Positions 1 to 64,000 of a stretch of DNA of 64,000 nucleotides are shown in pieces. The notes under the pieces are model-generated. The model was not told the origin of the DNA and made no database searches. It saw only the letters and a list, made by a program, of their open reading frames with translations. The DNA is taken from IMG/VR virus record IMGVR_UViG_3300043411_000942, positions 62,001 through 126,000 of that record, one strand, 5' to 3'. Position 1 is the first letter of the stretch. The number at the start of each line of letters is the position of its first letter. A program made the position numbers and the translations under genes.

Positions 1-16
1 GGTAAGGGTTGAACCA

Positions 17-277
17 GTGATCTTCGAGCCAGGCTACTACTGGATCAAAGGTCATGGTGTCTGTAAGTACTCCCATGCCACTGGAGGGCTAGCTTACAAC
101 ACTGGGGAGCCTACTCACGTTGTGAACCCCTACCAGTTCGATTCAAACAAATTTGAAGGGAACCTCTACATCGAAACTTCGGACATCACCAGACCAGCGT
201 CTGAAAAAGAAGCCAAGTCGTACAAGGCAGCAGTTCGGAGAAAGCTCACGTCTTCAGGCGTGAAAAGAAAAAACTAG
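17..277 (+). CDS. hypothetical protein
   Basis: 86 aa ORF ending immediately at the first class-1 promoter. Confidence 0.6.
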   Translation: MIFEPGYYWIKGHGVCKYSHATGGLAYNTGEPTHVVNPYQFDSNKFEGNLYIETSDITRPASEKEAKSYKAAVRRKLTSSGVKRKN

Positions 278-305
278 TTAAGGCCGTTACCCCAAAGGAC
301 GTAGG
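277..305 (+). promoter_or_regulatory. class-1 promoter GTTAAG-N17-CGTAGG
   Basis: ATG 313. Other + copies: 1373, 1702, 2020, 3171, 4359, 5196, 6828, 7432, 8996, 10084, 11161, 11834, 12129, 13753, 14059, 15700, 18642, 39895, 45213. Confidence 0.85.
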
Positions 306-312
306 TCTCTAC

Positions 313-426
313 ATGAACTACGATGACTGGAAAGCGACGGACCCCCGAGACACTGACCGCGACTATGACCTCGAAGGAGAGGAAGACCACTTCGAGATCG
401 AAAAAGACTACTCTGGTGAAGACTGA
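313..426 (+). CDS. small acidic protein (37 aa, MNYDDWKATDPRD...), not in ORF track
   Basis: ATG 7 nt after CGTAGG of promoter 277-305; open to TGA 424-426. Confidence 0.6.
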   Translation: MNYDDWKATDPRDTDRDYDLEGEEDHFEIEKDYSGED

Positions 427-530
427 TTCCGTGTGACCGTGTACTCCTGGGATACCCAACAGGTGACGGCTCTGCCTTAGGGAGCGTTAACAACGTCTAT
501 TCAACCAACCCGGCACGGGTGTAGAGTATT

Positions 531-1112
531 GGGTAAGTGCTGACACCTCGGAAAGACGGGGAAATTTCTTAACTCCTACTGGCGAGACACGTTAAGTGTC
601 GGGACACATGTGAACTAGAGTCACAGAACCAACGTAGGAGCTGTAGTCAACCTAGCAAGTCAAAACGTAGACTCCGGAAGGTAGCCAACCCTCTTCGGAC
701 GAGTCAGACCCAAGTAGGATGGCGAAGGGTAAAGCCGAGAGGCGAGCAAAACCCATGCCCCGAATTTGCTGCGGGGCGCTTTTCTTACTTTGAGAGTTGA
801 AATGCACATCCGTGACTGGGTTGCCGTAACCTGAGGGTCTCATCCTTCCTCTAGCCTCGGCAATTCGGAGCACACCCACAGGCCTGATGAACCTGGACGG
901 TTCGGTTCAAACCCGTGTGTAATGGGACACTAGCTCCCACGTCATGTGCTAGGGTTACGGGTGTGCTTTTCAACTTTCCAAGTAACTACAAGCACTTTTC
1001 TTCTTCATAGGTCTGGAAGCCAAGCGGTCTAGTTTGAGGAGACTGATCCTCTCTGTGAACTAGGACGTGGGGTCAACGCACGGGAAAACCTAGCCCTGCT
1101 TCCAGACCTATG
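531..1112 (+). ncRNA. candidate large structured ncRNA (possibly two domains, 534-997 and 1006-1112)
   Basis: No credible ORF. Stems: 535-541/991-997, 573-579/634-640, 712-719/783-790, 795-817/953-975 (23 positions, with G-U), 1006-1020/1098-1112 (15 bp perfect). GAAA/GAGA/UUCG loops. GGTGTA motif at 518-523. Confidence 0.65.
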
Positions 1113-1353
1113 GGGTAGGGGACTTCTTAACTACCGAGGATAAAAATGAGAGATATAGTTGATTGGACCGAAATGACACCAGAAGAGGAGGCGGAGTTGG
1201 CGGACAGAAGAATGAGGACGTGCCAGGCATGCATGGGCTTTGGTGGCCACGGAATCTCCGGCACAGCTCAGTGGTCCGAATGCTCCGCATGTGGCGGTAC
1301 TGGGGCACGACGCTCATCTAAGCACGGGAAAACCTAGCCCTGCTTTCAGACTT
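1078..1353 (+). repeat. 32-nt direct repeat (1078-1109 and 1322-1353, 2 mismatches) flanking a one-gene insert
   Basis: GCACGGGAAAACCTAGCCCTGCTT(C/T)CAGAC(C/T)T read at both positions. Confidence 0.9.
1146..1337 (+). CDS. small DnaJ-type zinc-finger protein
   Basis: CQACMGFGG and CSACGGTG (CxxCxGxG) repeats. Confidence 0.7.
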   Translation: MRDIVDWTEMTPEEEAELADRRMRTCQACMGFGGHGISGTAQWSECSACGGTGARRSSKHGKT

Positions 1354-1372
1354 GGTTCTTTTGTCTATTGTA

Positions 1373-1401
1373 GTTAAAGACACCTCCAAGCCGTACGTAG
1401 G
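1373..1401 (+). promoter_or_regulatory. class-1 promoter
   Basis: GTTAAA-N17-CGTAGG-N7-ATG. Confidence 0.85.
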
Positions 1402-1408
1402 TCTCTAT

Positions 1409-1651
1409 ATGAACGACTCAAGCTACCTCGCTCTCTGGCAAGCTGGAAACAACGAGGGGGACGGCTACATCCCCGACTTCGGAGGCGATGACGTGCATGC
1501 AGCTGCCGCAGCCTATGAGGGTGAGGGGGCCACCGTGATCCACTGGTCTACCACGGACGATGACGTGACGGTTCTGGACTACTACGGTGTAATGATCGCC
1601 ATTGGGGACGCTCACGGTCCTTGGGCTGTCACGATCGACCGGGGTATCTAA
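1409..1651 (+). CDS. hypothetical protein
   Basis: start moved to ATG 1409 behind promoter 1373-1401. Confidence 0.7.
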   Translation: MNDSSYLALWQAGNNEGDGYIPDFGGDDVHAAAAAYEGEGATVIHWSTTDDDVTVLDYYGVMIAIGDAHGPWAVTIDRGI

Positions 1652-1737
1652 CCATGCGCTACATTGGAAAACGACGAAAGCTTCGTCAGTGGGTGGTTTG
1701 AGTTAAACTTCCTAGACAACTCTTCGTAGGTACAGAC

Positions 1738-2001
1738 ATGAACACCTCCTCTAAGATTACGGTTGGCTCCTCGGTGAAGATCCTGAAGGGCTGTAAGGCT
1801 AGGAACGTTTCCGTGGGGTCTGCTACGATCAAGGACGTGACCGAGCTGGGGAAGGATTACGGTTACTCCGTACGGGTCCTCCTCGCCTACAATGGACGGC
1901 TTATCGCTTTCTACGCGAGGCACCCTAACCGGCTGGCTGACCCTCAGGTTAGCCTCAACGATGGGAACCCCCTCCACAACATCAAGATTTGCCTTTCTTA
2001 A
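1738..2001 (+). CDS. hypothetical beta-rich (SH3-like?) protein
   Basis: ATG behind promoter 1702-1730. Confidence 0.7.
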   Translation: MNTSSKITVGSSVKILKGCKARNVSVGSATIKDVTELGKDYGYSVRVLLAYNGRLIAFYARHPNRLADPQVSLNDGNPLHNIKICLS

Positions 2002-2101
2002 CGTAATTGGTAGAGTGAGGTTAACTCGAACCTCACTCATTACGTAGGTCTCTACGGACAACTCAAGTTACGATGAAATTCATTACAAAGGACGAACTAC
2101 G

Positions 2102-2287
2102 ATGAACCCCCCTACGGTTGCAGAGCTTCGCAAAGTGTACTTCGCAGGTTTCTTGGAATCTGCGAGAGATGTAAACTCTAAGGAGGACCCGAGGGATGCA
2201 GGATACCGGGCCTTGTTTGAGTTCGGGCGAGCTTACGGGCGAGATTACAAGGACTCAAGGGACCCAACCACTCAGGCCCCAGAATGA
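2102..2287 (+). CDS. hypothetical protein
   Basis: ORF coupled by ATGA to next gene. Confidence 0.55.
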   Translation: MNPPTVAELRKVYFAGFLESARDVNSKEDPRDAGYRALFEFGRAYGRDYKDSRDPTTQAPE

Positions 2288-2522
2288 AAGTCCCCTGCTT
2301 CCAAATTTACCACACTTACCTGGACAATGGTAAGTACCTCTTCTCATCTCTTTTCGCCCCGAGTTGTCCAACCACGGAGGTGGCTAGGGGTTCCGCAGAC
2401 TCAGTGGTTGCTGCCTACTACGGGCTTCGTAGTTTGTACCTAATCCCTCCACCACTCTGTAGCAACCTCACTAGATTACCGATCCCTCCAACCCCACCAT
2501 TGGTGGGTATCAAGTAGGGCCT

Positions 2523-2834
2523 ATGGGAGTCAAACTAGCCATTACTCCTGGTGCCGCCCGTGTAAATTCGGCGTACATAGCTCACACGGCTCCCAACATT
2601 GTGTGCATCGAGATCGACATGCACTCCAAGTATGCCGTCAGTGAGTCCTCCGAGGATGGAGACCAGGACTTTGCGCCAGCGATCTACATTGAGGCGGACG
2701 AGAGAACCCTCCATAAGCATACCAGATTCAAGAGGGATACTCGGGTAGCCTTCCCGGAGTTCAAGGGCTGGAAGATTTACCTCCAGAGTTGTTGTCGCTA
2801 CACATGCCGTGTAGTTTTGGTTCGAGGAGCGTAG
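2523..2834 (+). CDS. hypothetical protein
   Basis: 103 aa ORF in + block. Confidence 0.6.
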   Translation: MGVKLAITPGAARVNSAYIAHTAPNIVCIEIDMHSKYAVSESSEDGDQDFAPAIYIEADERTLHKHTRFKRDTRVAFPEFKGWKIYLQSCCRYTCRVVLVRGA

Positions 2835-2844
2835 GTTTATTTTT

Positions 2845-3165
2845 ATGCAAGACGTTTTTTGGGTATCCCAGCCGCCGCCAAACATTGGAATTCACCGTAA
2901 CATCACATCTCAACTAATTTCAATTCAAGGTATCCTTTGTGCTCTCGTCGTTCCGACCCGCGTAGCGATCCTACAGGCTATCGCGGAGAGCCCACTCACC
3001 ATGGGCGTCCTCGCCAAGCGGGTGGGGAAATGCCAAGCTACCATTTCAAGTCATGTGAAAATTCTTGAGGCTGCTGGGCTCGTCACGGTGACGTGTAAGG
3101 GGCGAAGGAGCTTTGTCAAGGCCAGATACAAGGACATCAGGCTCGTCTGCGATGTGATGGTGTGA
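2845..3165 (+). CDS. ArsR-like winged-HTH transcriptional regulator
   Basis: PTRVAILQAI...LAKRVGKCQATISSHVKILEAAGLV pattern. Confidence 0.8.
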   Translation: MQDVFWVSQPPPNIGIHRNITSQLISIQGILCALVVPTRVAILQAIAESPLTMGVLAKRVGKCQATISSHVKILEAAGLVTVTCKGRRSFVKARYKDIRLVCDVMV

Positions 3166-3206
3166 AACCAGTTAAGAGCCACTCTCAAGAAAACGTAGGT
3201 CTCAAT

Positions 3207-3431
3207 ATGAGCAATCGTAAAGACTCCCAAGGCTTCGATACGAAGGTGACCTTTCTGGGAAAGGGTTACGGGGTTCGAGTTCTCCGAAACGGCAAAGTCG
3301 TGTCGGAAGCTACGGCACCTACAAAACTTCAAATCGGTTCGACCATCAAAGACATGCTCCGCATGATCGACAAGTGCGGGAACCCAAGCGAGATGGCTAG
3401 CTCCTCTCGCGACCGCAGAAAGACTGCTTGA
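3207..3431 (+). CDS. hypothetical protein
   Basis: start moved to ATG 3207 behind promoter 3171-3199. Confidence 0.7.
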   Translation: MSNRKDSQGFDTKVTFLGKGYGVRVLRNGKVVSEATAPTKLQIGSTIKDMLRMIDKCGNPSEMASSSRDRRKTA

Positions 3432-4132
3432 TGCTCTTTAGAGATATCCCGCCATTCACTAGGTCATCCAGCTACATGGTCAACGTGGGGCTGGATTACC
3501 TGTCTGCTCACTACGCTCGGTACGTCATACATTACGGGCTCGACGTGAATCCAGACTTCCAACGCAACTATGTCTGGACTCCGGAGCAAAAGACTCGATT
3601 CATGGAGTACTTCCTTCGAGGGGGTACGTCAGGGTTGGACATCTACGTGAACTCCCCAACGTTCCACGGTGGGAACTTGGGTCCAGAACACCCTGAGTCC
3701 TGGTGTGTTCTCGTGGACGGCAAGCAACGTCTGGACGCGGCCCTTGGGTTCCTCAACAACGAGGTCCCTGTTTTTGACGGACACTATTTCCGAGACTTCA
3801 CGGACAAGCCAAGGTTCACTCAGTGCAACTTTCGCTGGCATGTCAATGACTTGAAGACTCGCGAGGAGTGTCTTCAGTGGTACCTGGACCTCAACTCTGG
3901 TGGGACGGTCCACCAGCCTGAGGAGCTAGACAAGGTACGAGAGCTTCTGGCTAAGAATGAGCCGTACGCTAAGCCGTCTCACGAAACCATCCTAAGTCAG
4001 TCTCGACTCGACCGTCCATCGGTCCAGGAAGAGGTCCAACTGATTGCTGTAGAGCAGGAGAAGTACCGCCTCACGGCTGAAACGCGAAAGCAGAGCCCAC
4101 CTCCCATCAAAAAGAAAAGTAACAAGAGGTGA
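3428..4132 (+). CDS. DUF262 / ParB-like NTPase domain protein
   Basis: PDFQRNYVWT and VLVDGKQRL motifs. Confidence 0.85.
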   Translation: MMLFRDIPPFTRSSSYMVNVGLDYLSAHYARYVIHYGLDVNPDFQRNYVWTPEQKTRFMEYFLRGGTSGLDIYVNSPTFHGGNLGPEHPESWCVLVDGKQRLDAALGFLNNEVPVFDGHYFRDFTDKPRFTQCNFRWHVNDLKTREECLQWYLDLNSGGTVHQPEELDKVRELLAKNEPYAKPSHETILSQSRLDRPSVQEEVQLIAVEQEKYRLTAETRKQSPPPIKKKSNKR

Positions 4133-4359
4133 ACCAAGTTATGTATAGGAGCCTCAGAGGTCGTCTATGTGAGGCACAGAAAGAAGTTAAAGCGCTGAAG
4201 GCGGAGCTTCTGGCCCTACGGGAGGTAGTATGGGAGGTCGTAAACGACATGGCTCCCTCCGAGGCCTATGTCTACTACACTCCGCAGAGGGAAGCCCTTC
4301 GGGCCGCTCTCGTCAAGGCACCTAAGTCCACTGACCCAGCAAATAATAACGCAGGTTAG
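4129..4359 (+). CDS. hypothetical coiled-coil protein
   Basis: GTGA overlap with upstream gene; EVKALKAE heptad. Confidence 0.55.
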   Translation: MNQVMYRSLRGRLCEAQKEVKALKAELLALREVVWEVVNDMAPSEAYVYYTPQREALRAALVKAPKSTDPANNNAG

Positions 4360-4387
4360 TTAAGTCTCCACTCGCTAGTTACGTAGG
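4359..4387 (+). promoter_or_regulatory. class-1 promoter
   Basis: GTTAAG-N17-CGTAGG-N7-ATG. Confidence 0.85.
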
Positions 4388-4394
4388 GTCTAGC

Positions 4395-4592
4395 ATGAGA
4401 GTTAAAAACCAGATCGTCGAGTGTGAGCTGACAGAGGAAGACATGGCTGTTCTGAGGGACATGGCCTTCGAGTTCAAACGACGAGCTTGGAGGCTTCTCA
4501 AGAACTCAAACCCTGACTTGAGTGGGACGGCTACCGAGTCGGTAGCCACGCACCTATGTAACGACCTGATCAAAGAGGTTCAATTCCGATGA
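4395..4592 (+). CDS. hypothetical protein
   Basis: ATG behind promoter 4359-4387. Confidence 0.7.
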   Translation: MRVKNQIVECELTEEDMAVLRDMAFEFKRRAWRLLKNSNPDLSGTATESVATHLCNDLIKEVQFR

Positions 4593-4876
4593 GCACCTCA
4601 AAGTTTCGAGTCTGCGTTAAGCTACACAAGACTGAAGAGCGAAAGTCTTACTTCGAGGGTCCCTGGAGGAAGTCTCCTGAAGCTGCCCTTGACTCCTTTA
4701 CGAAGGTGCTTGTAAAGCACTCCTTGCAGGAGAAGACCCTCTACGAGCCATTCATTATTGAGTGGGATGGGGTTAAGGCTTCAGTTCGAAGTCGGGGTGT
4801 TGCCTCCGGTCTTACCGATCGTGGGTTGGTTGTAGACTCCCCACTGAGCAGCAACGAAATGAAAACGGTCCCGTGA
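4589..4876 (+). CDS. hypothetical protein
   Basis: ATGA coupling. Confidence 0.6.
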   Translation: MSTSKFRVCVKLHKTEERKSYFEGPWRKSPEAALDSFTKVLVKHSLQEKTLYEPFIIEWDGVKASVRSRGVASGLTDRGLVVDSPLSSNEMKTVP

Positions 4877-5193
4877 AAGTACGTACAGTCAACCACATCC
4901 TAAATGACTTGCTGGCAGCTCTCATTGCTGCTCAATGGTCTGGAGGTGCCTACCCAGGACCAAGGTGTTACTGCCATGGGGATGGTTCACCTTGCTGCCC
5001 CTCCTGTGAGGCACTCGCAACGAGGTGTGCAATCGATCCTAGACGTACCGCAACTGAGCCGAACGAGCACAAGCCAAACTGTGCCTACATGGCCCTCATG
5101 CGGGAAGCTCAAGCCTATCTGGATGTTGAGAACACTCTCGCGAAGGAGAGAGGCGAAGAGCCGATCGAGGAATCTCATCTGAATTGGACTTAG
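4873..5193 (+). CDS. hypothetical Cys/His-rich protein
   Basis: GTGA coupling; CxCH...CCxxC. Confidence 0.55.
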   Translation: MKVRTVNHILNDLLAALIAAQWSGGAYPGPRCYCHGDGSPCCPSCEALATRCAIDPRRTATEPNEHKPNCAYMALMREAQAYLDVENTLAKERGEEPIEESHLNWT

Positions 5194-5231
5194 GGGTTAA
5201 GTCTAACCCTCAGACCTACGTAGGTGTTTAC

Positions 5232-5387
5232 ATGGGCAGCATCAAAACCTTCCGAGTTGAGTTCACTGTTGAGACCCGTAAGGGAAGCACCAAGCGGGTC
5301 GCTCTTGAGGGCAAGCGCCTTGAGCCCCTCCTGAAGAAGATCGCGCAGCGTGACGGATACAACGTCCTGACAAGCTACGAAGTGTAG
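5232..5387 (+). CDS. hypothetical protein
   Basis: ATG 5232 behind promoter 5196-5224. Confidence 0.65.
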   Translation: MGSIKTFRVEFTVETRKGSTKRVALEGKRLEPLLKKIAQRDGYNVLTSYEV

Positions 5388-5402
5388 AAAGAAGAAGACC
5401 AA

Positions 5403-5684
5403 ATGAAAATCGAGATTTCCCAGGCCGAGCTTTCCGAGTTGATTCTCCAGCTGAAGGCCGTCCAGAGTGACAACGTGCCCAGCAACCCAGAAATGGACGG
5501 CTTCCAGCAGAACAGGAAGACCGCTTTTATGCGAGAGTTCTCCTGCTTGGTTAAGGCTATCAGCAGCAAGCATAAGATCTCTGCGATTCGTGCCGTTCGA
5601 GCTATGAGCGGGATGGGACTCAAGGAGGCGAAGGATGTCGTGGAGAGTGTTGACGACACGTTCTGGTATCCGCCTCAGGGCTAA
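5403..5684 (+). CDS. ribosomal protein L7/L12 C-terminal domain protein
   Basis: KISAIRAVRAMSGMGLKEAKDVVE matches the bL12 CTD helix-turn-helix. Confidence 0.85.
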   Translation: MKIEISQAELSELILQLKAVQSDNVPSNPEMDGFQQNRKTAFMREFSCLVKAISSKHKISAIRAVRAMSGMGLKEAKDVVESVDDTFWYPPQG

Positions 5685-5687
5685 GAA

Positions 5688-5903
5688 ATGAGTTTCCCAA
5701 CGTTCGTCGCCTACCACGAGCATGGTCTTGGTCGTGCAGACAAGTACCGAGTTGAAACCAGCAGAGAAGCTGCAATTCAACACGCTACAACTTACGGCCC
5801 TGGTCGTATCGTAGTCCTGGACGAGAGTGGGAGTCTTCAGGTCTGGGTTGTCGAGGCAGTTATTACTTACAAGGCAACCCAGTGTAACCCTAATGTTGAA
5901 TGA
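5688..5903 (+). CDS. hypothetical protein
   Basis: 71 aa ORF in + block. Confidence 0.55.
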   Translation: MSFPTFVAYHEHGLGRADKYRVETSREAAIQHATTYGPGRIVVLDESGSLQVWVVEAVITYKATQCNPNVE

Positions 5904-6108
5904 TCGGATAGACGCCCTCGCTGCCTACCTCTCGCGTATCCAAGAGATTCGCGAGAGGCGGGAAGAGTACAAGAGAACTGCTATCGCTCTCTCCAAAGAG
6001 CACTGCCCGGTGTACTACATGGAGAGGGAATGCTCTGACTGTGCCCTCAACATAAGACTTGCGGTAATGACTCGTGTCCGTAAAGACACTGGGTCTACCT
6101 GCCCCTAA
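5893..6108 (+). CDS. hypothetical protein
   Basis: ATG 5893; Cys motifs CPVY..CSDC. Confidence 0.5.
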   Translation: MLNDRIDALAAYLSRIQEIRERREEYKRTAIALSKEHCPVYYMERECSDCALNIRLAVMTRVRKDTGSTCP

Positions 6109-6124
6109 ATCCACATCAGGATCC

Positions 6125-6832
6125 ATGTTCACCATTGAGAAGACTGAGCCTAGTGTGCGGTACCGATTGCTCTTGGTACCCATCGAACAAATTTCGCCGT
6201 CTATGTACAGAAAGGACCGGCTACATGTTACCACCTCTGTGGCTCAGTATGCTACGCGTGAGGACATAGTTGCGCTGATACCTGAGGACCGAATCAGCCC
6301 AACAAGCCCTCCGTCACCCGAATGGCACGCATGGCATCAGACCCAGATGGCGATCGATTACCACCGTCGAGTTGACGAGCCTGGATCGGATACCGTACGC
6401 CGCCTAGCGAGGGAGCGAGATACAGCTAACGTTGAGGTGAAGGCTCTGAAGGCAGAGGTGAAGGCTCTGAAGGCAGATCTTGAGCGTCAGCAAAGTGATG
6501 CTAAGCTTTGCATCGAAGACCTGGAAAGGTCACTCGATTTCCAGACTAAACGTTGCGAGTGGCAAAGGTCAGAGATGGGGGTCCTAGAGGACCGGGCGGC
6601 AAAGGCCGAGCGGCAATGCGTAGATCGCATTGCCGCTATTCGACAAGAACAATGCCTTTTGACGAAGGCTGTCTCATTGAAGGTGGCCCTAGATATCGCA
6701 CCTTGCTCTGAAAATCCATATTGTTGGAGGATTCTCTACAACAATAAAGGGACGCACGGTATTTCAGCAGGTGACCCCTCCGAGGTCCACAGTAAAGTGG
6801 CTTCAATCCTAGCTAGATTCGAAAACAGTTAA
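6125..6832 (+). CDS. coiled-coil protein with 21-nt tandem duplication (EVKALKA x2)
   Basis: long ORF, start uncertain (6074 or 6125); TAA stop lies inside the next promoter -35. Confidence 0.65.
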   Translation: MFTIEKTEPSVRYRLLLVPIEQISPSMYRKDRLHVTTSVAQYATREDIVALIPEDRISPTSPPSPEWHAWHQTQMAIDYHRRVDEPGSDTVRRLARERDTANVEVKALKAEVKALKADLERQQSDAKLCIEDLERSLDFQTKRCEWQRSEMGVLEDRAAKAERQCVDRIAAIRQEQCLLTKAVSLKVALDIAPCSENPYCWRILYNNKGTHGISAGDPSEVHSKVASILARFENS

Positions 6833-6856
6833 ACCTCCACCACCCAGTTACGTAGG
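6828..6856 (+). promoter_or_regulatory. class-1 promoter whose -35 contains the upstream TAA stop
   Basis: GTTAAA-N17-CGTAGG-N7-ATG. Confidence 0.85.
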
Positions 6857-6863
6857 GTTCTAC

Positions 6864-7127
6864 ATGACAACCCGAGTAAAGTCTGCTGAGGAAATGGCGC
6901 TTGAAACTGAATTCCAGCGTCGACGGAACATGGTGAGCTGCAACGTCCTCTATGAGCAGGGGGGCAAGCGCTCCACGTCCGTTACCCTTACCGTTCTTGG
7001 TGTAGAGATCGGTACCCGTACCGAGTTCACCACTCGCGGTAAGGTGTCCTCGGTCCTCATCACTCTCCCTTCGCTGGACCGCCTTAACGCGCTCCTTTCC
7101 CTTCCTGTCGCTGGCACGGAAGCTTAG
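6864..7127 (+). CDS. hypothetical protein
   Basis: ATG behind promoter 6828-6856. Confidence 0.7.
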   Translation: MTTRVKSAEEMALETEFQRRRNMVSCNVLYEQGGKRSTSVTLTVLGVEIGTRTEFTTRGKVSSVLITLPSLDRLNALLSLPVAGTEA

Positions 7128-7235
7128 CCACTTGGGTAATTACGGGAACCGGGTGTGGGTGTACCACTGAAGTGTGTCCCGGATCTGGGAAGCCCACCAT
7201 TCTCTAGGATTCTTGGAGGGGGAGGTTAAAGACCT

Positions 7236-7436
7236 ATGAGTAAAGTGAGGCAATACGTAACCACGGGAGCCAGTTTATACGATACGGACGATCGAGGGTA
7301 TAGGGTGTACCTAGAGCCAAGGATGGTACCCGACCCCGTTCCTCCTGACTTTACTGACACCTGGGATCTAAAGTCGTCCATTGAGTATGACGGCAACGTT
7401 CTTTGGTTTTGGCAAAGGGATGTGGAGTCCAGTTAA
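7236..7436 (+). CDS. hypothetical protein
   Basis: 66 aa ORF ending in TAA of next promoter. Confidence 0.55.
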   Translation: MSKVRQYVTTGASLYDTDDRGYRVYLEPRMVPDPVPPDFTDTWDLKSSIEYDGNVLWFWQRDVESS

Positions 7437-7467
7437 ACTTCCCCCTCCCATACCCGTAGGTGCTGCT

Positions 7468-7665
7468 ATGTGCGAATGTTATCAAGTTGGAGGTCCGTGG
7501 ATTGCAGAGGACCCAAACTGCCCTACTCATGGAGATGAGGCTCGATCGCGAGCTACCAAAGCTGCCAGTCTTGAGGATGAGGTCGAGCACCTTGAGGCCG
7601 AGGTTGCTCATCTTACGCGAAGACTCGAAGCTTTGGAGCGTGCTGTCTTTGGGAAGACCTTATGA
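7468..7665 (+). CDS. Zn-ribbon plus coiled-coil small protein
   Basis: ATG 7468 behind promoter; CEC...CPTHG. Confidence 0.65.
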   Translation: MCECYQVGGPWIAEDPNCPTHGDEARSRATKAASLEDEVEHLEAEVAHLTRRLEALERAVFGKTL

Positions 7666-7925
7666 AAGCTCGTAACCCGTTGCCATTCGTCACCCCTCCA
7701 TCCAATGGGAGCCGTATCCTCCTGGAGGGTACCAAGGAGGTCCTTGGGTTGTTCTTTGGCTCCTACTCCAGGGACTATCACCTTGCGAGGTATACGCCCT
7801 ACGGTGGAGGCCCTAGAGACACTCTCTGTAGTCAGTACGTTGGCATACTGACCTCCTCGGCTAGTCCCGAAGGCCTCACTTGCAAGATTTGCATCAAGAA
7901 TGCAAGAAAGATTATCAATGCCTGA
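7662..7925 (+). CDS. hypothetical protein
   Basis: ATGA coupling; HLAR...TLCS...TCKIC. Confidence 0.6.
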   Translation: MKARNPLPFVTPPSNGSRILLEGTKEVLGLFFGSYSRDYHLARYTPYGGGPRDTLCSQYVGILTSSASPEGLTCKICIKNARKIINA

Positions 7926-8189
7926 CACGAAGCCTTGGCACCCTATGGATGCCAACCTAGAGCCAGAGAGGGCCGAGAAACTTACCCCTGACATATCTAC
8001 TGAAGTAGGTTGCGAGGAGGGGAGCGCTGATACTCCTGAGGCTGGGGTCGGTTTGGAGACAGTTGCGATCGAGATGCCAGTTGTAATGCTGGAACTGAGC
8101 GAGGGGTACGAACAGTTCCCGTTGCCGTATGATAAGTGGGTTATCTTGGTGACTCGGTTTACTAGGCTCCACAACAAGCTCAAGTAGTC

Positions 8190-8993
8190 ATGTACAAATA
8201 CACAGCACACATACGCCTACTTGATACTTCAAAGATCACGTACCGTCCTGAGCTGCATGGAGAGCTTACGCGAAGCTCTGTGTTAGCCACGCGGCTCAGT
8301 AAAGCCCTTGCCAAGGTGATTTTTGCCTCCAAAGCCCTCCAACTTCTAAAGACTGAGGAAGCTAGAGCCGCACACAATAGGGCGGTTCTAGCTCTACTCA
8401 AAGTGGAGGGAGAGCTGCTCGAAAATGTAGAAAAGTGCGGGAGTCAGAGGCGCTCGGTAACCACAACCCGAACCGCAGTTACTACCACTAATCCAACGTG
8501 GCCTAAGCACAAAGCCCCTGACCCAGTCCGTAAGCATGCGAAACTTCTAGAAGCTGTCTTCCAGCCAGGGGATGGCCCACAGGATCTTGTGGGTAAGCTA
8601 ACGTGTGAGGCTACCCAAGGGAAGCCTCTCGAAGAGCGCTTCTGGAGAGAAATTGTAGGCTTCCGTAGGCTACGGCACGACACTCGTCTCACTGTGGCCA
8701 AGAAATTCCTGGAGAGATCCGTGACATCCCAGATTACTCATGTAGCAATCAAGTTTGGTCTTCGGGTAGAGTGTCTCCCCCGACCCAATCGACACCACCA
8801 TGTGCTGCATGCCATCAACCTCAAGGGTGGTCGCAGAGAAGAGCGTGGGGTGGAGGGGTTTCTCACAAGCGATGGAGACTTTCTCACTCGGGAAGAAGCG
8901 TACACGCTTGCGAAGCGAAATGGGCAGTTTGCACGTCAAATGAGGCCAGGTTGCTATGACGGCCCCAAGCTTTTCTCAGAAGACCTGTGGTAG
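8190..8993 (+). CDS. two-domain hypothetical protein with a common phage C-terminal domain
   Basis: C-terminal RHHHV...EGFLTSDGDFLTREEA...LFSEDLW, recalled from phage proteins. Confidence 0.7.
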   Translation: MYKYTAHIRLLDTSKITYRPELHGELTRSSVLATRLSKALAKVIFASKALQLLKTEEARAAHNRAVLALLKVEGELLENVEKCGSQRRSVTTTRTAVTTTNPTWPKHKAPDPVRKHAKLLEAVFQPGDGPQDLVGKLTCEATQGKPLEERFWREIVGFRRLRHDTRLTVAKKFLERSVTSQITHVAIKFGLRVECLPRPNRHHHVLHAINLKGGRREERGVEGFLTSDGDFLTREEAYTLAKRNGQFARQMRPGCYDGPKLFSEDLW

Positions 8994-9030
8994 TCGTTAA
9001 ACTTCCAGCTTGGGCTACGTAGGAGACTAC

Positions 9031-9252
9031 ATGTACATATACCTATTGAAGCAGACCTCTCAAGCGAGTTTCGACAACAACGAAGCCTTCGTTGTTCGAG
9101 CAAAGAACTTCACGGAAGCTCGCGAAATCGCCTCAAAAGCATGTGGAGATGAGGGGCCTCATCTGTGGTTGGATAAGAATCGGTCTTCCTGTAAGCGCGT
9201 CAACCCAGTGGGTAAGTCGGAACTTATCCTGAATTCCTACAAGAGCGGATAA
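9031..9252 (+). CDS. hypothetical protein
   Basis: ATG 9031 behind promoter 8996-9023. Confidence 0.7.
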   Translation: MYIYLLKQTSQASFDNNEAFVVRAKNFTEAREIASKACGDEGPHLWLDKNRSSCKRVNPVGKSELILNSYKSG

Positions 9253-9258
9253 CCCTAC

Positions 9259-9528
9259 GTGGCTGCCATAGAAGAATCATTCAAGAAGCGTGGATTTAAG
9301 CCTCAGGACATCCTTAAGGTTGCTGAGAAGCACGTACGACTCTACGAGCGTAGAATCGCCCGAGGTGGGTCTTGGGTGCGTATTGACGAGTGTCAAGCAC
9401 TCCTACAGCTTTGGCAAGGCGTTGTCCGAGGGCAAGGAGAAGTTCTCACGCCAACCCAGATGTGCGAGATTTTGGATGCGGATGACGCAGGTGAATTCGA
9501 GGAATTCACCATAGTAATCAAAGAGTAG
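9259..9528 (+). CDS. hypothetical protein
   Basis: 89 aa ORF in + block. Confidence 0.55.
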   Translation: MAAIEESFKKRGFKPQDILKVAEKHVRLYERRIARGGSWVRIDECQALLQLWQGVVRGQGEVLTPTQMCEILDADDAGEFEEFTIVIKE

Positions 9529-9530
9529 CC

Positions 9531-10088
9531 ATGCTCCCCCCTACCGTTTTATACTACTCACGCTTTCTGCGAGAACCCGGCCCGGTCTTTGACGCGCTCC
9601 GGGTTGCTTCGGCTTGGGAGCAGAAGAGCGTCACAATCTATGGGAAGTCGATTCCGCAGCCTCGCTTGATCGCGTGGTACGGGGACCCTGGTACCTCGTA
9701 CACCTACTCGGGGCTCAGAGTAGACCCCAACCCCTGGTTCCCTGCCCTGGCCTCTCTGAAGGCTGAGGTTGAGCGAGCTACGGGAGCCACCTTCAACTCG
9801 GTACTTCTTAACCTGTACCGTAACGGGTCGGATTCCGTAGCCTGGCATGCAGATGATGAGCCAGAACTTGGCTCGAATCCTACGATCGCCTCGGTAAGTC
9901 TTGGAGCTACACGTAAGTTTCAGCTCAAGCACAACCTTACCAAGGAGGTTTTCAGTGTAGACCTAACCTCAGGTAGTCTTCTCGTGATGTCTGGGAGCAC
10001 CCAGGAGACTTACAAACACGCGGTTTTGAAGACGACACGTCCTGTTGGAGAAAGGATCAACCTGACGTTTAGGCGAATTTTCAGTTAA
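9531..10088 (+). CDS. alkB: AlkB-family 2OG-Fe(II) dioxygenase (ALKBH2/3-like)
   Basis: QPRLIAWYG, NSVLLNLYRNG, WHADDE (HxD), YKHAV, RINLTFR. Confidence 0.93.
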   Translation: MLPPTVLYYSRFLREPGPVFDALRVASAWEQKSVTIYGKSIPQPRLIAWYGDPGTSYTYSGLRVDPNPWFPALASLKAEVERATGATFNSVLLNLYRNGSDSVAWHADDEPELGSNPTIASVSLGATRKFQLKHNLTKEVFSVDLTSGSLLVMSGSTQETYKHAVLKTTRPVGERINLTFRRIFS

Positions 10089-10112
10089 GCCTCCCGCAAG
10101 GGGATCCGTAGG
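10084..10112 (+). promoter_or_regulatory. class-1 promoter for the HicA-like gene and tRNA-Lys
   Basis: GTTAAG-N17-CGTAGG. Confidence 0.8.
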
Positions 10113-10132
10113 GACTCTCAGAGGCACTGAAA

Positions 10133-10345
10133 ATGTCGGACTATCGAAAGTGGATCAAGAAGGTGGTTGCGCTTGTGAGTAAGCTCGGCTGGAAGGTCGA
10201 CCAGAAGAACCACTACAAGTTCAAGTCCCCTAATGGCGGCACGACCGTGATCGCGCCTTGTACTCCCAGTAGTTACAACGCCATGTGGACGGTTCGACGA
10301 GATTTTCGTAAGGCTGGGCTCGAATTGGACATGAGCAGCCTCTAG
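10133..10345 (+). CDS. HicA-like dsRBD-fold RNase/toxin homolog
   Basis: LGWKVDQKNHYKFKSPNGG..V..P.TPS...RRDFRKAG resembles HicA; no HicB nearby. Confidence 0.6.
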   Translation: MSDYRKWIKKVVALVSKLGWKVDQKNHYKFKSPNGGTTVIAPCTPSSYNAMWTVRRDFRKAGLELDMSSL

Positions 10346-10352
10346 TGTATTC

Positions 10353-10425
10353 GGGACCTTAGCTCAGTTGGTAGAGCTGCGGACTTTTAATCCGTAGGTC
10401 GTGGGTTCAAGTCCCACAGGTCCCA
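10353..10425 (+). tRNA. trnK: tRNA-Lys(UUU), CCA not encoded
   Basis: GGGACCT/AGGTCCC acceptor; D arm GCTC-AGTTGGTA-GAGC; anticodon arm GCGGA-CTTTTAA-TCCGT; T arm GTGGG-TTCAAGT-CCCAC. Confidence 0.97.
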
Positions 10426-10580
10426 CTAACTGGATACTGTCTTAGCGAAGGTGTGCACCCTGAGCTATGATCGGACTCCAGCGAGGAGCTACCCGTTCCC
10501 ACGTAGATAGAGTGAGTCGCCCATCCCCCACTGGACTTGTTAAGCCCAACCGGATGGTCAACGACCCACTTAAACGGTAG

Positions 10581-10620
10581 AGAGGGGGGCTAGTATGCAG
10601 CTAGCCCCCTCTTGTTTTTT
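10581..10620 (+). terminator. intrinsic terminator
   Basis: AGAGGGGGGCTAG/CTAGCCCCCTCT stem followed by T tract. Confidence 0.75.
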
Positions 10621-10841
10621 CTCTTACGCCTGTGTGAGACTGGAGGTGCAAGTGTCTAACGTAAACGAGGTTACTGGTACTGACCATGACGGGCTGTGTG
10701 AGGAATGCGACACAACCTTGACGCACGAGAATCTCATTGAGAGCAGACTGGGTTTCTACTGTTCCGAGACATGCAAGGCTACGGCAGAGGACTACCCATA
10801 CGCCCCTTACCGCGAGGACTTCCACGCAGATTGAATGCAGC

Positions 10842-11165
10842 ATGTCAAAAAAGAACGTGAGGCAGAAGTTCAGGGACTTGGTCTTCACTCGGGACAAGCA
10901 TGTTTGCCGGGTCTGTAGGGCCTTAGGTGAGCTAGATGCTCACCACATTACAGATCGCAACCTGATGCCGGGTGGGGGCTATGTGCCGGGGAACGGAATT
11001 TCCCTGTGCAAAGATTGTCACTTAAAGGCAGAGCATTTCCACTCAACAGGTGAGAGCTTGCCAGGGTTTTCTCCAGAGGACCTGTACCAACTAATCGGTT
11101 CAAGTTATGCCGAAGCTCTTGAAGCTTCGAGACTCCATGAGAGATTTAAGCACCTCTCTGGTTAA
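10842..11165 (+). CDS. HNH endonuclease
   Basis: RDKHVCRVC, LDAHHI, NGISLCKDCH. Confidence 0.88.
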   Translation: MSKKNVRQKFRDLVFTRDKHVCRVCRALGELDAHHITDRNLMPGGGYVPGNGISLCKDCHLKAEHFHSTGESLPGFSPEDLYQLIGSSYAEALEASRLHERFKHLSG

Positions 11166-11195
11166 GCCGCACTAGCAGAATCCGTAAGGCTTTAC

Positions 11196-11558
11196 ATGAC
11201 CGACTACAACCTATCTAAGATCGATCAACTCTTCGTGTCCGGTTTGGAAGCCCACATCGAGATGATGAAAGCTACTCCTGGTGAGGATGGCGTTACGCGT
11301 CAACTCGAAGCTCAAGCTCTTTTGCAGACGTTCAAGACCTTGGGGGCAACCCTAATCTTGCGGGTTGTACACGATGCACTAGCTGCGTCTACTGGGGAGC
11401 AAGAACAAACCATTGGTCTTGACTCGGCTTCCGTGGATTGGCACTTGAACCAACTCGTCACAAGTCTGGGTCGGGCACGAACAATTACCTCGAACTTGAG
11501 TCGACGCACTGCTAGTGAACTCCAGGGTATTCAGGCAAAATGGTCGAGCATTCTATGA
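11196..11558 (+). CDS. hypothetical helical protein
   Basis: ATG behind promoter 11161-11188. Confidence 0.7.
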   Translation: MTDYNLSKIDQLFVSGLEAHIEMMKATPGEDGVTRQLEAQALLQTFKTLGATLILRVVHDALAASTGEQEQTIGLDSASVDWHLNQLVTSLGRARTITSNLSRRTASELQGIQAKWSSIL

Positions 11559-11600
11559 CAACAGGAGGTTCGCCGAACCTCCTTCAACCCCTCCCAGGAT

Positions 11601-11828
11601 TTGGGTTTCGGTCAACGCCAACACAAGGGGGTCTGTAAGTCGTGCCACCATGTGATGTTGGAGGTGGATGGGACTTTCTACCACAACGCGGTAGCTGGGG
11701 ATGGTAAACCCTACCGGTGTGAGTACGTACGTCAGGGTAGAACCCAATTCAAATTCGGAGACCCTGAGGTCCTACCGTTCCTCCGTAAGCGGGACCGTCG
11801 CTCAAACAAAAGAGCCGAAAAGTTCTAG
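11601..11828 (+). CDS. hypothetical Zn-ribbon protein
   Basis: CKSC...H...C; TTG start uncertain. Confidence 0.5.
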   Translation: MGFGQRQHKGVCKSCHHVMLEVDGTFYHNAVAGDGKPYRCEYVRQGRTQFKFGDPEVLPFLRKRDRRSNKRAEKF

Positions 11829-11929
11829 TTCCAGTTAAGCTCTCACCTTGAAGGTCCGTAGGTACCCATATGGAAGACGAGAGAGTTTGCAACTGGACGA
11901 TTGACTCCGAGTAAGACAAGGAAACTAAC

Positions 11930-12127
11930 ATGGAAAATCGAGCCACCCACCACGTCACCATTGATGGCGTTGAGACGACCCTCACCTTCGACTCGTTCTC
12001 TCAGGGGAGAGGGTACCAGTACCTGACCCCAGGGAACGCTTCTAGTCACGCCTTCAATTGGCCACTGACCCAGCAGCTTGGTCGCAAGTTTTCGACCAAC
12101 GGCCACGTTTACCAGGTTCTTGATTGA
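11930..12127 (+). CDS. hypothetical protein
   Basis: AAGGA SD-like before ATG. Confidence 0.6.
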   Translation: MENRATHHVTIDGVETTLTFDSFSQGRGYQYLTPGNASSHAFNWPLTQQLGRKFSTNGHVYQVLD

Positions 12128-12164
12128 GGTTAAGGACCCCTTCAACCCCTACGTAGAGTGGGAC

Positions 12165-12350
12165 ATGGAATCAGTAGAAATTACCTACAAGGACGATCCT
12201 GTCTTTGAGTTTTGCGAGTACTTGCGCAAACGTGGGGGTTGGGTTTCGTGTGCGGTTATGGCTAGGGGCCTATCAAATTGGGTGTCCGGCTGCTACGCAA
12301 CACCTAACTTTGCGCTCCAGGCGGCTATTCGAGAGACCTACGGAGATTAG
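12165..12350 (+). CDS. hypothetical protein
   Basis: ATG 12165 behind promoter 12129-12157. Confidence 0.65.
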   Translation: MESVEITYKDDPVFEFCEYLRKRGGWVSCAVMARGLSNWVSGCYATPNFALQAAIRETYGD

Positions 12351-12352
12351 AG

Positions 12353-12595
12353 ATGGCGAAGCGATTCCGTGACGGACTAGAAACCGACTTTTACGTTCGT
12401 GTAGATGGAGGTAGTGAGACAGACTACGAGTTATTTCCAAGGGAGACAGCAGCTCAGGCAGCAAAAGAGTTCTTCCTGACGTTCTACTACGGCAACAATA
12501 TCCAAGCACCCCAACGATTTCATGTACGGCATCCAAACGGCACTGTGCAGACTTTCGACGTCAAGGCTGTAATTGAAGTCACTGAGGTAGCTTAG
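12353..12595 (+). CDS. hypothetical protein
   Basis: 80 aa ORF in + block. Confidence 0.6.
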   Translation: MAKRFRDGLETDFYVRVDGGSETDYELFPRETAAQAAKEFFLTFYYGNNIQAPQRFHVRHPNGTVQTFDVKAVIEVTEVA

Positions 12596-12597
12596 CC

Positions 12598-12774
12598 TTG
12601 TGGGAAGTCTACTGGGGAGTTCTTGGGGAGTGGTACCTAGTAGCCTGCAACTCCGAAGAAGAGGCCTTAGAGCTACAGGACGACCTGCTTGGTTACGCTG
12701 GCTACGTGGACATTGAGGTCTACATTAGGCCAGCTCTACCCGTGTACTTAACTCGTTACGCAAAGCTACCATGA
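12598..12774 (+). CDS. small hypothetical protein (58 aa, not in track)
   Basis: TTG start, fills the gap, ATGA coupling to 12771. Confidence 0.45.
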   Translation: MWEVYWGVLGEWYLVACNSEEEALELQDDLLGYAGYVDIEVYIRPALPVYLTRYAKLP

Positions 12775-13088
12775 TCGAAGACTCCCGCCCCCCGTCCAGC
12801 GTTCGATCTGCTACTGCTCAGGAGCTTGCTCCAAAAGCGTACGAGGTTTTTGTCTCTAAGTACCCAACCACAACTCCTATCTTGGGGTGGCCAGACCTAG
12901 CTAAGGCCTATCGACGTTGGTGGGTATTCAAGATTGAAGCTGCTTTACAGCTAATCTCGAAAGAGCAGCTGAGGGGAACTAACGAGGGTCACGTAGCCAG
13001 ACTTACATTGCTACTTTGGGATAGGTGGGAGGACTGTGGCGCCCAAGGACCGTGTTGGATAGCGGTCGCAAGGTCCCTTTTGGGTTAG
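12771..13088 (+). CDS. hypothetical protein
   Basis: 105 aa ORF. Confidence 0.55.
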   Translation: MIEDSRPPSSVRSATAQELAPKAYEVFVSKYPTTTPILGWPDLAKAYRRWWVFKIEAALQLISKEQLRGTNEGHVARLTLLLWDRWEDCGAQGPCWIAVARSLLG

Positions 13089-13096
13089 GAGTTCGT

Positions 13097-13393
13097 ATGC
13101 GATGGTATAAAAACCTATCGAAGTCCCCAACCGGTACACGGATTGTGTACCGGTTGGGAGGGGACGACTACTTCTCTGCGGAGATTAGGGTAATCAGTAG
13201 GGGAGTAAGCGTGAACACCACAAGCATGAACGATGCCTACCTCCGAGAGTTTCGAGACATGCTCCACCTTGCCAAATGCCAGTACCAAAAGCTAAGTCAA
13301 GGCCTCCCGCCTTTGACCATAGTTGAAGAGAGAGACGTCCTAAGTGACATGCTCTCTCCGGTCATACTTGAGCCGGTAAAGGCTCAAGTATGA
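13097..13393 (+). CDS. hypothetical protein
   Basis: AGGAG SD before ATG 13097. Confidence 0.6.
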   Translation: MRWYKNLSKSPTGTRIVYRLGGDDYFSAEIRVISRGVSVNTTSMNDAYLREFRDMLHLAKCQYQKLSQGLPPLTIVEERDVLSDMLSPVILEPVKAQV

Positions 13394-13746
13394 GGGCTCT
13401 TAACTTTGAGGAGCTAGTGCAGGCCTGCAATAACGTTGGAGTTGACCTCCAGTGTGGAGCTTGCGCAGCCATATTTTTCACTGGGGTTGGGCTACCTCAC
13501 GACAATCACACCTGTAAAAAGAGCGATATCATGAACATCTGGGATTCTAGACCGAACATTGGCGATGTGGTTTACCTGGAAGGGAACCCGCATGTGGCCA
13601 TGACTGTTGTGGAGGTAGACATTCCGTTCCCATCGGAGACTACCAACGTAGAAAACAAGGCTACCGTTTTCTGGTTGGACACGCGTAGGGCTCCGTGTAG
13701 GGCCATCTTCCCTCTCGTGTGTCTCGCAAAGTATACGACCCGCTAG
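13390..13746 (+). CDS. Zn-ribbon plus DUF2158-like SH3 fold protein
   Basis: CGAC...HTC, then IGDVVYLEG.P..MTV...VFW. Confidence 0.55.
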   Translation: MRALNFEELVQACNNVGVDLQCGACAAIFFTGVGLPHDNHTCKKSDIMNIWDSRPNIGDVVYLEGNPHVAMTVVEVDIPFPSETTNVENKATVFWLDTRRAPCRAIFPLVCLAKYTTR

Positions 13747-13752
13747 AAACTA

Positions 13753-13781
13753 GTTAAGGCTTACAGGACTAGTTACGTAGG
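13753..13781 (+). promoter_or_regulatory. class-1 promoter
   Basis: GTTAAG-N17-CGTAGG-N7-ATG. Confidence 0.85.
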
Positions 13782-13788
13782 ATTAGAC

Positions 13789-13974
13789 ATGGAAAACCTG
13801 AAAGTTTGGCTGGTGTTCTCATCTTACGGGTACGGCGACGGCACCAAAGTGGAAGCTGTCTACACTTCGGAAGAATCTGCTCGTGCCTTTATGGCGCAAC
13901 GTAACCGCGAGTATGTGGACAATCTCGTGGGTCCTGGCACGTTTTGGGTTGAGCAGAAAGAGGTTCAGTCGTGA
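13789..13974 (+). CDS. hypothetical protein
   Basis: ATG behind promoter 13753-13781. Confidence 0.7.
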   Translation: MENLKVWLVFSSYGYGDGTKVEAVYTSEESARAFMAQRNREYVDNLVGPGTFWVEQKEVQS

Positions 13975-14094
13975 AAGACACTTACAAGGATAGTTGGAAC
14001 ACGTCCTTCCGACTGCTCGTGCAACAAGAAGGCGTTGTACGAGGAGAAGAAGATTTAGGTTAAGACTGAACCCTCCTCCACCGTAGGGGTTCAT

Positions 14095-14331
14095 ATGAAC
14101 AACCTGAAGATCTCCGGAGACCAAGCTGCACTTCACATCATGCTCGGGCCGGGCTCTGCTAAGGCCAAGCAGGCAAAGCTGACGCAGCTTGCTAGCAAGC
14201 TGCGGGAAGTTGTGACCAACACCATGCCGTGCCCCTCGTGTGATCACACGGGACCGCATGAGGATAACGGTTCCACCCGAGAGTTGACTTACCTATGTGT
14301 CCAGTGTGGAGAGCAGTGGGATGCAGAGTAG
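14095..14331 (+). CDS. C-terminal Zn-ribbon protein
   Basis: ATG behind promoter; CPSC...YLCVQCGEQW. Confidence 0.7.
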   Translation: MNNLKISGDQAALHIMLGPGSAKAKQAKLTQLASKLREVVTNTMPCPSCDHTGPHEDNGSTRELTYLCVQCGEQWDAE

Positions 14332-14347
14332 CTCAGATGCAAGCATG

Positions 14348-14377
14348 AAAGGGGCGGAGCTAATTCCGCCCCTTTTT
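14348..14377 (+). terminator. intrinsic terminator
   Basis: GGGGCGGA-GCTAAT-TCCGCCCC-TTTTT. Confidence 0.85.
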
Positions 14378-14413
14378 CGTTCCTAAATCCAACCCGTTGG
14401 TGTAGTAGATTAA

Positions 14414-14812
14414 ATGAAGTTCCAGTGGACGAAGAGTGTGACACGCCCTCAGATTCGAAGGCTTGTGGTGGCAGTGACGTCGCTAGATGACGGTTGCTGT
14501 GAGAACCACGAAGAGCTTACGGAAGAGGACCTAGAGAACCTCAACGTGGAGTCAATGCAAGAGCTACTTGCAGTGGTTCGAGAACGAGACACCTTGAAAG
14601 ATAGGGTAAATCTTCTGGAGCTTACAGCTACGCCTTGGTTGAACAAGCCACTCCCAGAGGACGATGAGATTATAGCTGCCTTCCCAACTCGCTCAAATCG
14701 ACATGACCTCTATCAAGAGGCTGTGCGGCTTGTAGGGGCTAGGTCCTCGAAGGCGTCGCTTGTGGCTCTGGTTACTTGGCTACTACTTCGTATCGAGAAA
14801 GCAAAAGGGTAA
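14414..14812 (+). CDS. hypothetical protein
   Basis: GGTGTA-N9-ATG start. Confidence 0.65.
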   Translation: MKFQWTKSVTRPQIRRLVVAVTSLDDGCCENHEELTEEDLENLNVESMQELLAVVRERDTLKDRVNLLELTATPWLNKPLPEDDEIIAAFPTRSNRHDLYQEAVRLVGARSSKASLVALVTWLLLRIEKAKG

Positions 14813-14817
14813 ATACT

Positions 14818-15693
14818 ATGTGTGTCTCTATACATGCAAGCGAAATGCGTGCGACAAAAATCTACGCTGGTGAGGCGATTCGAGATGGAAAGTACGTACA
14901 CGTACTTTCCTACCAGAACGAAGCCGTGAGCTTAAGCTCAGGTCCAAACGCCATGATCCTACCCATCCCAGCAGTAGGAGAGTTGGGACCTAAGAACGCG
15001 ATCGACACTCGACAGTTCCCCAAGTTCATCGGAGACATAGCCGAGACTACTAAGCTCCCTATGCGTAGCTTTGGGGGAAAGAGCCTACATAGTGAAGCTC
15101 AGGCAGCTCAGGTATTTGACGTAGGGAACTACACGGTTGCTTTGGGCTCAAGCATTTGGAATGCCCTGGAAGCTTGCCTTTCTATCCCTACGGACAAACG
15201 CCCTACTGGAATCAACCCAGAGATAGTCAACAACCTGGCCAAGCTTTACAAGGATTGGTCTTTCGCAATTTGTTGCTGGAAGGGTGACATCAAGCCAGAG
15301 CCCCTGCTTTGGTGGTTTGAGCCCAAGTACCCTCATGTCTTGTTTGCCCCTGGACTTGACGCCCATGACGGCAACCCACCTTTGGCAGGATCTCCAGTAC
15401 CTGTAGATACCATTATCACCTTTGGCTCTACCCTGAAGCCGACAGGGTTTGCCCCCATTCGGTACTCAGGGAAGATTCCCACAGAGGTTGCAAGCCTCCT
15501 ACCGACCTACGCGGTTGGTCAAAAGATCAACTCGCTACTCCTCAACGGTGACTACTCTTACCCTACGGCGAACTTCACCGGGACTGTAGGGTGGGACACT
15601 CTCCCCTCCCCAGCACTTCGAGTTTTCCCCGAGTGGGGAAGTAAGGGGTCTGCCTCCACCCTGAAAGAGCTTACGCTTAACTCCTGGTGCTAG
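14818..15693 (+). CDS. uncharacterised ~290 aa protein
   Basis: MC start; YQNEA, NAMILPIP, APGLDAHDGNPP look like conserved motifs; family not assigned. Confidence 0.7.
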   Translation: MCVSIHASEMRATKIYAGEAIRDGKYVHVLSYQNEAVSLSSGPNAMILPIPAVGELGPKNAIDTRQFPKFIGDIAETTKLPMRSFGGKSLHSEAQAAQVFDVGNYTVALGSSIWNALEACLSIPTDKRPTGINPEIVNNLAKLYKDWSFAICCWKGDIKPEPLLWWFEPKYPHVLFAPGLDAHDGNPPLAGSPVPVDTIITFGSTLKPTGFAPIRYSGKIPTEVASLLPTYAVGQKINSLLLNGDYSYPTANFTGTVGWDTLPSPALRVFPEWGSKGSASTLKELTLNSWC

Positions 15694-15733
15694 AATTTAG
15701 TTAAGCCCGGACCCTCTACCTACGTAGGTCTCT

Positions 15734-16012
15734 ATGAAGGGCAGGTTCCAAATGAGTCTTCAAGGTTATTACGACAACTTCCGCTCGGGTTACTGGGCAG
15801 ACTCTGACCCCTCCAAGTGCGCTTGTCACGGTCACGGTTACGCTCTTTCGGAGGTGGATACTTGGCACGAGTGCCCCATCCACCATGTGAAGGGGCAGCG
15901 TCATCCGGAAGATGATTGCGATGGCACGGAGGAGGGCTGCTACGAGGTTGAGGCTGCTCCAGCCTACAAGCCAGAACCTGTAACGTTCGATGACGATTCT
16001 GTTCCGTTTTGA
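15734..16012 (+). CDS. small Cys/His metal-binding protein with acidic tail
   Basis: ATG behind promoter; CACHGHG..WHECPIH. Confidence 0.7.
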   Translation: MKGRFQMSLQGYYDNFRSGYWADSDPSKCACHGHGYALSEVDTWHECPIHHVKGQRHPEDDCDGTEEGCYEVEAAPAYKPEPVTFDDDSVPF

Positions 16013-16020
16013 AACTTAAG

Positions 16021-16054
16021 AGGGGTGGTAGTTAGTACTACCACCCCTTCTTTC
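16021..16054 (+). terminator. intrinsic terminator
   Basis: AGGGGTGGTAG/CTACCACCCCT stem plus T-rich tail. Confidence 0.75.
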
Positions 16055-16068
16055 ACATAAGGTAATGT

Positions 16069-16332
16069 ATGGCAAGTCTGAGTCCTGACTGGGAACCCTA
16101 TCTTTTTACGAACAGCGTCCTATTTCGTAAGCGTGATGCACGTAGTAGTGCCAAGGCCGGGAAGGACTTCCTCCGGTTGTGGGGGCATGTGCAACCCACT
16201 CCTAGTTGGTTGACCCCACCTCCCCTCCCACCTCTATCGAAAGCTGCTGTAACCAAGCTGACTCAACTTTTTGAGCTAGCCAGCTCCGTGGTAGTTGTAA
16301 GGAGCCCTGTCTCAAAGAAGGAGGGCACATGA
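16069..16332 (+). CDS. hypothetical protein
   Basis: ATGA coupling to next gene. Confidence 0.5.
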   Translation: MASLSPDWEPYLFTNSVLFRKRDARSSAKAGKDFLRLWGHVQPTPSWLTPPPLPPLSKAAVTKLTQLFELASSVVVVRSPVSKKEGT

Positions 16333-16647
16333 AGTACGAAATCAAGAACGAAGTCAAAGACAAAATCAGGGACGTCGTCTCCGATTGGATGGGTCTCAAC
16401 CTAACCGAAGCTCAAGTGGAAGAGATTCTGTGTCCCCTCCCTCCGAGGCGAAATCGAGGAATGGGGTATCAGCGATACCGTGACCCGAGAGAAGATCGGG
16501 GACTTCCTAGCTCGGAAGATCGTAGGTCGTTCCTGGCCTATGAATGGGGAAGACCAGAAAGGCAAAGATGCCTTCTACGCGTCCTTTGATACCCGAGCCA
16601 AGGAGCTTGGGTATCAGCTTCGTAGACAGTCCCAAAGGGCCAAATGA
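16329..16647 (+). pseudogene. gene split by a +1 frameshift at CCCC 16434-16437 (or a sequencing error)
   Basis: The +1 frame reads SLRGEIEEWGISDTVTREKIGDFLARK...RAK*, has no start of its own, and ends in an ATGA overlap with 16644. Confidence 0.65.
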
Positions 16648-16841
16648 GTAAGTACTCAGTTACGGTTCGTCAGTTTGAGGACCAATTGGTGGAAGCAGAA
16701 GCTCGGGTTCGTAGGTTGGAGCTAGAAAACGAGGAGCTAAGGTGCTACATCAAGGACTACAGGATCAACCTGCAACGTGCACTAGACAACCTGCAACGTG
16801 CACTAGACCTTATAAAGGCTCCAGGTGTAGGCTTAAAGTGA
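16644..16841 (+). CDS. small coiled-coil protein with 21-nt tandem duplication (NLQRALD x2)
   Basis: repeat seen at about 16768-16809. Confidence 0.6.
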   Translation: MSKYSVTVRQFEDQLVEAEARVRRLELENEELRCYIKDYRINLQRALDNLQRALDLIKAPGVGLK

Positions 16842-17470
16842 GTACTTCAACTACCATTGACTCTCGTATTGACGGCATTCAAACCAACTCCTATCGTGAC
16901 TTCCATGCTCGCGGACTCGACTACCTCTGTATTCGTCGAGATCTTGAGCTAACACTCAAGGTGTACTTCTTCGATGGGGACGCGTCGAAAATTGGCGAGG
17001 TCGTAAATCCGCATGACCATCGTTATCACTTTGAAAGTCGTGTACTTGCAGGAGAGGTAGAGAACGTTATCTACTCTGAGACGAATGAGCCAGCCGAACA
17101 CTTCGACTTGTTCCACTACACGACTCCGCTCAACGGCTCGACACAGCCAGGGTTCAAGTATCTGAGAACCGCTCAACTCAAGCGAGATCGCACGGACAAC
17201 CACCAAGCTGGAGCTGTCTGGGACAGCAGGTCGGCTGCAATCCACACGCTATCGATCCGTAAACCTGGTACCGTTTTGTTCCTTCGTCAGTACGTTGACG
17301 TGCTTCCGATTGGTACACCAACCCGAACCTTCGTTCCTGCTGACCGTGGGGCTCCATCGTTGCAGGGACTCTATCGACGCTTCACGAGAGACGAGATCGT
17401 AGCCAAGGTAGCAGAGTTGGAGGCACGTACAGGTAAGACTGTTGACGACCTCCTTAGGCATACGGTGTAG
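16838..17470 (+). CDS. cupin-like (double-stranded beta helix) protein
   Basis: PHDHRYHFESRVLAGEVEN ... IHTL pattern; GTGA coupling. Confidence 0.6.
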   Translation: MSTSTTIDSRIDGIQTNSYRDFHARGLDYLCIRRDLELTLKVYFFDGDASKIGEVVNPHDHRYHFESRVLAGEVENVIYSETNEPAEHFDLFHYTTPLNGSTQPGFKYLRTAQLKRDRTDNHQAGAVWDSRSAAIHTLSIRKPGTVLFLRQYVDVLPIGTPTRTFVPADRGAPSLQGLYRRFTRDEIVAKVAELEARTGKTVDDLLRHTV

Positions 17471-17505
17471 TATCGGTATGCCTCAAGACTCAGCTTTCAA
17501 TAGGG

Positions 17506-17823
17506 TTGTACGAGTGGACCATGCGTTGTAAAGATAAGTGGCATGGGGAACTTGTACTGACGTTCCAACGACTTGCAGGTAAACCTCCTAAGGGCTGTCG
17601 ATGGAATCGTGCTTGGAGACGTAGATTACTCTCAAGCTTTGACTACCACACGGATGTTGCTGCGAGAGTTATGGCTGCGGAAATGGAGCGGGTCGAGAAT
17701 GGCCGGATATTGAACGACCTAATCAGCATGACTAAAGCCCATTGGGACGACACTCATGCTGTCCCGTACGACCTAGAAACTGCTGAAGGTTTGTACCTCA
17801 ACTATGACTACCAAATCGACTAA
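17506..17823 (+). CDS. hypothetical protein
   Basis: 105 aa ORF, start uncertain. Confidence 0.45.
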   Translation: MYEWTMRCKDKWHGELVLTFQRLAGKPPKGCRWNRAWRRRLLSSFDYHTDVAARVMAAEMERVENGRILNDLISMTKAHWDDTHAVPYDLETAEGLYLNYDYQID

Positions 17824-18646
17824 ACCAGGCGAAACCATCAAAGTTGCAGTAGCCAACAACGTCCTTCTAGAGGTTCCCATTTGGGAGGCTCACTTTCGAG
17901 GATCCAATTGGATGGCTGTAATTAACGTAGACGGGTCCAGTCCTGGAGGGCTGAGTCGTAGGTTTATGCCAAGGGGTAAAGGGGATTGCTTCTACTTGAT
18001 TGAGCAACTCCAGCTCTTCGACCCGATCGAATTTGGTGCGGACTACACGACCTCGGTTGGAACTAAGAAACGAGACCGTTGGTACGGTGTGGTCACTGCG
18101 GTCACAGACGGGCACCTAAGCATCGAGAGGGCCTCGACAGGGGTAGCGGCCGTCCTGAGAGCCAAAGAGGCTAGAGAGTCCCCTAGAGATAGAGCAATGG
18201 CCCTTCGTGAGACCCTTCAGGCTCACCTAGACCAGGTGGTTGCCATTGAGAGGGAAATTCACGAGCTTGACCGGACCCCCGTGGAGTCTGAAGTGCCAGC
18301 AGATCTACCTACGGTACCGTTTTCCGTAGAAGACTACCAAGCGCCTGCGGTCCCACCTACAGCTGAGCAGCTAGCCGATTTGTTTAGCGAAGTCGAGCGT
18401 ACAAAAGATTGCGTTGTGAGAGTTTGGGTATCCCCAACGAGTGTTCGAGCCTTGAAGTCACTTCCAGGCTTTACCCTGTGCTCTAGCCTCACCCCTGAGG
18501 TCTTTGGAAGTCTCTGGGGAGCAACGTTTTTAGTATCCCCAAAGATCCCACATGGGAGGGTATACCTTACCCCAGGCAAACTTGAGGATGCCGATCTGGT
18601 ACCAGAGTGGACCCCGGTACCAGAAGAATTGCAATCTTGGGGTTAA
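17804..18646 (+). CDS. fusion of a phage hypothetical N-domain with a capsid-protein-like C-terminal segment
   Basis: N: SPGGLSRRF..IEFGADY..RWYGVV. C: LADLFSEVER..VVRVWVS..GSLWGATFLVSPKIPHGRVY. Confidence 0.55.
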   Translation: MTTKSTKPGETIKVAVANNVLLEVPIWEAHFRGSNWMAVINVDGSSPGGLSRRFMPRGKGDCFYLIEQLQLFDPIEFGADYTTSVGTKKRDRWYGVVTAVTDGHLSIERASTGVAAVLRAKEARESPRDRAMALRETLQAHLDQVVAIEREIHELDRTPVESEVPADLPTVPFSVEDYQAPAVPPTAEQLADLFSEVERTKDCVVRVWVSPTSVRALKSLPGFTLCSSLTPEVFGSLWGATFLVSPKIPHGRVYLTPGKLEDADLVPEWTPVPEELQSWG

Positions 18647-18676
18647 AGATTCCTGACCCTCTCCGTAGGGTAGAGT

Positions 18677-18997
18677 ATGAAAACCACCACGAAGTTTACG
18701 GTTGAGCGCGACGGGCGTGAAGTTACCCTCCTGGTGGAGGCGGATTACTACCCTGGTTCTCCAGGAAGGACCTACGGACCTCCTGAGAACTGCTATCCCC
18801 CTGAGGGGTCGGAACTCGTGATCTCCAAGCTGACTCTGAACGGCCAGGTTTGGGATGACGCCCTCACGGATGAGGAAGAGGACGACATCGTTAACACCAT
18901 GTTGATGGAGGCGGACGCCGCTGAGGAGGAAAGTCCGGAGTACGAGGAATACGAGTACGACGATCCCCCCTGCGAGGACTACTGCGACTACGAGTGA
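18677..18997 (+). CDS. acidic hypothetical protein
   Basis: ATG behind promoter; PPENCYPPEG motif; D/E-rich tail. Confidence 0.75.
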   Translation: MKTTTKFTVERDGREVTLLVEADYYPGSPGRTYGPPENCYPPEGSELVISKLTLNGQVWDDALTDEEEDDIVNTMLMEADAAEEESPEYEEYEYDDPPCEDYCDYE

Positions 18998-19006
18998 GCC
19001 TCAAAC

Positions 19007-19043
19007 AAAAGCCGAGTGTGGGAAGTCCCACACTCGGCTTTTT
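19007..19043. terminator. bidirectional terminator between convergent blocks
   Basis: AAAAGCCGAGTGTGGG-AAGT-CCCACACTCGGCTTTT. Confidence 0.9.
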
Positions 19044-19076
19044 ACGTACTGGAAAGAAGTATGAACCCTAGGAACC

Positions 19077-19267
19077 CTAAATCCAAGTCGCCTCTTTCCT
19101 CCTCAGCCGAGGAGGCTCGTGAGGAGCTTCTGCATAGACTTCACACAAAGCGAAGAAGGGGGAGGTTGCTAGAACAGATCTACACTCTCGCTGGGGAGCT
19201 TCTGCATTTCAAGAAGACAGTCCCCAAGAACGACTCGCACGGATTCAGTGGAGGGTTGGTTGGACAT
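19077..19267 (-). pseudogene. remnant of an N6A/N4C DNA methyltransferase N-terminus
   Basis: MSNQPSTESVRVVLGDCLLEMQKLPSESVDLF* (TAG 19169-19171), continuing in a shifted frame as LATSPFF. Confidence 0.7.
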
Positions 19268-19553
19268 TCGCTGCTCGAAGAGCCTCTAGGATTTTCTCGG
19301 CCTGGTACTTCACGAAGCCAGCTTGAATTACATCCTTCGGGGGGAGGTCTAGTCCTTGGGTAAGTAAACAACTTACCGTCTCCTGGATGTAGGACTCTCG
19401 TATACGTTCTGAATCTACCGCCCACACCCCATCAGGGCTCGTAAAGCCTACCCTTGTGCGCGATGGTAAGGTAGGGTGGACTTTGGATGCACCATGAATT
19501 CGGCATTGCTCTGTAAGCTTAGTGAGGAATTCCTCGAAGGTGTAAGTGCTCAC
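19245..19553 (-). CDS. hypothetical protein
   Basis: 102 aa ORF in - block. Confidence 0.55.
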   Translation of the reverse strand: MSTYTFEEFLTKLTEQCRIHGASKVHPTLPSRTRVGFTSPDGVWAVDSERIRESYIQETVSCLLTQGLDLPPKDVIQAGFVKYQAEKILEALRAANVQPTLH

Positions 19554-19897
19554 TTGACCAGCCTTGTATTGGCTACAACCATAGCCTCTTTGTGCGTTAG
19601 ACCTTCAAGATAGCCAGGACTAGCCCCCACAACCAAGAAGTTACCGTACATTGCTCTCCCGCTAGGTACGAAGCGATTGAACGGTAGGCGCTGAATGTCT
19701 CTGTTTGAAAGGACACTGAACACCCCCTCTCGAATAAGCTCTAAGTTTGCACCACCAAGGAGGAAGTGAGCTTCCTGGAAGAGACGACCGTCACGTCGAC
19801 CTAAGTCAACGATTTTAGGCTTATCGCCAACTCGGTATAGTACGGCCTTAGACTTGGGACTAGGAGTTGAGTTTAGGTTCGGGTTGGTTTTATGCAA
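19550..19897 (-). CDS. DUF3846-like hypothetical protein
   Basis: LLGGANLELI...LPFNR...GNFLVVG pattern. Confidence 0.5.
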   Translation of the reverse strand: MHKTNPNLNSTPSPKSKAVLYRVGDKPKIVDLGRRDGRLFQEAHFLLGGANLELIREGVFSVLSNRDIQRLPFNRFVPSGRAMYGNFLVVGASPGYLEGLTHKEAMVVANTRLVK

Positions 19898-19906
19898 GTC
19901 AATGCC

Positions 19907-20131
19907 TCAGTCTCGATCTGGTAGCTTACCGGTCACTGCCAACAACACCCAGGTTGCGAACATGAGAGCAAGATACATGGCCGGAGGAATGAAAACTACG
20001 TACCCTCTTACCATAGGGATAACGCCTACGACAAGGAGAGCTACTAGGAGAAAGTTGGTAAAGTACGCAACAAAGAAGGTTGAGATGACCCACTTAACAA
20101 GCGCATCAGATTCAGCCTTGCTTTGACTCAT
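19907..20131 (-). CDS. small membrane protein
   Basis: two to three hydrophobic segments. Confidence 0.6.
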   Translation of the reverse strand: MSQSKAESDALVKWVISTFFVAYFTNFLLVALLVVGVIPMVRGYVVFIPPAMYLALMFATWVLLAVTGKLPDRD

Positions 20132-20586
20132 GGGTAACGGTTACCTGTCCAGGTATTTGTTGTAAGATCCCACTCCATCGGGGTGTCGATAATGACCTCT
20201 GGGTCCTTCCGCCAGGTAGAGAGCCGAAAGGTTCCTCTGGGGCCTATAATCTGCCTAGTCTTTTGACTATCTCCTGTATCTAGGTTGAAGAGACCAACCC
20301 AAACCCGTTGAGCTACTGGTAAAAACCCTTCTCGTGGGGCAAGCTGTTTGGCTTCCCATTCGAGTAGCTTCTCTATGGTCACGTCAGCAAACCCTGGTAG
20401 TTCTTGGATGTTGCGGTACCGACACTCGAAAAGCTTTGGGCGGAGCTTTAGCGCGTCAATAACCGCCTGCTTGCACTGAGGGCACCAGGTGCTGTCATTC
20501 AATGGAGCGTCACAACCATGCCCACTTCCTTGGTAGCTGTATCGAGTGCCGCAATGAGAGCAGCGCTTGAGCCGATGAGTTGTCAT
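20128..20586 (-). CDS. N-terminal Zn-finger hypothetical protein
   Basis: CSHCG..Y.YQ.SG.GC..WCPQC; GGTGTA-N9-ATG start. Confidence 0.7.
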   Translation of the reverse strand: MTTHRLKRCSHCGTRYSYQGSGHGCDAPLNDSTWCPQCKQAVIDALKLRPKLFECRYRNIQELPGFADVTIEKLLEWEAKQLAPREGFLPVAQRVWVGLFNLDTGDSQKTRQIIGPRGTFRLSTWRKDPEVIIDTPMEWDLTTNTWTGNRYP

Positions 20587-20594
20587 ACACTCCG

Positions 20595-20771
20595 TTACAC
20601 CAACTTTGACTCAAGCTCCACTGGAGTTGGCTGAAAATTAGGTTGAGATGCCGTAAGCACCCAATTCAAGTAGGCGTCATACCCGATCGTACCAAAGGAC
20701 TTCCACGCAAGAGCTTCACGGGAAGGCTTCTCATTCAGGTTCGGCTTCGGGCAGTCGGGTCGAGTAATCAT
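20595..20771 (-). CDS. hypothetical protein
   Basis: ATG 20771 behind promoter 20779-20807. Confidence 0.6.
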   Translation of the reverse strand: MITRPDCPKPNLNEKPSREALAWKSFGTIGYDAYLNWVLTASQPNFQPTPVELESKLV

Positions 20772-20814
20772 ACCAGTAACTACGAACATTGGACTCAGCT
20801 ACTTAACTACTTTA

Positions 20815-21235
20815 TAGGTAATCTACTTAGCACATGCAGAATAGGTGCGGTTCGACACGCCTAGCCACTTTTGCAGTCTAATGTAGAGCTTCACCAAAGG
20901 GGTTGCCCCCCAACGCACGGGTCTAAAGTAGGAGCCGTAGTAAAATTCGTCTAACATCCGGGACTACTTACGCTAACTCCGCTTGGTAGTCAAATGCTAG
21001 CATGCAGAAAGGCCTACCCGTTTTTAGGTAGGCCTTCTTCCAGGCAGGTGAAGAGACTTGTGGTCTCTTCCGAGGAGCCTAACTCTTGATCAGAAAGCTA
21101 GGGTTCCTCTGCAAGCGGACTCCCTCCGCACGATTATATTCATTGAGGTCTCTTTCATCGCTACAAGGTTAACCTCAGGTAGGACCGAGTCCATACTCTA
21201 GAGGTGCTCTGGTTAAGGTGGCCAACCTCTCCAGT
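20815..21235 (-). ncRNA. candidate ~420-nt structured ncRNA with its own class-1 promoter
   Basis: No ORF over ~25 aa on the - strand; bracketed by promoters 21243-21271 and 20779-20807; hairpins 21009-21036, 21050-21070, GGGG-GCAA-CCCC at 20899-20910. Confidence 0.5.
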
Positions 21236-21242
21236 CATGTTA

Positions 21243-21271
21243 CTTACGTTCGTCTCGTCCTACGCTTTAAC
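21243..21271 (-). promoter_or_regulatory. class-1 promoter upstream of the non-coding structured region
   Basis: GTTAAA-N17-CGTAAG. Other - copies: 20779, 21843, 22871, 24048, 26502, 27663, 29100, 29930, 31173, 32617, 35123, 36455, 37531, 44186, 44844, 60480, 62757, 63090. Confidence 0.8.
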
Positions 21272-21638
21272 CAAGATCTTCGATTTTATCACCTGCGGTT
21301 AGCGTCTCGATCGTGTCTAGGATCCAACGTAGATCTCTACTGGGGGAGTTTAGCTCGATGTCAGACCTATCTTCAAGGTTTGAGCCAGACAGTCGAGCAG
21401 TCTCAGAAAGGAAGCAAAGGTCGAACGACCAACTTTTGGTTGACCATTCTGCTTGAACTCCACCCTCTGGCGTTGGGTAGATGTAAACTCTGGCCTCTAG
21501 GATATCTTCCACACGGGGGAGATACTCTCGTGCTGTCTCTACAGCTGCCCTCGAAGGTGCGAACCCCCAGCCATCTAGCCACCCATCTTTGAGCTTGAGC
21601 AACTCAGTTAGCTGAGCGTTGATCGTTTCCAGGCTCAT
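21267..21638 (-). CDS. hypothetical protein
   Basis: LKDGWLDG.G.AP...YIYPTPEGGVQAEW, a motif recalled from phage proteins. Confidence 0.7.
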   Translation of the reverse strand: MSLETINAQLTELLKLKDGWLDGWGFAPSRAAVETAREYLPRVEDILEARVYIYPTPEGGVQAEWSTKSWSFDLCFLSETARLSGSNLEDRSDIELNSPSRDLRWILDTIETLTAGDKIEDLG

Positions 21639-21835
21639 GACTTACCAAGCTTTGCTAAAGCCAAGGAGTAACCTTCATGTCGTTGACGTTCCAACTCCAA
21701 CTGAGACGCAACGTCCCAACCTTCGAGAAGGGCTGACTCAAGTCGAACGATAGCCTCATCCGTGCTCGCGAGAAGCCTGGAGAGCCTTTCCACTGGGGAG
21801 CCGCGTTGAATCAACCTTGAAGTTACAGTGACCAT
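21635..21835 (-). CDS. hypothetical protein
   Basis: ATG behind promoter 21843-21871. Confidence 0.65.
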   Translation of the reverse strand: MVTVTSRLIQRGSPVERLSRLLASTDEAIVRLESALLEGWDVASQLELERQRHEGYSLALAKLGKS

Positions 21836-21843
21836 ACAATCCC

Positions 21844-22104
21844 CTACGGGTTCGAGGTGATCTTGCTTAACTTTTCTTTCAGCTCTTGAGCAGAAATGTC
21901 GAGTTCGATCAAGCTGCTAAAGAGTGCGAGAACTTCGAGTGTCTTAGAGTGACTCAAAGTAACCTCGTCGAAGGCTGTCTTTGTCGTAACCGCTAGGTGC
22001 TTCCACCTCTCGGTCTCGGATCGCCAGTAGCTAACTTGGGCGCTTTTGTACATGTAGGTCAGCCCGATAGTTACAAGCAAACCAGCGAAAATCAAAACTA
22101 CCAC
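21844..22104 (-). CDS. N-terminal TM protein
   Basis: hydrophobic N-terminus. Confidence 0.55.
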   Translation of the reverse strand: MVVLIFAGLLVTIGLTYMYKSAQVSYWRSETERWKHLAVTTKTAFDEVTLSHSKTLEVLALFSSLIELDISAQELKEKLSKITSNP

Positions 22105-22223
22105 TTAGGCTTCTCCTCTAGACTCAGGTATGTACCGTGAAGTTCACCGAGTAAAGACACGTCTGCCGGATCCCGACTTGATGATCGACTTGGGCGATGG
22201 TGACGCGTGTTGCCATCCAGCAG

Positions 22224-22571
22224 CTAAGGCAACAGACTACGATCTGCATCGGAACTAACCTCTGGACTCAAGTATACCTCTGCCGGGTCCTCTAGAATCA
22301 GACTCAGTCTGGACCTACCTCGAATTTGAATAGGCGGGTTAGGTCCTGGACGAGTCCAATCTAGGGTCTGAGTCGCCATTGTAGCTTCGAGGTGGTCAAG
22401 GTCCCACCCAGCAGCTAAGGCCACAACAACGCCGACCCGAATCGCAGACAACTTCAGAGTATCACCTTCGCGGGGGTACCAGCTAACTACTGGACCCCTC
22501 GCATACTCTGGGAAGGCTGCGAGTACAGCGTTAAAAACTTCAGGGGGCAACTTCATTACTGGCGGGCTCAA
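22224..22571 (-). CDS. hypothetical protein
   Basis: ORF in - block. Confidence 0.5.
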   Translation of the reverse strand: MSPPVMKLPPEVFNAVLAAFPEYARGPVVSWYPREGDTLKLSAIRVGVVVALAAGWDLDHLEATMATQTLDWTRPGPNPPIQIRGRSRLSLILEDPAEVYLSPEVSSDADRSLLP

Positions 22572-22863
22572 CTTCCTCGATGTCGTTGATATCTGCCATA
22601 CACCAGTAGCGACCTCGACCTACCCAAACAATTTGAGGGTTTTGTGCGGGGACCGTTTGACCGTGGAGGGGGTAAGCATCACTGCCAGGCATAAGATGAT
22701 GCACGCGCACCTTACGTCGCTTGGTGTTGATCACGGGGTCACCGTAACCCCCTCGACCCATGTCCACAATCAAGATGTCAGCCTTAAGGGTCACAACATC
22801 CCCCTTCTTAAGGGGGAGCTTACGCTCGTCATGGTAGCCAAGGTACTTTTTGGTGGTGCTCAT
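22540..22863 (-). CDS. hypothetical SH3-like protein
   Basis: ATG behind promoter 22871-22899. Confidence 0.7.
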   Translation of the reverse strand: MSTTKKYLGYHDERKLPLKKGDVVTLKADILIVDMGRGGYGDPVINTKRRKVRVHHLMPGSDAYPLHGQTVPAQNPQIVWVGRGRYWCMADINDIEEVEPASNEVAP

Positions 22864-22924
22864 AGAGTGTAGTACGAGATGGAGGGCTAGGCCCTTAACC
22901 TAGATCGACGGAGACAGGAAGGGC

Positions 22925-22953
22925 TTGATTTTTTCAGACAGGTGCTGTAAGCT
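22925..22953 (+). promoter_or_regulatory. sigma70-like promoter TTGATT-N17-TAAGCT
   Basis: upstream of the lone + strand gene 22986. Confidence 0.45.
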
Positions 22954-22985
22954 AACCCTTAGAAACTCTAACTGAAAAGGTATTT

Positions 22986-23738
22986 GTGTACTCAGAAGAC
23001 GCGTATATTTCCGTGGGTCGACCTGGAGCTGGATCTTGCGTAGTGCGGGCTAAAACGTGGCCTGGAGACGAGAAGCTAATAGAGAGGTTCTCCCGGAACT
23101 ATCCACCAGGCACTATTATCGCGCACAAAGGTTTGCGATGGGTGATTCGGTCAGGGGGAGCACTGGAGGCGGTGGCAGCGACCCCAGCCCTACCAACGAC
23201 CGTGACTCCGAGCTACGTACCTCCAAGCCCCCAAGTAACTGGACCTGGACCTGGACCTCAAGTGCAGCAGCTACCCGTCCAAGTTGAAGTTGACGAAGAG
23301 TTCTTGCTTGAACGCACGAAGCTCCACAGACCTTACGCTCCAGTAGATGTAAAGCCTCCAGTTTTCAGTGAGTACCCTACGCTAGAGGGTCTGGTGCGCC
23401 CAGATACTCACTACCCTCAATACCTCAAGGGTAGTGAGTTAGTGCAGCTAACTCAAAGCGAAGCGCTGGCTCGAATCAAAGAGCTTGAAGCTAAGGTTAG
23501 CCTACTTGAGGCGTATATCCAGAGGTTGGACCCTAATACGAGCGTTGAGACTCCGCCCGTAGCAGATGTTGTAAGCGCTCAACCTACAACCATCAACCCT
23601 GGTGAGGTGTGGGTTTCCAAGGACCCTAGAAGGTCGACTCCATTTACCGTGCAGTCTGTAGATGAAGATAACTTCTACACGACCGCTGGCCGATCAATCA
23701 ACCTTAGCCGCCTCCACTGCTACCGTAGGGTCAGCTAA
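22986..23738 (+). CDS. multi-domain protein with C-terminal SH3-like GEVWxSKDxRR domain
   Basis: C-terminal domain also present in 33731-34372. Confidence 0.65.
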   Translation: MYSEDAYISVGRPGAGSCVVRAKTWPGDEKLIERFSRNYPPGTIIAHKGLRWVIRSGGALEAVAATPALPTTVTPSYVPPSPQVTGPGPGPQVQQLPVQVEVDEEFLLERTKLHRPYAPVDVKPPVFSEYPTLEGLVRPDTHYPQYLKGSELVQLTQSEALARIKELEAKVSLLEAYIQRLDPNTSVETPPVADVVSAQPTTINPGEVWVSKDPRRSTPFTVQSVDEDNFYTTAGRSINLSRLHCYRRVS

Positions 23739-24041
23739 GTCTACCCACTCATAGTGGTTCTGAGGGATCAGAGTAGCGTCAAGCTTGCTAAGGTAGGACT
23801 TGACGCTACTGATTTCTTGAGCACTTAGATGGCCATACCACCCAGGACTTCCGAGGTAGACCCAGTCATCCAGGTTAATCTGTTTTGAACCGTACGTACC
23901 GTAAGGTAGTGGGACGTAGTTGTCGTGCGCTCTCTCCAGGTCCGATGGGTTTTGATCTGGTCGCATCCCATAGGGGATCCCCCAGAGCACGAGATCCTTA
24001 CCTCGATAGAGCACTCGAATAGAAGCTAGCTTCTGGTCCAT
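23694..24041 (-). CDS. hypothetical protein
   Basis: ATG behind promoter 24048-24075. Confidence 0.65.
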   Translation of the reverse strand: MDQKLASIRVLYRGKDLVLWGIPYGMRPDQNPSDLERAHDNYVPLPYGTYGSKQINLDDWVYLGSPGWYGHLSAQEISSVKSYLSKLDATLIPQNHYEWVDLADPTVAVEAAKVD

Positions 24042-24070
24042 GCCTACCCTACGTAATGCAAACGCCAGCG

Positions 24071-24280
24071 TTAACTTGTTTTTGTGTACACCCTAGGCTT
24101 GTACACCCAGTACTCGTTCGACACGTAACCTACAATCGCAGTACCTGTAGCTATCTTATCGTAGGCGATTAGCCAGTCTTTGATCTTCCTCTCAGCTAGC
24201 ACCATGGACAACTCAGACAAGCTCTCGGCTTGGAGCGTAACATCTCCCTGTAGGCCTCCACGGTAGTCGGCGAACACCAT
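24071..24280 (-). CDS. hypothetical protein
   Basis: TGATG coupling at 24280. Confidence 0.5.
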   Translation of the reverse strand: MVFADYRGGLQGDVTLQAESLSELSMVLAERKIKDWLIAYDKIATGTAIVGYVSNEYWVYKPRVYTKTS

Positions 24281-24510
24281 CACCGCTCTTCCCGTATTTC
24301 CGACTTGGCGGCTCTCCTGGCGGCCTTCCGTGGTTTCCGCCTCACCCGAGCCCGCTCCGATGCTGACGTGATGAACACACACCCGCCTCGGTCCGCGATG
24401 CGCTCGGGCTTGGACATGTCCGTGTTTGGTTTTGTACCGTAAGCCTTCATGCGGTTCGGCTTTGAGCGTTTACGCTTTACTGGCTCATGCTTTTTCTTGG
24501 TGTCACTCAC
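24280..24510 (-). CDS. small highly basic protein
   Basis: K/R-rich, coupled on both sides. Confidence 0.6.
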   Translation of the reverse strand: MSDTKKKHEPVKRKRSKPNRMKAYGTKPNTDMSKPERIADRGGCVFITSASERARVRRKPRKAARRAAKSEIREER

Positions 24511-25022
24511 GTCCTCACCTCAACCCCCATAGGAGAGTCTGCTAGGCTAGAATTCGTGTACCGAGCATCAAGAGTCACCTCTTCTCCGAGCCACCCTGGA
24601 AACGAGAACGCTTCATACTCACTAGTCAGCTCAATTTCAGCCATAACTAGTCCCGCGTTCGCTCCATGGAACTCGTCAATCTCCCAAATGTGACCCTCTG
24701 GTCGGTGGGGTTGGTGGTGGTAGCGGTACCGAGTCTTAGATACGATCGACCGGGTACAACGAGCTAACAACTCCTTTGCATCCCGTATTGGAATCTCGTA
24801 CTCGAACTCAGCACGCTTGAGCTTTCCTGCTCCCTTGATCGTAAGGTACCCAGTGCCGCCCCACTTACTCCCAACGGTTCGTATTCGCAGAAGGTGACGG
24901 TTATCTTCTAGAAGATAACCCTGCTCGTAGAGCTTTCCAGCCTCTGCAAATGCTCTCCAGGTGTCGTTCACAACGAGGAACTTGCGTTCAATCTCAATTC
25001 CCACGCCCACCTCCAATGTCAA
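24507..25022 (-). CDS. CYTH-domain triphosphatase (adenylate cyclase-like)
   Basis: EIERKFLV, QGYL, LRIR, LTIKG, KTRY, WEIDEF, AEIEL. Confidence 0.92.
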   Translation of the reverse strand: MTLEVGVGIEIERKFLVVNDTWRAFAEAGKLYEQGYLLEDNRHLLRIRTVGSKWGGTGYLTIKGAGKLKRAEFEYEIPIRDAKELLARCTRSIVSKTRYRYHHQPHRPEGHIWEIDEFHGANAGLVMAEIELTSEYEAFSFPGWLGEEVTLDARYTNSSLADSPMGVEVRT

Positions 25023-25281
25023 ACGTCAAAGTGTTACCGTCAACCTTCGTGATGAGGGAGGCTTTACCTCCAAACAGGAGGTAAGACTCAACCAGAGTGG
25101 GGTCTGTAACCCCATAGGCCACGGACTGAGCAGCCTCGTAGAGATCGTGGTCTGGAAACCTAAGCCCTAGTTGCACCTCAGCTACGAACTTCATTGCCGC
25201 AGCAACCAGGAACTGCTCAATCACACCAGCGTTCTCTAGTTCTCTAACTTGTCGCATTTTCCTCTTTGGAGTCAAGCTCAA
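24994..25281 (-). CDS. hypothetical protein
   Basis: 95 aa ORF. Confidence 0.45.
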   Translation of the reverse strand: MSLTPKRKMRQVRELENAGVIEQFLVAAAMKFVAEVQLGLRFPDHDLYEAAQSVAYGVTDPTLVESYLLFGGKASLITKVDGNTLTFDIGGGRGN

Positions 25282-25786
25282 TGTCCGCCTTCAACAGCTC
25301 AACGAATCTTGGCCACACTCGCTCACAGAAGTGAGTGCATCCAACGTGGTCGTGAGTACTGATCTCCTCATACCAACTGGGACGGTAGCTTGGCAAGGCT
25401 GTCTCACCATTTCTCCAGTCACTAATACCAAGCTCCGTAGAAAAGTCAGCTGCTTCTAGCAACCTCGTCTCTTTTTCGTACTCTGCTGTACCCTTCGGCC
25501 AGATACCCGAGATGAGCGTAGTCATGTTACGCTTCGTCTCCCGCTCGTCAATTCGGTCTGGCACTCCAGTAGGCTTCAGCTTCCCGTAGAGGTAAGTACT
25601 ATCGCACTGAGTAAGGAACTCTCGGAACTCACAGCCTGGTTGGCTCCAGACGTAGACGTAGCTGCCATTATCTGACATGGCAGAGAAGAAGCCAATCGAC
25701 GTGTCGATAACAATGATAGCCCAACCGCTTCGAGCGTCTCTCGGCAAGAAGAACCGTTTCAGATTGGGTTTTGCTAGGTCAGCCAT
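25244..25786 (-). CDS. hypothetical protein, paralog of 53770-54291
   Basis: GWAIIVID..GFFSAMSDNGSYVYVW. Confidence 0.7.
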   Translation of the reverse strand: MADLAKPNLKRFFLPRDARSGWAIIVIDTSIGFFSAMSDNGSYVYVWSQPGCEFREFLTQCDSTYLYGKLKPTGVPDRIDERETKRNMTTLISGIWPKGTAEYEKETRLLEAADFSTELGISDWRNGETALPSYRPSWYEEISTHDHVGCTHFCERVWPRFVELLKADIELDSKEENATS

Positions 25787-26076
25787 TAGCGCCTGCCTAC
25801 CTCGGGGTAAGTGTGTTCCGTTTCAGTAAGCAATGAGGTGAAGCTCATGTACTTAGCCTCTGGTCCAAGAATCCTTAGTAGTACCATGAACGCAGGTTGA
25901 CATATCTTTAAGCAGGCGGGGCAAATCCACTTGATATTCAACCCATCGTAGGCAACGAAGATAGACGTAAACCCAGCTGCCTCGGCCTCTACGGTAGGGT
26001 AACTGCTACCACTAAGAGATGTGAAAGACTTCCCACAATGACAAGAGTGGGTCACCATTTTTTCGGAGTGATTCAT
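25786..26076 (-). CDS. Zn-finger hypothetical protein
   Basis: CHCG...WICPAC. Confidence 0.6.
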   Translation of the reverse strand: MNHSEKMVTHSCHCGKSFTSLSGSSYPTVEAEAAGFTSIFVAYDGLNIKWICPACLKICQPAFMVLLRILGPEAKYMSFTSLLTETEHTYPEVGRR

Positions 26077-26247
26077 GTTTTCGCCAGTATCCGATCCGGT
26101 CCTGTAACGTTCAACGCTGTGAGCTGCTGAAGGGCTGAGCTGTAGCTCAGTTCATTCGACTTCCACTGTCGGAGCACCTCCCGTACTGCATCGTTAGCCC
26201 AGCGCATCAGGGTAGCTCTTCTGAGCTTCACGGTAACCTCGTAAGGC

Positions 26248-26280
26248 TAGGCCCTACTATCTCGGATAGTAGGGCCTAGT
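26248..26280 (-). terminator. terminator-like hairpin
   Basis: CTAGGCCCTACTATC-TCG-GATAGTAGGGCCTAG perfect 15 bp stem. Confidence 0.75.
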
Positions 26281-26286
26281 TCTGTT

Positions 26287-26481
26287 TCAGAGTTTGGCGA
26301 TTCCGTCTCGAATGGCCTTCTGAGTGGCGGCATTCCAGCGGTAGGACTTGGCGTCCATTTGAAGGTTCATGAACGCATCGCTCTTGCTCATCCCATCGAG
26401 GGAGCCGAGAAAATTCTGGACCGCGATGGTCTTGACGTCTTTGCGGGTAGAGAGCTTCTGGATGATTTCTGCGGTAAGCAT
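26287..26481 (-). CDS. small helical phage protein
   Basis: IAVQNFL..NLQMDAKSYRWN..T.KAIRDGI; promoter 26502-26530 and AAGGAG SD. Confidence 0.75.
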   Translation of the reverse strand: MLTAEIIQKLSTRKDVKTIAVQNFLGSLDGMSKSDAFMNLQMDAKSYRWNAATQKAIRDGIAKL

Positions 26482-26556
26482 TGTGTGTCTCCTTGCCTGA
26501 TACTACGAAGTGAGACCAGAAAGCTTTAACCGACTTCTACGATTTTCTTCTTCGGC

Positions 26557-26789
26557 TGGTAGGGTTGGTGGGAGTCGAACCCACTTGGTAGCTGCAAAGT
26601 CATGAGGGAAACGCGCTTCCTTCTATGGGCAGGTATCGGCCGTACCCCCAACTGTTACCAGGTGGGGCCATAGTCAGTGCATCCGCAACCTCACTTCAAT
26701 TCTGAAGCTCCTCTCCGAGCTTCCTACTCCAGCTATGGCTTTCGCCCCTCGATCCGTTTTTGAGTGCCTTTCCGTCAGGCTCCAACCCT
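26557..26789 (-). ncRNA. tRNA-like RNA (233 nt) with a ~150-nt structured insert in the variable-arm position
   Basis: Acceptor AGGGTTG/CAACCCT plus A-CCA; D arm GCCT-GACGGAA-AGGC; 17-nt degenerate anticodon arm; T arm GTGGG-TTCGACT-CCCAC; insert closed by TAGCTG/CAGCTA. Confidence 0.8.
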
Positions 26790-27093
26790 AAAGTGCCGGT
26801 CTTTCCCGGCTGTCACTTGACTCACCCAATTCACCGTACGTCAAGAGTAAGGACGAAGGAGACTCAACACAACCACTTCCGTTGGGTGCCCCGATTCCAC
26901 TACCCGCACACCACCACGACACCACACCACTTAATTAGTCCCGCCTACTTTACCGCAAGCTGTACACACTCCATGCTTCATTGCTGAAGCCCCGTCATGG
27001 TACACATGAGTGCAACGCACCTGTAGGTGTTTTAGCTCTTCCTCGAAGTCCTTTATAGCCTTCTGGAGGTGCTCCTTCAAGGCCTTAGCCGAC

Positions 27094-27360
27094 TCAGCCT
27101 TCAACTTGGCCTCGCTCGGTAATGACCCTACTCACCTCTTCTAGTAGGAATCGCAGTACAAGATTGGACGCTGGAGGGATGACAACTCCTCGCCTCCAAC
27201 GACTTACAATAGGCCTACTTGTATCGAAGACTATTGCCGCCTGAGCGTCGTTGAGTCCTAACGCATCGCAACCTCTAGTGAATAAGCTAGTAAACACCTC
27301 ATTTGCGGACGCAGGACTTACAGCTTGTAGATCAGCTCGCAAGGCTTCCAGAGGAGTCAC
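27094..27360 (-). CDS. XRE-like HTH protein
   Basis: LGLNDAQAAIVFDTSRPIVSRWRRGVVIP. Confidence 0.75.
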   Translation of the reverse strand: MTPLEALRADLQAVSPASANEVFTSLFTRGCDALGLNDAQAAIVFDTSRPIVSRWRRGVVIPPASNLVLRFLLEEVSRVITERGQVEG

Positions 27361-27656
27361 AGGCTAATGACCCCCACAATCCAATCCCCATTGATCTCCA
27401 CATGGCCGGTAGGGCAAGTACACCCGTAGGGGTGAACGAGGGGGAGATCTGATGGGTCGTCAGGGTCCACGTAGACCATGACTACCGTTGGGTTGACTGG
27501 GTCGTCAGCACGAAAGTGACGACAAGTGCCAACAACTTGACGCTGAGTCACCCCAAACTTCAGTTGCATTCCAGCAAGGGACGATGGGGGGTCGTTTGCT
27601 TTGAACCACCGGGCTCGAATCTTCGAGCCCTTGGTGATGTAGGGTGCTTTGCTCAT
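27357..27656 (-). CDS. hypothetical protein
   Basis: ATG behind promoter 27663-27691. Confidence 0.7.
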   Translation of the reverse strand: MSKAPYITKGSKIRARWFKANDPPSSLAGMQLKFGVTQRQVVGTCRHFRADDPVNPTVVMVYVDPDDPSDLPLVHPYGCTCPTGHVEINGDWIVGVISL

Positions 27657-27686
27657 ACAGACCTTACGTACCTCGTACTGAGACCT

Positions 27687-28166
27687 TTAAGTGTAGCTGG
27701 CAAAAAGACGATCGGCTGCCTCTTTTACCGAGAGGCCTTCCTCAAAGACAGTAAAGGGTTGCCCCACTGGGACTTTCTTCCGCTTGACTCTCTTATACTC
27801 TACCACGTCCACGCACATAAGTACCTGAGCAAGGTCGTTTGGAGGGTCTTGGGGGGCTCCAAAAATGAACCGGGCGTTTGGGACTGGAGCGAGCATCAAG
27901 CTGTGGTGAGACTCGAACATCTTCTTTATAGCCTGGAACCTAGGTTTCAGGTCTACTTGACTATCCACCTTGAACGTCGACTTTGAGGGCTGACGGTCTT
28001 GCTCAGCCTGTTCGGCTATGAGCTTCAGACAAGTCTTGCACTTCGGTACGAGGTGAGGGGCCACGTACTTAGGGTCAATGTTACGACCACACCACATGGC
28101 GTCCTCGGTTTCAAGTAACGCATGAGCAACGAGGTGCCCCGAGACGATACCTAGAATCCACTTCAT
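27687..28166 (-). CDS. Zn-binding N-domain hypothetical protein
   Basis: VAHAL..WCG..CKTC; ATGA coupling at 28166. Confidence 0.6.
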   Translation of the reverse strand: MKWILGIVSGHLVAHALLETEDAMWCGRNIDPKYVAPHLVPKCKTCLKLIAEQAEQDRQPSKSTFKVDSQVDLKPRFQAIKKMFESHHSLMLAPVPNARFIFGAPQDPPNDLAQVLMCVDVVEYKRVKRKKVPVGQPFTVFEEGLSVKEAADRLFASYT

Positions 28167-28570
28167 TGCGGCACCTTGAGTCCTTCTACGAGGTCTTTCG
28201 CCTCTTTGAGTCCACACCCTGTGAGCGATCGAACAAGGCGAATCTTTTCAAGCTTATTGTTAAAAGTCGCAGATTTTACCCAGAGGGTGAGCAGGTCACG
28301 AAGATCCGAAAGCTTCTCGGTCTCCATTCTCAATAGAACGTCAATGACCTCCTTAGGAGCCATACGTACATACACGCTCGTATCCGTGAAAGAGTTGTCG
28401 GCAAGTCCTTTACCGACCCGCCTCAGGTACTCTTTTCCACCGTCCACTGCGATGTTACCGCAAGTGCAAGTGAGGTAGTGGTGAACACTTACGCTCTCAA
28501 TTTCTGAGAGGCAAATGTGGCACTTGACCGAGTTGCGAGAAATTTTGATACTATCGTGGTCTGTGAGCAT
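28163..28570 (-). CDS. Zn-ribbon domain fused to ribosomal L7/L12 CTD
   Basis: N: NSVKCHICLSEIES..HHYLTCTCGNIAVDGG. C: KLEKIRLVRSLTGCGLKEAKDLVE. Confidence 0.82.
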   Translation of the reverse strand: MLTDHDSIKISRNSVKCHICLSEIESVSVHHYLTCTCGNIAVDGGKEYLRRVGKGLADNSFTDTSVYVRMAPKEVIDVLLRMETEKLSDLRDLLTLWVKSATFNNKLEKIRLVRSLTGCGLKEAKDLVEGLKVPQ

Positions 28571-28579
28571 AGTCTTTCT

Positions 28580-29092
28580 TTAGCCCCAAGTGAGGGCGCC
28601 AGCCCCGAGTTCATCAAGGGGCACTCTATCGAGAATAGGTTGTACGGCTTCGATGGCCTTCGTCATACCCAAGAGCCGGGACAGGTTGTGCGGGTCCTGC
28701 CTGAGGCTTTCGTAGGCCCTTTGGACCCTAAGCCAGGGGAGTGCTCGGGTACCCCCGAGTTCGAGTCCACGGTCTACCTGGGAGAAGTAGAACATCATCC
28801 AATCCGTGACTTGTTGCACATCGCGCAAGTGCTTGGTTGTCCACACCAGAGCTACTGCAAGCCTGTGCTTACAGTGATTACCCCGTTGGGAGTCTTCGCA
28901 GGTGCAGGTAGATCGACTTCCGTGCACATGGACGAGATAGTCTCCCTTGACCCCCTCTACAGCGTAACAGCCCCCCATGTCGTAAACCTCTCCGACAAGA
29001 GCCAGAGCGCGTTGGATACGACCCTGCAACTTTGGGTTCTTCTCCGTCCAAAGTTGAGCTAGCTCGTTCATCTGCTTCGCGGGGTTACTCAT
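28580..29092 (-). CDS. SWIM zinc-finger protein
   Basis: CTCEDSQRGNHCKH; promoter 29100-29128. Confidence 0.8.
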   Translation of the reverse strand: MSNPAKQMNELAQLWTEKNPKLQGRIQRALALVGEVYDMGGCYAVEGVKGDYLVHVHGSRSTCTCEDSQRGNHCKHRLAVALVWTTKHLRDVQQVTDWMMFYFSQVDRGLELGGTRALPWLRVQRAYESLRQDPHNLSRLLGMTKAIEAVQPILDRVPLDELGAGALTWG

Positions 29093-29123
29093 GGCAGGTA
29101 CTACGTAGGTTGACGTGGGGTCT

Positions 29124-29351
29124 TTAAGGCAAAATGCACTCCTCAGCTGGATCTTCCAGCAGCGGCTCTAGCATAAATCCAGTCAAAGGTGTCCCTTTAG
29201 CTGGGTGAAACCTCTTCGCTGCTTTTTTGGCTTCGTGCTTCGTGCGGAACACAGTTGCGTTCTCGACGAACCCAGGTTTACAACCAGAGGAGTGCACCTC
29301 TAAGTAAGAGGCAGTGCCAATGATTCGAACGAGGTACCCTACTTGGGTCAT
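29124..29351 (-). CDS. hypothetical protein
   Basis: ATGA coupling. Confidence 0.5.
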   Translation of the reverse strand: MTQVGYLVRIIGTASYLEVHSSGCKPGFVENATVFRTKHEAKKAAKRFHPAKGTPLTGFMLEPLLEDPAEECILP

Positions 29352-29557
29352 ATCGGACGGACATTCTCAGGGGCGAGTCGAAGGATCCTACCTGAGCGGT
29401 CCATCTTCACATGGACCAAGTTTTTCTTGTCCAGCTTACGAATAGTTCCGAACCGGTCCCCTCGCATCCAAGCATCCGTGCCAGGATGTAACTCAACCCT
29501 CTGAGGGGGGAGAGTCTCTACTACAGGATCACTTGCCATGAATTCGTCCTCATTCAA
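29348..29557 (-). CDS. small SH3-like phage protein
   Basis: RVELHPGTDAWMRGDRFGTI..VHVKMDRSG. Confidence 0.7.
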   Translation of the reverse strand: MNEDEFMASDPVVETLPPQRVELHPGTDAWMRGDRFGTIRKLDKKNLVHVKMDRSGRILRLAPENVRPI

Positions 29558-29922
29558 GGATAGGCTTTACACTGGGATGGGAGCAAGCGTACCTGCTGCT
29601 CACGTCGCACTTGGTTCCCATCATGACTGCGCAAGATGGTCACACACAGGGATGCCCCGAGTTCGATGTACGGGCGCTCACTAAGGGGGACGGCTGAGAG
29701 GGGCATGGTTGCGATAGCTTCCTCCCCCTTAGATGAGACCGTTCGGAGTCGAAGCTCGACACCCTCGATAGCTTCGATGTAACACTCGAAGCACTCCTCA
29801 ACCACCTCAGTGCTTGGGGTCTTAGCTACCGCTTCTCGCAGTTCACTGATGCGCTCACCACCCTTGCGATGACTCCGACCCCGCCAAGCCGTTCGCTCAG
29901 GGTTGTGCTTAGTCCTCTTCAT
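29554..29922 (-). CDS. hypothetical protein
   Basis: ATG behind promoter 29930-29958. Confidence 0.65.
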   Translation of the reverse strand: MKRTKHNPERTAWRGRSHRKGGERISELREAVAKTPSTEVVEECFECYIEAIEGVELRLRTVSSKGEEAIATMPLSAVPLSERPYIELGASLCVTILRSHDGNQVRREQQVRLLPSQCKAYP

Positions 29923-29958
29923 GTGAAGTCCTACGTAGCGGAGTTGTGGGGATTTAAC

Positions 29959-30210
29959 CTACCGTTTCACTAGAGTTCCAGGTCGGACCTGCAACGCATT
30001 GATACAAGCGTCATCTCGCCTTACGTCGGGTCCCCTCACCCACAGAACTTGGTTAAACAAGTCGCAGCGAGTTCTTGCTTCCGAGAGATTTTGAGTATTC
30101 GGGGCTACATTTCGTTGCAAGTGGGCGCACGTTCCACAGTGGGTAGGATCGAAACCCACTTCAATTACCCTCTCTACCCAAATCTTCAAGGTCCTCTGAT
30201 CGTCTCTCAA
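29959..30210 (-). CDS. Cys-rich hypothetical protein
   Basis: CGTCAHL..CDLF..DACI. Confidence 0.55.
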   Translation of the reverse strand: MRDDQRTLKIWVERVIEVGFDPTHCGTCAHLQRNVAPNTQNLSEARTRCDLFNQVLWVRGPDVRRDDACINALQVRPGTLVKR

Positions 30211-30410
30211 CTTCGACCTCTATTTCCACCTAGCGAGTCTCCACAGTCGAGGCAGGTTGCTCCACCATGGAACATTGGTTTCTGGTTCAGGTGCTTACAG
30301 TTTGCGTCTGCCACCAGGGGCAGGTCATCCAGTCGAATTCCTCGTGGCTTCGAAGGCAAGCTGTTGAGGTCACGGACGCCTTGTCGAGTCACTTTGCTTT
30401 TTTTGCTCAT
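30207..30410 (-). CDS. small Zn-ribbon protein
   Basis: CKH..TCLDCG; ATG 30410. Confidence 0.5.
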   Translation of the reverse strand: MSKKSKVTRQGVRDLNSLPSKPRGIRLDDLPLVADANCKHLNQKPMFHGGATCLDCGDSLGGNRGRS

Positions 30411-30418
30411 TGTCTTCT

Positions 30419-30781
30419 CTACGCAGCCATCAGGCTTTTGATTTGCTCCCGAGTGGGGTCCTCTACTACTACACCCCATTCCCAACTGTGAAGGTAATTT
30501 CCGCAGTTGCCAGCGCAAGTAGTGTCGACCGTCGCAGTGGCCTGAGCATCTTCTTCCGTTTCGCCTTCAGCAATGGCCTCCAAGTAGGCCTCCTGTACCT
30601 GGGCATCACACAGGAGACCAGGGGCGTTATCTACAATCCAGTCGACGGCAACGTCCAAAGCCGTGTCCAGACTGTTCCCCCAGACCATAAGCTGAGTGCC
30701 ACCGTAAGCCCCGAACCACAAGATGTATCGGTGCTTTACCCAGGATCGATCCGTACCATTTACAATGTGAATCATGCTCAT
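30419..30781 (-). CDS. hypothetical protein
   Basis: acidic ORF with CAGNCG..SWEW. Confidence 0.65.
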   Translation of the reverse strand: MSMIHIVNGTDRSWVKHRYILWFGAYGGTQLMVWGNSLDTALDVAVDWIVDNAPGLLCDAQVQEAYLEAIAEGETEEDAQATATVDTTCAGNCGNYLHSWEWGVVVEDPTREQIKSLMAA

Positions 30782-30784
30782 GTC

Positions 30785-31009
30785 TCAAGTTGGAATGTGA
30801 AGAGGAGGGGAAATCCGATTGACGTGGTCGTAGAAGGATGGGCCCCTCCGACGTCCCTTCCCCGCAGTAAACGTACGAATCCAAGCCCAAGCTTCTCTGG
30901 TGCAAGGGCCACACACAATGAACGTAGGGCTGTAAACACAGCCTGTTGCGGGATGGGCTGGTCCATCACAGGTGCGGCAACGATGACTTACAAACTCTGA
31001 GTTGTCCAC
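30785..31009 (-). CDS. Zn-finger hypothetical protein
   Basis: CRTCDG..HPATGC..CGPC. Confidence 0.55.
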   Translation of the reverse strand: MDNSEFVSHRCRTCDGPAHPATGCVYSPTFIVCGPCTREAWAWIRTFTAGKGRRRGPSFYDHVNRISPPLHIPT

Positions 31010-31010
31010 T

Positions 31011-31166
31011 TTAGTCTCGGTATCTGGAGTACCACACGGTGAGGTAACCGTTTACGAAATCTCGACAAGACTTTGTAGCCTCAACCATCACAAGAAAGAG
31101 GTCAGCTTCCTCGTCGCTATCGAACACCTTCTTGAAGTCGTAGTGCTCGCCATCGATCTTGTACAT
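31011..31166 (-). CDS. small hypothetical protein (51 aa, not in track)
   Basis: ATG behind promoter 31173-31201. Confidence 0.55.
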   Translation of the reverse strand: MYKIDGEHYDFKKVFDSDEEADLFLVMVEATKSCRDFVNGYLTVWYSRYRD

Positions 31167-31205
31167 AACTAACTTACGGATGGGACACTCAAACCCTTAA
31201 CGAGA

Positions 31206-31238
31206 AAGAGGCGTAGGTTTTTTTCACCTACGCCTCTT
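31206..31238 (-). terminator. terminator-like hairpin
   Basis: AAGAGGCGTAGGT/ACCTACGCCTCTT stem. Confidence 0.75.
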
Positions 31239-31362
31239 AACTTTTCAGGTAGTTACTTGCCTTACCCAACTGGGTCCGGTCTTTCTCCGGATGGCATCAT
31301 ACAGTGCTCCTCGCGTTGTTACCTTTCGGGATACTTTTAGCTTACTTGCGTCTCAGCTCAAG

Positions 31363-31662
31363 TCAAGTGGATTTTGCCTCTTTTGGGGCGATGTTCGCGT
31401 TATTGACTGCCTCTTGTACGATAGCGTCAGCAGCGTCCATGATGCCAATTCCAGTTGACCAGTACATGGGTACAGCACGCTTACCGAGTTGCTTGCAAAT
31501 CCAATACTGAAGCTCAAGACCTTGCGTCTCGTTGAGTTCAGAGGTTGAGTAGGTTCCACGAGGAAGCAACTTCAGGGGTGGGCGTTTGCCTACCATGGTG
31601 GCAATCGCATCCCCACATGGGTCCTTGATGCCCTCGAAGTAGTAATGGGTTCGCACAATCAA
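31363..31662 (-). CDS. hypothetical protein
   Basis: ATGA coupling. Confidence 0.55.
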   Translation of the reverse strand: MIVRTHYYFEGIKDPCGDAIATMVGKRPPLKLLPRGTYSTSELNETQGLELQYWICKQLGKRAVPMYWSTGIGIMDAADAIVQEAVNNANIAPKEAKST

Positions 31663-31892
31663 CCTCCCAGCTTTAGGTGAGTCTTCGCCAGCAACTTTGC
31701 CTGGATTCGAGTCTTCCCGTCACGAGTACTAATCTGAATCCAAGCAGGTTTTCCTGGGATGGCCCAGAACCAGAGGTGAGATAGAAGATTCCACCAAGAC
31801 TTTGCATGCGTAAGCCAAACACCCCCCTTAGCGTCGATCACAATCATGCCATGAAGGGCGTAGGCTTTCGCTCGAATGATTTCGACTGTCAT
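31659..31892 (-). CDS. hypothetical protein
   Basis: ATGA coupling to the ligase. Confidence 0.5.
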   Translation of the reverse strand: MTVEIIRAKAYALHGMIVIDAKGGVWLTHAKSWWNLLSHLWFWAIPGKPAWIQISTRDGKTRIQAKLLAKTHLKLGG

Positions 31893-32593
31893 GACTCCTC
31901 AAGAAACGACCATCGGTCGGCTAACTTGTTCCTGGCAATTTCTTGGTGTGACCAGTGGTCGCTTGTAGATACGTGATCTTTTCGAACCCACTTGGCGACT
32001 GAGGTGGAGAACTCCGAGTCGCCAAAAGAGCCAGCAACCCGAACCACTACTCCCTCACGGACTCCCCCTAAAGCCGAGGGAGCTGTAGTAAACCTATCGG
32101 TAACCTCCTTGAGTTGATTCTCGGTTGTAACTGAGAACCTACCTAGTAGCGGAACCGTAGCTACTTCTAGTTGCTCTGCCCAGTCCTCAACCAACTCCCA
32201 AGGCTCCCAGCTACGGGTAACTCTAGTTGAGTGTAGCCCGTCGACCAAGTCTAAGTGCCGCACCCCAAAAAGTAGTAAGTAGCTTGGTAGTCTTGTGTAC
32301 TCAATGCTATGCTTTGCGTAGCACCACTCTCCAAAGATCTGGATCCCCTCAGGAATACCAGATTTCACTTGAGCGTGCAACGCCTTCAAAGCATCAAAGC
32401 TTGGGTGTTTTGGGGCCTTAGCATGGCTCCGTGCGTACACTGCGTCATGCTCAAGACAGACGTTAGACCCATCCACCTTCTCAGTGATAACGATCTCTCG
32501 GTTGAGTAGCCCATCAAGGGTTACGATCCTCTTGTCGTCGTTAGTCCCGCCAGGAGACCAGGTGAGATGAGGAGTTCTATTGTACTTGTCCAT
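31889..32593 (-). CDS. ATP-dependent RNA ligase (RNA_ligase family)
   Basis: KYNRTPHL, TEKVDGSN (motif I), FGEW, REGVVVR, KWVRKDH. Confidence 0.9.
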   Translation of the reverse strand: MDKYNRTPHLTWSPGGTNDDKRIVTLDGLLNREIVITEKVDGSNVCLEHDAVYARSHAKAPKHPSFDALKALHAQVKSGIPEGIQIFGEWCYAKHSIEYTRLPSYLLLFGVRHLDLVDGLHSTRVTRSWEPWELVEDWAEQLEVATVPLLGRFSVTTENQLKEVTDRFTTAPSALGGVREGVVVRVAGSFGDSEFSTSVAKWVRKDHVSTSDHWSHQEIARNKLADRWSFLEES

Positions 32594-32661
32594 AACACTG
32601 GCCTTTCTTACTAGTACCTACGAAAAGCCAGTGCTTGGACTTAACTACTTTCTACCGATCG

Positions 32662-33279
32662 TTACGGGTACAACGGAAATTGCGCCTTCACCTCAGGAGG
32701 CTCGCTGGGCTGAGTGGGCATAATGGCCTCGACCATCACGTCGCGCTCCGCCGTCAGGTCCTTTTCCGTAAGACGCCACCTACCAACCCCAAAGTTCTGC
32801 AAAACCCCCCTATTGCGTAGAGTGGTGATGAACCCTCGAACCTTAGGTAGGCGAAGGGGGTCAGAGGGTCCGTAAACGATAGATGCAATCTCGCCTACGC
32901 TTGCCCCCGGATTGTCTCTAAAGGCTGTGACAATCGACTTTACGATAGTACCCTTAGGTGTGTATGGCTTGTTGGCCTTCACCTTACGAGCCTTCTTGGT
33001 AGCCTTGGGGGTGGCCTTCTCTTGTGTACTTGGATTAGCGCCCTTCCTCTTGAATACAGCAAGAGCCTCAGCCATAATTGCTGGGACTTTGAGAGCCCCA
33101 CAACCAGCAATTATGGCAAGTACTTCAGCATCCTCTCGGGTCAGAAACGGATGGTAGCGACTCGTAATAGCATTCAGGTCTGCTACCACATGAGCAGGCA
33201 GATTTCTCTTCATTTGATCCTTCTTCATTTTGATCCTTTTTTTTTCCGCTAGGGGACTTGTGTAGGTTACACCAACCAC
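32662..33279 (-). CDS. C-terminal winged-HTH DNA-binding protein
   Basis: AFRDNPGASVGEIA..LRNRGVL..GRWRL; basic linker; start likely ~33228. Confidence 0.6.
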   Translation of the reverse strand: MVGVTYTSPLAEKKRIKMKKDQMKRNLPAHVVADLNAITSRYHPFLTREDAEVLAIIAGCGALKVPAIMAEALAVFKRKGANPSTQEKATPKATKKARKVKANKPYTPKGTIVKSIVTAFRDNPGASVGEIASIVYGPSDPLRLPKVRGFITTLRNRGVLQNFGVGRWRLTEKDLTAERDVMVEAIMPTQPSEPPEVKAQFPLYP

Positions 33280-33594
33280 CTAGCTAGCCCAGAACTTTTC
33301 AGCCATTTTCATGGCCCTTTGAATGTTTGCCAAACCCACCGGGTTTGCCGAGTGCACTCTCCACGTTATTGAGCGTAGGGTCCCAAAGTAAGCTCTCTTC
33401 TCGATAAACTGGGCTACCAGGTATCCTGTACCTGAAGTGCTTCCGAGGTCATGATCAAAGTCGATCTCGGTAACCTCACCTCTTGCCAAAATTCGACAAG
33501 CCTCCATAGCGGAAGAGACTCCCACCCAACCCTGAGGTGGGTGCCGGTCAGGGGTCGACGGGTCCTCAATTTGGTCATCAAGCCACAACTTCAT
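33280..33594 (-). CDS. cyclic-phosphate-processing receiver domain protein
   Basis: LWLDD, P.GW, DFDHDLG, GTGY, VHSANPVG. Confidence 0.85.
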   Translation of the reverse strand: MKLWLDDQIEDPSTPDRHPPQGWVGVSSAMEACRILARGEVTEIDFDHDLGSTSGTGYLVAQFIEKRAYFGTLRSITWRVHSANPVGLANIQRAMKMAEKFWAS

Positions 33595-33730
33595 GTTATC
33601 GACTCATTGGGTCATGAGGGGACGAGAAGTTCCCTACTCGGAGACCATTCTTCAGGGTGACAATGGGGATGCTCATACTCACGCCTACGGATTCTTGCAG
33701 GTTAGGCTTAAGGTAAAACTGACGTGCCGA

Positions 33731-34372
33731 TCACTTCAGCTTACGGTAACGGCTCATACGACTCAGTTTGATCGTCCGGTGGTCGGAGGTGTGGACCTCC
33801 CCATCCTTGAGGTTTACCGAACGTACCGTAAAGTAGTTGGCACGTCTACGATCTTTGGAGATCCAAACCTCCCCGAACTTCGGGATAAGGTTAGAGTCAG
33901 TCTCGTTGATTTCTATCGGAGACACTACCTCGTTGTCCTTAACGGTGGGGTACTCAAGGTCAAGAAGGTCATTGAATTCTTGGAATTCTTGGATGGGCTT
34001 CTGATCGAGCTTGCCACCTACGGTGCCCTCCTCCGCTGGTGCACCTGGGTCGACCGCTGTAGCCGCATCATCATAAACAAGAAACCCCTTGTCAGTGGCG
34101 GCCGTTGGGTCAGTAGCCGTACATACGTCCAAGTCATTACGGAGCCATGACGTGCACCTATTGACCCCAGCGAACTCTCTCACGTCCTCCTTAAGAGGGC
34201 CACCTACGAGCCGCTCTAAGCTGGCTCGTTTATTTACCGTGACGGCCTCATCTGATAAACGAGCGTTCCGCCACTCGGTAGGGTCTTCTCCAGCCAACCA
34301 AGCAGCGTAAGCTCCCGCTGCACAGGCCCACTCCATGAGAGTGAGCCCCTCAGAATTTTTCTTATTGCGCAT
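33731..34372 (-). CDS. multi-domain protein with C-terminal GEVWxSKDxRR domain
   Basis: GGTGTA-N9-ATG start; C-terminal domain shared with 22986-23738. Confidence 0.65.
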   Translation of the reverse strand: MRNKKNSEGLTLMEWACAAGAYAAWLAGEDPTEWRNARLSDEAVTVNKRASLERLVGGPLKEDVREFAGVNRCTSWLRNDLDVCTATDPTAATDKGFLVYDDAATAVDPGAPAEEGTVGGKLDQKPIQEFQEFNDLLDLEYPTVKDNEVVSPIEINETDSNLIPKFGEVWISKDRRRANYFTVRSVNLKDGEVHTSDHRTIKLSRMSRYRKLK

Positions 34373-34386
34373 ACCTAGTACTACAC

Positions 34387-35115
34387 CTACCAGCGACGCC
34401 GCTGCTGCTTTTTGGTTTTCACTACAGGACCTTTACCCTGAATCCAAGCATCAAGATCCGCCACGGTGCAGAGCATCGAGTTGTAAATGTCTTGCTGCAT
34501 AGGATTGAGCCAGAACTGAACAGTACCATCCGTCGCAAGTCTCGGGGACAAGGCAAAGTACTTCAACCCAGCGGCTTTGATGCGATCAGCAATCCCAGTC
34601 TCTTCTGCGGCCTTACGAAGAGCGTTTCGATCTTCGTCCGCCTTTTTCCAAGCTTGCTTGACTTCCGTAGGGAGGTTCGATGCCACTCCGATGCACAACC
34701 CTGCGTTATCGAAGACTCCCCCACCCCCAAGCCAAATGACAGCGTCGTTTGACTTGATTGCCTCGTAGATCACAAGGAGCTGCTTGATGATTTTGGGGTC
34801 TCCACTGAAAATCCCAAAGGAACCCTCATCCCATGCGCCCCAGGTAACCGTCCCCTTCATGGGTGTAGGGGGCTTTTGGTCCCTCCAAGTGGGGAGGAAT
34901 ATACCCTGAAACCCCTCGCCATTGAACCAGGTGAGTGCTGCTGGTACGGTATGCGTAAGCCGGGACGCTACACCGCACTCATCATCCTTGCAGTCAAAGT
35001 ATCGCCTCAGCAGTTTGATGCCCCACTCGTGCTCAGCACACAGGTCTGATCCAAGGTTTACTGCGACAACCTTGGATTTGCGAGCCACTACCTCTGCTTT
35101 TCGTCCGATTCTCAT
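34387..35115 (-). CDS. hypothetical phage protein
   Basis: ATG 35115 behind promoter 35123-35151; AEHEWGI, AWDEGSF, FALSP, FWLNP. Confidence 0.75.
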   Translation of the reverse strand: MRIGRKAEVVARKSKVVAVNLGSDLCAEHEWGIKLLRRYFDCKDDECGVASRLTHTVPAALTWFNGEGFQGIFLPTWRDQKPPTPMKGTVTWGAWDEGSFGIFSGDPKIIKQLLVIYEAIKSNDAVIWLGGGGVFDNAGLCIGVASNLPTEVKQAWKKADEDRNALRKAAEETGIADRIKAAGLKYFALSPRLATDGTVQFWLNPMQQDIYNSMLCTVADLDAWIQGKGPVVKTKKQQRRRW

Positions 35116-35150
35116 GTCTAGCCCTACGGAAGTAGAGAGAGTAAGCTTAA

Positions 35151-36311
35151 CTAAAATCTCGCCTGTTGGGCCAGGTCGATACACAGGCCGTCTATTCTGT
35201 GCAGGTCTGGCTTCTTAGGGAGCTTCGACACCTTAGCCAGCTCGGTTAGCTCCACGTCTTGCTTCGCTGCCCACTCGACAAGCTCGTAATAGTTCCAAGC
35301 CCCTGCTCGAATGCGTAGCAGGTCCTCAGCGTCCGGACGTCGCACAACAACCTTACCTTCAGTGAGGATTTCGCGGCACATTCGTAGGAGTCTCACTAGG
35401 TGCATGGCATGTTTCGTGTCGTACCCAAACTGCTCTTCTAGTTTCGCACGATCTGGATTGCGATTCTTCTTCCAATCTTGAAATTGCTGCCACTCTCGCA
35501 GTTTACTCGTGTAGCGTCGCTCCAAGTCGAGCAACTCAATGAAGTTCGTTGAAAACCCAAGGGAGTTCGCTGCTGCGTTCCAGGTCTTCTCTTCGACGTC
35601 TTTCCAGGACCACTTGGTGATCTCTAGCAGCCTACGGTAGAACTCGTCCTTAATGGATTGCCGGTTGGCTGGACCAAGCTCCTCTAGCTCGTGCCAATTC
35701 CACTCGTCCATGCGCTTATTGATTGTAGCGGAGGCAGCTGCAAGCTGATCTGCCGGGATAAGCGTGTGCTCAGGTAGATTAAACTCTGCTCGTGTTGGAG
35801 GCGCTACAGGAGGAGTCTTAATCCATCTGTAGTGAGTGTTGATTCTCTTGAGTTGTTGAGTCGCATACCCACTGAACGTGTGCTTTGCACGCTGAGAGAG
35901 GAACAGCTCGCGACTCCCCAGGAGGGTTGTCCCCAATGGGGACACGACCAGGTGGTCACTTTCGTCCGTGTAGAGGATCTCAAGAACGTTTGGATTACAC
36001 TCAGCCGCAAGTTTCATGAACTTGCGGAGTTCGAAGATCGTCAAGTCAGGCTCGGACTGAGTGACCTGCTCTACCGTGTTCAAAAACCCTAGGTAGTACT
36101 CACGCGGAGCGATCATGACTCCGCGTAGATCAAGATCGCTTGTAGGGAGGTTCGTCCCATAGGCGTGACTACCGTGACGAGTCAGGTAGATTGTCCGACT
36201 CGGTACCCACGATAAGTTACCTGAATACACGGGCTTCCAATCAAAGAGAAGCGTACTCTTGACTGGGATCAAGTCACTCCTTGGTGTATCCATGGAACCA
36301 CCCTTCTCCAC
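35151..36311 (-). CDS. Pol-beta-superfamily nucleotidyltransferase (Nuc-transf/YcgL-like)
   Basis: HGSHAYGTNLPTSDLDLRGV, NPNVLEIL, YDTKHAMHLVRLL. Confidence 0.9.
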   Translation of the reverse strand: MEKGGSMDTPRSDLIPVKSTLLFDWKPVYSGNLSWVPSRTIYLTRHGSHAYGTNLPTSDLDLRGVMIAPREYYLGFLNTVEQVTQSEPDLTIFELRKFMKLAAECNPNVLEILYTDESDHLVVSPLGTTLLGSRELFLSQRAKHTFSGYATQQLKRINTHYRWIKTPPVAPPTRAEFNLPEHTLIPADQLAAASATINKRMDEWNWHELEELGPANRQSIKDEFYRRLLEITKWSWKDVEEKTWNAAANSLGFSTNFIELLDLERRYTSKLREWQQFQDWKKNRNPDRAKLEEQFGYDTKHAMHLVRLLRMCREILTEGKVVVRRPDAEDLLRIRAGAWNYYELVEWAAKQDVELTELAKVSKLPKKPDLHRIDGLCIDLAQQARF

Positions 36312-36852
36312 GCGTGTCCGGACGCTGGCAGTGGGCCTGAGCCTCAGCTAGACTCAGGCCTCGCTTACCTCGCACAGCCTTGGGTGGGCCATTGAAGGTA
36401 AACTTGACGATCTTGTATGTATCGTTCGAGGTAGGCTTGCTGCTCATAAGCCCACCTACGGAAAGTAGAGCTGGGCTCTTAACTCCTTTCTCCACCTCAA
36501 GTTTTATGTACGCAATACATGCCGCCTGGAGCTTTGAGAGGTACTTTCCACATTCTAAGCCATGGAAATGTAAGTCTTTTTTGGGGGATCCTATGGCTGA
36601 CTCTAGAGTTACAGCCATCTGCATCGCTGCCTCCACAAGCTCTTGCGTAACGGCACGTTTACGGTTCGGAGTTAGTCGGAGGATACGAGCGGCTGGGAAA
36701 TCTTCCTGGGCGACTCGGCAAACATCTTGAGCTTCCTCAAGTTCGTGCGCTCCCCAACGTTTCGGCTTAACCTGCATCCCAAAGTAGGGGCCCCCAGGCT
36801 TCCCCGAGTAGGACAGAACGTAACCTAGTAGTTCTTGAGACTTGCGGCCCAT
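36274..36852 (-). CDS. read-through fusion ORF containing a nested small gene (36274-36447) with its own promoter
   Basis: class-1 promoter at 36455-36483 inside the ORF with in-frame ATG 36447; C-terminal YKIVKF..GLSLAEAQAHC..WFHGY. Confidence 0.65.
   Translation of the reverse strand: MGRKSQELLGYVLSYSGKPGGPYFGMQVKPKRWGAHELEEAQDVCRVAQEDFPAARILRLTPNRKRAVTQELVEAAMQMAVTLESAIGSPKKDLHFHGLECGKYLSKLQAACIAYIKLEVEKGVKSPALLSVGGLMSSKPTSNDTYKIVKFTFNGPPKAVRGKRGLSLAEAQAHCQRPDTRGEGWFHGYTKE
36455..36483 (-). promoter_or_regulatory. class-1 promoter nested inside an ORF
   Basis: GTTAAG-N17-CGTAGG-N7-ATG, in frame. Confidence 0.8.
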
Positions 36853-37259
36853 AGTTGATCCGTTAGCGTGGGAGCCCAAGGGGACTCTAGTAAAAATCTA
36901 AAGAGGTTGAGATTGTACTCTCGAAAAGAGCAAGCCTCCCCCAAGAGCCGTTTGGGATGAACCCAAGAGACAAACACCCCTGGCTCCAGTGTAGCAGGGT
37001 CCCCTTGCCACTGAGTAATCATGTAGGTCCAAACCAAGCATTTACTTACGGAGTCTACCCGAGTAAGTACATGCTCAGCCCTGAGGACCTTTACTCCAGT
37101 CTCCTCCTGGACCTCTCTCACTAGAGCGTCAAATGGCGTCTCGTCGATTTCTAGCTTACCTCCAGGTAACCCTAGATCGTACTGGTTACCTCTTCTGGAA
37201 ACAGCTAGAAGAGCCTCCTCGTGGAGGAGTAGCCCAACTACAGCGATAGGTTTTTGCAT
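36825..37259 (-). CDS. NUDIX hydrolase
   Basis: GLPGGKLEIDETPFDALVREVQEETGV Nudix box. Confidence 0.92.
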   Translation of the reverse strand: MQKPIAVVGLLLHEEALLAVSRRGNQYDLGLPGGKLEIDETPFDALVREVQEETGVKVLRAEHVLTRVDSVSKCLVWTYMITQWQGDPATLEPGVFVSWVHPKRLLGEACSFREYNLNLFRFLLESPWAPTLTDQLWAASLKNY

Positions 37260-37490
37260 TACCGCAGCCTTGTTGGGTTGTCGGAGTTGACTGCGTCTAC
37301 AAGGTCATCGTAGAACCGTAGCTCGTCGAATCTCCCTGGAATAGCCACGGCGTCCCGACTTTGACCTAGACTGTCTGCGTACGCTAGAGCTGCTTCCTCG
37401 GAGTAGAAAACTCTTCGAGTAGCTAGAGTGTAACGACCCAGACTATTGTCCTCCTTGCGGTCTTCTCTTGCAATTACGATAAACTTCATT
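37259..37490 (-). CDS. hypothetical protein
   Basis: ATG (MKFIV); downstream of promoter 37531-37559. Confidence 0.55.
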
Positions 37491-37588
37491 TGACTAGACA
37501 CTGACAATCCTCGCACCAACCCATACGACCCCTACGATTTTCCCACTTAGAGGTTTAACCTCGCAATGTTAGGATCGTAGTTACTAGT

Positions 37589-37885
37589 ATGAAGCGAGCT
37601 AGTACAAAAGCGTCTCGTGCGGTCGACGCTATGATGGTAAAGAAGGTGGACGTCCACAAGCTCTACCTTGTCGAACATCCGAACATATACGAGAAGTTGG
37701 TGCTGGAACTATCTACGGAGATTGAAAAGCAGCGCAGCGGTCCTAATTACACCTGTGTGTCATGGACTGCTCAGATGGAGGCAGCGAACTACTTTAACGA
37801 GCACGGGTTTTCTGACACGTTGACGCACATGCTCAAGCTGCGAGAATCTTCCGTCCCAGTAAGCACTGAGACGGAAGAAACCTAA
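37589..37885 (+). CDS. hypothetical protein
   Basis: divergent variant promoter GTTTAA-N17-CGTAGT at 37553-37581. Confidence 0.6.
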   Translation: MKRASTKASRAVDAMMVKKVDVHKLYLVEHPNIYEKLVLELSTEIEKQRSGPNYTCVSWTAQMEAANYFNEHGFSDTLTHMLKLRESSVPVSTETEET

Positions 37886-37888
37886 CTC

Positions 37889-38200
37889 TCAGTACTCGTC
37901 TCGCTCGTTGTTCCTGCGACCCTTCGTCGATCGGGGCTTCTTCCCCTCTCCTCCCACAAACTCTACATACTTGGACGTAGCTGGGGTTGGAGGGGCAGAT
38001 GTCGAGTAGCTCCCAAAGGCTGGAGCTTGAGGCGTCTCACCAGCTCTCCGCGCTTTGTTGGCAGCCACACAGGACTTACAACGCTTCGGAGGGGTGTACC
38101 CCTTCGAGGCAAAGAACTCTTGGTCCCTTACCGAGTGGATGAATTGCGCACGACAGTTGGGTTCAATGCAAGTGAGAGTGAGATCAGACGGAGCGTTCAT
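37889..38200 (-). CDS. zinc-ribbon (zf-trcl-like) protein
   Basis: LTCIEPNCRAQF..QEFF..KGYTPPKRCKSC. Confidence 0.8.
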   Translation of the reverse strand: MNAPSDLTLTCIEPNCRAQFIHSVRDQEFFASKGYTPPKRCKSCVAANKARRAGETPQAPAFGSYSTSAPPTPATSKYVEFVGGEGKKPRSTKGRRNNERDEY

Positions 38201-38215
38201 GAACGTAGCGGTTCC

Positions 38216-38494
38216 TTATTTGTGGAGAGTTTCGAGAAGTTGCGTAACAAAGGCGTCTCGTTCGCTTTCAATTCGAACGAGGTCCTCACTGAGTCGACAA
38301 GCCCTGCTTAACATAGCCTCAATTTCCTTAGCTTGCAACTCTACGTCGAGAGATGTAGAATCTGCTAGTCGTTGTCGAGCTTCGTCCAACTCTCGGCCCT
38401 TCTCCTCTATTCGAGTCGAGTACAGACCTAAGGTGGACATTGCTTGGCTATCGACCTTACCGAAGAAGTAAGAGTCAAGGTGCGTAGGACCCAT
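38216..38494 (-). CDS. coiled-coil hypothetical protein
   Basis: heptad pattern. Confidence 0.45.
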   Translation of the reverse strand: MGPTHLDSYFFGKVDSQAMSTLGLYSTRIEEKGRELDEARQRLADSTSLDVELQAKEIEAMLSRACRLSEDLVRIESERDAFVTQLLETLHK

Positions 38495-38572
38495 CCTTCC
38501 CCATATACACTAGACACTAGCGCTCGTCTAGGTTTTTCGCACTTGTTGGGCCTAGACGGTGTAAGAGTACCC

Positions 38573-38983
38573 ATGCCACTCGACTTTGACTTCAAGTATG
38601 ATGAGCGCACTGACGCAATCCAAAGGCTTGGGCACTACTCGTCTGCCAGTAATCGTGAGGCAACCCGCGAAGAAGCTTTGATGTGGGATCGTATTCAGGA
38701 GCTAGAGAAGCTTCTAGAGAAGGATTGGCCAAAGCCGTTCCGGTCTCTCTTCGACCAGATTCTTACGGTAACCACTCCTTGCGTTGAGCTAAGCGCTGCT
38801 GATATAGGGAGGCTCCTAAGGTACGCAGCTCATTACACCCAGACTGTAACTGACCTTAACTTAACTCGTAAGCAGATTATATGCTCCATTCGACTCATGG
38901 TGGACGGACACCCCACAGTGATTTGGATTAAGCCGAGCACGGAGGTCCCAAGTGGTACGATTCGTGAGGCACCTGGTTGGTAA
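38573..38983 (+). CDS. hypothetical protein
   Basis: start moved to GGTGTA-N9-ATG at 38573. Confidence 0.6.
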   Translation: MPLDFDFKYDERTDAIQRLGHYSSASNREATREEALMWDRIQELEKLLEKDWPKPFRSLFDQILTVTTPCVELSAADIGRLLRYAAHYTQTVTDLNLTRKQIICSIRLMVDGHPTVIWIKPSTEVPSGTIREAPGW

Positions 38984-39177
38984 TGTCAACTCCTAAGTTC
39001 CAAATACGTACCGTCATTGTTCGAGGTAACACTTACCTACGAGTCGAGGACGTAGCTGAGTATATTCGGGAGTGTGGGTATGGAGAGGAGACTGATGTAC
39101 GTAACCGATTGAAGAAAGCTGCCGATACCCTTACCGACCAGACCTGGTACTTAGATGGATCTCAAACTCCTACTTGA
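38977..39177 (+). CDS. hypothetical protein
   Basis: coupled ORF. Confidence 0.55.
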   Translation: MVMSTPKFQIRTVIVRGNTYLRVEDVAEYIRECGYGEETDVRNRLKKAADTLTDQTWYLDGSQTPT

Positions 39178-39559
39178 GATGGGTATTACAGTGGAGAGTC
39201 TACGGGAGGTAGATCAAGCTCCATCTCTAGCTGTAGCCAGCTCTAAGCTAGAGGCCCTTAAGCTTCGATTCAAGAGGGAGTTCAATCGGCTTGCCCTAAG
39301 CCTTCACCCCGACCAGACCGGAGGGGATCCCAAAAAGACGGAGAAGTTTAAGCGCCTCTGTCAACTGAAGGTGGAATTTGAAACACTTCAGGCGAAGGAG
39401 CCTACCGTAGCTCCTACGGAGGATGACCTAACCCCTCCTCCTATTCGTATTCGATACTACCCAGTCGCTCGGAAAGTTGATCCAGTGAGTCCAGACCAAA
39501 AAGCCTACCGAACGGCGAACATGACTCCCTCTGACGTAAGGCCTAAACGTGACAGATGA
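39155..39559 (+). CDS. J-domain (DnaJ-like) protein
   Basis: KREFNRLALSLHPDQTGGD..KFKRL (HPD motif). Confidence 0.85.
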   Translation: MDLKLLLEMGITVESLREVDQAPSLAVASSKLEALKLRFKREFNRLALSLHPDQTGGDPKKTEKFKRLCQLKVEFETLQAKEPTVAPTEDDLTPPPIRIRYYPVARKVDPVSPDQKAYRTANMTPSDVRPKRDR

Positions 39560-39899
39560 GCTAAGTACCCCAATCGACCTACCAGACTTTACACATCTGT
39601 CCGTGCCGGAGCTAACGTCCCTCCGGAATCACATTGCGATGCAGACAAAGGAGGCCAGAAAGAAGGCCAACGTAGCCATAGCTAAAACAGGCTCACCTAC
39701 CCTCAAGTCTCTTTGGATGAACTACGTTAGCCTACGTTCGGATACGAGTGCTGAGGATCGTCGAGCCACTAGTAAGCCTTTCTACAATGAGCTTTTGCGG
39801 CACCCGATAGCCTTCCTTGCTTACTCCTACGTGAACTCTCTCCTGATCCTGGATCAAGCGATCGTTCAGGACATGCTACGTAGGTCAAAAGTAGGTTAA
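39549..39899 (+). CDS. hypothetical protein
   Basis: TAA stop inside next promoter -35. Confidence 0.55.
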   Translation: MTDELSTPIDLPDFTHLSVPELTSLRNHIAMQTKEARKKANVAIAKTGSPTLKSLWMNYVSLRSDTSAEDRRATSKPFYNELLRHPIAFLAYSYVNSLLILDQAIVQDMLRRSKVG

Positions 39900-39932
39900 A
39901 CCTTCCACCAAAGATTACGTAGGGGTTAGCAT

Positions 39933-40676
39933 ATGCGAATTCGAGTAGTGTCTGACCTGCATTGTGAGATGCACAGGGACCGAGGTTGGACCTTGGCCGT
40001 AGAGATTTGCCAAGACCTTGCATTTGACGTCCTAGTTCTTGCTGGGGACATTGCAACGGATGCGACACTAGATCCAGTACTCACAATGTTCTGCGAGCTG
40101 GTTGCACCTAAGCCCGTTCTATTCGTACTAGGAAACCACGAGTACTACGGCGGTTCCGTAGCTGGTACCGAGACAAAAGCTAGAGCGGTAGCGGAAGTGT
40201 TCCCCAACCTTCACGTCTTGGAGGGGGATATCGTAGAACTCCAGGGCCAAAGGTTCCTGGGGTGTACCCTTTGGTACGAGCACCCTAACTGGCTTCCCTC
40301 AGACGCAGACTTCGGGGACTTCAATCACATTGAAGGGTTTGCTGACTTTGTCCACCAGCAAGCAATGGACTCAGCAGACTTCCTTCGGTCCTCGATTCAA
40401 CCTGGTGACGTAGTAATCACACACTTTCTACCTCACCAGGATAGTATCGCACCTAAGTACAGGTTCTCGTCCTCGAATGGGTACTTCCTGCACAACGTGT
40501 CAGACATCGTAAGGTGTGGGGAGGCCAAGCTCTGGATCCACGGTCACACGCATAGCAGCGTAGATTACACGATTAACCAGACTAGGGTAATCTGCAACCC
40601 ATTCGGGTACGCTACAAAACCATACCCAGGAGAGCCAAATCCTGAGTTCAAGTCTCTACTTACAGTGAGGGTTTAG
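39933..40676 (+). CDS. calcineurin-like metallophosphoesterase
   Basis: SDLH, AGDI, GNHEYY, ITHFLP, WIHGHTH. Confidence 0.93.
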   Translation: MRIRVVSDLHCEMHRDRGWTLAVEICQDLAFDVLVLAGDIATDATLDPVLTMFCELVAPKPVLFVLGNHEYYGGSVAGTETKARAVAEVFPNLHVLEGDIVELQGQRFLGCTLWYEHPNWLPSDADFGDFNHIEGFADFVHQQAMDSADFLRSSIQPGDVVITHFLPHQDSIAPKYRFSSSNGYFLHNVSDIVRCGEAKLWIHGHTHSSVDYTINQTRVICNPFGYATKPYPGEPNPEFKSLLTVRV

Positions 40677-40678
40677 CG

Positions 40679-40864
40679 ATGGGTATTTTTTGGGAAGCTG
40701 CTTTCAATGCTGCATTGTCAGCGTTAGTCAGCAAGGAGTACCATGACTCCCCTTCAAGCAGGGAGGCGCTGGTCCGGAGGGCTGGTGAGATTGCTACCGC
40801 AGCAGAAGCCGAGAGGGACCGACTAACGAGGCTCTTACTAGAGGACACGCCTTATCGAGGGTGA
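40679..40864 (+). CDS. hypothetical protein
   Basis: 61 aa ORF. Confidence 0.5.
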   Translation: MGIFWEAAFNAALSALVSKEYHDSPSSREALVRRAGEIATAAEAERDRLTRLLLEDTPYRG

Positions 40865-41119
40865 AGTCACTTACAGTAACGGTGTAAGTTAGCACCAAAG
40901 GGGAACTCCACGTCCTCGGTGCTCGGGATTGGCCCGTGGACGAAAAGCTCCATAGCCTCTGGATTCCCACACCTACCTGAATTTAAGCGATGGGGGTAAT
41001 GGTAGGCACCACACCTGCAAATTACCCCTTTCTCTTTACGCCTCCACCTACAAAGCGGTCGACCCAAGCGACACTTCGCAGAGTGTCGCTTGGGTCCATG
41101 GCATTTTGTTGGCTTGGGG

Positions 41120-41581
41120 TTACTTCCCAATACGATCAAACCTAGTGGTGTACTTAGCGGTAGGCTTGTCAGACTTGTTGCGTTTAGCTCGTTTGCGTCG
41201 AGGTACCTCAGCGGCACCTTCCGCAGTTTCAGTCCCCTCAGCCACCTCCGCGAGTCTAATCTGTTCCTCGTAACCTACACGAGCGTCTGCTAATCGCCTC
41301 GCCTCCTCCTGAGCCTGCCGTTCCCGCCTCTCGTAGCTTTTCTTGGCTTTTTCGTAGTTTTCTCTAGGGATCGGGTCATACTTTGGAGTTAACCCCAGTA
41401 AGACTAGGGTTGTCCAACAACCCCAAATGACCGTAACCACAAAGACAAAGTTGGATGTTACAGGTGTGACCTCGAACCACCAATGGGGGCAAAGTCTGGA
41501 CTTGAGTAGCCACAGCACGATGGCAGTTAGAGTAACCCACAAGTAGGTTTGTAGGTACTCCACCAAGTGAGTCTTCAACAT
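41120..41581 (-). CDS. membrane protein (2 TM) with coiled-coil, basic tail
   Basis: hydrophobic N-half; ends TTRFDRIGK. Confidence 0.65.
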   Translation of the reverse strand: MLKTHLVEYLQTYLWVTLTAIVLWLLKSRLCPHWWFEVTPVTSNFVFVVTVIWGCWTTLVLLGLTPKYDPIPRENYEKAKKSYERRERQAQEEARRLADARVGYEEQIRLAEVAEGTETAEGAAEVPRRKRAKRNKSDKPTAKYTTRFDRIGK

Positions 41582-42078
41582 GTCAGCTCCATGGGGATTA
41601 CGTAGATTGGCTTACCTGACTTTGACGCCATTTGCAAGGTTTGATAGGTGCCAGATTTGTAATCCTCAGCCCGCCAGAACCCGACTAGGAATGCGCAGTT
41701 GTCAACTAAGTATTGGTTCCTAGTCCTGTAACTCGACTTCAAGTGAAGTGGGTTCTGCAACTCTACGATGCGATCTGCCTTCCTTGACCACTCCTGAGTA
41801 GCTCTGGGTTGGTTCTCAAGGACGTCTGGGACGACAACGACAAGAGAAGGAGTTGCCTTCCCTGAAAGGGCTCTAATCTCTAATGCAGCTTTGAGGGCCT
41901 CCGTGTCCGCACCTAAGGCACCTCCAAAGTAGATGGCGTCTACGTTCGTATTGCCGACAAGACCTCGCATTGCGTTGAATATCCTGAGGGTATCCTTGTA
42001 GGTTACCTGTCGATGTCCCGTGATTGCAGCGACTCTAGGCACAGCTACCTCGCAAGAGCCAGTTACTCTGTATGGCAA
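41575..42078 (-). CDS. SLOG-superfamily (DprA/YspA-like) protein
   Basis: ITGHR, GGALGAD, RNQYLVDNC, GTYQT..GKP. Confidence 0.85.
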   Translation of the reverse strand: MPYRVTGSCEVAVPRVAAITGHRQVTYKDTLRIFNAMRGLVGNTNVDAIYFGGALGADTEALKAALEIRALSGKATPSLVVVVPDVLENQPRATQEWSRKADRIVELQNPLHLKSSYRTRNQYLVDNCAFLVGFWRAEDYKSGTYQTLQMASKSGKPIYVIPMELTC

Positions 42079-42112
42079 AGCGCCTAACCTCTAGGGGGTC
42101 TATGGGGAGTAC

Positions 42113-42149
42113 TAGGTTGGACTTGGAGTGTAACTCAAGGTCCAACCTA
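42113..42149. terminator. intergenic hairpin
   Basis: TAGGTTGGAC...GTCCAACCTA. Confidence 0.55.
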
Positions 42150-42191
42150 TGTGGAAAGCAAGCATGTTTTTCCGTGAGGAGGGTCCAGAAG

Positions 42192-42503
42192 TTACATCGG
42201 GGACACTTTGTCATCGCTTTTCAAATCAGCTTGCAGCTTGAGCAGGGCTGCAACAACCTCGTCAAGGTGTTTGAGAGCAAATCCGCTTCCCTGGTCACAC
42301 CAAGAACCTCGCTCAGTTTCTCCTGGTTGAAGGTAATCATGGCGGAAGTGAACTCCATGAGGGGTAGTCTCTATTACGAACCAATCTCGCCACTGCTCCT
42401 CGGGTGGGAGATCGTCATGTACTGTCGTTGTTTCAATGTCCGCAAGAATCGTCACTTGAGTTCTCCTCCTTAGGCTCTTCTTCGTCGGGTAGTAAGAACA
42501 CAC
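42192..42503 (-). CDS. hypothetical protein
   Basis: ORF in - block. Confidence 0.45.
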   Translation of the reverse strand: MCSYYPTKKSLRRRTQVTILADIETTTVHDDLPPEEQWRDWFVIETTPHGVHFRHDYLQPGETERGSWCDQGSGFALKHLDEVVAALLKLQADLKSDDKVSPM

Positions 42504-42647
42504 TCTTACGCATAGAGCCTAACTGGAGGCTGGCTATTAGCTCAAGGTGAGCTTTGGCAAGCTCTTGTACACCAGTAAGGCACTCTGTAAGTACCTTACT
42601 GGTGGCTTCGAGGTAAGCTTTCGCTACTTTGTTACTCTTCTGGTTAC

Positions 42648-43880
42648 TCACGAGATGCCCAAGTATCGCATAGCTACTCGCGTCGTTAGGGGTTCGGAGA
42701 ACTTACTCCCAAGTTCCACCTCAACCTGAGCTTCAAGGGCTTGGGGGTTCAAGGTAGGGTTTGCGAGTAGTTGTTGGCGTGCCACCTGGAGTACTACGTT
42801 TCTCTCTTTCGGGGGAATCGAGTACTTGGCGAACAGCCTCTGTTGGTCAACAGGAGGCTTCTTGAGAGCCTCTACAAGAGCTACACCGTCTGAGGGGGGT
42901 AGCGCAAGAAGAAGCACCCTCAGTCGCTGCTGAGCAGCTCTATCGAGGAATGATAGAGGGGTTCGGATAACCCAACCAAGGTCAAGCAAGTCCAGCAACA
43001 GCTCAGCTTGCTTGTCATTCACATTCCTGCCAAGGGCCGCAGCAAAACCTGGCTCTGCCTCCAACATCTCCTTGATAGCGTCCGACAACCCCAACTGCAC
43101 TAGCAGCTCAACGCTCTTCCTTGGGGCAGGTCCCCCCAGGATATCCCCTACGAGGATTGAGCGCACAGCATCCCACGGCATTTTCTTGAGGCTTGGAGCA
43201 TTCTTTCGAATGCTGGCTACCATGTCCGGAGGAATCTTGAATCCGTACTTCGCTACGAACTTGATTGCACGTAGCATTCGGGTGGGGTCGTCTGAGAAGG
43301 TCTTGTCTGGATTCACCGGGGTCTTGAGCAACCTCTCTTCGAGGTGCTGCTTCCCTAGTCCCGTGAGGTCCAAAACCTCAGCTCGATCTGGACCGTGCTC
43401 AAGATCCAGTAAGCGCCACAACAGCGTGTTGAAGGTGAACTCACGCCGCTTGAGGTCCTCTTCGATGGTCGCAGGTTCCACCATGTGGGGCTTGTAGCCC
43501 TTACCACCCTCTCCGCCATAACTCTCCTTACGAGCGTTGGCAATCTCGATTACCTCGCCCTTTAGGTCATGACCGTCAAGGATCCAAGATTCCGAGATAG
43601 AGAGGATTGCGACCCCGTACTGATTGGTCGTCAGGTTGCATCGAGCGGGAATGAACTCCGAAACCTTCTTGGCAAACCAATCCGAGTCTCGGCCCTTCCC
43701 AGCAGCAACGCTGTCAAATACAACGTCGATGTCCTTGATGGGCTCCTTGAGGATCCAGTTTCGGACTGCCCCGCCTACAACGTAGACGTTCTCTGCAACA
43801 CCCAAGGATCGTGCCACCTTGGACAGGAACTTCATCAGGGCGACAGATCGATCGTGTAGGGAAGATGCGGTAATCATCAT
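42648..43880 (-). CDS. cca: class II tRNA nucleotidyltransferase (CCA-adding / poly(A) polymerase family)
   Basis: YVVGGAVRN, KDIDVV, EDLKRREFTFN, FSDDPTRMLRAIKF; no HD domain; C-terminal RVAMRY. Confidence 0.88.
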   Translation of the reverse strand: MMITASSLHDRSVALMKFLSKVARSLGVAENVYVVGGAVRNWILKEPIKDIDVVFDSVAAGKGRDSDWFAKKVSEFIPARCNLTTNQYGVAILSISESWILDGHDLKGEVIEIANARKESYGGEGGKGYKPHMVEPATIEEDLKRREFTFNTLLWRLLDLEHGPDRAEVLDLTGLGKQHLEERLLKTPVNPDKTFSDDPTRMLRAIKFVAKYGFKIPPDMVASIRKNAPSLKKMPWDAVRSILVGDILGGPAPRKSVELLVQLGLSDAIKEMLEAEPGFAAALGRNVNDKQAELLLDLLDLGWVIRTPLSFLDRAAQQRLRVLLLALPPSDGVALVEALKKPPVDQQRLFAKYSIPPKERNVVLQVARQQLLANPTLNPQALEAQVEVELGSKFSEPLTTRVAMRYLGIS

Positions 43881-43912
43881 CGTAGTTCCAAGCTTGTGAG
43901 TTAGAGCAGAGG

Positions 43913-44176
43913 CTACCGAAACTGGTAGGAGAAAACCTCTCCCTCCTCCTCTAAGAGTCTCTTATAGTACTTAATTTGCTTTTCGACCCCTTGTACAGGG
44001 CACCCCTTGAAGTGCTTACCTGCTACACTCAAGGCTGGGTCGGTAATCCCACACTGCTTACATTTCCAGTAGGGGTTACCCTTACCGCTTCGAACGTGGT
44101 TCACATCCAAAAAGTATTGAAGGTCTGTTATACGAGACCTCAACCGAACACTTCTGGGGATGTGGTTCTGTCTCAT
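43913..44176 (-). CDS. Zn-finger hypothetical protein
   Basis: ATG behind promoter 44186-44213; CKQCG..HFKGC. Confidence 0.65.
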   Translation of the reverse strand: MRQNHIPRSVRLRSRITDLQYFLDVNHVRSGKGNPYWKCKQCGITDPALSVAGKHFKGCPVQGVEKQIKYYKRLLEEEGEVFSYQFR

Positions 44177-44215
44177 ATGGTACACCCTACGAAAGGTAAC
44201 GGTGTAACTTAACCG

Positions 44216-44542
44216 ATGGCTCTAAGAATTCCACCAGTAACTCAACTAATTCGAGAGTTCCTAGCTGAAAACCCAGGCTCTACCGCCACTCAAGTTGCTA
44301 ACGGTATTGGACTAAAGTCCGCCAGCATCTCGTCTAAACTTACAGCTCAAGTTAACGAGGGGAAGCTGATCCGTGTAGCTGGAGAAGGGGTACGTGGAGG
44401 GTATGGGTACTATCTACCCCCCCCACGTATCCGCCTTCTAGTCCCCCGTACCCTACTAGGTGGGACAGACTTTTCAGCGCTGACTTTGAACAAAGTCCCA
44501 GTCACTCTGAGCATCCGCCATCGTCATCCCAACGATAGCTGA
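44216..44542 (+). CDS. winged-HTH protein (C8 tract, C-terminus uncertain)
   Basis: IREFLAENPGSTATQVA..ISSKL..GKLIR; GGTGTA-N9-ATG. Confidence 0.7.
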   Translation: MALRIPPVTQLIREFLAENPGSTATQVANGIGLKSASISSKLTAQVNEGKLIRVAGEGVRGGYGYYLPPPRIRLLVPRTLLGGTDFSALTLNKVPVTLSIRHRHPNDS

Positions 44543-44822
44543 CTCGAAGAAGTGCTCGTTCTTGCGCTCAGCCTCCATCTCAGCGCTCTCGGGCTTCGTC
44601 TCCGGGTGGAAGATCTCCCGGTAGTACTGCTTCGTGGCCTCTCGCTGGCTCTCAAGCGTCCCAGGGGGGCACTTCGTCACGGAGGCGCTCACCACCCCAT
44701 CAACCTCCTGGACCTTGCCGTTCTTGACGGAACGGCAGTAGGACTTCGCAAGAGTCTCCGTGGGGAAGGTTGCGGAACCGGTGGAGCCATTCTTCTGAGT
44801 GAACGTAACGCGGAAGGCCATG
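44474..44822 (-). CDS. hypothetical protein
   Basis: ATG 44822 (MAFRVTF); promoter 44844-44872. Confidence 0.65.
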
Positions 44823-44871
44823 TGGACACCTCTTTCAAGTCTCCCTACGTAAGTCACGGCTGACGAGTTAA

Positions 44872-45195
44872 CTACTTTTTAGAACCCAGATCAAAACCAA
44901 GCCTCAGTAGATGCAACACGAGCCACTCTGCATCCGCCCATTGGACCTTGGTCTCGATAGCTGTAAGTTGAGGTGCGAGACCAACGCGAAGATCTCCTAC
45001 CTGTAAGTAGTTGTAGCTTCGATCCTCAGAGCGACGGACCACTGCTGAGGCTACGTCCCGCAGGGGAAATGGTTCGTTTGGGGTTAGAAACGACTGGAGG
45101 CTCTTTAGAGCCTGGTCTCGTTCGGGGGAGGGCTCAGACCCTGGGGATCCCTCGGCAGTAAGGGTGGAGATGAGGATTTCTAGTTCTTTACGCAT
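44872..45195 (-). CDS. hypothetical protein
   Basis: GGTGTA-N10-ATG. Confidence 0.55.
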   Translation of the reverse strand: MRKELEILISTLTAEGSPGSEPSPERDQALKSLQSFLTPNEPFPLRDVASAVVRRSEDRSYNYLQVGDLRVGLAPQLTAIETKVQWADAEWLVLHLLRLGFDLGSKK

Positions 45196-45248
45196 CCTAA
45201 CCTTATACACCGGTTAAGTTTGCAGCGAGGCCTTACGTAAGGGTACAC

Positions 45249-45548
45249 ATGACCCCCCAAGACGAGCCTGAGTACGCTTCGGTTGAAGCTTTGGCAGAAT
45301 TTCTTATGGACGACAATCGAGACAGTTTCTCGGTTGAGGATGTCATCAAGCTCGCGGAACGTACCCAAGGCTCCAACCTCAAGATCATTCACGAGTTGAA
45401 GGCCTACGGTCTGAAAATGGTAGCAAGGCAGCCAGTGAGGGTCGTTCGAGGCTTCAAGTCGAACTCCCATGATCGTTGGACTGCCTACCCATCTCATGGC
45501 GGATCAGGTTGGGAACAAATTACCGGGTGTGCGGGTAAGCCTGGGTGA
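45249..45548 (+). CDS. hypothetical protein
   Basis: ATG behind promoter 45213-45241. Confidence 0.72.
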   Translation: MTPQDEPEYASVEALAEFLMDDNRDSFSVEDVIKLAERTQGSNLKIIHELKAYGLKMVARQPVRVVRGFKSNSHDRWTAYPSHGGSGWEQITGCAGKPG

Positions 45549-45602
45549 TTAGATTTCATCCTTTTACTATTGACCGCTACACCTAAGGAGGTACAATGGT
45601 GG

Positions 45603-46286
45603 ATGCCTCTCAAAGACCCAGTCAAGCGCAAAAAGTACCTTCAAGAGTATAGAGCAAAAAGGCAGGCGGACGCCCCCATTATCCTATGTGGTTGTGGGTG
45701 CGGTACCTCGATCTACTCAGCCGATGGGAACGGAGTGCAAAGAGGGTTTGCATTTGGTCATAAAACTCCTCTCCCGGCTGATCACATCGCGAAACGAATT
45801 GCCAATGCAACTCTAATTCAGTGCGGGTGCGGGTGCGGAGAAACACTTCGCGACCGTAACAAACACGGAAACAAGCAATTGTATATCTATGGTCACGTTG
45901 CAAACAAGCAGTATGTGACGATTGCCCCACCGATTTCGTTACTGGCTCGCTCTGGAGGGGCTAAGCAGGTAAACCTTCGAGGCTTAAAGTGGGCTCGTAA
46001 GATTACGATACTAACCTACTACAGCGGAGGTCAGCCAACGTGCTCTTGTTGTGGGGAGACAGACCCTATTTTCCTAGCTTTAGATCACCTAGACGGTGGC
46101 GGCAACATGCACCGTAAGGCCACTAACACGAAGGGTGGGAGTGGTACTTACAATTGGATAGTAAAAGCGGGGTTCCCGCCTGGATTTAGAGTTCTTTGTC
46201 ACAACTGTAACATGGCATTTGGTGCTTACGGTTACTGCCCGCACTCTCCTCCGATACTAGATGGAGTCGAACAGGCAAACGGCTAG
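45603..46286 (+). CDS. HNH-type endonuclease with CGCGCG Zn repeats
   Basis: two CGCGCG modules; CSCCGE..LALDH..VLCHNCN. Confidence 0.78.
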   Translation: MPLKDPVKRKKYLQEYRAKRQADAPIILCGCGCGTSIYSADGNGVQRGFAFGHKTPLPADHIAKRIANATLIQCGCGCGETLRDRNKHGNKQLYIYGHVANKQYVTIAPPISLLARSGGAKQVNLRGLKWARKITILTYYSGGQPTCSCCGETDPIFLALDHLDGGGNMHRKATNTKGGSGTYNWIVKAGFPPGFRVLCHNCNMAFGAYGYCPHSPPILDGVEQANG

Positions 46287-46288
46287 CA

Positions 46289-46480
46289 TCACTTAGAGGT
46301 AGGAGTCTTCAAGATTTCCGAGTACAACTCCTGAAGACGCTCTCTCCTACCAACACGCTCTGGGTGCTTGGCTAGCTCCTCAGGGTCCGTTTGAAGGAAG
46401 TTGTAGATCTGCTCCCAGTACCGGTCCTCTATTTGATTGAGAAGTTGCTTGGATGGGGTCTGTGGGGTCTGCCAGGTCAT
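46289..46480 (-). CDS. hypothetical protein
   Basis: 63 aa ORF. Confidence 0.45.
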   Translation of the reverse strand: MTWQTPQTPSKQLLNQIEDRYWEQIYNFLQTDPEELAKHPERVGRRERLQELYSEILKTPTSK

Positions 46481-46533
46481 CCTTAGTTTTCTCGTAGGTC
46501 TCCAAGTAAAGACGGATGAATTCTGGTGGTACT

Positions 46534-46551
46534 GGTGTAGCCATAGAGATG
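46534..46551 (+). promoter_or_regulatory. class-2 motif GGTGTA-N9-ATG
   Basis: same geometry at starts 14414(+), 20586(-), 34372(-), 38573(+), 44216(+); N10 at 45195(-); also 518-523 before the ncRNA. Confidence 0.6.
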
Positions 46552-47505
46552 CTCCATCCTAACCCTAAGATGCTGTTACGCATAGCCCAAGGTGACGCCT
46601 TTGGTATGGCGTGTGAATTTCGAACCGACAACCTGAAGGCAGCGTTGGAGTTCGATCGGTATATCCGTCATCCTGAGTGGGGTCCGGAAGCAGGTCATTA
46701 CACCGATGACACTCAGATGTCTATCGCAGTAGCCGAGAGCCTTATCCACCCACAAGGCCGTCGTCCTCCGAAATACGCACGCCCTGAAGACCTAACAAAA
46801 GAGGCTTTTGCTGAGGCCTTCGTCCAAGCATACAAGAGAGACCCACGACCTGGGTATGCGGTAAAGTTCCAGGCCTTCCTAGACTCAGTAAGCTCTGGTG
46901 CCGAATTCCTCTTGAAGATAAACCCGGAGTCAGATAAGAACGGTGCCGCAATGCGCTCCGTTCCGCTTGGCGTTATCTTACACGAACCCAATCTACTAGA
47001 GGTAGCTGCAACGCAAGCGAGCCTGACTCACAACACAGAGGGAGGTATTACCTCTTCTCAGATGGTAGCCCTTGCATCTAGGTTCGCCTTGTACGAGAGT
47101 GCTCCACTCACGGAGATTTTCGATTACATTGGAGACTGGCTACACCTGAGCAACCTACGGTGGGAGGGCGGTCCTGTAGTAGGACCTAACCTGGGGATGC
47201 TCACTGCAAGGGCAGCTATTACCCTAGTAATTGGTGAACCTAACTTACTGAGTATTGCAAAGAAGGCTCTTATCTGGGGTGGAGACACTGACTCTGTGCT
47301 AGCTATCGCCTGGGGTATTGCTAGTGCTCGAAAGGACGGAGCGGAGCTTCCCGACTTCTTCCATAGAGACCTAGAGAACGGACCTTACGGTCGAGACTAC
47401 CTAGCAGGGTTAGGTAGAGCCTTGATGGGTTACTTTGCTCCACCTGGGTTTGCTGCTGAGTTTGTTGTAAGCAAGAACGCGGTCTTGCCCCTCAAGAAGG
47501 ACTGA
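46549..47505 (+). CDS. ADP-ribosylglycohydrolase (ARH/DraG family)
   Basis: GDAFG, YTDDTQMS, NGAAMRSVP, GGDTDS; GGTGTA-N9-ATG. Confidence 0.92.
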   Translation: MLHPNPKMLLRIAQGDAFGMACEFRTDNLKAALEFDRYIRHPEWGPEAGHYTDDTQMSIAVAESLIHPQGRRPPKYARPEDLTKEAFAEAFVQAYKRDPRPGYAVKFQAFLDSVSSGAEFLLKINPESDKNGAAMRSVPLGVILHEPNLLEVAATQASLTHNTEGGITSSQMVALASRFALYESAPLTEIFDYIGDWLHLSNLRWEGGPVVGPNLGMLTARAAITLVIGEPNLLSIAKKALIWGGDTDSVLAIAWGIASARKDGAELPDFFHRDLENGPYGRDYLAGLGRALMGYFAPPGFAAEFVVSKNAVLPLKKD

Positions 47506-47506
47506 G

Positions 47507-48112
47507 ATGAGTATACTTACCGGTAGCAAGATCAAGAGTGAAGTTGAGGCTGGTAACATCCGTATTACCCCATACTCAGAGGACCAACTCAACCCAGCTA
47601 GCTATGACCTTACCCTTGGGGATGAGCTTAGGGTCTACAAGGATTGGGTAGGGTACAATGAGCACGCTAGCCCCCCAAGGGCTGGTCAGGACATGTTCCC
47701 TTGCGCCAAGGTGTGTGATGTCAAGCAAGAGCTTGAAACGGTAAGTTTCCAGATCCCACCTACGGGATGGGTACTAAGACCAGGTATCGGCTACCTCTTA
47801 CACACAGTAGAGCAAGTGTGGACACGGAATTACGTGCCAATTGTAGATGGGAAGTCTTCGATTGGTAGGCTATTTGTCCTCATCCACTTCACGGCTGGAT
47901 TCGGGGACCCAAACTTTGACGGCCAGTACACTCTAGAGGTGTCTGCTCTCCACCCAGTACGAATCTACCCAGGTATGCGTATAGGTCAGATTCGATTCCA
48001 TACGGTTGAGGGGGAGTTGGACCGACCGTATGAAGGTAACTACAAGGAGGGTACCGCGAGGGGAGCTGTAGCCTCAAGGTCGTGGAATCAATTCCCTAAG
48101 AAAGATGACTAA
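47507..48112 (+). CDS. dcd: dCTP deaminase
   Basis: QLNPASYDLTLG, GKSSIGR, AGFGDPNFDGQYTLE, PGMRIGQI. Confidence 0.93.
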   Translation: MSILTGSKIKSEVEAGNIRITPYSEDQLNPASYDLTLGDELRVYKDWVGYNEHASPPRAGQDMFPCAKVCDVKQELETVSFQIPPTGWVLRPGIGYLLHTVEQVWTRNYVPIVDGKSSIGRLFVLIHFTAGFGDPNFDGQYTLEVSALHPVRIYPGMRIGQIRFHTVEGELDRPYEGNYKEGTARGAVASRSWNQFPKKDD

Positions 48113-48635
48113 CATGCTCATGCCCAAGCGCTTGCCTATCCGATACTACCCAGATGCCATCCTCCACCAGAAGTGTGCACCCGTAACCGAGGTTACGGAG
48201 AGCGTGAAGCAGCTAGCTTCCGACATGCTTCTTACGATGATGCAGTGTCGAGGGCTGGGGTTGGCTGCACCTCAAGTTGGGGTGCCTATTCGACTTTTCG
48301 TTGTTGACGTAGAGTGGCCAGATGGCGTAGAGAACTCCACCTCCTACATATTCATCAACCCTACTTTGAGGTTGCTTGAACCCACTGTAAAGTCTGTCGA
48401 GGGCTGCATCTCGTTCCCAGGAGAACGATTTGAGCTGACTCGTGCAAGTCGCATCGAGGTTGACGCGCTAGACCTCGATGGTAAGCCCTTCACTCTCGAA
48501 GCAGAAGGGCTCCTTGCTGTAGCTATCCAACACGAGTACGACCACCTAGAGGGAAAGACTGGAGCGGAAAGTCTTTCCTGGCTAAAGCGGAACCTACTAC
48601 GTAAGAAGGTCGAGAAGCTTACGAAGCGTGGCTAA
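48105..48635 (+). CDS. def: peptide deformylase
   Basis: GLGLAAPQVG, EGCIS, QHEYDHLEG. Confidence 0.96.
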   Translation: MTNMLMPKRLPIRYYPDAILHQKCAPVTEVTESVKQLASDMLLTMMQCRGLGLAAPQVGVPIRLFVVDVEWPDGVENSTSYIFINPTLRLLEPTVKSVEGCISFPGERFELTRASRIEVDALDLDGKPFTLEAEGLLAVAIQHEYDHLEGKTGAESLSWLKRNLLRKKVEKLTKRG

Positions 48636-49312
48636 TCCAGCATCACGCAGCGAGTACTGCCGTTGTGCCCGTGAATCTTCATGAGAGTCTCTAAGTTAGC
48701 GTAGTTCCCAGTGCTTGCGTGCTCGGTCAACCAAGACAGTACGCAAGCACCTGTGGAGAACTGAACGCCCTCTGCGATCACGCCTACCCCACTGATCCCG
48801 CTATGGTCGTGGTCTCTAAGTAGGTAGAACCGCTTAGACTTTGCTTCGGGTAGTGGTGAGATTGTCTGCGGGTAACTGTACCTTTGAACTTGAATTGGAG
48901 CAGAGCCTTCTTCAGGCTTGAACCGCTGGACTACCAGCGTGTTGGCAGACCGCACACCTAAGGACTCGTATATGATACGTTGAGCCAAGTCGGCATCGAA
49001 GTCCTTACAGGAGAATGCATCCAAGGCGAAGTACTTCTGAAGGGGCCAGGCGTGCAAGCTCAAGTGAGAGGTGGAAATCACCTGAACGGTAGAAATCCCC
49101 CCCTCATCCTCGAAGTTACCCGTGAGCTTCACTCTAGCAAGTATCGCAGGGTCTACGGGTACTTCGTAGACCTGAATCTTATCCAGAGCTTGCATACCTA
49201 AGGCTTCGACTATGCTTGCGAATAGTCGAGTTAGGTGTTCCTTCGTGAACACAGCTGAGTCTTCCACTCTAGCGTCCATGATCAAGTGGAGCCCAGCCGA
49301 ATCATTTCCCAT
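48632..49312 (-). CDS. speD: S-adenosylmethionine decarboxylase proenzyme fused to a small phage domain
   Basis: GLHLIMD, ISTSHLSLHAWP, DAFSCKDFD; C-terminal RDHDHSGISGVGVIAEGVQF..HGHNG. Confidence 0.85.
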   Translation of the reverse strand: MGNDSAGLHLIMDARVEDSAVFTKEHLTRLFASIVEALGMQALDKIQVYEVPVDPAILARVKLTGNFEDEGGISTVQVISTSHLSLHAWPLQKYFALDAFSCKDFDADLAQRIIYESLGVRSANTLVVQRFKPEEGSAPIQVQRYSYPQTISPLPEAKSKRFYLLRDHDHSGISGVGVIAEGVQFSTGACVLSWLTEHASTGNYANLETLMKIHGHNGSTRCVMLD

Positions 49313-49362
49313 TGCCTACCTCACCTCGTTAGCAATGGACCTGAGATAAAACCATTATGGTT

Positions 49363-50202
49363 TCAGAACTCTGTACCGAGAGTTGGAACCCAAAGGTCAG
49401 AGGTGTTTTCCCACGTAATGTAATCTGGAGTCAGTAGTGCGAACCCACCATCCCTCCAGTGCTTACCCCATGAATTTTTCACGAGGAAATTGCCGTCTAC
49501 GTACCCTACGATCATCATAGCGTGCCCACCTGCGGTAGCTCCCTTCGGGGGGTCTACGATCGAGGGTCCAAGGCGCTGCAAAAAGGGGTGGTCGACAAGG
49601 GTGCCGAAAACAACGGGGTGCTTTGCTTGCAGTGCCGACTTGATTGCCTCAAGTCGGTCATCTCCAGTCTCCCTGATTCGGTAGTAGGAGTGGATGCGAT
49701 GACCTACCGCCTGACGCATAGCCTTGATGCTAGGGGCCGTGTAGACCTTAGACTCGTCGTAGGCCCAAATGTTCTCGTCGCAGACTCCAAAGCGACTGAG
49801 CACCTCAAAGCAATTTCGGATGTAGGTCCCCTCATCCTTGTCAATGTCACCCTGGCCATCCCCGTCATCGTCCATCATCCCACGAGCTAGAGCGTAGATG
49901 AATAGACGAGAGACCTGAATCGTAGGGCGAGGGCTTCGCTTCTCAGAGACAGCTAGAGTAGCCTCTCGGATAGCGTTAAGTAACTCAATGCTATCTGCTG
50001 TAGCGTTTCCCGCACAGGAGGACAGCCCGAACTGATTGGTCTCAGTGGTGAAGCTAGATAGGTCCACGTCCCCATCCGCCATCACTAGACTTGGCTTGAG
50101 GTTGGTGGTGAAGTCCAGGTCCTTAGCGAGCCAATCGAACTCGTTCCCATTCTCATCAATACCTACAGTAGGGTCTGGCTTATATCCGAATAGAGTGGTC
50201 AT
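49363..50202 (-). CDS. papain-like C1 cysteine peptidase
   Basis: NQFGLSSCAGNA, GGHAMMIVGY, VKNSWG. Confidence 0.9.
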   Translation of the reverse strand: MTTLFGYKPDPTVGIDENGNEFDWLAKDLDFTTNLKPSLVMADGDVDLSSFTTETNQFGLSSCAGNATADSIELLNAIREATLAVSEKRSPRPTIQVSRLFIYALARGMMDDDGDGQGDIDKDEGTYIRNCFEVLSRFGVCDENIWAYDESKVYTAPSIKAMRQAVGHRIHSYYRIRETGDDRLEAIKSALQAKHPVVFGTLVDHPFLQRLGPSIVDPPKGATAGGHAMMIVGYVDGNFLVKNSWGKHWRDGGFALLTPDYITWENTSDLWVPTLGTEF

Positions 50203-50204
50203 GC

Positions 50205-50624
50205 CTAAGTACCTCTGATAGAAGAGTTAGCGGTCTCAGTAGACACTACCGTAAGTTCCAGTGTTTTCGGCGGGGCTGGGGCAACTGAGCCGGGGACCTC
50301 GATTGAGTGGTCCGTTACTAGCTGTATGCGACCCTCAGTGGTGCGTAGAGCGTCATAAATAGTCCTAGCGATACCCTCAGGGATCTTTGTACTCAGGGCA
50401 AAGTGTTTGACTCTAGTTAGCTTGATACCCCAAGATGGGGGTTCGGATTCGCAGATTCCGTCATAGTCTGGATTGAGACATTGAGTGCAAGTACAGTCCT
50501 CCTTTGCCCCCCATGCAAGGATCAGTTGCTGGGGTTGGTCTGCAAGCTCAACCTTACCTCCAGCTTTCGTGTAAGCTCTAACGTCACGTAACAACTCAAG
50601 AATATCCGTGTACATTGTCAACAT
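50205..50624 (-). CDS. hypothetical protein
   Basis: sigma70-like TTGTGT-N17-TATACT at 50631-50659 (-). Confidence 0.55.
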   Translation of the reverse strand: MLTMYTDILELLRDVRAYTKAGGKVELADQPQQLILAWGAKEDCTCTQCLNPDYDGICESEPPSWGIKLTRVKHFALSTKIPEGIARTIYDALRTTEGRIQLVTDHSIEVPGSVAPAPPKTLELTVVSTETANSSIRGT

Positions 50625-50683
50625 GTGGTTAGTATACTCTATGTTAGCTCAATACACAATCCTTTCATACCCTATCCAGGGTT

Positions 50684-51028
50684 ATGAGAACCCTACTAGC
50701 AGTGGCCACCGCCCTAACTCTACTTGGCTGTCCCGGTCGAGAGGCGCCTGGTCCAAATCCCGTCACACCTCCGGATACGGATCTTTGCGGAAAGATGTGT
50801 AAACACCTTGGACCAAAGGTTGACGGGGGGCTGGGATGCGAAGAAGGCATGCCAGTGTATGACTCCGACCGTCCAGGCCCCAAGGATGTCCCCAACATGA
50901 GTTGCGAGACCTTTTGCCGTACAGCTCAGGATCGTGGAGCCTTCCTTAACCCTCGATGCCTGACTCTCGTGAAGAGCTGTGAGGAAATCGAAATCGCAAG
51001 GAAGCGCAAACCTGAAACTTGTAATTAA
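50684..51028 (+). CDS. Cys-rich lipoprotein
   Basis: signal peptide with lipobox LLGC; several further cysteines. Confidence 0.75.
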   Translation: MRTLLAVATALTLLGCPGREAPGPNPVTPPDTDLCGKMCKHLGPKVDGGLGCEEGMPVYDSDRPGPKDVPNMSCETFCRTAQDRGAFLNPRCLTLVKSCEEIEIARKRKPETCN

Positions 51029-51110
51029 GTCGCACACTTAGCTCTAACTTAAGCTAGGTGTGGGTAAAGACTACCCATTTCAAAACTTCTACTTATACCC
51101 TACAAGGAGT

Positions 51111-51656
51111 ATGGCCTTCGACCATCTATTTGAAGGTATTGTTACGGCTCTGGTGTCAGGGGGTGGTACAGCTTCGTCCACAATCCTATTTTTCCGCGAC
51201 TTGAAGTCTCGCGTGGAGGTTCTTGAGAAGCTTGTAGGGACAGCCGACCATAAGACTGGACTCAGTCACACCGTACACGAACTCTCTCAGAAACACGATA
51301 AGAGTGAAGATCAACACGACTCTATGGGTGGGCGAGTTGAACGTCTTGAGGCTCTATGCAGTAGAGTTGATCGTCTTGAAGGGGAGTCTTCCGCCAATAG
51401 GCGGAAGTCTTTCCCAGGGGGGGAGTCTCTGGAAGAGGCTCAAATTAGAGAGCTTAATCGTCGACTGAAGGACGCAGAAGAGACGATTACTCGACTTGAA
51501 GCTCGACAGAAACGATATGTACTTGCGGATGATCTTGATGCGTCTGATCGTCAACGAGCTGACGAAATTGGACATCTCAAGAACACTCTCGCCCAAATGC
51601 ATGGTTTGCTTCAGGGGCTGCAAACCGCACTTGGGTACCATCACTTGAAACGTTAA
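51111..51656 (+). CDS. N-terminal hydrophobic, coiled-coil protein
   Basis: AAGGAG SD; long heptad region. Confidence 0.7.
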   Translation: MAFDHLFEGIVTALVSGGGTASSTILFFRDLKSRVEVLEKLVGTADHKTGLSHTVHELSQKHDKSEDQHDSMGGRVERLEALCSRVDRLEGESSANRRKSFPGGESLEEAQIRELNRRLKDAEETITRLEARQKRYVLADDLDASDRQRADEIGHLKNTLAQMHGLLQGLQTALGYHHLKR

Positions 51657-51675
51657 CCAACACTGGAGATTAAGA

Positions 51676-51849
51676 ATGTCAAGCCCGGAGCCCAAGCTAT
51701 TTAAGCGTCAATCTCAACAGATGCGTGCAGTAAGAACAGAAGCCACGCATCTCGTAGAGGAGCTGACAGCGTTCCTTGAGCGAGCTAAGACTGAACCCCC
51801 TCCAGTTTACGTAGACAACGAGTATCAAGAGTACGGTAAGTCAGCCTAG
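51676..51849 (+). CDS. small hypothetical protein (57 aa, not in track)
   Basis: GGAG SD, open to TAG 51847-51849. Confidence 0.5.
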   Translation: MSSPEPKLFKRQSQQMRAVRTEATHLVEELTAFLERAKTEPPPVYVDNEYQEYGKSA

Positions 51850-52023
51850 GCACTGGCAACTCACTCTCAGTCATTGCATTGCGCCTACGGTGAAACGCGG
51901 ACCATTTTGACGATGGGCCCCCGCACTCATCACACTTGCAATACTTCCAGTAGTTACGCCCCTGGTCTGACCTGCGGACCCAGTGATTCGTTCGCTTGGG
52001 TCGTCGTGCCGAGCGGCTCACCG

Positions 52024-53757
52024 CTATGTCGCTTTCCAATACAAGACCGGTAGTGGAGTCTCCACGTCTTCAGGGGTACTTACAGCTGCGAGTACTGATC
52101 GGAAACTCTCCACCTGATCTCGACTCATGTCCACTTCAAGTACATAGTGGGCAAACACCTCAGCGAACGCCTCATCAATGTTACTAGCTCCGTAGGTGGA
52201 GACGGGTGCCACTGGAGCGGGGTTGTTCTCGTAGCTCTCAAGCCAAGCTTTTGTAGCAGGGTCGTTCTTTGCTTTTTGATGTGCTTGCTCGTTGTGGGCT
52301 ACCACAGCTGAGTCTAGGTAGATGAGAGCCTCGGTCACCAGGGTACGCACCAAGACTAAGGCCTCTGCTGTCCATGTGGCCTTCGTTTCGTCCGTAACCC
52401 CGTAGAAGTCATCTACGTGCTCGTGGAGCTTCGCACGAGTACGGTAAACCTCGTCTTTAGCCTTGTCTACTTCTGGGGTCGTATCGAACTCTGGAGTGGT
52501 TATAGCGTCAACAATCTCGTTACTGAATTGCCGACTCAGGTCCGTAAGTTTACTCTCATCCCCTAGTTCGCTGTACTTCATTACCGCGCTCTCTAGGTTA
52601 CTACCCCAGGTGTCGACAGCTTTACGGTAAGGTTGGATCGTACTCTCACGTACCAGCTTAACCTCAACTGGTTTCGAGGGTCTTGATACCGTGTGCGTCT
52701 TTACTAGAGACTCGAACTTTGCTCGCTGCGAAGTTCGCATTTGTTTGAACCAGTACCTGTGTCCAAGCTCATGTACGACAAGCTCAACGATAAAGGAAGA
52801 TGGTCGACTGAAAATTGAGACAGTGTCCTCCCCAATAACGTAGTGACCGCCAACCCCCCCTCCGTTATTGGAGTTCACCCCTCCGCACTCACTGCACTGG
52901 ATGAACACGGTACCGTACCAAGCCTTTGCGAACCCCTTAGCCTTCAACTTGTTGAAGGCTGCGTCCAAATGGCGTACGTACTTCTTGATGTCGTCTGGGA
53001 GTAGGGTAGTGTCGTCTACGACAACTTTCATTCCGTACAGGTCGAACTCCCTGAATCCAGCAGGGGAGTTCTCGATAGCCTTCTGAGAGTAGTTCGCCTC
53101 CAACATTACAAGTATACGGTCGACCCAGTCGGTGAAGTCCAACTCAAGCTTGGTTCGACTTAGAGCCTTCAATGCTGACGCCTCAAAGTTGATGGACTCT
53201 AGGAACGCGTACTTACGATGGTATTGACCCTCATCAGTAAGGGCCTCCATTTGACCTGGAGTTGCAGCCTTCAAGGTCCTAGCTACAAGCCGATCAACCA
53301 TCTTCTCGTCGATATACCAAGAGTACCTGAACAAGTACCCTATGGTCTTGGCTGACGCTTTGATCTTGCCGAAGATAGCGTTTATCGCGTACCATCGAAG
53401 GTAATCTACAGGGTCGTTGAAGTTGACGTAACTATGGTCTTTGGGTAGCTTCTGGGCCACTGCTTCAATGTAGCGTCTGATGGACGCTACTCGGTCTTTG
53501 ATGGACTCCAACGCCTGAGCGGCTATGGGCCCAGAGCCAACCTGCTTCCGAAAGTCATTTAGGAAGTCGTCGAAGAAGAAGATGAGCTTCTCGTCGATGA
53601 TGTTCGGCCAGTCGTTGACGTCGCTCGACAGAGACTTTTGGAGACGTTGCTTAAGGTCTTTGCTACGCTCCTTGAACCAGGATTGAGGTAGCGTAGCCGC
53701 TACCTTGACGTAGTACCTAGTGGCAACTCGAAGGGCAATACTCACACCTGGGATCAT
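52024..53757 (-). CDS. large zincin metallopeptidase-domain protein with N-terminal RVATRY motif
   Basis: VHELGHRYW ... STYGASNIDEAFAE (lethal-factor-like zincin). Confidence 0.8.
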   Translation of the reverse strand: MIPGVSIALRVATRYYVKVAATLPQSWFKERSKDLKQRLQKSLSSDVNDWPNIIDEKLIFFFDDFLNDFRKQVGSGPIAAQALESIKDRVASIRRYIEAVAQKLPKDHSYVNFNDPVDYLRWYAINAIFGKIKASAKTIGYLFRYSWYIDEKMVDRLVARTLKAATPGQMEALTDEGQYHRKYAFLESINFEASALKALSRTKLELDFTDWVDRILVMLEANYSQKAIENSPAGFREFDLYGMKVVVDDTTLLPDDIKKYVRHLDAAFNKLKAKGFAKAWYGTVFIQCSECGGVNSNNGGGVGGHYVIGEDTVSIFSRPSSFIVELVVHELGHRYWFKQMRTSQRAKFESLVKTHTVSRPSKPVEVKLVRESTIQPYRKAVDTWGSNLESAVMKYSELGDESKLTDLSRQFSNEIVDAITTPEFDTTPEVDKAKDEVYRTRAKLHEHVDDFYGVTDETKATWTAEALVLVRTLVTEALIYLDSAVVAHNEQAHQKAKNDPATKAWLESYENNPAPVAPVSTYGASNIDEAFAEVFAHYVLEVDMSRDQVESFRSVLAAVSTPEDVETPLPVLYWKAT

Positions 53758-53769
53758 TCAACAAGAAGG

Positions 53770-54291
53770 TTAACCCTTCGAGATTAACCCCTCAGCTGCC
53801 AACTCTTCTTGGAGTAGTAACCTAAGCCTAGGTAGAACCTTCTCGACAAAGGACCAAGATTGACCTTCGCGTTTGCATACTAGAATGTCAACCCAATCCT
53901 GGTAGTCCAGGTCTGAGTCACTAGACCAACTTTCTAGACTAGACCAGTCTTCTACCGTGGAGAGTAGATCACGAGCCCCCTCCATAATCTCTATGTCTAT
54001 CTTCCCTGCCACTAGCATGCCATCAAGCTTTAACTGCATGGCTTTTTGGGTAGCGTCTACGTCCCAAACCCAAGCCTCACGACCTTGCGTAATTTTTCCC
54101 CAGAAGGAGTCAGGAGCCGTACTACATAGGAACTGCCTAAAGTCCAACCCCTCCCCGATGTTGGGCCACATGTACGAGTAGTTCCCCCAGTCGCTCACGG
54201 TGGAGAAGTACCCGTCCTTCAGATCCAATACAACGACAGCCCAACCCTCGCCATTGATCGAGGGGATGTTGTAGCGACGAAAAGAGGTCAT
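53770..54291 (-). CDS. hypothetical protein, paralog of 25244-25786
   Basis: GWAVVVLD..GYFSTVSDWGNYSYMW. Confidence 0.7.
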   Translation of the reverse strand: MTSFRRYNIPSINGEGWAVVVLDLKDGYFSTVSDWGNYSYMWPNIGEGLDFRQFLCSTAPDSFWGKITQGREAWVWDVDATQKAMQLKLDGMLVAGKIDIEIMEGARDLLSTVEDWSSLESWSSDSDLDYQDWVDILVCKREGQSWSFVEKVLPRLRLLLQEELAAEGLISKG

Positions 54292-54309
54292 CCTAGGTAG
54301 GACACCAAT

Positions 54310-55581
54310 TCAGTGACTGTCTGCCAAGAATCTACCCAAAACTCGCGCCTCAATCTGACTTGAGGCCACCTTTACAGCTCCAGGCATAGCCGTGTCGAGC
54401 CACCAGCGTACCTTCTCGTGGACCGCCCTAGGGCCGTAGGCTACGAGTAACCCAATCGCCTCGCAGAAGGCTTCCTCTGGATTCTTGTCGGCATAACCAG
54501 TGATAGGAGTCTTCGGAACTCGGATCTTACGCTCCCCCCTATCGTAGAGCTTTTGGAAGTCCTCCTTGGTGTTGAGGTGATCATCCTTTATCGACTCGAC
54601 TTGGAGCGCTAAGATAGGGTCAGAGTCTCCTAGGTACTTCGTGAAATCGAAGGACCAAGCGCCTTCAGGCCACTTATCCAATAACTCCTTGAGGTCAAGG
54701 TCCCCGTAGTCCCCTTTGATCGTCTGGTACCAAAAGTCCTGAGCCTCTTTGGCGAGGTAGGACTTCCAAATGTGGTGCCCCATCTCGTGTGCCATTACAT
54801 GAGCTACCCAAGAGGGTCCTTTGGATACCGAGGACATGTACAGGTTAATGTACCCCGCAGAGTTGTACTCGCCTCCCTTGTCTAAGGTAGACTTGAACTC
54901 ACACACTACCGGAAGTTGCTTCCTGAGGAGGATTGGAGCTACCATCCCTGCCCGCTTACGGTACAGACTCAAACCAGCCTTAAGAGTTTCAAGGTCTTGC
55001 TGGTTGTGCTCATCGTCTGGCTTAAAGCCATTCATGACAAGCTTGAAGCCCTCTATGGTGGCATTCTCTACAGTAGGAAGGTCGGTCTCCAAGTCACCGT
55101 GGACCCGCTGAAGGTACTCAATAACATCCTTCATCGCCTTCCAGAAGACTTGGGCTTTACGTTGCACCCTAACCTTCCATTGAGGGTACTCTCGCTCAAA
55201 GTTGACGAACCTAGCCCCCTCCGTGTAGTACTCGTCCTGATGCCCAACGGGGAGTCTCAGATCTGATGAGAATTCCCAAGCAACTGATCTCAACTTATCG
55301 TTGATATAGGAGGCGTGATTAGCTAGCTTGGGGTCCTCTTTCAGACTCTTGTTCAGGAACGCCTCGAAGAAGACCGCATCAAACCTATTCCGGTAGATTT
55401 GGAACGCCTGCTTGACGGTGTGGGCCGTCTTGTAGTCTTTTATCTTGGGGAGGTTCTTCAGGAGCGTGAGGAAGTCCTTTCGAAGGCCCTCTACCCAAGC
55501 CAAGTCCAACTTATGCGTAGCTGCAAACCGTACAACCACGTTTGAGGTAAGCGTATCCATCGTAGTGGAACTAAGCATCAA
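54310..55581 (-). CDS. zincin metallopeptidase-domain protein with terminal VVRF and RVLGRF motifs
   Basis: AHEMGHHIW ... TGYADKNPEEAFCE. Confidence 0.8.
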   Translation of the reverse strand: MMLSSTTMDTLTSNVVVRFAATHKLDLAWVEGLRKDFLTLLKNLPKIKDYKTAHTVKQAFQIYRNRFDAVFFEAFLNKSLKEDPKLANHASYINDKLRSVAWEFSSDLRLPVGHQDEYYTEGARFVNFEREYPQWKVRVQRKAQVFWKAMKDVIEYLQRVHGDLETDLPTVENATIEGFKLVMNGFKPDDEHNQQDLETLKAGLSLYRKRAGMVAPILLRKQLPVVCEFKSTLDKGGEYNSAGYINLYMSSVSKGPSWVAHVMAHEMGHHIWKSYLAKEAQDFWYQTIKGDYGDLDLKELLDKWPEGAWSFDFTKYLGDSDPILALQVESIKDDHLNTKEDFQKLYDRGERKIRVPKTPITGYADKNPEEAFCEAIGLLVAYGPRAVHEKVRWWLDTAMPGAVKVASSQIEARVLGRFLADSH

Positions 55582-55584
55582 AAG

Positions 55585-55803
55585 TTAATCTCCTGCTAGG
55601 AGGGCCTTACGAGCTTCCACTATCCCAACCTCAGTTACAAAGCAATAGGCTAGGTCGAAGGCATCTCCACCCCTAAGGAGGATCTCCCCGTTCCTTACGT
55701 GCCGCCAATCAATGACGAACCCACCTCCGCAAGTAACGTCGGCTGCCTGGAGGGTGCGTCCTCCAAGCAGAGCTACTGCACAATCAAAGGTGACTGCGTA
55801 CAC
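55585..55803 (-). CDS. hypothetical protein
   Basis: 72 aa ORF in - block. Confidence 0.45.
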   Translation of the reverse strand: MYAVTFDCAVALLGGRTLQAADVTCGGGFVIDWRHVRNGEILLRGGDAFDLAYCFVTEVGIVEARKALLAGD

Positions 55804-56028
55804 TTACCAAGTAACCCCAGACCGGTCAATGTGTTGACCCTCGTGGCCCATTAGGTATTGACAGATATCGAAACAACCCCGTACAAAGAAGTGGGACTCG
55901 TGAGCCTTAACTACATGAACTGCATTGCAAATCTTGAAGTGTCTAGAGCACTGGGGACAGAACCCTGTACGAGGGTGATCCTTAGGCTCCACTAGAGTTA
56001 AGGTATGCAAACACTGAGGACAATTCAC
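55804..56028 (-). CDS. Zn-ribbon protein
   Basis: CPQC..FCPQC..C..GHEGQH. Confidence 0.55.
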   Translation of the reverse strand: MNCPQCLHTLTLVEPKDHPRTGFCPQCSRHFKICNAVHVVKAHESHFFVRGCFDICQYLMGHEGQHIDRSGVTW

Positions 56029-56039
56029 ACAAAACCTCG

Positions 56040-57122
56040 TTAACGTAGGAACATGGGAGGTGGTTTGGGGGCCTCACCCACCTGAGGTAGTTCCTGCTTT
56101 TCCCAACTATCAATCAGACCGTCGAGTAGTTTGATGTCCTTCTTCAAATCCGAGATAAGACCCGTGGTAGTTTGAATTCGATCCTTGACTCGGTCATCCC
56201 ACTCTCGCTGACCTAGGTCCTCAAGCGTTAGCTTTCTCCCCTGCGTTGTGTACAACACAAGTACCCTGCCAGCTTGGAGGTCACGTAGAGAAGACTCGGA
56301 GTCCCGCACGGAGTCATGCAAGACTTTCACAAGGTGCTGCGTGCCCTTAGGGCTCAGCTCAAACGGCTGGTAGCCAACACCAAGACACCTACCCTGCACT
56401 TGCCCCCAACCTGGACGCTCGTACCCGTGTAGGACGACCATGTAGTCATCCCCTTGACGTTTGAGCTTGATGTTCCGAAAGCAGCAAGGACACGTACCCG
56501 TGTTCTCACGAGTGCGAGGCTTTGACTCCTCACGCTCCCGCTCATACGTGCTCACTCCAAGTGCATTGGACACCTGAGTTAGGAAACTCGTACTCTCTCG
56601 CAACCACTTGCGAATCTCGTAGTATGGTATCTTCTTAGGATCCGAATACTGAACGTAGTAACTCCTACTTGGTAGTAGCTCAAAGACAGCGCCTTCAGGT
56701 GATGTAAATCGAAGCCCGTTTGCACCTACCCACTCAAGGAAGGAGTAGCCGGTTAGGTCGAAGTTAAAGCCCTCGGAGGTAGGAGCAGTTACATCCATCG
56801 TGTAATGCTTCATCGCTTGCGGGCTGGACGGTAGAGACCTTACCTCTAAGTCCTTAGTTAGCTCCCATCTTGCTTGAACCGTTAACGGATTAGAGTCGGT
56901 TTCCAGATTTGGAGCATTAGGATCTTGCGGGTACCCGTGTAGTTGAACCAAGCCGACGAAAGGCTCTACAGTCCAGCCTCCAAGGTACTGAAGAACTTCA
57001 AGTAGTTGCTTCATCGTAATGCTGGAGTCAGCTCCCTTACGGAGCTTGACAAGAAGCGCCTTTACCTTCTCCTCGCTAAGAGCGGCAGCGTAGCGGGAGA
57101 CTACATTTTCTATTAGAGCCAT
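56040..57122 (-). CDS. hypothetical protein with N-terminal NVVSRY motif and Zn-binding C-domain
   Basis: GTCPCCFR..HGYERPGWG..C.G. Confidence 0.75.
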   Translation of the reverse strand: MALIENVVSRYAAALSEEKVKALLVKLRKGADSSITMKQLLEVLQYLGGWTVEPFVGLVQLHGYPQDPNAPNLETDSNPLTVQARWELTKDLEVRSLPSSPQAMKHYTMDVTAPTSEGFNFDLTGYSFLEWVGANGLRFTSPEGAVFELLPSRSYYVQYSDPKKIPYYEIRKWLRESTSFLTQVSNALGVSTYEREREESKPRTRENTGTCPCCFRNIKLKRQGDDYMVVLHGYERPGWGQVQGRCLGVGYQPFELSPKGTQHLVKVLHDSVRDSESSLRDLQAGRVLVLYTTQGRKLTLEDLGQREWDDRVKDRIQTTTGLISDLKKDIKLLDGLIDSWEKQELPQVGEAPKPPPMFLR

Positions 57123-57193
57123 ACACTTAAGGGTTAGGTATCAAATGACTAGGAGACCACACTACGAGTAGGTAACACACTTATACCCGTAGT

Positions 57194-57859
57194 GTGGGTA
57201 TGGGTAAACTAAACGACTTGACCGGTCAAGTATTTGACAGACTGACTGTCCTACAGAAGGTGCCAGCTCCTCCCACTAAGCCAGGACGTAGGCAAAGAAC
57301 AGAGGCATTTTGGGAGTGTGGTTGTTCTTGCGGCAATTCGAAAGTCGTAGCAGGTCCCAATCTTCGCTCTGGTAATACTCGTTCTTGTGGTTGTGCCCAC
57401 AAAGAGCAGTTAGCTGAGCGAAATCGAATTCTACTTACTCTAGACCCATGGGAGTCCGACATGCGACTATACATTCGGAGACTGGGCTACCGTAAGTTAC
57501 GAGCTAAGTTGGGTTCCAACCAATTCCAAGTGTTAGCCAAAACCCCACAACAGGAAGTACACCCTGGGAATGCAGAATCTTGGGCCCTCACTCTAAGTAG
57601 CTACAAACGATTAGTTTTAGGTGTTTGCTACTACTGTGGTAGGGCTCCAGCTCAACCTGTGCATGGAGCTGCTAGTGCTCTTCTACTTAAGAATGGGATC
57701 GATCGCGTAGACAACACTAAGGGGTACGAGGAATCAAATTGCGTGTCTTGTTGTAAATCATGCAACAAGGAGAAGCGGGCTCAATCGTTAACTGTTTTCG
57801 TTGAAAACACTCGTAGGCGTTACCAATGGCTCAAGTCTAAGGGGTTAATCACCAGTTGA
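57194..57859 (+). CDS. freestanding HNH homing endonuclease
   Basis: DLTGQVFDRLTV, CGCSCGN, SCGC; CYYCG..NGIDRVDN.KGY..NCVSCCKSCN. Confidence 0.85.
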   Translation: MGMGKLNDLTGQVFDRLTVLQKVPAPPTKPGRRQRTEAFWECGCSCGNSKVVAGPNLRSGNTRSCGCAHKEQLAERNRILLTLDPWESDMRLYIRRLGYRKLRAKLGSNQFQVLAKTPQQEVHPGNAESWALTLSSYKRLVLGVCYYCGRAPAQPVHGAASALLLKNGIDRVDNTKGYEESNCVSCCKSCNKEKRAQSLTVFVENTRRRYQWLKSKGLITS

Positions 57860-58454
57860 AGTCACCCTCTGCCTTCTTGTTTCTAAGACGAGCAAGCGTT
57901 AACGGCCCGTATGCCATCATAGCATATACACCACCAGCCCAACGTTTTTTGTCATAGTCGCTACCAGTAGTAAAGGCCCGTTCACGGCGCATCTTAATGT
58001 TGAAGGCCGCTGCATCAATCATTTTCTGGCGATAGGGCTCGTAGATAGGGGCGTGAGCTAACACCCATGTTGCATAATCGACTTCCCCCTCATCATAAAA
58101 TGGCTCGACGGACGGAAACTGGCTCAGTGAGCCATGAACCATCTCGTGAGTCAACTTCTCCAAGGTCTGTCCTGGATTACCCTCTACAGAGGAGCACAGA
58201 CTAATCTGCCCACTCACCATGTCGAAGCTCGCTGTAGCTCCACTCATGTGCATCCCATCTGGGAGCTTAAGTATTCTAGGTTGAGGTTCCGTCCCGAAGG
58301 GACCTAGAGCCTCAACCAGAAAACTGTAAATGCGTGGAGCCCAGTCGACCACAAACTGGTCCCAATCCGAGTTGAACACTTGGCATTGAAATGCCTTGCT
58401 CGACGTCTTCATGGAGGCCGACTTGAGGTACCTCTGAGCTTCAGGAGGGAGCAT
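57849..58454 (-). CDS. HEXXH metallopeptidase-like protein
   Basis: LTHEMVH followed by DEG. Confidence 0.7.
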   Translation of the reverse strand: MLPPEAQRYLKSASMKTSSKAFQCQVFNSDWDQFVVDWAPRIYSFLVEALGPFGTEPQPRILKLPDGMHMSGATASFDMVSGQISLCSSVEGNPGQTLEKLTHEMVHGSLSQFPSVEPFYDEGEVDYATWVLAHAPIYEPYRQKMIDAAAFNIKMRRERAFTTGSDYDKKRWAGGVYAMMAYGPLTLARLRNKKAEGDFNW

Positions 58455-58457
58455 CCC

Positions 58458-59282
58458 TTAGACTTCAGCTCTCTCGTTCTTGACGTCGAAGTGCTTGCGT
58501 AGTACCGACTTGATTTGGTCCTTGTACTTCAACCAAGCTGGGTGCGACATCGGGTTGTTCTTTAGGAACGGGATCATTTGGTCTCGAACAATCTCGGCGT
58601 CCGTATACCCCTGTAGGAGCAAGTCAAAGTAAAGGTCCAGGTCTGGAGTGACCCTGGGGTTTACCTTCCTAGCCAATTCATCTCGGATGTTGTCCAAGTC
58701 ACTCTCTAGAAGGTACTTGTCGAGGTGGTCCCAAGCCCCTGGGTCCTCAATGACCCTCTCAACGCCTTCCAGGTCCGTCATGGAATCCGTGATACTCTTG
58801 TCTTCATCCCCTCTGGTGTCATGCCTAAACTGGTCGATAGCTAGCATGTTGAGGGCCGTAAGGATATAGCTTTCTGCTCTCTTTAGAGGTTGACCTGATA
58901 GGTTCCGTAGGGAGTCAGGCTTAGCTAGAAACTTGAGCATTAGCTCCGTCATCAGGTCTTCTGCTCGGTTCGGATCGCGATGCTTCATGAGTAGCATCTT
59001 GTAAGCCTTCGAGCCAAAGTTGGCGCCGTAACCACTAGGGATCTTACGGTCCATCTCTCGTGCGTTCTGAGGCTTGAAGTTCTCAGCAGGTTGATCCTTG
59101 ATGGGTGGAAGTCCCTCCACCCCGTTCATCAAGAATAACCCGTAGATAACTCTCCCGAACCCAGCAGCGGGCCCAGCTGCTAGCTTCACTAGAAGGTTAG
59201 CCAGCCTATATCCCCATGGAAGGCTGGCATATACCTTACGACCTAACTCACTAGCGACTCTTACTAAGGCGTGTGTATCCAT
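58458..59282 (-). CDS. ECF-like RNA polymerase sigma factor with N-terminal RVAS motif
   Basis: AEDLMTELMLKF..SYILTALNMLAIDQFR (sigma2-like); LLLQGYTDAEI (sigma4-like). Confidence 0.65.
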   Translation of the reverse strand: MDTHALVRVASELGRKVYASLPWGYRLANLLVKLAAGPAAGFGRVIYGLFLMNGVEGLPPIKDQPAENFKPQNAREMDRKIPSGYGANFGSKAYKMLLMKHRDPNRAEDLMTELMLKFLAKPDSLRNLSGQPLKRAESYILTALNMLAIDQFRHDTRGDEDKSITDSMTDLEGVERVIEDPGAWDHLDKYLLESDLDNIRDELARKVNPRVTPDLDLYFDLLLQGYTDAEIVRDQMIPFLKNNPMSHPAWLKYKDQIKSVLRKHFDVKNERAEV

Positions 59283-59308
59283 TACGGATAGTCTACGATA
59301 AAAGGATT

Positions 59309-60472
59309 CTACATCCCCCGAGAGACCATCCGCTGAGTGCCCTTTACGGACAACCCAATGGTGGTTGCAATCTCATTGAGATTGCAACCTTCGCTGAGAA
59401 GCTTAAGGATCTCAGCCTCACGCTCCTGGTTCCCCTCCGCAGACCAGCCCAGAGCCTTGCGGCTAGACTTACCAGAGGCAATCAGCTTCACAGTTTGAGT
59501 AAGGTCCACAATGACCTCTTGCTGGCATCCATGAGGGTCGACGATAGCACTCTCCCATGAGACCTCTTCGCTACCCTCTCTTGGGGTGACAACAATCTCC
59601 TTGTGCCTACGAGACTTGGTTCGCAACCAGTTCACATAGATATTGAAGACAGCTCGGTACAAGTACTGCTTGAAGGTACCACGAGTCCTAGGAAGGTGAG
59701 GAGACCCAGAGGTATCGTAATCAACGACCTTCCGACCTTTGATTCGGAACTCCTCCCGAATCGCCTCGTACTTCTCAATGTCTGCCTTAGAGTAAGTAGC
59801 CTCAGAGGACATGCAATCCCCACTAATAGGAGATGGCGCCCACTGACCCTTTAACCTAGGGCAACAAAAGAGGCACAAGGTGTGCACTTCCGAGAGGGTA
59901 GGTTCAAGACTACTCACTTCCGCATTACCCGTACGGTACAAGTAGAAGTTTTGGAAACGAGAAACCACCCAAAAGACTTGACGGGTCTTAGGGATCCCGA
60001 ACTCCCGCTGAAGGTTCTCTCGTTCCTCCTCTTGAAGGTCCTTGGACATCAACCTAAGCTTGCTAGCATAGGAATTCATGTCGGTACCACAAGAAGAGCA
60101 TACTCCGTGGTCCCTACTCTCCACTTCCTCTAGAAGAGCCTTAGAGGGACGCTCTACCTTCAATCCCTTAGGAAAGACTCCCAAGACGTATCGGTATACC
60201 GCCATCTTGAAAGCACTTTCTTGCATCTTCAGGTAAGCAGCAGCTGAGGAAGCTGTCACAACCTCAGGCAACCTTACCGAGTAGGAGTTGTCATACTTCC
60301 TTAGGAAGTCGGCTTCAAACAACTTGAGCCAGACATGCTGGATGATATCCGCCGAGTTATCAGCTACCTTGTTAGCCTTTCGGATCGCACTACTCACAAA
60401 GGTGGAGTAATGCTTTACGAAGTCGTTGTTGTTCTTAGGTACGTAGTCTTCATCAGTCTTTTTAACAAGCAT
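59309..60472 (-). CDS. ECF-like sigma factor with a large insertion inside sigma2
   Basis: DIIQHVWLKLF ... FKQYLYRAVFNIYVNWLRT ... EILKLLSEGCNLNEIATTIGLS; own class-1 promoter 60480-60508. Confidence 0.72.
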   Translation of the reverse strand: MLVKKTDEDYVPKNNNDFVKHYSTFVSSAIRKANKVADNSADIIQHVWLKLFEADFLRKYDNSYSVRLPEVVTASSAAAYLKMQESAFKMAVYRYVLGVFPKGLKVERPSKALLEEVESRDHGVCSSCGTDMNSYASKLRLMSKDLQEEERENLQREFGIPKTRQVFWVVSRFQNFYLYRTGNAEVSSLEPTLSEVHTLCLFCCPRLKGQWAPSPISGDCMSSEATYSKADIEKYEAIREEFRIKGRKVVDYDTSGSPHLPRTRGTFKQYLYRAVFNIYVNWLRTKSRRHKEIVVTPREGSEEVSWESAIVDPHGCQQEVIVDLTQTVKLIASGKSSRKALGWSAEGNQEREAEILKLLSEGCNLNEIATTIGLSVKGTQRMVSRGM

Positions 60473-60479
60473 CGTCTTC

Positions 60480-60508
60480 CTTACGGAAGTTGGAGGTGAA
60501 CACTTAAC
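60480..60508 (-). promoter_or_regulatory. class-1 promoter of the sigma-factor gene
   Basis: GTTAAG-N17-CGTAAG-N7-ATG. Confidence 0.85.
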
Positions 60509-60522
60509 CGAAAACTTGATCC

Positions 60523-60540
60523 CACACACACACACACACA
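60523..60540. repeat. (CA)9 dinucleotide tract
   Basis: read directly. Confidence 0.9.
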
Positions 60541-61109
60541 TGACTACTAGGTAGGATTGAGGTACTGAGGAGGGCTGCTCTATCTAGGGGGGTAGGGTTA
60601 GGATGACTGGTTAGGTTGAAAGGGATGTTCGTATCAGGATGATTGGTTTTTGAGTTAGTTTCGCTACACTATACCAAAAAGAATAAGATCTGATCGGTAT
60701 AGGAGGGGTTAAGGATGGTGGTCCTAGGTAGTAACCCCTATCTGAGTCTACTGAGTCCTTGAGGGACTCTTTGGTCGGAGTGAGTTATGAAGTACCTACC
60801 TCAATGCTCACTTACTTACGGGATCTGCCTAACTTTCCACAACTTCATGTTAGACTGGAGCGACTCATCTTTCAGAGCCTCCTCTCCAAGGAGAGGACCT
60901 TAAGAGACCTTCTAGAGGAAAGAAGCTGACCCCTCTAGACTAACCCACACAGGCTTTTCAAGTACTGATCAGGAAGTGCTGTCACTACTTGTCCTACTTT
61001 CTAGTAGGTATGGAACCCTATAACCCATCCCTCGGTCACTGAGGTTGACCCCTCTCGTATAGACCTGAGAAACCCCTAGCGCAAGTCATTTTGTTCTGGT
61101 ACCCTCTCA

Positions 61110-61451
61110 TTGAGGTATTTCATGTACTTAGCTAGTGTTGTCGAGCTATCCGATGTGAAAGATAGCCCAAAACTACGGGTCAACTTACCTAGCCCTCTAC
61201 TTATCGGCTCCAAGGTGACTTTGAGCTGTAAAGTGCAGCGTAGGAGGGGACCTAGGACAGAGGAGCTTTCGATCCAAGGTGAGTTCAGGGTGGTCTCTTG
61301 TGTCTTCGATGTCGCCAAACAGCGTCAGTTAGTTTCTATCGAGACTACCCAGGTAGCTCCAGTGTGGAGGTCCATTCGAAATCCTCCTCAGAGGGGGTTA
61401 GCTCCTACTCACTCTCACTCCATAGTTGACGGTAAGTTATGTCCGACCTGA
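61110..61451 (+). CDS. hypothetical protein
   Basis: GAGG SD; 113 aa. Confidence 0.6.
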   Translation: MRYFMYLASVVELSDVKDSPKLRVNLPSPLLIGSKVTLSCKVQRRRGPRTEELSIQGEFRVVSCVFDVAKQRQLVSIETTQVAPVWRSIRNPPQRGLAPTHSHSIVDGKLCPT

Positions 61452-61729
61452 GTATAGGTAAGCTCACTGATGCGCTACCTCTTGCGATCTGGTTACCTCG
61501 TAGTAGCTACGATGTTTACCGGGGGAGCCCATCGGAGATCATCCAAGAACTTACTGGGAACAAGTCTACTTCCATGCGGCAAGCCATCAAGAAGGTCACG
61601 AAAAGTCTTGAGGTGACTCGTCGAGTGAAGCTGGAACTTCCCTGGGGTGAGTCCGATGACGTCCTTGCTACTCTTTTGGTTCACGCTATGCTTCAGTTGA
61701 AAATCAGTCAACCCGTACCATCCGCCTAA
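61439..61729 (+). CDS. hypothetical protein
   Basis: coupled ORF. Confidence 0.55.
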   Translation: MSDLSIGKLTDALPLAIWLPRSSYDVYRGSPSEIIQELTGNKSTSMRQAIKKVTKSLEVTRRVKLELPWGESDDVLATLLVHAMLQLKISQPVPSA

Positions 61730-61737
61730 GAGGCTTC

Positions 61738-61923
61738 ATGAAACTAGTCAATGCGATTGCTCTCTCCGTTGTTTTTCTTGCCTTGGTAGGTTCCTGCGTC
61801 GCAGGCGTCTACCTCAAGGTCCAGGGTAAACTTACTTGGGCTCCCTTTGGGATCTGGATGCTAACCGCAGGGTGCCTGCTTGCCATGGTTGGTTACATGA
61901 TTCGAGGGTTGAACCAAAAGTGA
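61738..61923 (+). CDS. small 2-TM membrane protein
   Basis: two hydrophobic helices. Confidence 0.65.
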   Translation: MKLVNAIALSVVFLALVGSCVAGVYLKVQGKLTWAPFGIWMLTAGCLLAMVGYMIRGLNQK

Positions 61924-61927
61924 TTGT

Positions 61928-61966
61928 TCGGTTGCCTCTACCTCCTAACTTGGTAGAGGCAACCGA
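61928..61966. terminator. hairpin terminator between convergent genes
   Basis: TCGGTTGCCTCTACC/GGTAGAGGCAACCGA. Confidence 0.8.
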
Positions 61967-61972
61967 CAGAGC

Positions 61973-62749
61973 TTAGGTTCGGTTGACGGCAGCTTCGATG
62001 CTAGCTTTGAGTGCTGCAAGGAGGTCTGTCATAGGAGCCTGAGCCTTCACTGGGGTGTCGATAGCAAGACCTTCCTGCTTCTTGGCTACAGCCTCCTTCA
62101 CCCGTTTGGCGTAGTTGTCCTCGTACTTCTGAGGCTCGAAGGTCTTGGTAGCCAGAGCTTCCACGAGCATGCAAGCAACCTTCTCTTCTGCTTCCATCAC
62201 TTGAGCTTTGGCAGCAGGGACCTCCCCGAAGTCTCGCACTTCGTTGGCGTAGAACATTTGGTGCATCACCAGACCACCCTCGTAGGGGCGGACAAGCACC
62301 AAGTGCTCTCGCCCTCGGTTGGACCACTGAGCCACAGCGATCTTGCCTTGCTTCTTCATGACCTGACTAAGCAGGTAGTAAGACTTGTCACCACCCTTGT
62401 TGGGACCCAGGTAGTAGGACTTCTCGACCTGGAAGACGTTGAAGGCTTCTGCGGGGATAAACTCCTTTATCTCCATGCTGTTTGCGTTCTCGCTATCGAG
62501 AACAGACAGCTCTTCCTTGCTGAAGCGAACAAGGGTTCCGCCCTTCTCGACTTCGTAACCTCGCCCACATTCGGAGTACTCCACAGGGGCTCCCGTGATG
62601 GAGTCGGTATACTTCTGCTTCACCTTGTTGCCAGCAGGAGTGACCATGCACAGGCTTACGGTCTCTGCACTTGCAGAGAGGTAGATTTTGACCGGAACGG
62701 AAACCAGCCCGAAGGACAGGGTTGCACTAGCGATGGATCGAATGCTCAT
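61973..62749 (-). CDS. ku: Ku DNA end-binding protein
   Basis: ATLSFGLVSVPVKIY, RGYEVEKG, EKSYYLGP, KSYYLL, HLVLVRP, DLLAALKAS. Confidence 0.95.
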   Translation of the reverse strand: MSIRSIASATLSFGLVSVPVKIYLSASAETVSLCMVTPAGNKVKQKYTDSITGAPVEYSECGRGYEVEKGGTLVRFSKEELSVLDSENANSMEIKEFIPAEAFNVFQVEKSYYLGPNKGGDKSYYLLSQVMKKQGKIAVAQWSNRGREHLVLVRPYEGGLVMHQMFYANEVRDFGEVPAAKAQVMEAEEKVACMLVEALATKTFEPQKYEDNYAKRVKEAVAKKQEGLAIDTPVKAQAPMTDLLAALKASIEAAVNRT

Positions 62750-62756
62750 ATTATCT

Positions 62757-62785
62757 CTTACGGAAAGGTTTAGGTTCGACTTAAC
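62757..62785 (-). promoter_or_regulatory. class-1 promoter of ku
   Basis: GTTAAG-N17-CGTAAG-N7-ATG. Confidence 0.85.
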
Positions 62786-62806
62786 GTGAATCTGCGGAAC
62801 CCAGGG

Positions 62807-63082
62807 TCACAGGTCTTCACGGATACTTTTGCGATCCCAGTTGTACTTGACAGCAAGTACAACCGCCTCTTGTAGAAGCTCGGAGTTCTTGAGAGTGTTG
62901 TCCAACCCCAGAACCTGAGGTGGGCTAGAGACAAAGCAAAATGCCTCAATAGCCCTTTCGTAGGACTCCCATCGGTAACTCAGGCAGAGACAGTTGATGA
63001 TTTGAACAAGAAGCTTTCGACGCTCCTTGTTCCCACCCTCCGCGTTAACCCAGGCTACCCAAACGCCTTCCAAGTGACTCAT
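62807..63082 (-). CDS. hypothetical protein
   Basis: ATG behind promoter 63090-63118. Confidence 0.65.
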   Translation of the reverse strand: MSHLEGVWVAWVNAEGGNKERRKLLVQIINCLCLSYRWESYERAIEAFCFVSSPPQVLGLDNTLKNSELLQEAVVLAVKYNWDRKSIREDL

Positions 63083-63233
63083 AGAGTACTATACGGAAAG
63101 ACCTAGGTTCGCCTTAACCCTTACCGACCGTACTCATACACAAAAACAGGGATGTCCCGAAGCTGCTCCTGAATGATTGGTTCAATTACACTCCAATCTA
63201 TCCTCCAATCGAGTTATAGGTAAGTGATTGGCA

Positions 63234-63998
63234 TCAATCAGGACTTTCTGAGTTGAAGTAGCCTCGGAGGACGTTGAAAGAGGATCGAAGGTTGCGGTAA
63301 ACCTGAGCCCAGATTTCTTGGACCTTGTTAATATGCTCAAACTCACCATCCTCCCCATTACGATGAGCTACCTCATGGATAAGGGTAAGCAGGACTTCGT
63401 CTTGTTCGAAGCATCTGTGAGAGATGAGGACCTTACCGTTATTGTACTGACCCAGAAGGTCCGACCTGAATTCGACGATACTGACGTCCGAGAGAGTTAC
63501 AGGCTCAACTTCATTGACGACTTTAATTACGTCCAGGAGCTTAGCTTGCTCATCTGTGCTCAAATCTCCCCAAGAGAACGTACGAGTGACTTCCTTCTCC
63601 AGGGACTTCAGGATCTCTTCCTTGGTTCCAAAAGTCTGAGCCAGAACCGCCCCCAGAGGCTTGGAGACAACGATTCCCCGCTTACCCAAGTGTTCTACGC
63701 TCTTGCTTTCTTCCAAGTTGGAGACTGGGATCGCATTTGAACCATAGCGCTCCTGGAAGTTTCCTTGTACATCGTTTGCAATGGACTTGGAAACACCGTA
63801 GTTTGCCGTAACTTCGTCCAGCCCCTCAGTCTCCAAGGTTGGCAGGTCCAACATCTGGATAAACTTAGGGAAAAGGAGGGATGGCTCCTTATTTACCGAA
63901 CTCAGGAAGATGTTACGGCAGTGGTACTTCAGGTTCCACGATTCGACCATCCTACGGTCACGGTCAAGCTCCACATCCTTCAGGTCATACCCAAAGTT
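63234..63998 (-). CDS. C-terminal part of a protein with a zincin HEXXH motif (runs off the window)
   Basis: frame open to window end; LIHEVAH. Confidence 0.65.
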   Translation of the reverse strand, partial: NFGYDLKDVELDRDRRMVESWNLKYHCRNIFLSSVNKEPSLLFPKFIQMLDLPTLETEGLDEVTANYGVSKSIANDVQGNFQERYGSNAIPVSNLEESKSVEHLGKRGIVVSKPLGAVLAQTFGTKEEILKSLEKEVTRTFSWGDLSTDEQAKLLDVIKVVNEVEPVTLSDVSIVEFRSDLLGQYNNGKVLISHRCFEQDEVLLTLIHEVAHRNGEDGEFEHINKVQEIWAQVYRNLRSSFNVLRGYFNSESPD

Positions 63999-64000
63999 GG

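What the first reader, a model, noticed from the sequence alone, without database searches (positions are those of the whole stretch)
6828..44872. Promoter -35 doubles as the upstream stop codon: shuffle-ready gene cassettes
Seen: the TAA in GTTAA is repeatedly the stop codon of the preceding gene (ends at 6832, 7436, 10088, 11165, 18646, 21267, 39899, 44872), so promoter-plus-gene units abut with no spacer. Established: T4-like phages exchange accessory genes through recombination at repeated early-promoter elements. Inference: the repeat is both promoter and recombination handle, which would explain the mosaic of small genes.
Basis: partly seen in the sequence, partly recalled or inferred. 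Interest (0 to 1): 0.6.

Follow-up and report, generated by a model that had tools for sequence, protein, structure and literature searches.

The report
Huge-phage promoter repeat, probably leaderless genes
The repeat is a real, lineage-specific promoter used about 60 times by an uncultured huge phage, probably making mRNAs that begin at the start codon. Its TAA acts as the upstream stop codon only as often as chance predicts, and gene gains and losses do not break at it.

Summary
The window is part of a 233-kb fragment of an uncultured huge phage with GC 52%. No T4 capsid family (Gp23) match was found. The motif is real: A/T-rich stretch, aGTTAAg, N18, tACGTAGG, N6, Y, ATG. There are 27 strict copies in the window against 0.04 expected, 59 in the record and 46 in a 380-kb relative.

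It behaves as a promoter. It always points with the downstream gene. Its two boxes differ at 1-2% of sites between the two phages, against 9-14% in the spacer and flanks. It also precedes tRNA genes and a candidate structured RNA. An ATG lies exactly 7 nt after the second box in 36 of 59 copies. Copies without that ATG show a pyrimidine-purine step at the same place. This predicts mRNAs with no leader.

The -10 box resembles ECF-sigma promoters (CGTA). No phage RNA polymerase was found. Two adjacent divergent sigma-like genes sit behind one copy.

However, TAA is the upstream stop in 11 of 32 and 10 of 23 testable cases, which is the one-in-three frame expectation.

The recombination idea fails. 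Of 87 segments unique to one phage, only one is flanked by the motif on both sides, and clean deletions join at microhomologies.

The parts
277..305 (+). promoter copy. Spacer 18, ATG at 313. The upstream ORF 17-277 stops at TAG 275-277, which overlaps the G of GTTAA.
1373..1401 (+). promoter copy. Spacer 18, ATG at 1409 opening 80 codons.
1702..1730 (+). promoter copy. Spacer 18, ATG at 1738 opening 87 codons.
2020..2048 (+). promoter copy without a near ATG. It lies inside a 104-bp stretch that is absent from relative G001.
3171..3199 (+). promoter copy. ATG at 3207. The upstream gene stops 10 nt earlier.
4359..4387 (+). promoter copy. ATG at 4395. The upstream ORF 4129-4359 stops at the TAG of TAGTTAA.
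5196..5224 (+). promoter copy. ATG at 5232 opening 51 codons.
6828..6856 (+). promoter copy. TAA 6830-6832 is the stop of ORF 6074-6832. ATG at 6864.
7432..7460 (+). promoter copy. TAA 7434-7436 is the stop of ORF 7236-7436. ATG at 7468.
8996..9023 (+). promoter copy. Spacer 17, ATG at 9031. The upstream gene 8190-8993 stops 7 nt earlier.
10084..10112 (+). promoter copy with a long leader of 20 nt that holds AGAGG. ATG at 10133. TAA 10086-10088 is the stop of ORF 9531-10088.
11161..11188 (+). promoter copy. Spacer 17, CGTAAG. TAA 11163-11165 is the stop of ORF 10737-11165. ATG at 11196.
11834..11862 (+). promoter copy. The ATG at 11870 opens only 14 codons, so the product is unclear.
13753..13781 (+). 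promoter copy. ATG at 13789 opening 61 codons.
14059..14087 (+). promoter copy. ATG at 14095 opening 78 codons.
15700..15728 (+). promoter copy. ATG at 15734, 5 nt after the box.
18642..18669 (+). promoter copy. Spacer 17. TAA 18644-18646 is the stop of ORF 17804-18646. ATG at 18677.
21243..21271 (-). promoter copy. Its TAA (21269-21267) is the stop of ORF 21267-21638. It drives the candidate non-coding RNA listed below.
20950..21236 (-). candidate structured non-coding RNA, about 200-280 nt, transcribed from the copy at 21243-21271. Paralogue at G000 61039-61275; counterparts in G001.
   Evidence: 11 of 48 predicted pairs keep pairing through changes on both sides. No Rfam match.
21843..21871 (-). 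promoter copy. ATG at 21835. The upstream ORF 21844-22104 reads through the -35 box and spacer and stops at the TAG inside CGTAGG.
24048..24075 (-). promoter copy. Spacer 17. Its TAA is the stop of the ORF ending at 24071. ATG at 24041.
27663..27691 (-). promoter copy with the variant -35 box CTTAA. Its TAA is the stop of the ORF ending at 27687. ATG at 27656.
29930..29958 (-). promoter copy. ATG at 29922 opening 122 codons.
31173..31201 (-). promoter copy. CGTAAG, ATG at 31166.
32617..32645 (-). promoter copy with a long leader of 23 nt that holds AAAGG. ATG at 32593 opening 234 codons.
33684..33712 (-). promoter copy with the variant -35 box CTTAA. The ATG opens only 26 codons.
35123..35151 (-). 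promoter copy. ATG at 35115 opening 242 codons. The upstream RlaP-family gene 35151-36311 stops at the TAG of TAGTTAA.
36455..36483 (-). promoter copy embedded in frame inside ORF 36274-36879. It may be an internal promoter giving a 57-codon product from the ATG at 36447.
37531..37559 (-). promoter copy. The ATG opens only 12 codons.
39895..39923 (+). promoter copy. TAA 39897-39899 is the stop of ORF 39549-39899. ATG at 39933 opening 247 codons.
44186..44213 (-). promoter copy. Spacer 17, ATG 9 nt after the box.
44844..44872 (-). promoter copy with a long leader of 22 nt that holds AGAGG. ATG at 44821. The upstream ORF 44872-45210 stops at the TAG before TTAA, not at the TAA.
45213..45241 (+). 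promoter copy. CGTAAG, ATG at 45249. It is divergent from the copy at 44844-44872.
60480..60508 (-). promoter copy in front of the operon of two sigma-like genes. ATG at 60472.
59309..60472 (-). divergent sigma-70/ECF-like gene, 387 aa from the start codon that the motif predicts.
   Evidence: TIGR02937 E = 1e-7, below its cut-off. Language-model look-alikes are sigma clusters.
58458..59282 (-). second divergent sigma-like gene, 274 aa.
   Evidence: ECF-type NCBIfam E = 3.5e-4. Atlas score 0.95 to Sigma70_r2 clusters. Profile against PDB: best hit a sigma factor, E = 0.02. Best fold matches are ECF sigma H and L, but weak.
62757..62785 (-). promoter copy. ATG at 62749, the start of the Ku-domain gene 61973-62749.

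Best explanation
The repeat is the promoter of one transcription class, probably early or middle, of an uncultured huge phage.

Anatomy. It is bipartite: an A/T-rich stretch, a -35-like box aGTTAAg, an 18-nt C-rich and G-poor spacer, and a -10-like box tACGTAGG.

Who reads it (inferred). The most likely reader is the host core RNA polymerase carrying an alternative, ECF-like sigma factor. The best candidates are the phage's own divergent sigma-like proteins, two of which sit directly behind one copy of the promoter.

Where transcription starts (inferred). I predict a start 8 nt after the -10 box. In about 80% of copies that base is the A of an ATG, so most of these roughly 47 transcription units would give leaderless mRNAs without a Shine-Dalgarno sequence. 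The remaining copies drive tRNA arrays, a structured RNA, or genes with a 19-25 nt leader that does carry a GAGG-type ribosome-binding site.

The stop codon (shown). Genes are packed so tightly that the upstream gene runs into the promoter. The TAA inside GTTAA ends it whenever it happens to be in frame, which is one time in three. Other frames end at the TAG of TAGTTAA, a few codons earlier, or at the TAG inside CGTAGG. The overlap is therefore a by-product of compaction and not a designed joint.

Gene flux (shown for one pair of genomes). Gene gain and loss in this region happens at gene boundaries in general, largely through microhomology-mediated deletion and replacement. It does not happen by exchange between promoter copies.

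Shown: the motif statistics, the conservation, the geometry, the frame test and the breakpoint test. Inferred: promoter activity, the start site, leaderless translation and the identity of the sigma factor.
For: Motif excess: 27 against 0.04 expected in the window; 59 and 46 copies against 0 for the reversed-pattern control. Every copy is co-oriented with the gene that follows.

Box conservation. At 30 orthologous copies in G000 and G001, chosen without requiring the motif in G001, differences are 1.7% in the -35 box and 1.0% in the -10 box. They are 9.4% in the spacer, 14% upstream and 9% in the coding sequence.

Start-site geometry. An ATG lies 4-9 nt after the box in 47 of 59 copies and exactly 7 nt after it in 36. 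Forty of the 47 open at least 40 codons, and the base before the ATG is a pyrimidine in 43 of 47. In the 12 copies without a near ATG, base 8 after the box is a purine in 12 of 12 and base 7 a pyrimidine in 10 of 12. The pyrimidine-purine step is found at that offset in 10 of 12 copies, against 0-3 at other offsets.

Non-coding targets. Copies precede tRNA genes, for example at record position 127651 before tRNA-Tyr at 127691, and a candidate structured RNA that ends in a hairpin and T-run. Long-leader copies carry GAGG or AAGG.

Polymerase and sigma. No phage RNA polymerase family was found. The sigma-70 consensus is not enriched. Sigma-like genes. CGT in the -10 region is typical of ECF promoters, and CGTA is sigma-W selective (PMC5758882).

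Relatives. Distant relatives that keep the sigma-like operon lack this motif. They carry a related one, T-tract-GGTTGARG-N15-17-CGT, with the ATG 12 nt after the C. In L138 and L139 it also lies upstream of the sigma-like operon.

Frame test: 11 of 32 and 10 of 23 against one third. Breakpoint tests.
Against: There are no RNA data.

The -35 box lacks the AAC that is typical of ECF promoters.

All sigma-like matches fall below curated cut-offs. The fold matches are weak (Foldseek E about 0.3, model pLDDT 67).

If the phage's own sigma reads the motif and is itself expressed from it, something else must fire the first round. That could be a host sigma or a protein carried in the virion, and it is not identified.

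The related motif in distant relatives was defined after seeing the data and rests on a handful of sites.

The host is unknown, so I cannot say whether it translates leaderless mRNAs well.

Gene calls came from a crude home-made caller.
Confidence: 0.6

Rival explanations
1. One reading: the repeat is both a promoter and a site of homologous recombination, like the PeSLs of T4-type phages. Promoter-plus-gene cassettes would be excised, inserted and swapped by exchange between copies.
For: The region is clearly plastic. G000 and G001 differ by 87 unique segments of at least 100 bp in the part that carries the motif. About ten homology blocks resume 1-30 nt upstream of a copy. One G001 segment, 66255-66532, is flanked by copies in register. 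There is a non-significant trend towards more breakpoints at motif-bearing junctions, odds ratio 1.7. PeSL-mediated shuffling is published for T4-type phages (PMC2839356, PMC4122927).
Against: Breakpoints follow gene boundaries, not the motif. Fourteen of 117 lie within 40 nt of a copy, against 19.5 expected for random gene edges, and the Fisher test gives p = 0.12. Sixty-one of 87 unique segments have no copy at either end, and only one has copies at both. Clean deletions join at microhomologies. For example, the 4.9-kb difference at window 4597-9506 joins at CACC and removes four promoter copies. Copies share only 61-76% identity over about 40 nt, whereas PeSLs are conserved over about 100 bp. 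No stem-loop is present.
Confidence: 0.1
2. The motif is read by a host sigma factor, either an unusual housekeeping sigma or a host ECF or stress sigma, as for classical early phage promoters. The phage's sigma-like genes would then serve later promoter classes.
For: The motif drives small genes of unknown function, tRNAs and the sigma-like operon itself, which fits an immediate class that needs no phage protein. The late region lacks the motif and shows a different enriched word, AAGCTCG.
Against: The boxes do not resemble TTGACA and TATAAT, and the sigma-70 consensus is depleted. Across 2.9 million viral contigs, only this lineage has multiple copies. Across 185,579 species genomes there are only single hits at the chance level. 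Relatives with diverged sigma-like proteins have a correspondingly diverged motif.
Confidence: 0.22
3. The conserved part next to the ATG is a translation signal: GUAGG acting as a weak Shine-Dalgarno sequence at fixed spacing. Alternatively it is an RNA-level processing site and not a -10 box, with transcripts starting elsewhere.
For: AGG lies 7-8 nt before the ATG, which is a workable Shine-Dalgarno spacing. Transcripts reading through from upstream promoters would need some way to start translation at these ATGs. There are no terminators between units.
Against: The same two boxes at the same spacing precede tRNA genes and a non-coding RNA with no ATG. The distant GTTAA box is as conserved as CGTAGG. 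Copies with long leaders carry a separate GAGG site. The spacer is C-rich and G-poor and varies in sequence, so it cannot form a conserved RNA structure.
Confidence: 0.05
4. The boxes are binding sites of a phage or host DNA-binding regulator, such as a repressor or activator operator placed beside each start, and not the contacts of the polymerase itself.
For: The information content is very high and the spacing is fixed. Several small helix-turn-helix or sigma region 4-like ORFs exist in both phages.
Against: The motif is asymmetric and strictly oriented with transcription. The distances of the two boxes from the ATG (-36 to -32 and -13 to -8) are the canonical sigma contact positions. No other promoter-like signal is present in these junctions.
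Confidence: 0.03

Closest known systems
PeSLs (promoter-early stem-loops) of T4-type phages (Arbiol et al. 2010, PMC2839356; Comeau et al. 2014, PMC4122927)
   Same: A dense repeated promoter in a plastic region full of small genes of unknown function. An A/T-rich stretch lies upstream of the -35 box and holds the stop codon of the preceding gene. The start codon of the next gene lies at the 3' end. About 50-60 copies per genome.
   Different: The consensus is not sigma-70-like. There is no stem-loop or terminator part. There is no Shine-Dalgarno sequence, and the ATG sits at the predicted start of transcription. The conserved core is only 11-15 bases instead of about 100 bp. Indel ends do not fall on it. 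The phage shows no T4 capsid family (Gp23) match.
ECF (group 4) sigma-factor promoters, e.g. Bacillus subtilis sigma-W: TGAAAC-N16-CGTA (PMC5758882)
   Same: Two short, highly conserved boxes at a fixed spacing. The -10 box begins with CGT, here CGTA. A copy precedes the sigma-like operon, as in autoregulated ECF sigmas. The candidate sigma-like proteins give their best, though weak, matches to ECF sigmas.
   Different: The -35 box is GTTAA(G/A) and lacks the AAC hallmark. The spacer is 18 nt as I define the boxes. The sigma-like proteins are larger (274 and 387 aa) and fall below family cut-offs. About 60 targets is a large regulon. No anti-sigma factor was identified.
Leaderless transcription units of Actinobacteria, Deinococcus-Thermus and their phages (e.g. 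Mycobacterium, PMC3898074 and PMC4633059; Thermus phage phiYS40, from my own knowledge)
   Same: The -10 element lies at a fixed short distance from an ATG that would be the first base of the transcript. ATG is used throughout. No Shine-Dalgarno sequence.
   Different: In those systems the -10 is a housekeeping TANNNT. Here it is CGTAGG with a strong -35 box. The host is unknown, and the leaderless state is predicted, not measured.
Phage-specific promoter classes read by phage-encoded sigma factors (SPO1 gp28 and gp33-34, T4 gp55, phiEco32 gp36; from my own knowledge)
   Same: A lineage-specific, highly uniform consensus unrelated to the host housekeeping promoter, with sigma-like genes in the phage.
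   Different: The consensus is different. No experimental link exists between any sigma-like protein and the motif. The class seems to cover early-type small genes and tRNAs and not late genes.

Membership tests
PeSL (T4-type promoter-early stem-loop) | Promoter boxes that match the sigma-70 consensus | tested here: not met
   The boxes are GTTAA and CGTAGG. The sigma-70 scan finds 6 sites against 10.7 expected in window 1-20000, and none coincides with the motif.
PeSL (T4-type promoter-early stem-loop) | A stable stem-loop (terminator or attenuator) within or beside the promoter | tested here: not met
   The 60 nt upstream of the motif fold no better than controls (-13.7 against -13.8 kcal/mol, p = 0.38). 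The spacer is C-rich and G-poor. Terminator-like sites are not enriched.
PeSL (T4-type promoter-early stem-loop) | [quoted passage not shown] | tested here: met
   Positions -8 to -4 are A/T-rich. Upstream stops lie 0-13 nt before the TAA in 27 of 32 cases.
PeSL (T4-type promoter-early stem-loop) | A Shine-Dalgarno sequence and start codon at the 3' end | tested here: not met
   The ATG lies 7 nt after the -10 box, which leaves no room for a Shine-Dalgarno sequence. Only the 8 long-leader copies have GAGG or AAGG.
PeSL (T4-type promoter-early stem-loop) | Indels and replacements between close relatives are bounded by the elements | tested here: not met
   One of 87 unique segments has copies at both ends. 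There is no enrichment over random gene edges. Joints are at microhomologies.
PeSL (T4-type promoter-early stem-loop) | Mini-circles formed by exchange between neighbouring elements | not testable with these tools
PeSL (T4-type promoter-early stem-loop) | The host genome is a T4-type myovirus | tested here: not met
   No Gp23 match in G000 or G001; the control genomes of that search were not phages. The terminase's nearest relatives are an uncultured huge phage and Tunturiibacter phage Tunturi_5.
ECF sigma-dependent promoter | A CGT motif in the -10 region | tested here: met
   CGTA(G/A)G was required by the pattern that defined the copies, so its invariance is by construction. At orthologous sites it differs by only 1.0% between G000 and G001. 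The criterion is taken from PMC5758882.
ECF sigma-dependent promoter | [quoted passage not shown] | tested here: not met
   The -35 box is (a/g)GTTAA(g/a), with no AAC.
ECF sigma-dependent promoter | The cognate sigma gene is preceded by its own promoter (autoregulation) | tested here: inconclusive
   A copy at 60480-60508 precedes the sigma-like operon. The variant motifs of relatives L138 and L139 do likewise. No link between protein and motif has been shown.
ECF sigma-dependent promoter | A group 4 sigma (sigma-2 and sigma-4 domains) is present | tested here: inconclusive
   TIGR02937 gives 31.7 and 43.3 bits against a cut-off of 42.9. The 205-aa protein passes only through its region 4. 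The two window proteins fall below cut-offs. Fold hits to sigma H and L have E about 0.3.
Leaderless mRNA promoter | The transcription start coincides with the A of the start codon | not testable with these tools
   Only geometry is available: the ATG is 7 nt after the box in 36 of 59 copies, and a pyrimidine-purine step sits at the same offset in copies without an ATG. There are no RNA 5'-end data.
Leaderless mRNA promoter | No Shine-Dalgarno sequence and an AUG start | tested here: met
   47 of 59 copies have an ATG 4-9 nt after the box. None of the other 12 has an ATG within 10 nt; they are tRNA-preceding, long-leader or non-coding-RNA copies. Whether a GTG or TTG sits there was computed but not inspected.

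The most novel reading that the evidence does not exclude
An uncultured huge phage of at least 380 kb would run a whole expression class of about 50 protein-coding units, plus tRNA arrays and a structured RNA. It would do so from near-identical promoters read by its own ECF-like sigma factor, and the mRNAs would start exactly at the AUG. That would be a phage-private channel for both transcription and translation that needs no Shine-Dalgarno sequence. The sigma and the promoter would co-evolve across the clade: GTTAA-N18-CGTAGG here, GGTTGARG-N15-17-CGT in relatives. Such a design could let the phage favour its own messages if it also shifts host ribosomes or initiation factors towards leaderless initiation.
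Probability: 0.3. Interest if true: 0.65.

Novelty: new variant of a known kind. Interest (0 to 1): 0.45.

Why it matters
The motif fixes the true start codons of about 47 genes in this record. Examples are 60472 instead of 60541 and 35115 instead of 35184. It also marks operon starts in a genome where almost nothing else can be annotated.

If the predictions hold, this is a compact sigma-promoter pair unrelated to the housekeeping consensus. It would be of interest as an orthogonal expression part. It would also be a rare case of a large phage relying on leaderless mRNAs for a whole gene class.

The negative result matters too. A dense repeated promoter in a plastic region full of small genes of unknown function is not in itself evidence for promoter-mediated shuffling. 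Here gene flux follows gene boundaries and microhomology. A stop codon inside the -35 box is simply what one-in-three frames predicts.

Tried and rejected
Searches that found nothing:
- Megablast of window 6000-12000 against the phage collection gave no match.
- Phage RNA polymerase families PF00562, PF00623 and PF00940 were not found in G000 or G001. The control for PF00940 was uninformative.
- Gp23 was not found.
- Rfam matched only the tRNA in the window and nothing on the candidate RNA.
- A literature search for the box sequences returned only primer noise.

Scans for the motif elsewhere:
- In IMG/VR, only G001 has multiple copies.
- In 185,579 species genomes there were 43 single hits, which is the chance level. 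One locus with two loose copies (L146) showed no blastn similarity to the phage.
- LR745208.1 and Tunturi_5 have no copies.
- A contig carrying a 65%-identical homologue (L066) lacks the motif and has no obvious dense alternative.

Ideas considered and rejected:
- The TAA is selected as a stop codon. Rejected by the frame test.
- A terminator or stem-loop is part of the element. Rejected.
- The CGTAGG box is only a ribosome-binding site. Rejected because of the copies in front of tRNA genes and the non-coding RNA.

Limits and compliance:
- The structure model of the 274-aa sigma-like protein is of modest quality (pLDDT 67), and its Foldseek hits are weak.
- No alternative genetic code was used.

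Full report
**What the window is.** The 64-kb window is positions 62001-126000 of a 232,937-bp linear IMG/VR virus record, which I call G000. Its GC content is 51.7% and CheckV rates it about 49% complete. It has no close match in the phage collection. The record carries phage hallmark genes: portal, prohead protease, a terminase fused to a helicase-like domain, GroEL, ribonucleotide reductase, a UvsX-like recombinase and a clamp loader. It also has an array of 35 tRNA genes just beyond the window. The terminase's nearest relatives are an uncultured 485-kb phage (45% identity) and the acidobacterial phage Tunturi_5 (27%). No T4 Gp23 capsid family match was found. This is an uncultured huge phage with no detected T4-type capsid gene.

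**Observation check.** The repeat is real. GTTAA-N18-CGTARG occurs 27 times in the window against 0.04 expected. With N17-19 there are 59 copies in G000 and 46 in a relative, and the reversed-pattern control finds none in either. At 44872 the stop is the TAG that precedes TTAA. Two more cases, ending at 24071 and 27687 on the minus strand, were not listed.

**Anatomy.** The logo reads as follows: A/T-rich at -8 to -4, (a/g)GTTAA(g/a), a C-rich and G-poor spacer, t(a/c)CGTA(G/A)G, six variable bases, a pyrimidine, then ATG. The spacer is 18 nt in 55 of 69 loose matches. All copies point the same way as the gene that follows. Nearly all lie between 27 and 151 kb of the record, and the structural and replication half has none.

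**Evidence that it is a promoter.**
- A 379,936-bp relative with terminal repeats (G001, IMGVR_UViG_3300020049_006032) is collinear with G000 at 85-99% identity. At 30 orthologous copies, chosen without requiring the motif in G001, the -35 and -10 boxes differ at 1.7% and 1.0% of positions. The spacer differs at 9.4%, upstream sequence at 14% and the downstream coding sequence at 9%.
- The same two boxes precede tRNA genes. For example, the copy at record position 127651 lies before tRNA-Tyr at 127691.
- They also precede a conserved non-coding element of about 200 nt that ends in a hairpin and T-run. The signal therefore acts on transcription and not on translation.
- Sigma-70-like sites and intrinsic terminators are not enriched.
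- No phage RNA polymerase was detected.

**Predicted start site and leaderless mRNAs.** An ATG follows the -10 box by 4-9 nt in 47 of 59 copies and by exactly 7 nt in 36. Forty of these ATGs open at least 40 codons, with a median of 75. The base before the ATG is a pyrimidine in 43 of 47. Many of these ATGs are the first ATG of the ORFs listed mechanically. With the A of ATG as +1, the boxes sit at -36 to -32 and -13 to -8, which is the standard geometry of a sigma-dependent promoter.

There is independent support. The 12 copies without a near ATG (in front of tRNAs, the candidate RNA or long leaders) have a purine at the eighth base after the box in 12 of 12. They have a pyrimidine at the seventh in 10 of 12. 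No other offset shows this step. Copies with 19-25 nt leaders carry GAGG or AAGG at Shine-Dalgarno distance, and the short ones have no room for one. I therefore infer that most of these units give leaderless mRNAs.

**Who reads it.** CGT in the -10 region is the hallmark of ECF-sigma promoters, and CGTA is the sigma-W-selective form (PMC5758882). The -35 box lacks the usual AAC.

The window holds two adjacent divergent sigma-like genes directly behind one promoter copy:
- 59309-60472 (387 aa): TIGR02937 E = 1e-7.
- 58458-59282 (274 aa): an ECF-type family at E = 3.5e-4; language-model look-alikes are sigma clusters; the best profile hit in the PDB is a sigma factor; the best, though weak, fold matches are mycobacterial ECF sigma H and L.
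- A third protein with only a region 4 lies at record 182433-183050.

The 274-aa protein has only four homologues among 5.8 billion proteins. The contigs that carry them keep the two-gene operon but lack GTTAA-N18-CGTAGG. Instead they show a related motif: a T-tract, GGTTGA(A/G)G, N15-17, CGT, with the ATG 12 nt after the C (13 nt in this phage). In two of them it also lies upstream of the sigma-like operon. Enrichment of this motif is modest, and I defined it after seeing the data.

Across 2.9 million viral contigs, only G001 has multiple copies of the motif. Across 185,579 species genomes there are only chance-level single hits. Together this favours a clade-private sigma-promoter pair. A host sigma is not excluded, and something must fire the first round of transcription.

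**The stop codon inside the -35 box.** I took copies whose upstream coding frame is open to within 12 nt of TTAA. TAA is the stop in 11 of 32 (G000) and 10 of 23 (G001), which is indistinguishable from one third. The three frames are used 12, 13 and 7 times. The other genes end at the TAG of TAGTTAA (-4), a few codons earlier, or at the TAG inside CGTAGG (+23). Two frames read through, which suggests internal promoters, for example at 36455-36483. The overlap is a by-product of very tight packing. Only about one gene in four has its own copy.

**Test of the recombination-handle idea.** The G000-G001 comparison gives 117 breakpoints between 27 and 152 kb.
- Ninety-seven lie within 40 nt of a gene junction, although such zones cover only 41% of the sequence.
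- Junctions with the motif are broken in 20 of 59 cases and junctions without it in 44 of 191 (odds ratio 1.7, p = 0.12).
- Breakpoints within 40 nt of a copy number 14, against 19.5 expected for random gene edges.
- Of 87 unique segments of at least 100 bp, 61 have no copy at either end and 24 at one end. Two have one at both ends. Of those two, only one is a real in-register case (G001 66255-66532), and it is a replacement.
- Clean deletions join at short microhomologies. It joins at CACC between the start of one gene and the end of another.
- Promoter copies share only 61-76% identity over about 40 nt, which makes them a poor substrate for homologous exchange.
- A different repeat, a duplicated gene 3' end at 1073-1107 and 1317-1351, flanks one inserted ORF.

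**Comparison with known systems.** The layout resembles the PeSLs of T4-type phages: a stop codon in the A/T-rich stretch, a strong promoter, the start codon, many copies, and a plastic region of small unknown genes (PMC2839356). It lacks their sigma-70 consensus, stem-loop, Shine-Dalgarno sequence and breakpoint association, so it is not a member. It works like an ECF-type or phage-sigma promoter combined with leaderless starts of the kind known from Actinobacteria, Deinococcus-Thermus and some of their phages. I rate it a new variant of a known kind.

**Caveats.**
- Gene calls came from a simple codon-bias caller.
- Only one close relative was available.
- Breakpoints come from BLAST block ends.
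- All functional statements are inferred from sequence.

Noticed in passing
window 20950-21236 (-); G000 61039-61275 (L137:1039-1275); G001 66302-66548 and 83735-84019: A conserved non-coding element of about 200 nt lies directly downstream of promoter copies, with two paralogues per genome. It has invariant hairpin-like blocks (GGTGGCCACC, GGACTCGGTCC, GCGGAGGGAGTCCGC) and ends in a hairpin and T-run. Eleven of 48 predicted pairs show compensatory changes. There is no Rfam match. It is a candidate new phage RNA.
   Followed up: partly
window 58458-60472 (-): Two adjacent, very divergent sigma-70/ECF-like genes of 387 and 274 aa. The operon is conserved in four distant relatives, where an N6/N4 DNA methyltransferase gene follows it. 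The 274-aa protein has only 4 homologues among 5.8 billion proteins.
   Followed up: partly
G000 127,600-145,500 (L005); window 10353-10426: An array of 35 tRNA genes lies just beyond the window, several directly behind promoter copies. One tRNA-Lys lies inside the window and is followed by a strong terminator-like hairpin at 10584-10610.
   Followed up: partly
window 1073-1107 and 1317-1351: A 35-nt direct repeat (91% identical) is the duplicated 3' end of a small gene. It flanks a 63-aa cysteine-rich ORF (1146-1337). At the same place G001 carries a different segment that holds a promoter copy.
   Followed up: partly
window 36455-36483 (-) inside ORF 36274-36879: A promoter copy lies in frame inside a longer ORF. 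It may be an internal promoter that gives a 57-codon C-terminal product.
   Followed up: no
G000 47640-47696 (outside the window): Two divergent promoter copies stand back to back. Their TTAA boxes are separated by a single base (TTAACTTAA).
   Followed up: no
G000 152-232 kb (L001-L003): The late or structural half lacks the motif. The word AAGCTCG is enriched 17-fold upstream of its genes, and hairpin terminators are visible. This may be a separate late promoter class.
   Followed up: no
L138 and L139 (relatives from SRR19905786 and SRR6800334): A second repeated word, TTCTTGTAGAA, stands upstream of several genes in the GC-rich relatives. It is distinct from their GGTTGARG...CGT motif.
   Followed up: no
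window 61973-62749 (-), 42648-43880 (-), 35151-36311 (-), 46516-47505 (+): The window holds a Ku-domain protein, a CCA-adding or poly(A) polymerase family enzyme, an RlaP-family nucleotidyltransferase and an ADP-ribosylglycohydrolase. Together they form an RNA and DNA repair or modification set within the promoter-rich region.
   Followed up: no
window 2020-2048 (+): One promoter copy sits in a 104-bp stretch that is missing from G001. It has no ATG at the usual distance. This is a promoter-only difference between the two phages.
   Followed up: no

What the first reader, a model, noticed from the sequence alone, without database searches (positions are those of the whole stretch)
20815..21235. 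~420-nt promoter-driven non-coding region with multiple hairpins
Seen: a perfect class-1 promoter (21243-21271, -) is followed only by a 25-codon ORF at atypical spacing and then about 400 nt without a credible ORF, ending at the next class-1 promoter. It contains hairpins AAGGCCTACC/GGTAGGCCTT, GAAGAGAC/GTCTCTTC, GCGGA/TCCGC, GACTAC/GTAGTC and a GGGG-GCAA-CCCC GNRA loop on the - strand. The imperfect repeat TTCTGCATG(TG)CTA occurs twice. Inference: an independent ncRNA cassette occupying a slot normally used by a protein gene.
Basis: partly seen in the sequence, partly recalled or inferred. Interest (0 to 1): 0.62.

Follow-up and report, generated by a model that had tools for sequence, protein, structure and literature searches.

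The report
Paired small structured RNA gene in huge phage
The flagged stretch of this very large wastewater phage most likely holds a roughly 235-base structured non-coding RNA gene with its own promoter and terminator, one of two copies per genome and in no known RNA family, followed by about 190 bases of ordinary spacer; its function is unknown and expression is not yet shown.

Summary
The window is part of a 233-kb fragment of a huge phage found in wastewater and freshwater metagenomes. It is a genome-wide two-box motif, GTTAA-N15/16-TACGTAGG-N7-ATG, with 88 sites against 0-6 in controls.

The site at 21243-21271(-) is a strong but imperfect copy. Behind it, only 21240 to about 21005(-) behaves as a structured RNA:
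- It forms five or six hairpins and ends in a -22 kcal/mol terminator hairpin.
- Its folding z-score is -3.7.

The remaining ~190 nt (21004-20808) folds no better than chance. It holds an unsupported 44-codon ORF.

The decisive new fact is a second copy 22 kb away on the other strand. It also has a promoter box and a canonical terminator, and shares two invariant blocks of 18 and 25 nt. A 380-kb sister phage carries the same two copies. One is a chimera of the two types and sits at a different insertion point.

That excludes coding as the cause of conservation for them. A 13-17-codon micro-ORF is kept in all four copies, so coding is not excluded there.

I found no Rfam match and no relatives beyond this phage lineage. 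Covariation is thin, expression is unproven and function is unknown.

The parts
21243..21271 (-). Phage-type promoter. GTTAA (21271-21267), 16-nt spacer, box AACGTAAG (21250-21243). The predicted start is at or near the ATG at 21238.
   Evidence: Position weight matrix score 21.7 bits. There are 88 such sites in the genome against 0-6 in controls. GTTAA overlaps the TAA stop of the upstream 123-aa ORF.
21005..21240 (-). Predicted small structured RNA, copy A, about 235 nt from promoter to terminator.
   Evidence: MFE -87.4 kcal/mol, z = -3.72. 98% identical to the sister phage, while the flanking genes are about 90-95% identical. The paralogue is at G000 61065-61260(+). No Rfam match.
21209..21234 (-). 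Hairpin P1. Its loop carries the invariant palindrome TGGCCA.
   Evidence: Pair 2-22 changes G-C to A-U, and pair 5-19 changes G-U to G-C, between copies.
21173..21204 (-). Hairpin P2. Invariant block 1 (18 nt, 21196-21179) forms its top, with apex GGAC-TCG-GTCC.
   Evidence: Block 1 is identical in all four copies. The outer stem differs between copies A and B but stays paired. One compensatory pair (G-C to A-U at 36-56) was counted.
21114..21138 (-). Invariant block 2 (25 nt). It begins with TATAAT and contains hairpin P3, GCGGA-GGGAG-TCCGC (21129-21115). The conserved micro-ORF starts at the ATG at 21143, 2 nt upstream of the block.
   Evidence: Identical in all four copies. All 5 pairs are invariant. 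Micro-ORF.
21072..21109 (-). Long imperfect hairpin P4 with loop CTGATCA.
   Evidence: In the sister phage a C-to-T change turns an A-C mismatch into A-U. Copy B has a hairpin of different sequence at the same place.
21050..21070 (-). Hairpin P5, GAAGAGAC-CACAA-GTCTCTTC.
   Evidence: -11.2 kcal/mol, z = -3.3. An A-to-G change in the sister phage gives a G-U pair. One strain has a change in the loop.
21001..21036 (-). Terminator-like hairpin (10-12 bp, GC-rich) followed by TTTCTGCATG.
   Evidence: -21.9 kcal/mol, z = -5.4. The consensus terminator scan did not list it, because the tail has only 4 T in 8. Copy B has a canonical hairpin plus TTTTT at the same relative place.
20808..21000 (-). Spacer with no structure above chance. 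It holds the 44-codon ORF (20823-20957), the GACTAC/GTAGTC and GGGG-GCAA-CCCC hairpins, and the second TTCTGCATG copy.
   Evidence: z = -0.78. The ORF has no promoter hit and no homologues. Its 3' third is read in another frame in the sister phage. It was never called as a gene in the roughly 13 contigs whose gene tables cover it. The codon score was uninformative.
20771..20807 (-). Own promoter of the next gene (GTTAA 20807-20803, box 20786-20779) and its likely start codon at 20771.
   Evidence: 22.3 bits, spacer 16, ATG exactly 15 nt after the box start.

Best explanation
Window 21240 to about 21005 (minus strand) is a stand-alone gene for a structured small RNA of about 235 nt. It is one of two paralogous copies that this huge phage keeps.

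Proposed steps:
1. Transcription is driven by the phage's own two-box promoter. That promoter is probably read by host RNA polymerase carrying a phage-encoded sigma-like factor. It also stands in front of the phage's tRNA genes.
2. The transcript starts at or a few bases before 21238.
3. It folds into hairpins P1 to P5.
4. It ends at the GC-rich terminator hairpin at 21036-21009.
5. The RNA acts in trans. Its two invariant modules are the docking surfaces for a partner, most likely a protein. These modules are the top of P2 (GGAC-UCG-GUCC) and the single-stranded UAUAAU segment followed by hairpin P3 (GCGGA-GGGAG-UCCGC). The palindromic loops of P1 and P4 may add RNA-RNA pairing.

What is shown: the promoter class, the conservation pattern, the paralogy, the non-coding nature of the two blocks apart from the micro-ORF, the hairpin potential, and the independence from neighbouring genes.

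What is inferred: that the region is transcribed as a discrete RNA, where its ends lie, that it acts in trans, and that it binds a partner.

The 190 nt that follow (21004-20808) are spacer, not part of the RNA.
For: Promoter:
- 88 sites against 0-6 in controls. This site scores 21.7 bits.
- 32 of the 88 sites lack an ORF of 40 or more codons at the expected distance. Many of them lie in the tRNA cluster or upstream of tRNA-Lys.

Paralogy and orthology:
- Exactly two copies in G000: 83238-83040(-) and 61065-61260(+).
- Exactly two copies in the 380-kb sister phage G001.
- Blocks of 18 and 25 nt are identical in all four copies, while the rest of the 5' part is only 78% identical between copies A and B.

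Not coding:
- The 25-codon ORF is absent in copy B and is 11 codons long in another frame in B'.
- The 34-codon ORF reads block 2 in a different frame in B and stops after 11 codons in B'.

Structure:
- z = -3.7 for A and -3.8 for B.
- 92% of cells are paired, against 36-43% when the partners are slid.
- All four substitutions between A and its orthologue fall in linkers, or improve or keep pairs. A-C becomes A-U in P4, and A-U becomes G-U in P5.
- G-U pairs lie on the promoter's strand.

Unit boundaries:
- Terminator hairpins of -21.9 and -21.1 kcal/mol close both copies.
- Each downstream gene has its own promoter: 22.3 bits at 20807 and 19.8 bits at G000 61272.

Independence:
- The B-type copy sits at different insertion points in G000 and G001.
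- B' is a chimera, 93% A-like in its 5' part and 87% B-like in its 3' part.

Gene callers left this 478-nt gap empty in all of the roughly 13 contigs whose gene tables cover it.
Against: - No transcript evidence. The RNA-library runs could only be laid as assembled contigs, which cannot show ends, strand or even transcription.
- Only three effectively independent sequences exist (A type, B type, chimeric B').
- 22 of 30 core pairs never vary and only 2 show compensatory change. 25 of 500 shuffles do as well.
- The opposite strand also folds well, z = -2.9.
- Copy A's terminator lacks a canonical U run.
- A 13-17-codon micro-ORF starting at an invariant ATG is present in all four copies.
- No partner was identified. 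The two phage genomes encode no CsrA, Hfq or ProQ, and the window's own record (G000, the only one searched for it) no Ro/TROVE protein.
- No complementary target in the phage genome stands out above chance.
- More distant kin (G002-G004) have no detectable copy.
Confidence: 0.5

Rival explanations
1. Cis-acting leader RNA. The conserved hairpins modify the transcribing polymerase or switch between alternative folds. This would be antitermination as in the put RNAs of phage HK022, or an attenuator or riboswitch-like device. It would control read-through of the hairpin terminators into the genes downstream.
For: - Both copies lie directly behind a promoter box and directly before terminator hairpins, with same-strand genes downstream.
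- There are two copies per genome, as with putL and putR (from my own knowledge).
- GGACUC in block 1 is complementary to GAGUCC in block 2. The 5' strand of P4 resembles the 5' strand of the terminator. Alternative pairings are therefore possible (read from the sequences).
Against: - Each downstream gene has its own strong promoter between the terminator and its start codon (20807, 22.3 bits; G000 61272, 19.8 bits). Read-through is therefore not needed.
- The genes downstream of B, B' and A are unrelated, and the B-type copy has moved relative to its neighbours.
- No riboswitch or leader family matched.
Confidence: 0.18
2. DNA-level module. The repeat is a mobile regulatory cassette or recombination substrate of a hyperplastic early-gene region, comparable to the promoter-plus-stem-loop cassettes described for T4-type phages. 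Alternatively it is a protein-binding or replication-related site. Any RNA made from it would be incidental.
For: - The two copies are inverted repeats 17-22 kb apart in both genomes.
- B' is a recombinant of the A and B types and sits at another insertion point.
- The surrounding region is mosaic between strains.
- The opposite strand folds nearly as well.
Against: - Stems are kept by compensatory and G-U changes rather than by sequence. This fits a single-stranded transcript of one strand better than a duplex DNA site.
- The unit is framed by a promoter and a terminator in both copies.
- Plain recombination substrates do not need 18- and 25-nt invariant cores while the neighbouring sequence drifts to 78% identity.
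Confidence: 0.12
3. Small-protein coding. The conserved signal reflects a micro-ORF of 13-17 codons that starts M-(N/C)-I-I-V-R-R-E-S-A at the ATG just before block 2. Alternatively, the 44-codon ORF at 20823-20957 is the real gene of this slot.
For: - The micro-ORF start and first ten codons are present in all four copies.
- The 44-codon ORF stays open (50 codons) in the sister phage, with 3 synonymous and 3 non-synonymous changes in its first 30 codons.
Against: Micro-ORF:
- Eight consecutive codons show no synonymous difference between paralogues that are otherwise 22% diverged. This points to a nucleotide-level constraint.
- Its C-terminus and stop differ in every lineage.
- It has no Shine-Dalgarno sequence, and its start is buried between helices (read from the sequences; folds).
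- It cannot explain block 1.

44-codon ORF:
- No promoter hit of 8 bits or more.
- No homologue in phage records or in the genome itself.
- Its last third is in another frame in the sister phage, although the nucleotides there are conserved.
- It was never called in the roughly 13 contigs whose gene tables cover it.
- The codon score is uninformative.
Confidence: 0.1
4. A decayed protein gene or functionless intergenic remnant.
For: - The slot is gene-sized.
- In copy A, one 34-codon frame runs through both conserved blocks.
Against: - The region is more conserved than the flanking genes: 98% against about 90-95%.
- The copies keep promoter boxes and terminators.
- The blocks are invariant between old paralogues while the frames are not.
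- No protein homology was found.
Confidence: 0.04

Closest known systems
Stable small RNAs encoded by large phages next to or among their tRNA genes, for example the T4 species 1 and 2 RNAs (also called RNA C and D). Recalled from my own knowledge.
   Same: - Phage-encoded, non-coding and structured.
- Made by the same promoter type that drives stable RNA genes. Here the two-box promoter also precedes tRNA genes.
- Function unknown.
   Different: - Not located in the tRNA cluster.
- No sequence or Rfam relationship.
- Present as two diverged paralogues, each with its own terminator.
The putL and putR antitermination RNAs of phage HK022. Recalled from my own knowledge.
   Same: - Two copies per genome.
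- Each lies immediately downstream of a promoter.
- Each is built around two conserved stem-loops and is followed by terminators and same-strand genes.
   Different: - put RNAs are about 70 nt and act in cis on host polymerase to express genes that lack their own promoters.
- Here the unit is 190-235 nt, the downstream genes have their own promoters, and the copies have moved relative to their neighbours.
The packaging RNA of phi29-like phages and other RNAs that multimerise through loop-loop pairing. Recalled from my own knowledge.
   Same: - A phage RNA of about 120-230 nt with its own promoter.
- Hairpin loops capable of intermolecular pairing. Here these are the palindromes UGGCCA in the P1 loop of all copies and UGAUCA in the P4 loop of three of four copies.
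   Different: - No sequence or structure match.
- It is not at a genome end.
- Purely inferred.
Promoter-plus-stem-loop mobile regulatory cassettes of T4-type phages, which drive modular shuffling in hyperplastic regions. Recalled from my own knowledge.
   Same: A repeated promoter-containing non-coding module in a mosaic early-type region. There are signs of recombination between copies and a changed insertion point.
   Different: Those cassettes are short, a promoter plus one stem-loop. This unit carries about 130 nt of conserved, multi-hairpin sequence with invariant cores.
Protein-sequestering bacterial RNAs: 6S RNA and the CsrB/RsmZ family.
   Same: - Similar size class.
- Several hairpins with purine-rich GGA-containing loops. 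The P3 loop reads AGGGAG.
- A single-stranded stretch that reads like a -10 promoter box (UAUAAU), read from the sequence.
   Different: - No covariance-model match even at E = 10.
- 7 GGA in 236 nt against about 4 expected, my own count from the sequence, is not convincing.
- No CsrA is encoded by the phage.
- The fold is not the long interrupted duplex of 6S RNA.

Membership tests
Any Rfam 15 family (4227 covariance models) | Score at or above the family's gathering threshold, or at least a suggestive E-value | tested here: not met
   At gathering thresholds the whole window gave only tRNA-Lys. A permissive search (E up to 10) of both copies with flanks gave no hit on either element.
   21.7 bits with a 16-nt spacer. 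The high mode holds 88 sites, against 0-6 in controls.
   The distance is 12 nt, unique among the 88 sites; 47 have exactly 15. The ATG is not conserved in copy B.
Intrinsic (factor-independent) terminator | GC-rich hairpin immediately followed by a U run | tested here: inconclusive
   Copy A has a strong hairpin (-21.9 kcal/mol, z = -5.4), but its tail UUUCUGCA has only 4 U in 8 and the consensus scan lists nothing. Copy B has a hairpin of -21.1 kcal/mol plus UUUUU.
Conserved structured RNA (general criterion) | Statistically supported covariation in the proposed helices | tested here: inconclusive
   - 5 distinct sequences and 30 pairs.
- 22 pairs are invariant and 2 have changes on both sides.
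- 25 of 500 shuffles reach the observed score.
- 92% of cells are paired, against 36-43% for slid partners.
Protein-coding gene | An open frame conserved across homologues, with substitutions biased to synonymous sites | tested here: not met
   The 25- and 34-codon ORFs change frame or are truncated between copies. Only a 13-17-codon micro-ORF is shared, and it shows no synonymous variation. The gap was not called in the roughly 13 contigs whose gene tables cover it.
HK022 put-type antitermination RNA | Cis action on the transcribing polymerase that allows expression of promoter-less downstream genes | not testable with these tools
   Only the layout could be compared. The downstream genes have their own promoters, which argues against the need for it.
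CsrB/RsmZ-type CsrA sponge | Many GGA motifs in hairpin loops, and a cognate CsrA | tested here: not met
   - 7 GGA in copy A and 5 in copy B, counted by eye from the sequences. Most lie in stems.
- No CsrA in either phage genome.
- No model match.
- The host is unknown.

The most novel reading that the evidence does not exclude
The two RNAs are host-takeover decoys. The strictly conserved single-stranded UAUAAU mimics the non-template strand of a -10 promoter element. The adjacent GGAGG-containing hairpin mimics a ribosome-binding site. Together they would titrate the host's housekeeping sigma factor and/or 30S subunits. The phage's own genes would escape, because they use a different promoter and largely leaderless starts. 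The palindromic loops of P1 and P4 would let the RNAs pair with each other into dimers.
Probability: 0.06. Interest if true: 0.8.

Novelty: new member of a known kind. Interest (0 to 1): 0.45.

Why it matters
Huge phages are known mostly from metagenomes, and their non-coding repertoire beyond tRNAs is almost unexplored.

- This is a well-delimited candidate RNA gene. It has a defined promoter, terminator, paralogue and invariant hairpin modules.
- The phage is recurrent in wastewater, sludge, runoff, groundwater and freshwater metagenomes from many studies. Material for RNA-level tests exists.
- The invariant modules give direct handles for pull-down of a partner.
- The case shows that the phage's own promoter class serves stable RNAs as well as leaderless-type mRNAs. 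This helps annotation of the whole lineage.

If the RNA proved to be a decoy for host transcription or translation factors, it would be a new takeover strategy. As it stands, it is a plausible but functionally uncharacterised new RNA family of narrow distribution.

Tried and rejected
1. Known RNA families: nothing in Rfam at gathering or permissive thresholds.

2. Similar DNA or protein in 50,697 phage records: nothing.

3. Wider homologues by exact blocks:
- In IMG/VR, the 24-mer of block 2 found only the sister phage.
- 14-mers gave chance hits. These included a conserved gene end in many T4-like contigs that merely shares 14-20 nt.
- In JGI metagenomes, the two-block pattern gave 0 hits, and the 19-mer gave 6 chance hits in high-GC soil contigs.
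- In GTDB genomes, a 21-mer hit one orthologous coding region in two Flavobacteriales MAGs with no flanking similarity. I judge this to be chance.

4. Syntenic route through the flanking 123-aa protein: it gave close strains only. The distant protein homologues sit in bacterial chromosomes without the element.

5. Covariance model R1 on three more distant huge-phage records: no copy. The neighbouring genes are mostly absent there, and the one homologous locus has no non-coding gap.

6. Strain variation from Logan and NCBI contigs: only two haplotype groups and a few single changes. This is too little for covariation statistics.

7. Expression: the RNA-library runs could only be laid as contigs of about 90% identical relatives. 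No ends, strand or level can be read from them, so this is not evidence either way.

8. Antisense targets: 12-mer complementarity to the phage genome is near chance. The one site shared by both copies lies inside a large coding region.

9. Phage-encoded RNA chaperones or partners (Ro/TROVE, CsrA, Hfq, ProQ): none found. Ro/TROVE was searched in G000 only.

10. TTCTGCATG as a phage terminator signal: rejected, because it does not recur behind hairpins elsewhere.

11. A host-type sigma-70 promoter at 21310-21283: it matches the consensus scan but is lost in the sister phage.

12. Codon-usage scoring of the short ORFs: not discriminating at this length.

13. Two literature searches gave nothing relevant.
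Full report
**Context**

The window is bases 62001-126000 of a 232,937-bp IMG/VR virus record (G000), estimated to be about half complete.
- GC content is about 52%.
- The record carries 46 tRNA genes, an intein-containing large ORF, a class II ribonucleotide reductase and a RecD-like helicase.
- Near-identical DNA occurs in wastewater, sludge, runoff, groundwater, aquatic and freshwater metagenomes from many studies.
- A sister phage, IMGVR_UViG_3300020049_006032 (G001), is 379,936 bp with direct terminal repeats and is about 90-95% identical over this locus.

**The promoter class**

Counting k-mers and inspecting their contexts exposed a two-box motif, GTTAA, 15-16 nt, TACGTAGG, about 7 nt, ATG.
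- An iterated position weight matrix finds 88 sites above 14 bits in the genome. The reversed sequence gives 6 and shuffles give 0-2.
- In 47 of the 88 sites an ATG lies exactly 15 nt after the start of the second box. A -10-like element would then put the transcript start at or just before the start codon, a leaderless-type layout. This is my inference.
- 32 sites have no ORF of 40 or more codons at that distance. Many lie in the tRNA cluster, and one lies 270 nt upstream of tRNA-Lys in the window. The same promoter type therefore appears to drive stable RNA genes.
- A 274-aa ORF at window 58458-59282(-) gives weak matches to sigma factors: PHROG 1740 at E = 5e-5 and Pfam Sigma70_r2 at E = 3e-3. 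That fits a phage-specific sigma reading this motif.

**Checking the observation**

Several points need refinement.
- The promoter at 21271-21243(-) scores 21.7 bits but is not perfect. Its box is AACGTAAG, and its ATG follows after 12 nt, the only such spacing among the 88 sites.
- The next promoter (GTTAA 20807-20803, 22.3 bits) places the downstream gene's start at 20771, not 20789.
- Gene calls on independent contigs leave a 478-nt gap here in every contig whose gene table covers it. It is the largest gap in those loci.
- The first part, 21240-21005(-), folds with z = -3.72. The second part, 21004-20815(-), has z = -0.78.
GACTAC/GTAGTC acquires two mismatches in G001.
- The hairpin before the second TTCTGCATG is weak in both phages, z about -0.5.
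- TTCTGCATG does not recur as a post-hairpin signal elsewhere.

**The decisive finding: a paralogue**

A search of the phage's own genome with the region found a second copy at G000 61065-61260 on the plus strand. This lies about 0.8 kb left of the window and 22 kb from the first copy, in inverted orientation.

G001 has the same two copies, 17.5 kb apart. Neither genome has a third.

All four copies share two invariant blocks:
- an 18-nt block forming the top of hairpin P2, with apex GGAC-TCG-GTCC, at window 21196-21179;
- a 25-nt block that begins with TATAAT and contains hairpin P3, GCGGA-GGGAG-TCCGC, at window 21138-21114.

Outside the blocks, copies A and B are 78% identical in the 5' part and 59% in the 3' part.

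Each copy has a TACGTAGG-type box at the same distance upstream of P1. In copy B of G000 the matching GTTAA has decayed, and a complete promoter (21.4 bits) lies 28 nt further upstream.

Each copy ends in a strong hairpin. A is -21.9 kcal/mol followed by UUUCUG. B is -21.1 kcal/mol followed by UUUUU.

**Coding is not the constraint**

- The 25-codon ORF that begins at the predicted transcript start exists only in the A type. B has no ATG there, and B' has an 11-codon ORF in another frame.
- The 34-codon ORF that begins in block 1 reads block 2 in a different frame in B and stops after 11 codons in B'.
- The only frame shared by all copies is a 13-17-codon micro-ORF starting at an invariant ATG 2 nt before block 2. 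Its eight block-2 codons show no synonymous difference between otherwise diverged paralogues, and its end differs in each lineage. I keep it as a minor rival.

**Structure**

Single-sequence and alignment folds agree on this layout:
- P1 at 21234-21209, with loop UGGCCA.
- P2 at 21204-21173.
- A short helix GCGAU/AUCGU closing the linker and abutting P3.
- P3 at 21129-21115.
- A long imperfect P4 at 21109-21072.
- P5 at 21070-21050 in copy A.
- The terminator.

Support from variation is real but thin.
- On the five distinct core sequences, 92% of cells pair, against 36-43% when the partners are slid.
- 22 of 30 pairs never vary and only two show double changes. 25 of 500 shuffles reach the observed score.
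- All four substitutions between A and its G001 orthologue in the 200-nt core are in linkers or favour pairing. A-C becomes A-U in P4, and A-U becomes G-U in P5.
- P4 and the terminal hairpin have different sequences in the A and B types but fold at the same positions.
- The core is 98% identical between the two phages, while the flanking genes are about 90-95% identical.
- The G-U pairs lie on the promoter's strand. That mildly favours an RNA of that strand, although the other strand also folds well (z = -2.9).

**Independence from neighbours**

- The genes downstream of both copies have their own promoters and are unrelated to each other.
- The neighbouring ORFs have no informative family matches.
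- The B-type copy lies at different insertion points relative to conserved flanks in G000 and G001.
- The G001 copy is a chimera: its P1-P3 part is 93% identical to A, and its P4-terminator part is 87% identical to B.
- The surrounding region is mosaic between strains.

This supports a self-contained cassette. It also shows recombination or gene conversion between the copies.

**The second half (21004-20808)**

It contains a 44-codon ORF (20823-20957).
- It has no promoter hit of 8 bits or more, and I see no ribosome-binding site in the sequence upstream of its ATG.
- It has no homologue in phage records or in the genome itself.
- Its codon score is uninformative.
- No gene caller picked it.
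- In G001 it stays open, but its last third is read in another frame although the nucleotides there are conserved.

I treat this half as spacer, with perhaps a one-in-four chance that the ORF is real.

**How far the family reaches**

- No Rfam family matches.
- Exact-block scans of IMG/VR, JGI metagenomes and GTDB genomes gave only the sister phage plus chance hits.
- A covariance model of the core (R1) found nothing in three more distant huge-phage records identified through a 1209-aa protein.
- Strain-level contigs added only single-base variants.

The family is, for now, confined to this phage lineage.

**Function**

Nothing here shows function.
- I found no phage-encoded Ro, CsrA, Hfq or ProQ; Ro/TROVE was searched in G000 only.
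- There is no above-chance antisense target in the phage genome.
- There is no usable expression evidence. Contigs from RNA libraries of about 90% identical relatives cover the region and its flanks alike.

My best reading is a trans-acting structured RNA. Its invariant modules would be docking sites for a protein, possibly helped by loop-loop pairing through the palindromic loops of P1 and P4.

The rivals are:
- a cis-acting leader or antiterminator, weakened by the independent downstream promoters;
- a DNA-level recombination or regulatory cassette, weakened by pair-preserving changes and the promoter-terminator frame;
- the micro-ORF;
- a decayed gene, which is strongly disfavoured.

**Verdict**

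The ncRNA is about 235 nt rather than 420 nt, it has a partner copy, and it represents a new, narrowly distributed candidate RNA family. Transcription, ends and role remain to be shown.

Noticed in passing
Whole genome G000; in the window for example 277-320, 1373-1411, 15700-15740, 18642-18680, 20779-20807, 21871-21843, 24075-24047: A genome-wide two-box promoter motif, GTTAA-N15/16-TACGTAGG, with the start codon exactly 15 nt after the second box in 47 of 88 sites. This implies that many genes are expressed as leaderless or near-leaderless mRNAs.
   Followed up: partly
window 58458-59282 (-): A 274-aa ORF with weak matches to RNA polymerase sigma factors (PHROG 1740, E = 5e-5; Pfam Sigma70_r2, E = 3e-3). 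It is a candidate for the factor that reads the phage promoter motif. An orthologue is present in G001.
   Followed up: partly
G000 61065-61260 (+), about 0.8 kb left of the window start: The paralogous copy of the RNA element. In G000 its original GTTAA box has decayed, and a complete promoter lies 28 nt further upstream (G000 61004). That would add a 5' extension to the RNA.
   Followed up: yes
L003 1165-1404 / L190 3709-3926 (G001 66.3 kb): The second copy in the sister phage is a chimera: its 5' part is 93% identical to the A type and its 3' part 87% identical to the B type. It sits about 2 kb away from the position of the copy in G000. This points to recombination or gene conversion between copies in a mosaic region.
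   Followed up: yes
window 10084-10426 (+); G000 127.6-152.3 kb (right of the window): tRNA-Lys(UUU) lies about 270 nt behind a strong phage promoter. A cluster of 45 further tRNA genes lies just beyond the window, with several ORF-less phage promoters among them.
   Followed up: partly
window 20771-20789 (-): The ORF listed as 20595-20789 most likely starts at ATG 20771. The ATG at 20789 lies inside the spacer of that gene's own promoter.
   Followed up: yes
window 35151-36311 (-), 42648-43880 (-), 46516-47505 (+), 49363-50202 (-): RNA- and modification-related genes: an RlaP-type nucleotidyltransferase of RNA-repair pathways, a poly(A) polymerase/CCA-adding enzyme homologue, an ADP-ribosylglycohydrolase, and a papain-like protease.
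   Followed up: no
G000 190390-193749 (L193), outside the window: A 1119-aa ORF interrupted by an intein with a LAGLIDADG endonuclease domain.
   Followed up: no
L184 2811-4001; L186 2370-3353 (strain contigs, region upstream of the 80-aa gene that corresponds to window 1409-1651): About 1 kb without any called gene in some strains. It has no copy of this RNA element and was not examined further. The whole region differs in gene content between strains.
   Followed up: no
window 21283-21310 (-): A sigma-70-like promoter match with an extended -10 box lies just upstream of the phage promoter. It is lost in the sister phage, so it is probably fortuitous.
   Followed up: partly
L040-L153 (many IMG/VR contigs): The 14-mer from block 2 also occurs at the conserved 3' end of a gene in many T4-like phage contigs (protein ending ...YSENRAEGDL). 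This is a coding-sequence coincidence, not a relative of the element.
   Followed up: yes
window 19000-23000: Near-identical DNA is present in runs from at least 10 studies of wastewater, sludge, runoff, groundwater, aquatic and freshwater metagenomes. About 90% identical relatives appear in a wastewater metatranscriptome assembly.
   Followed up: partly
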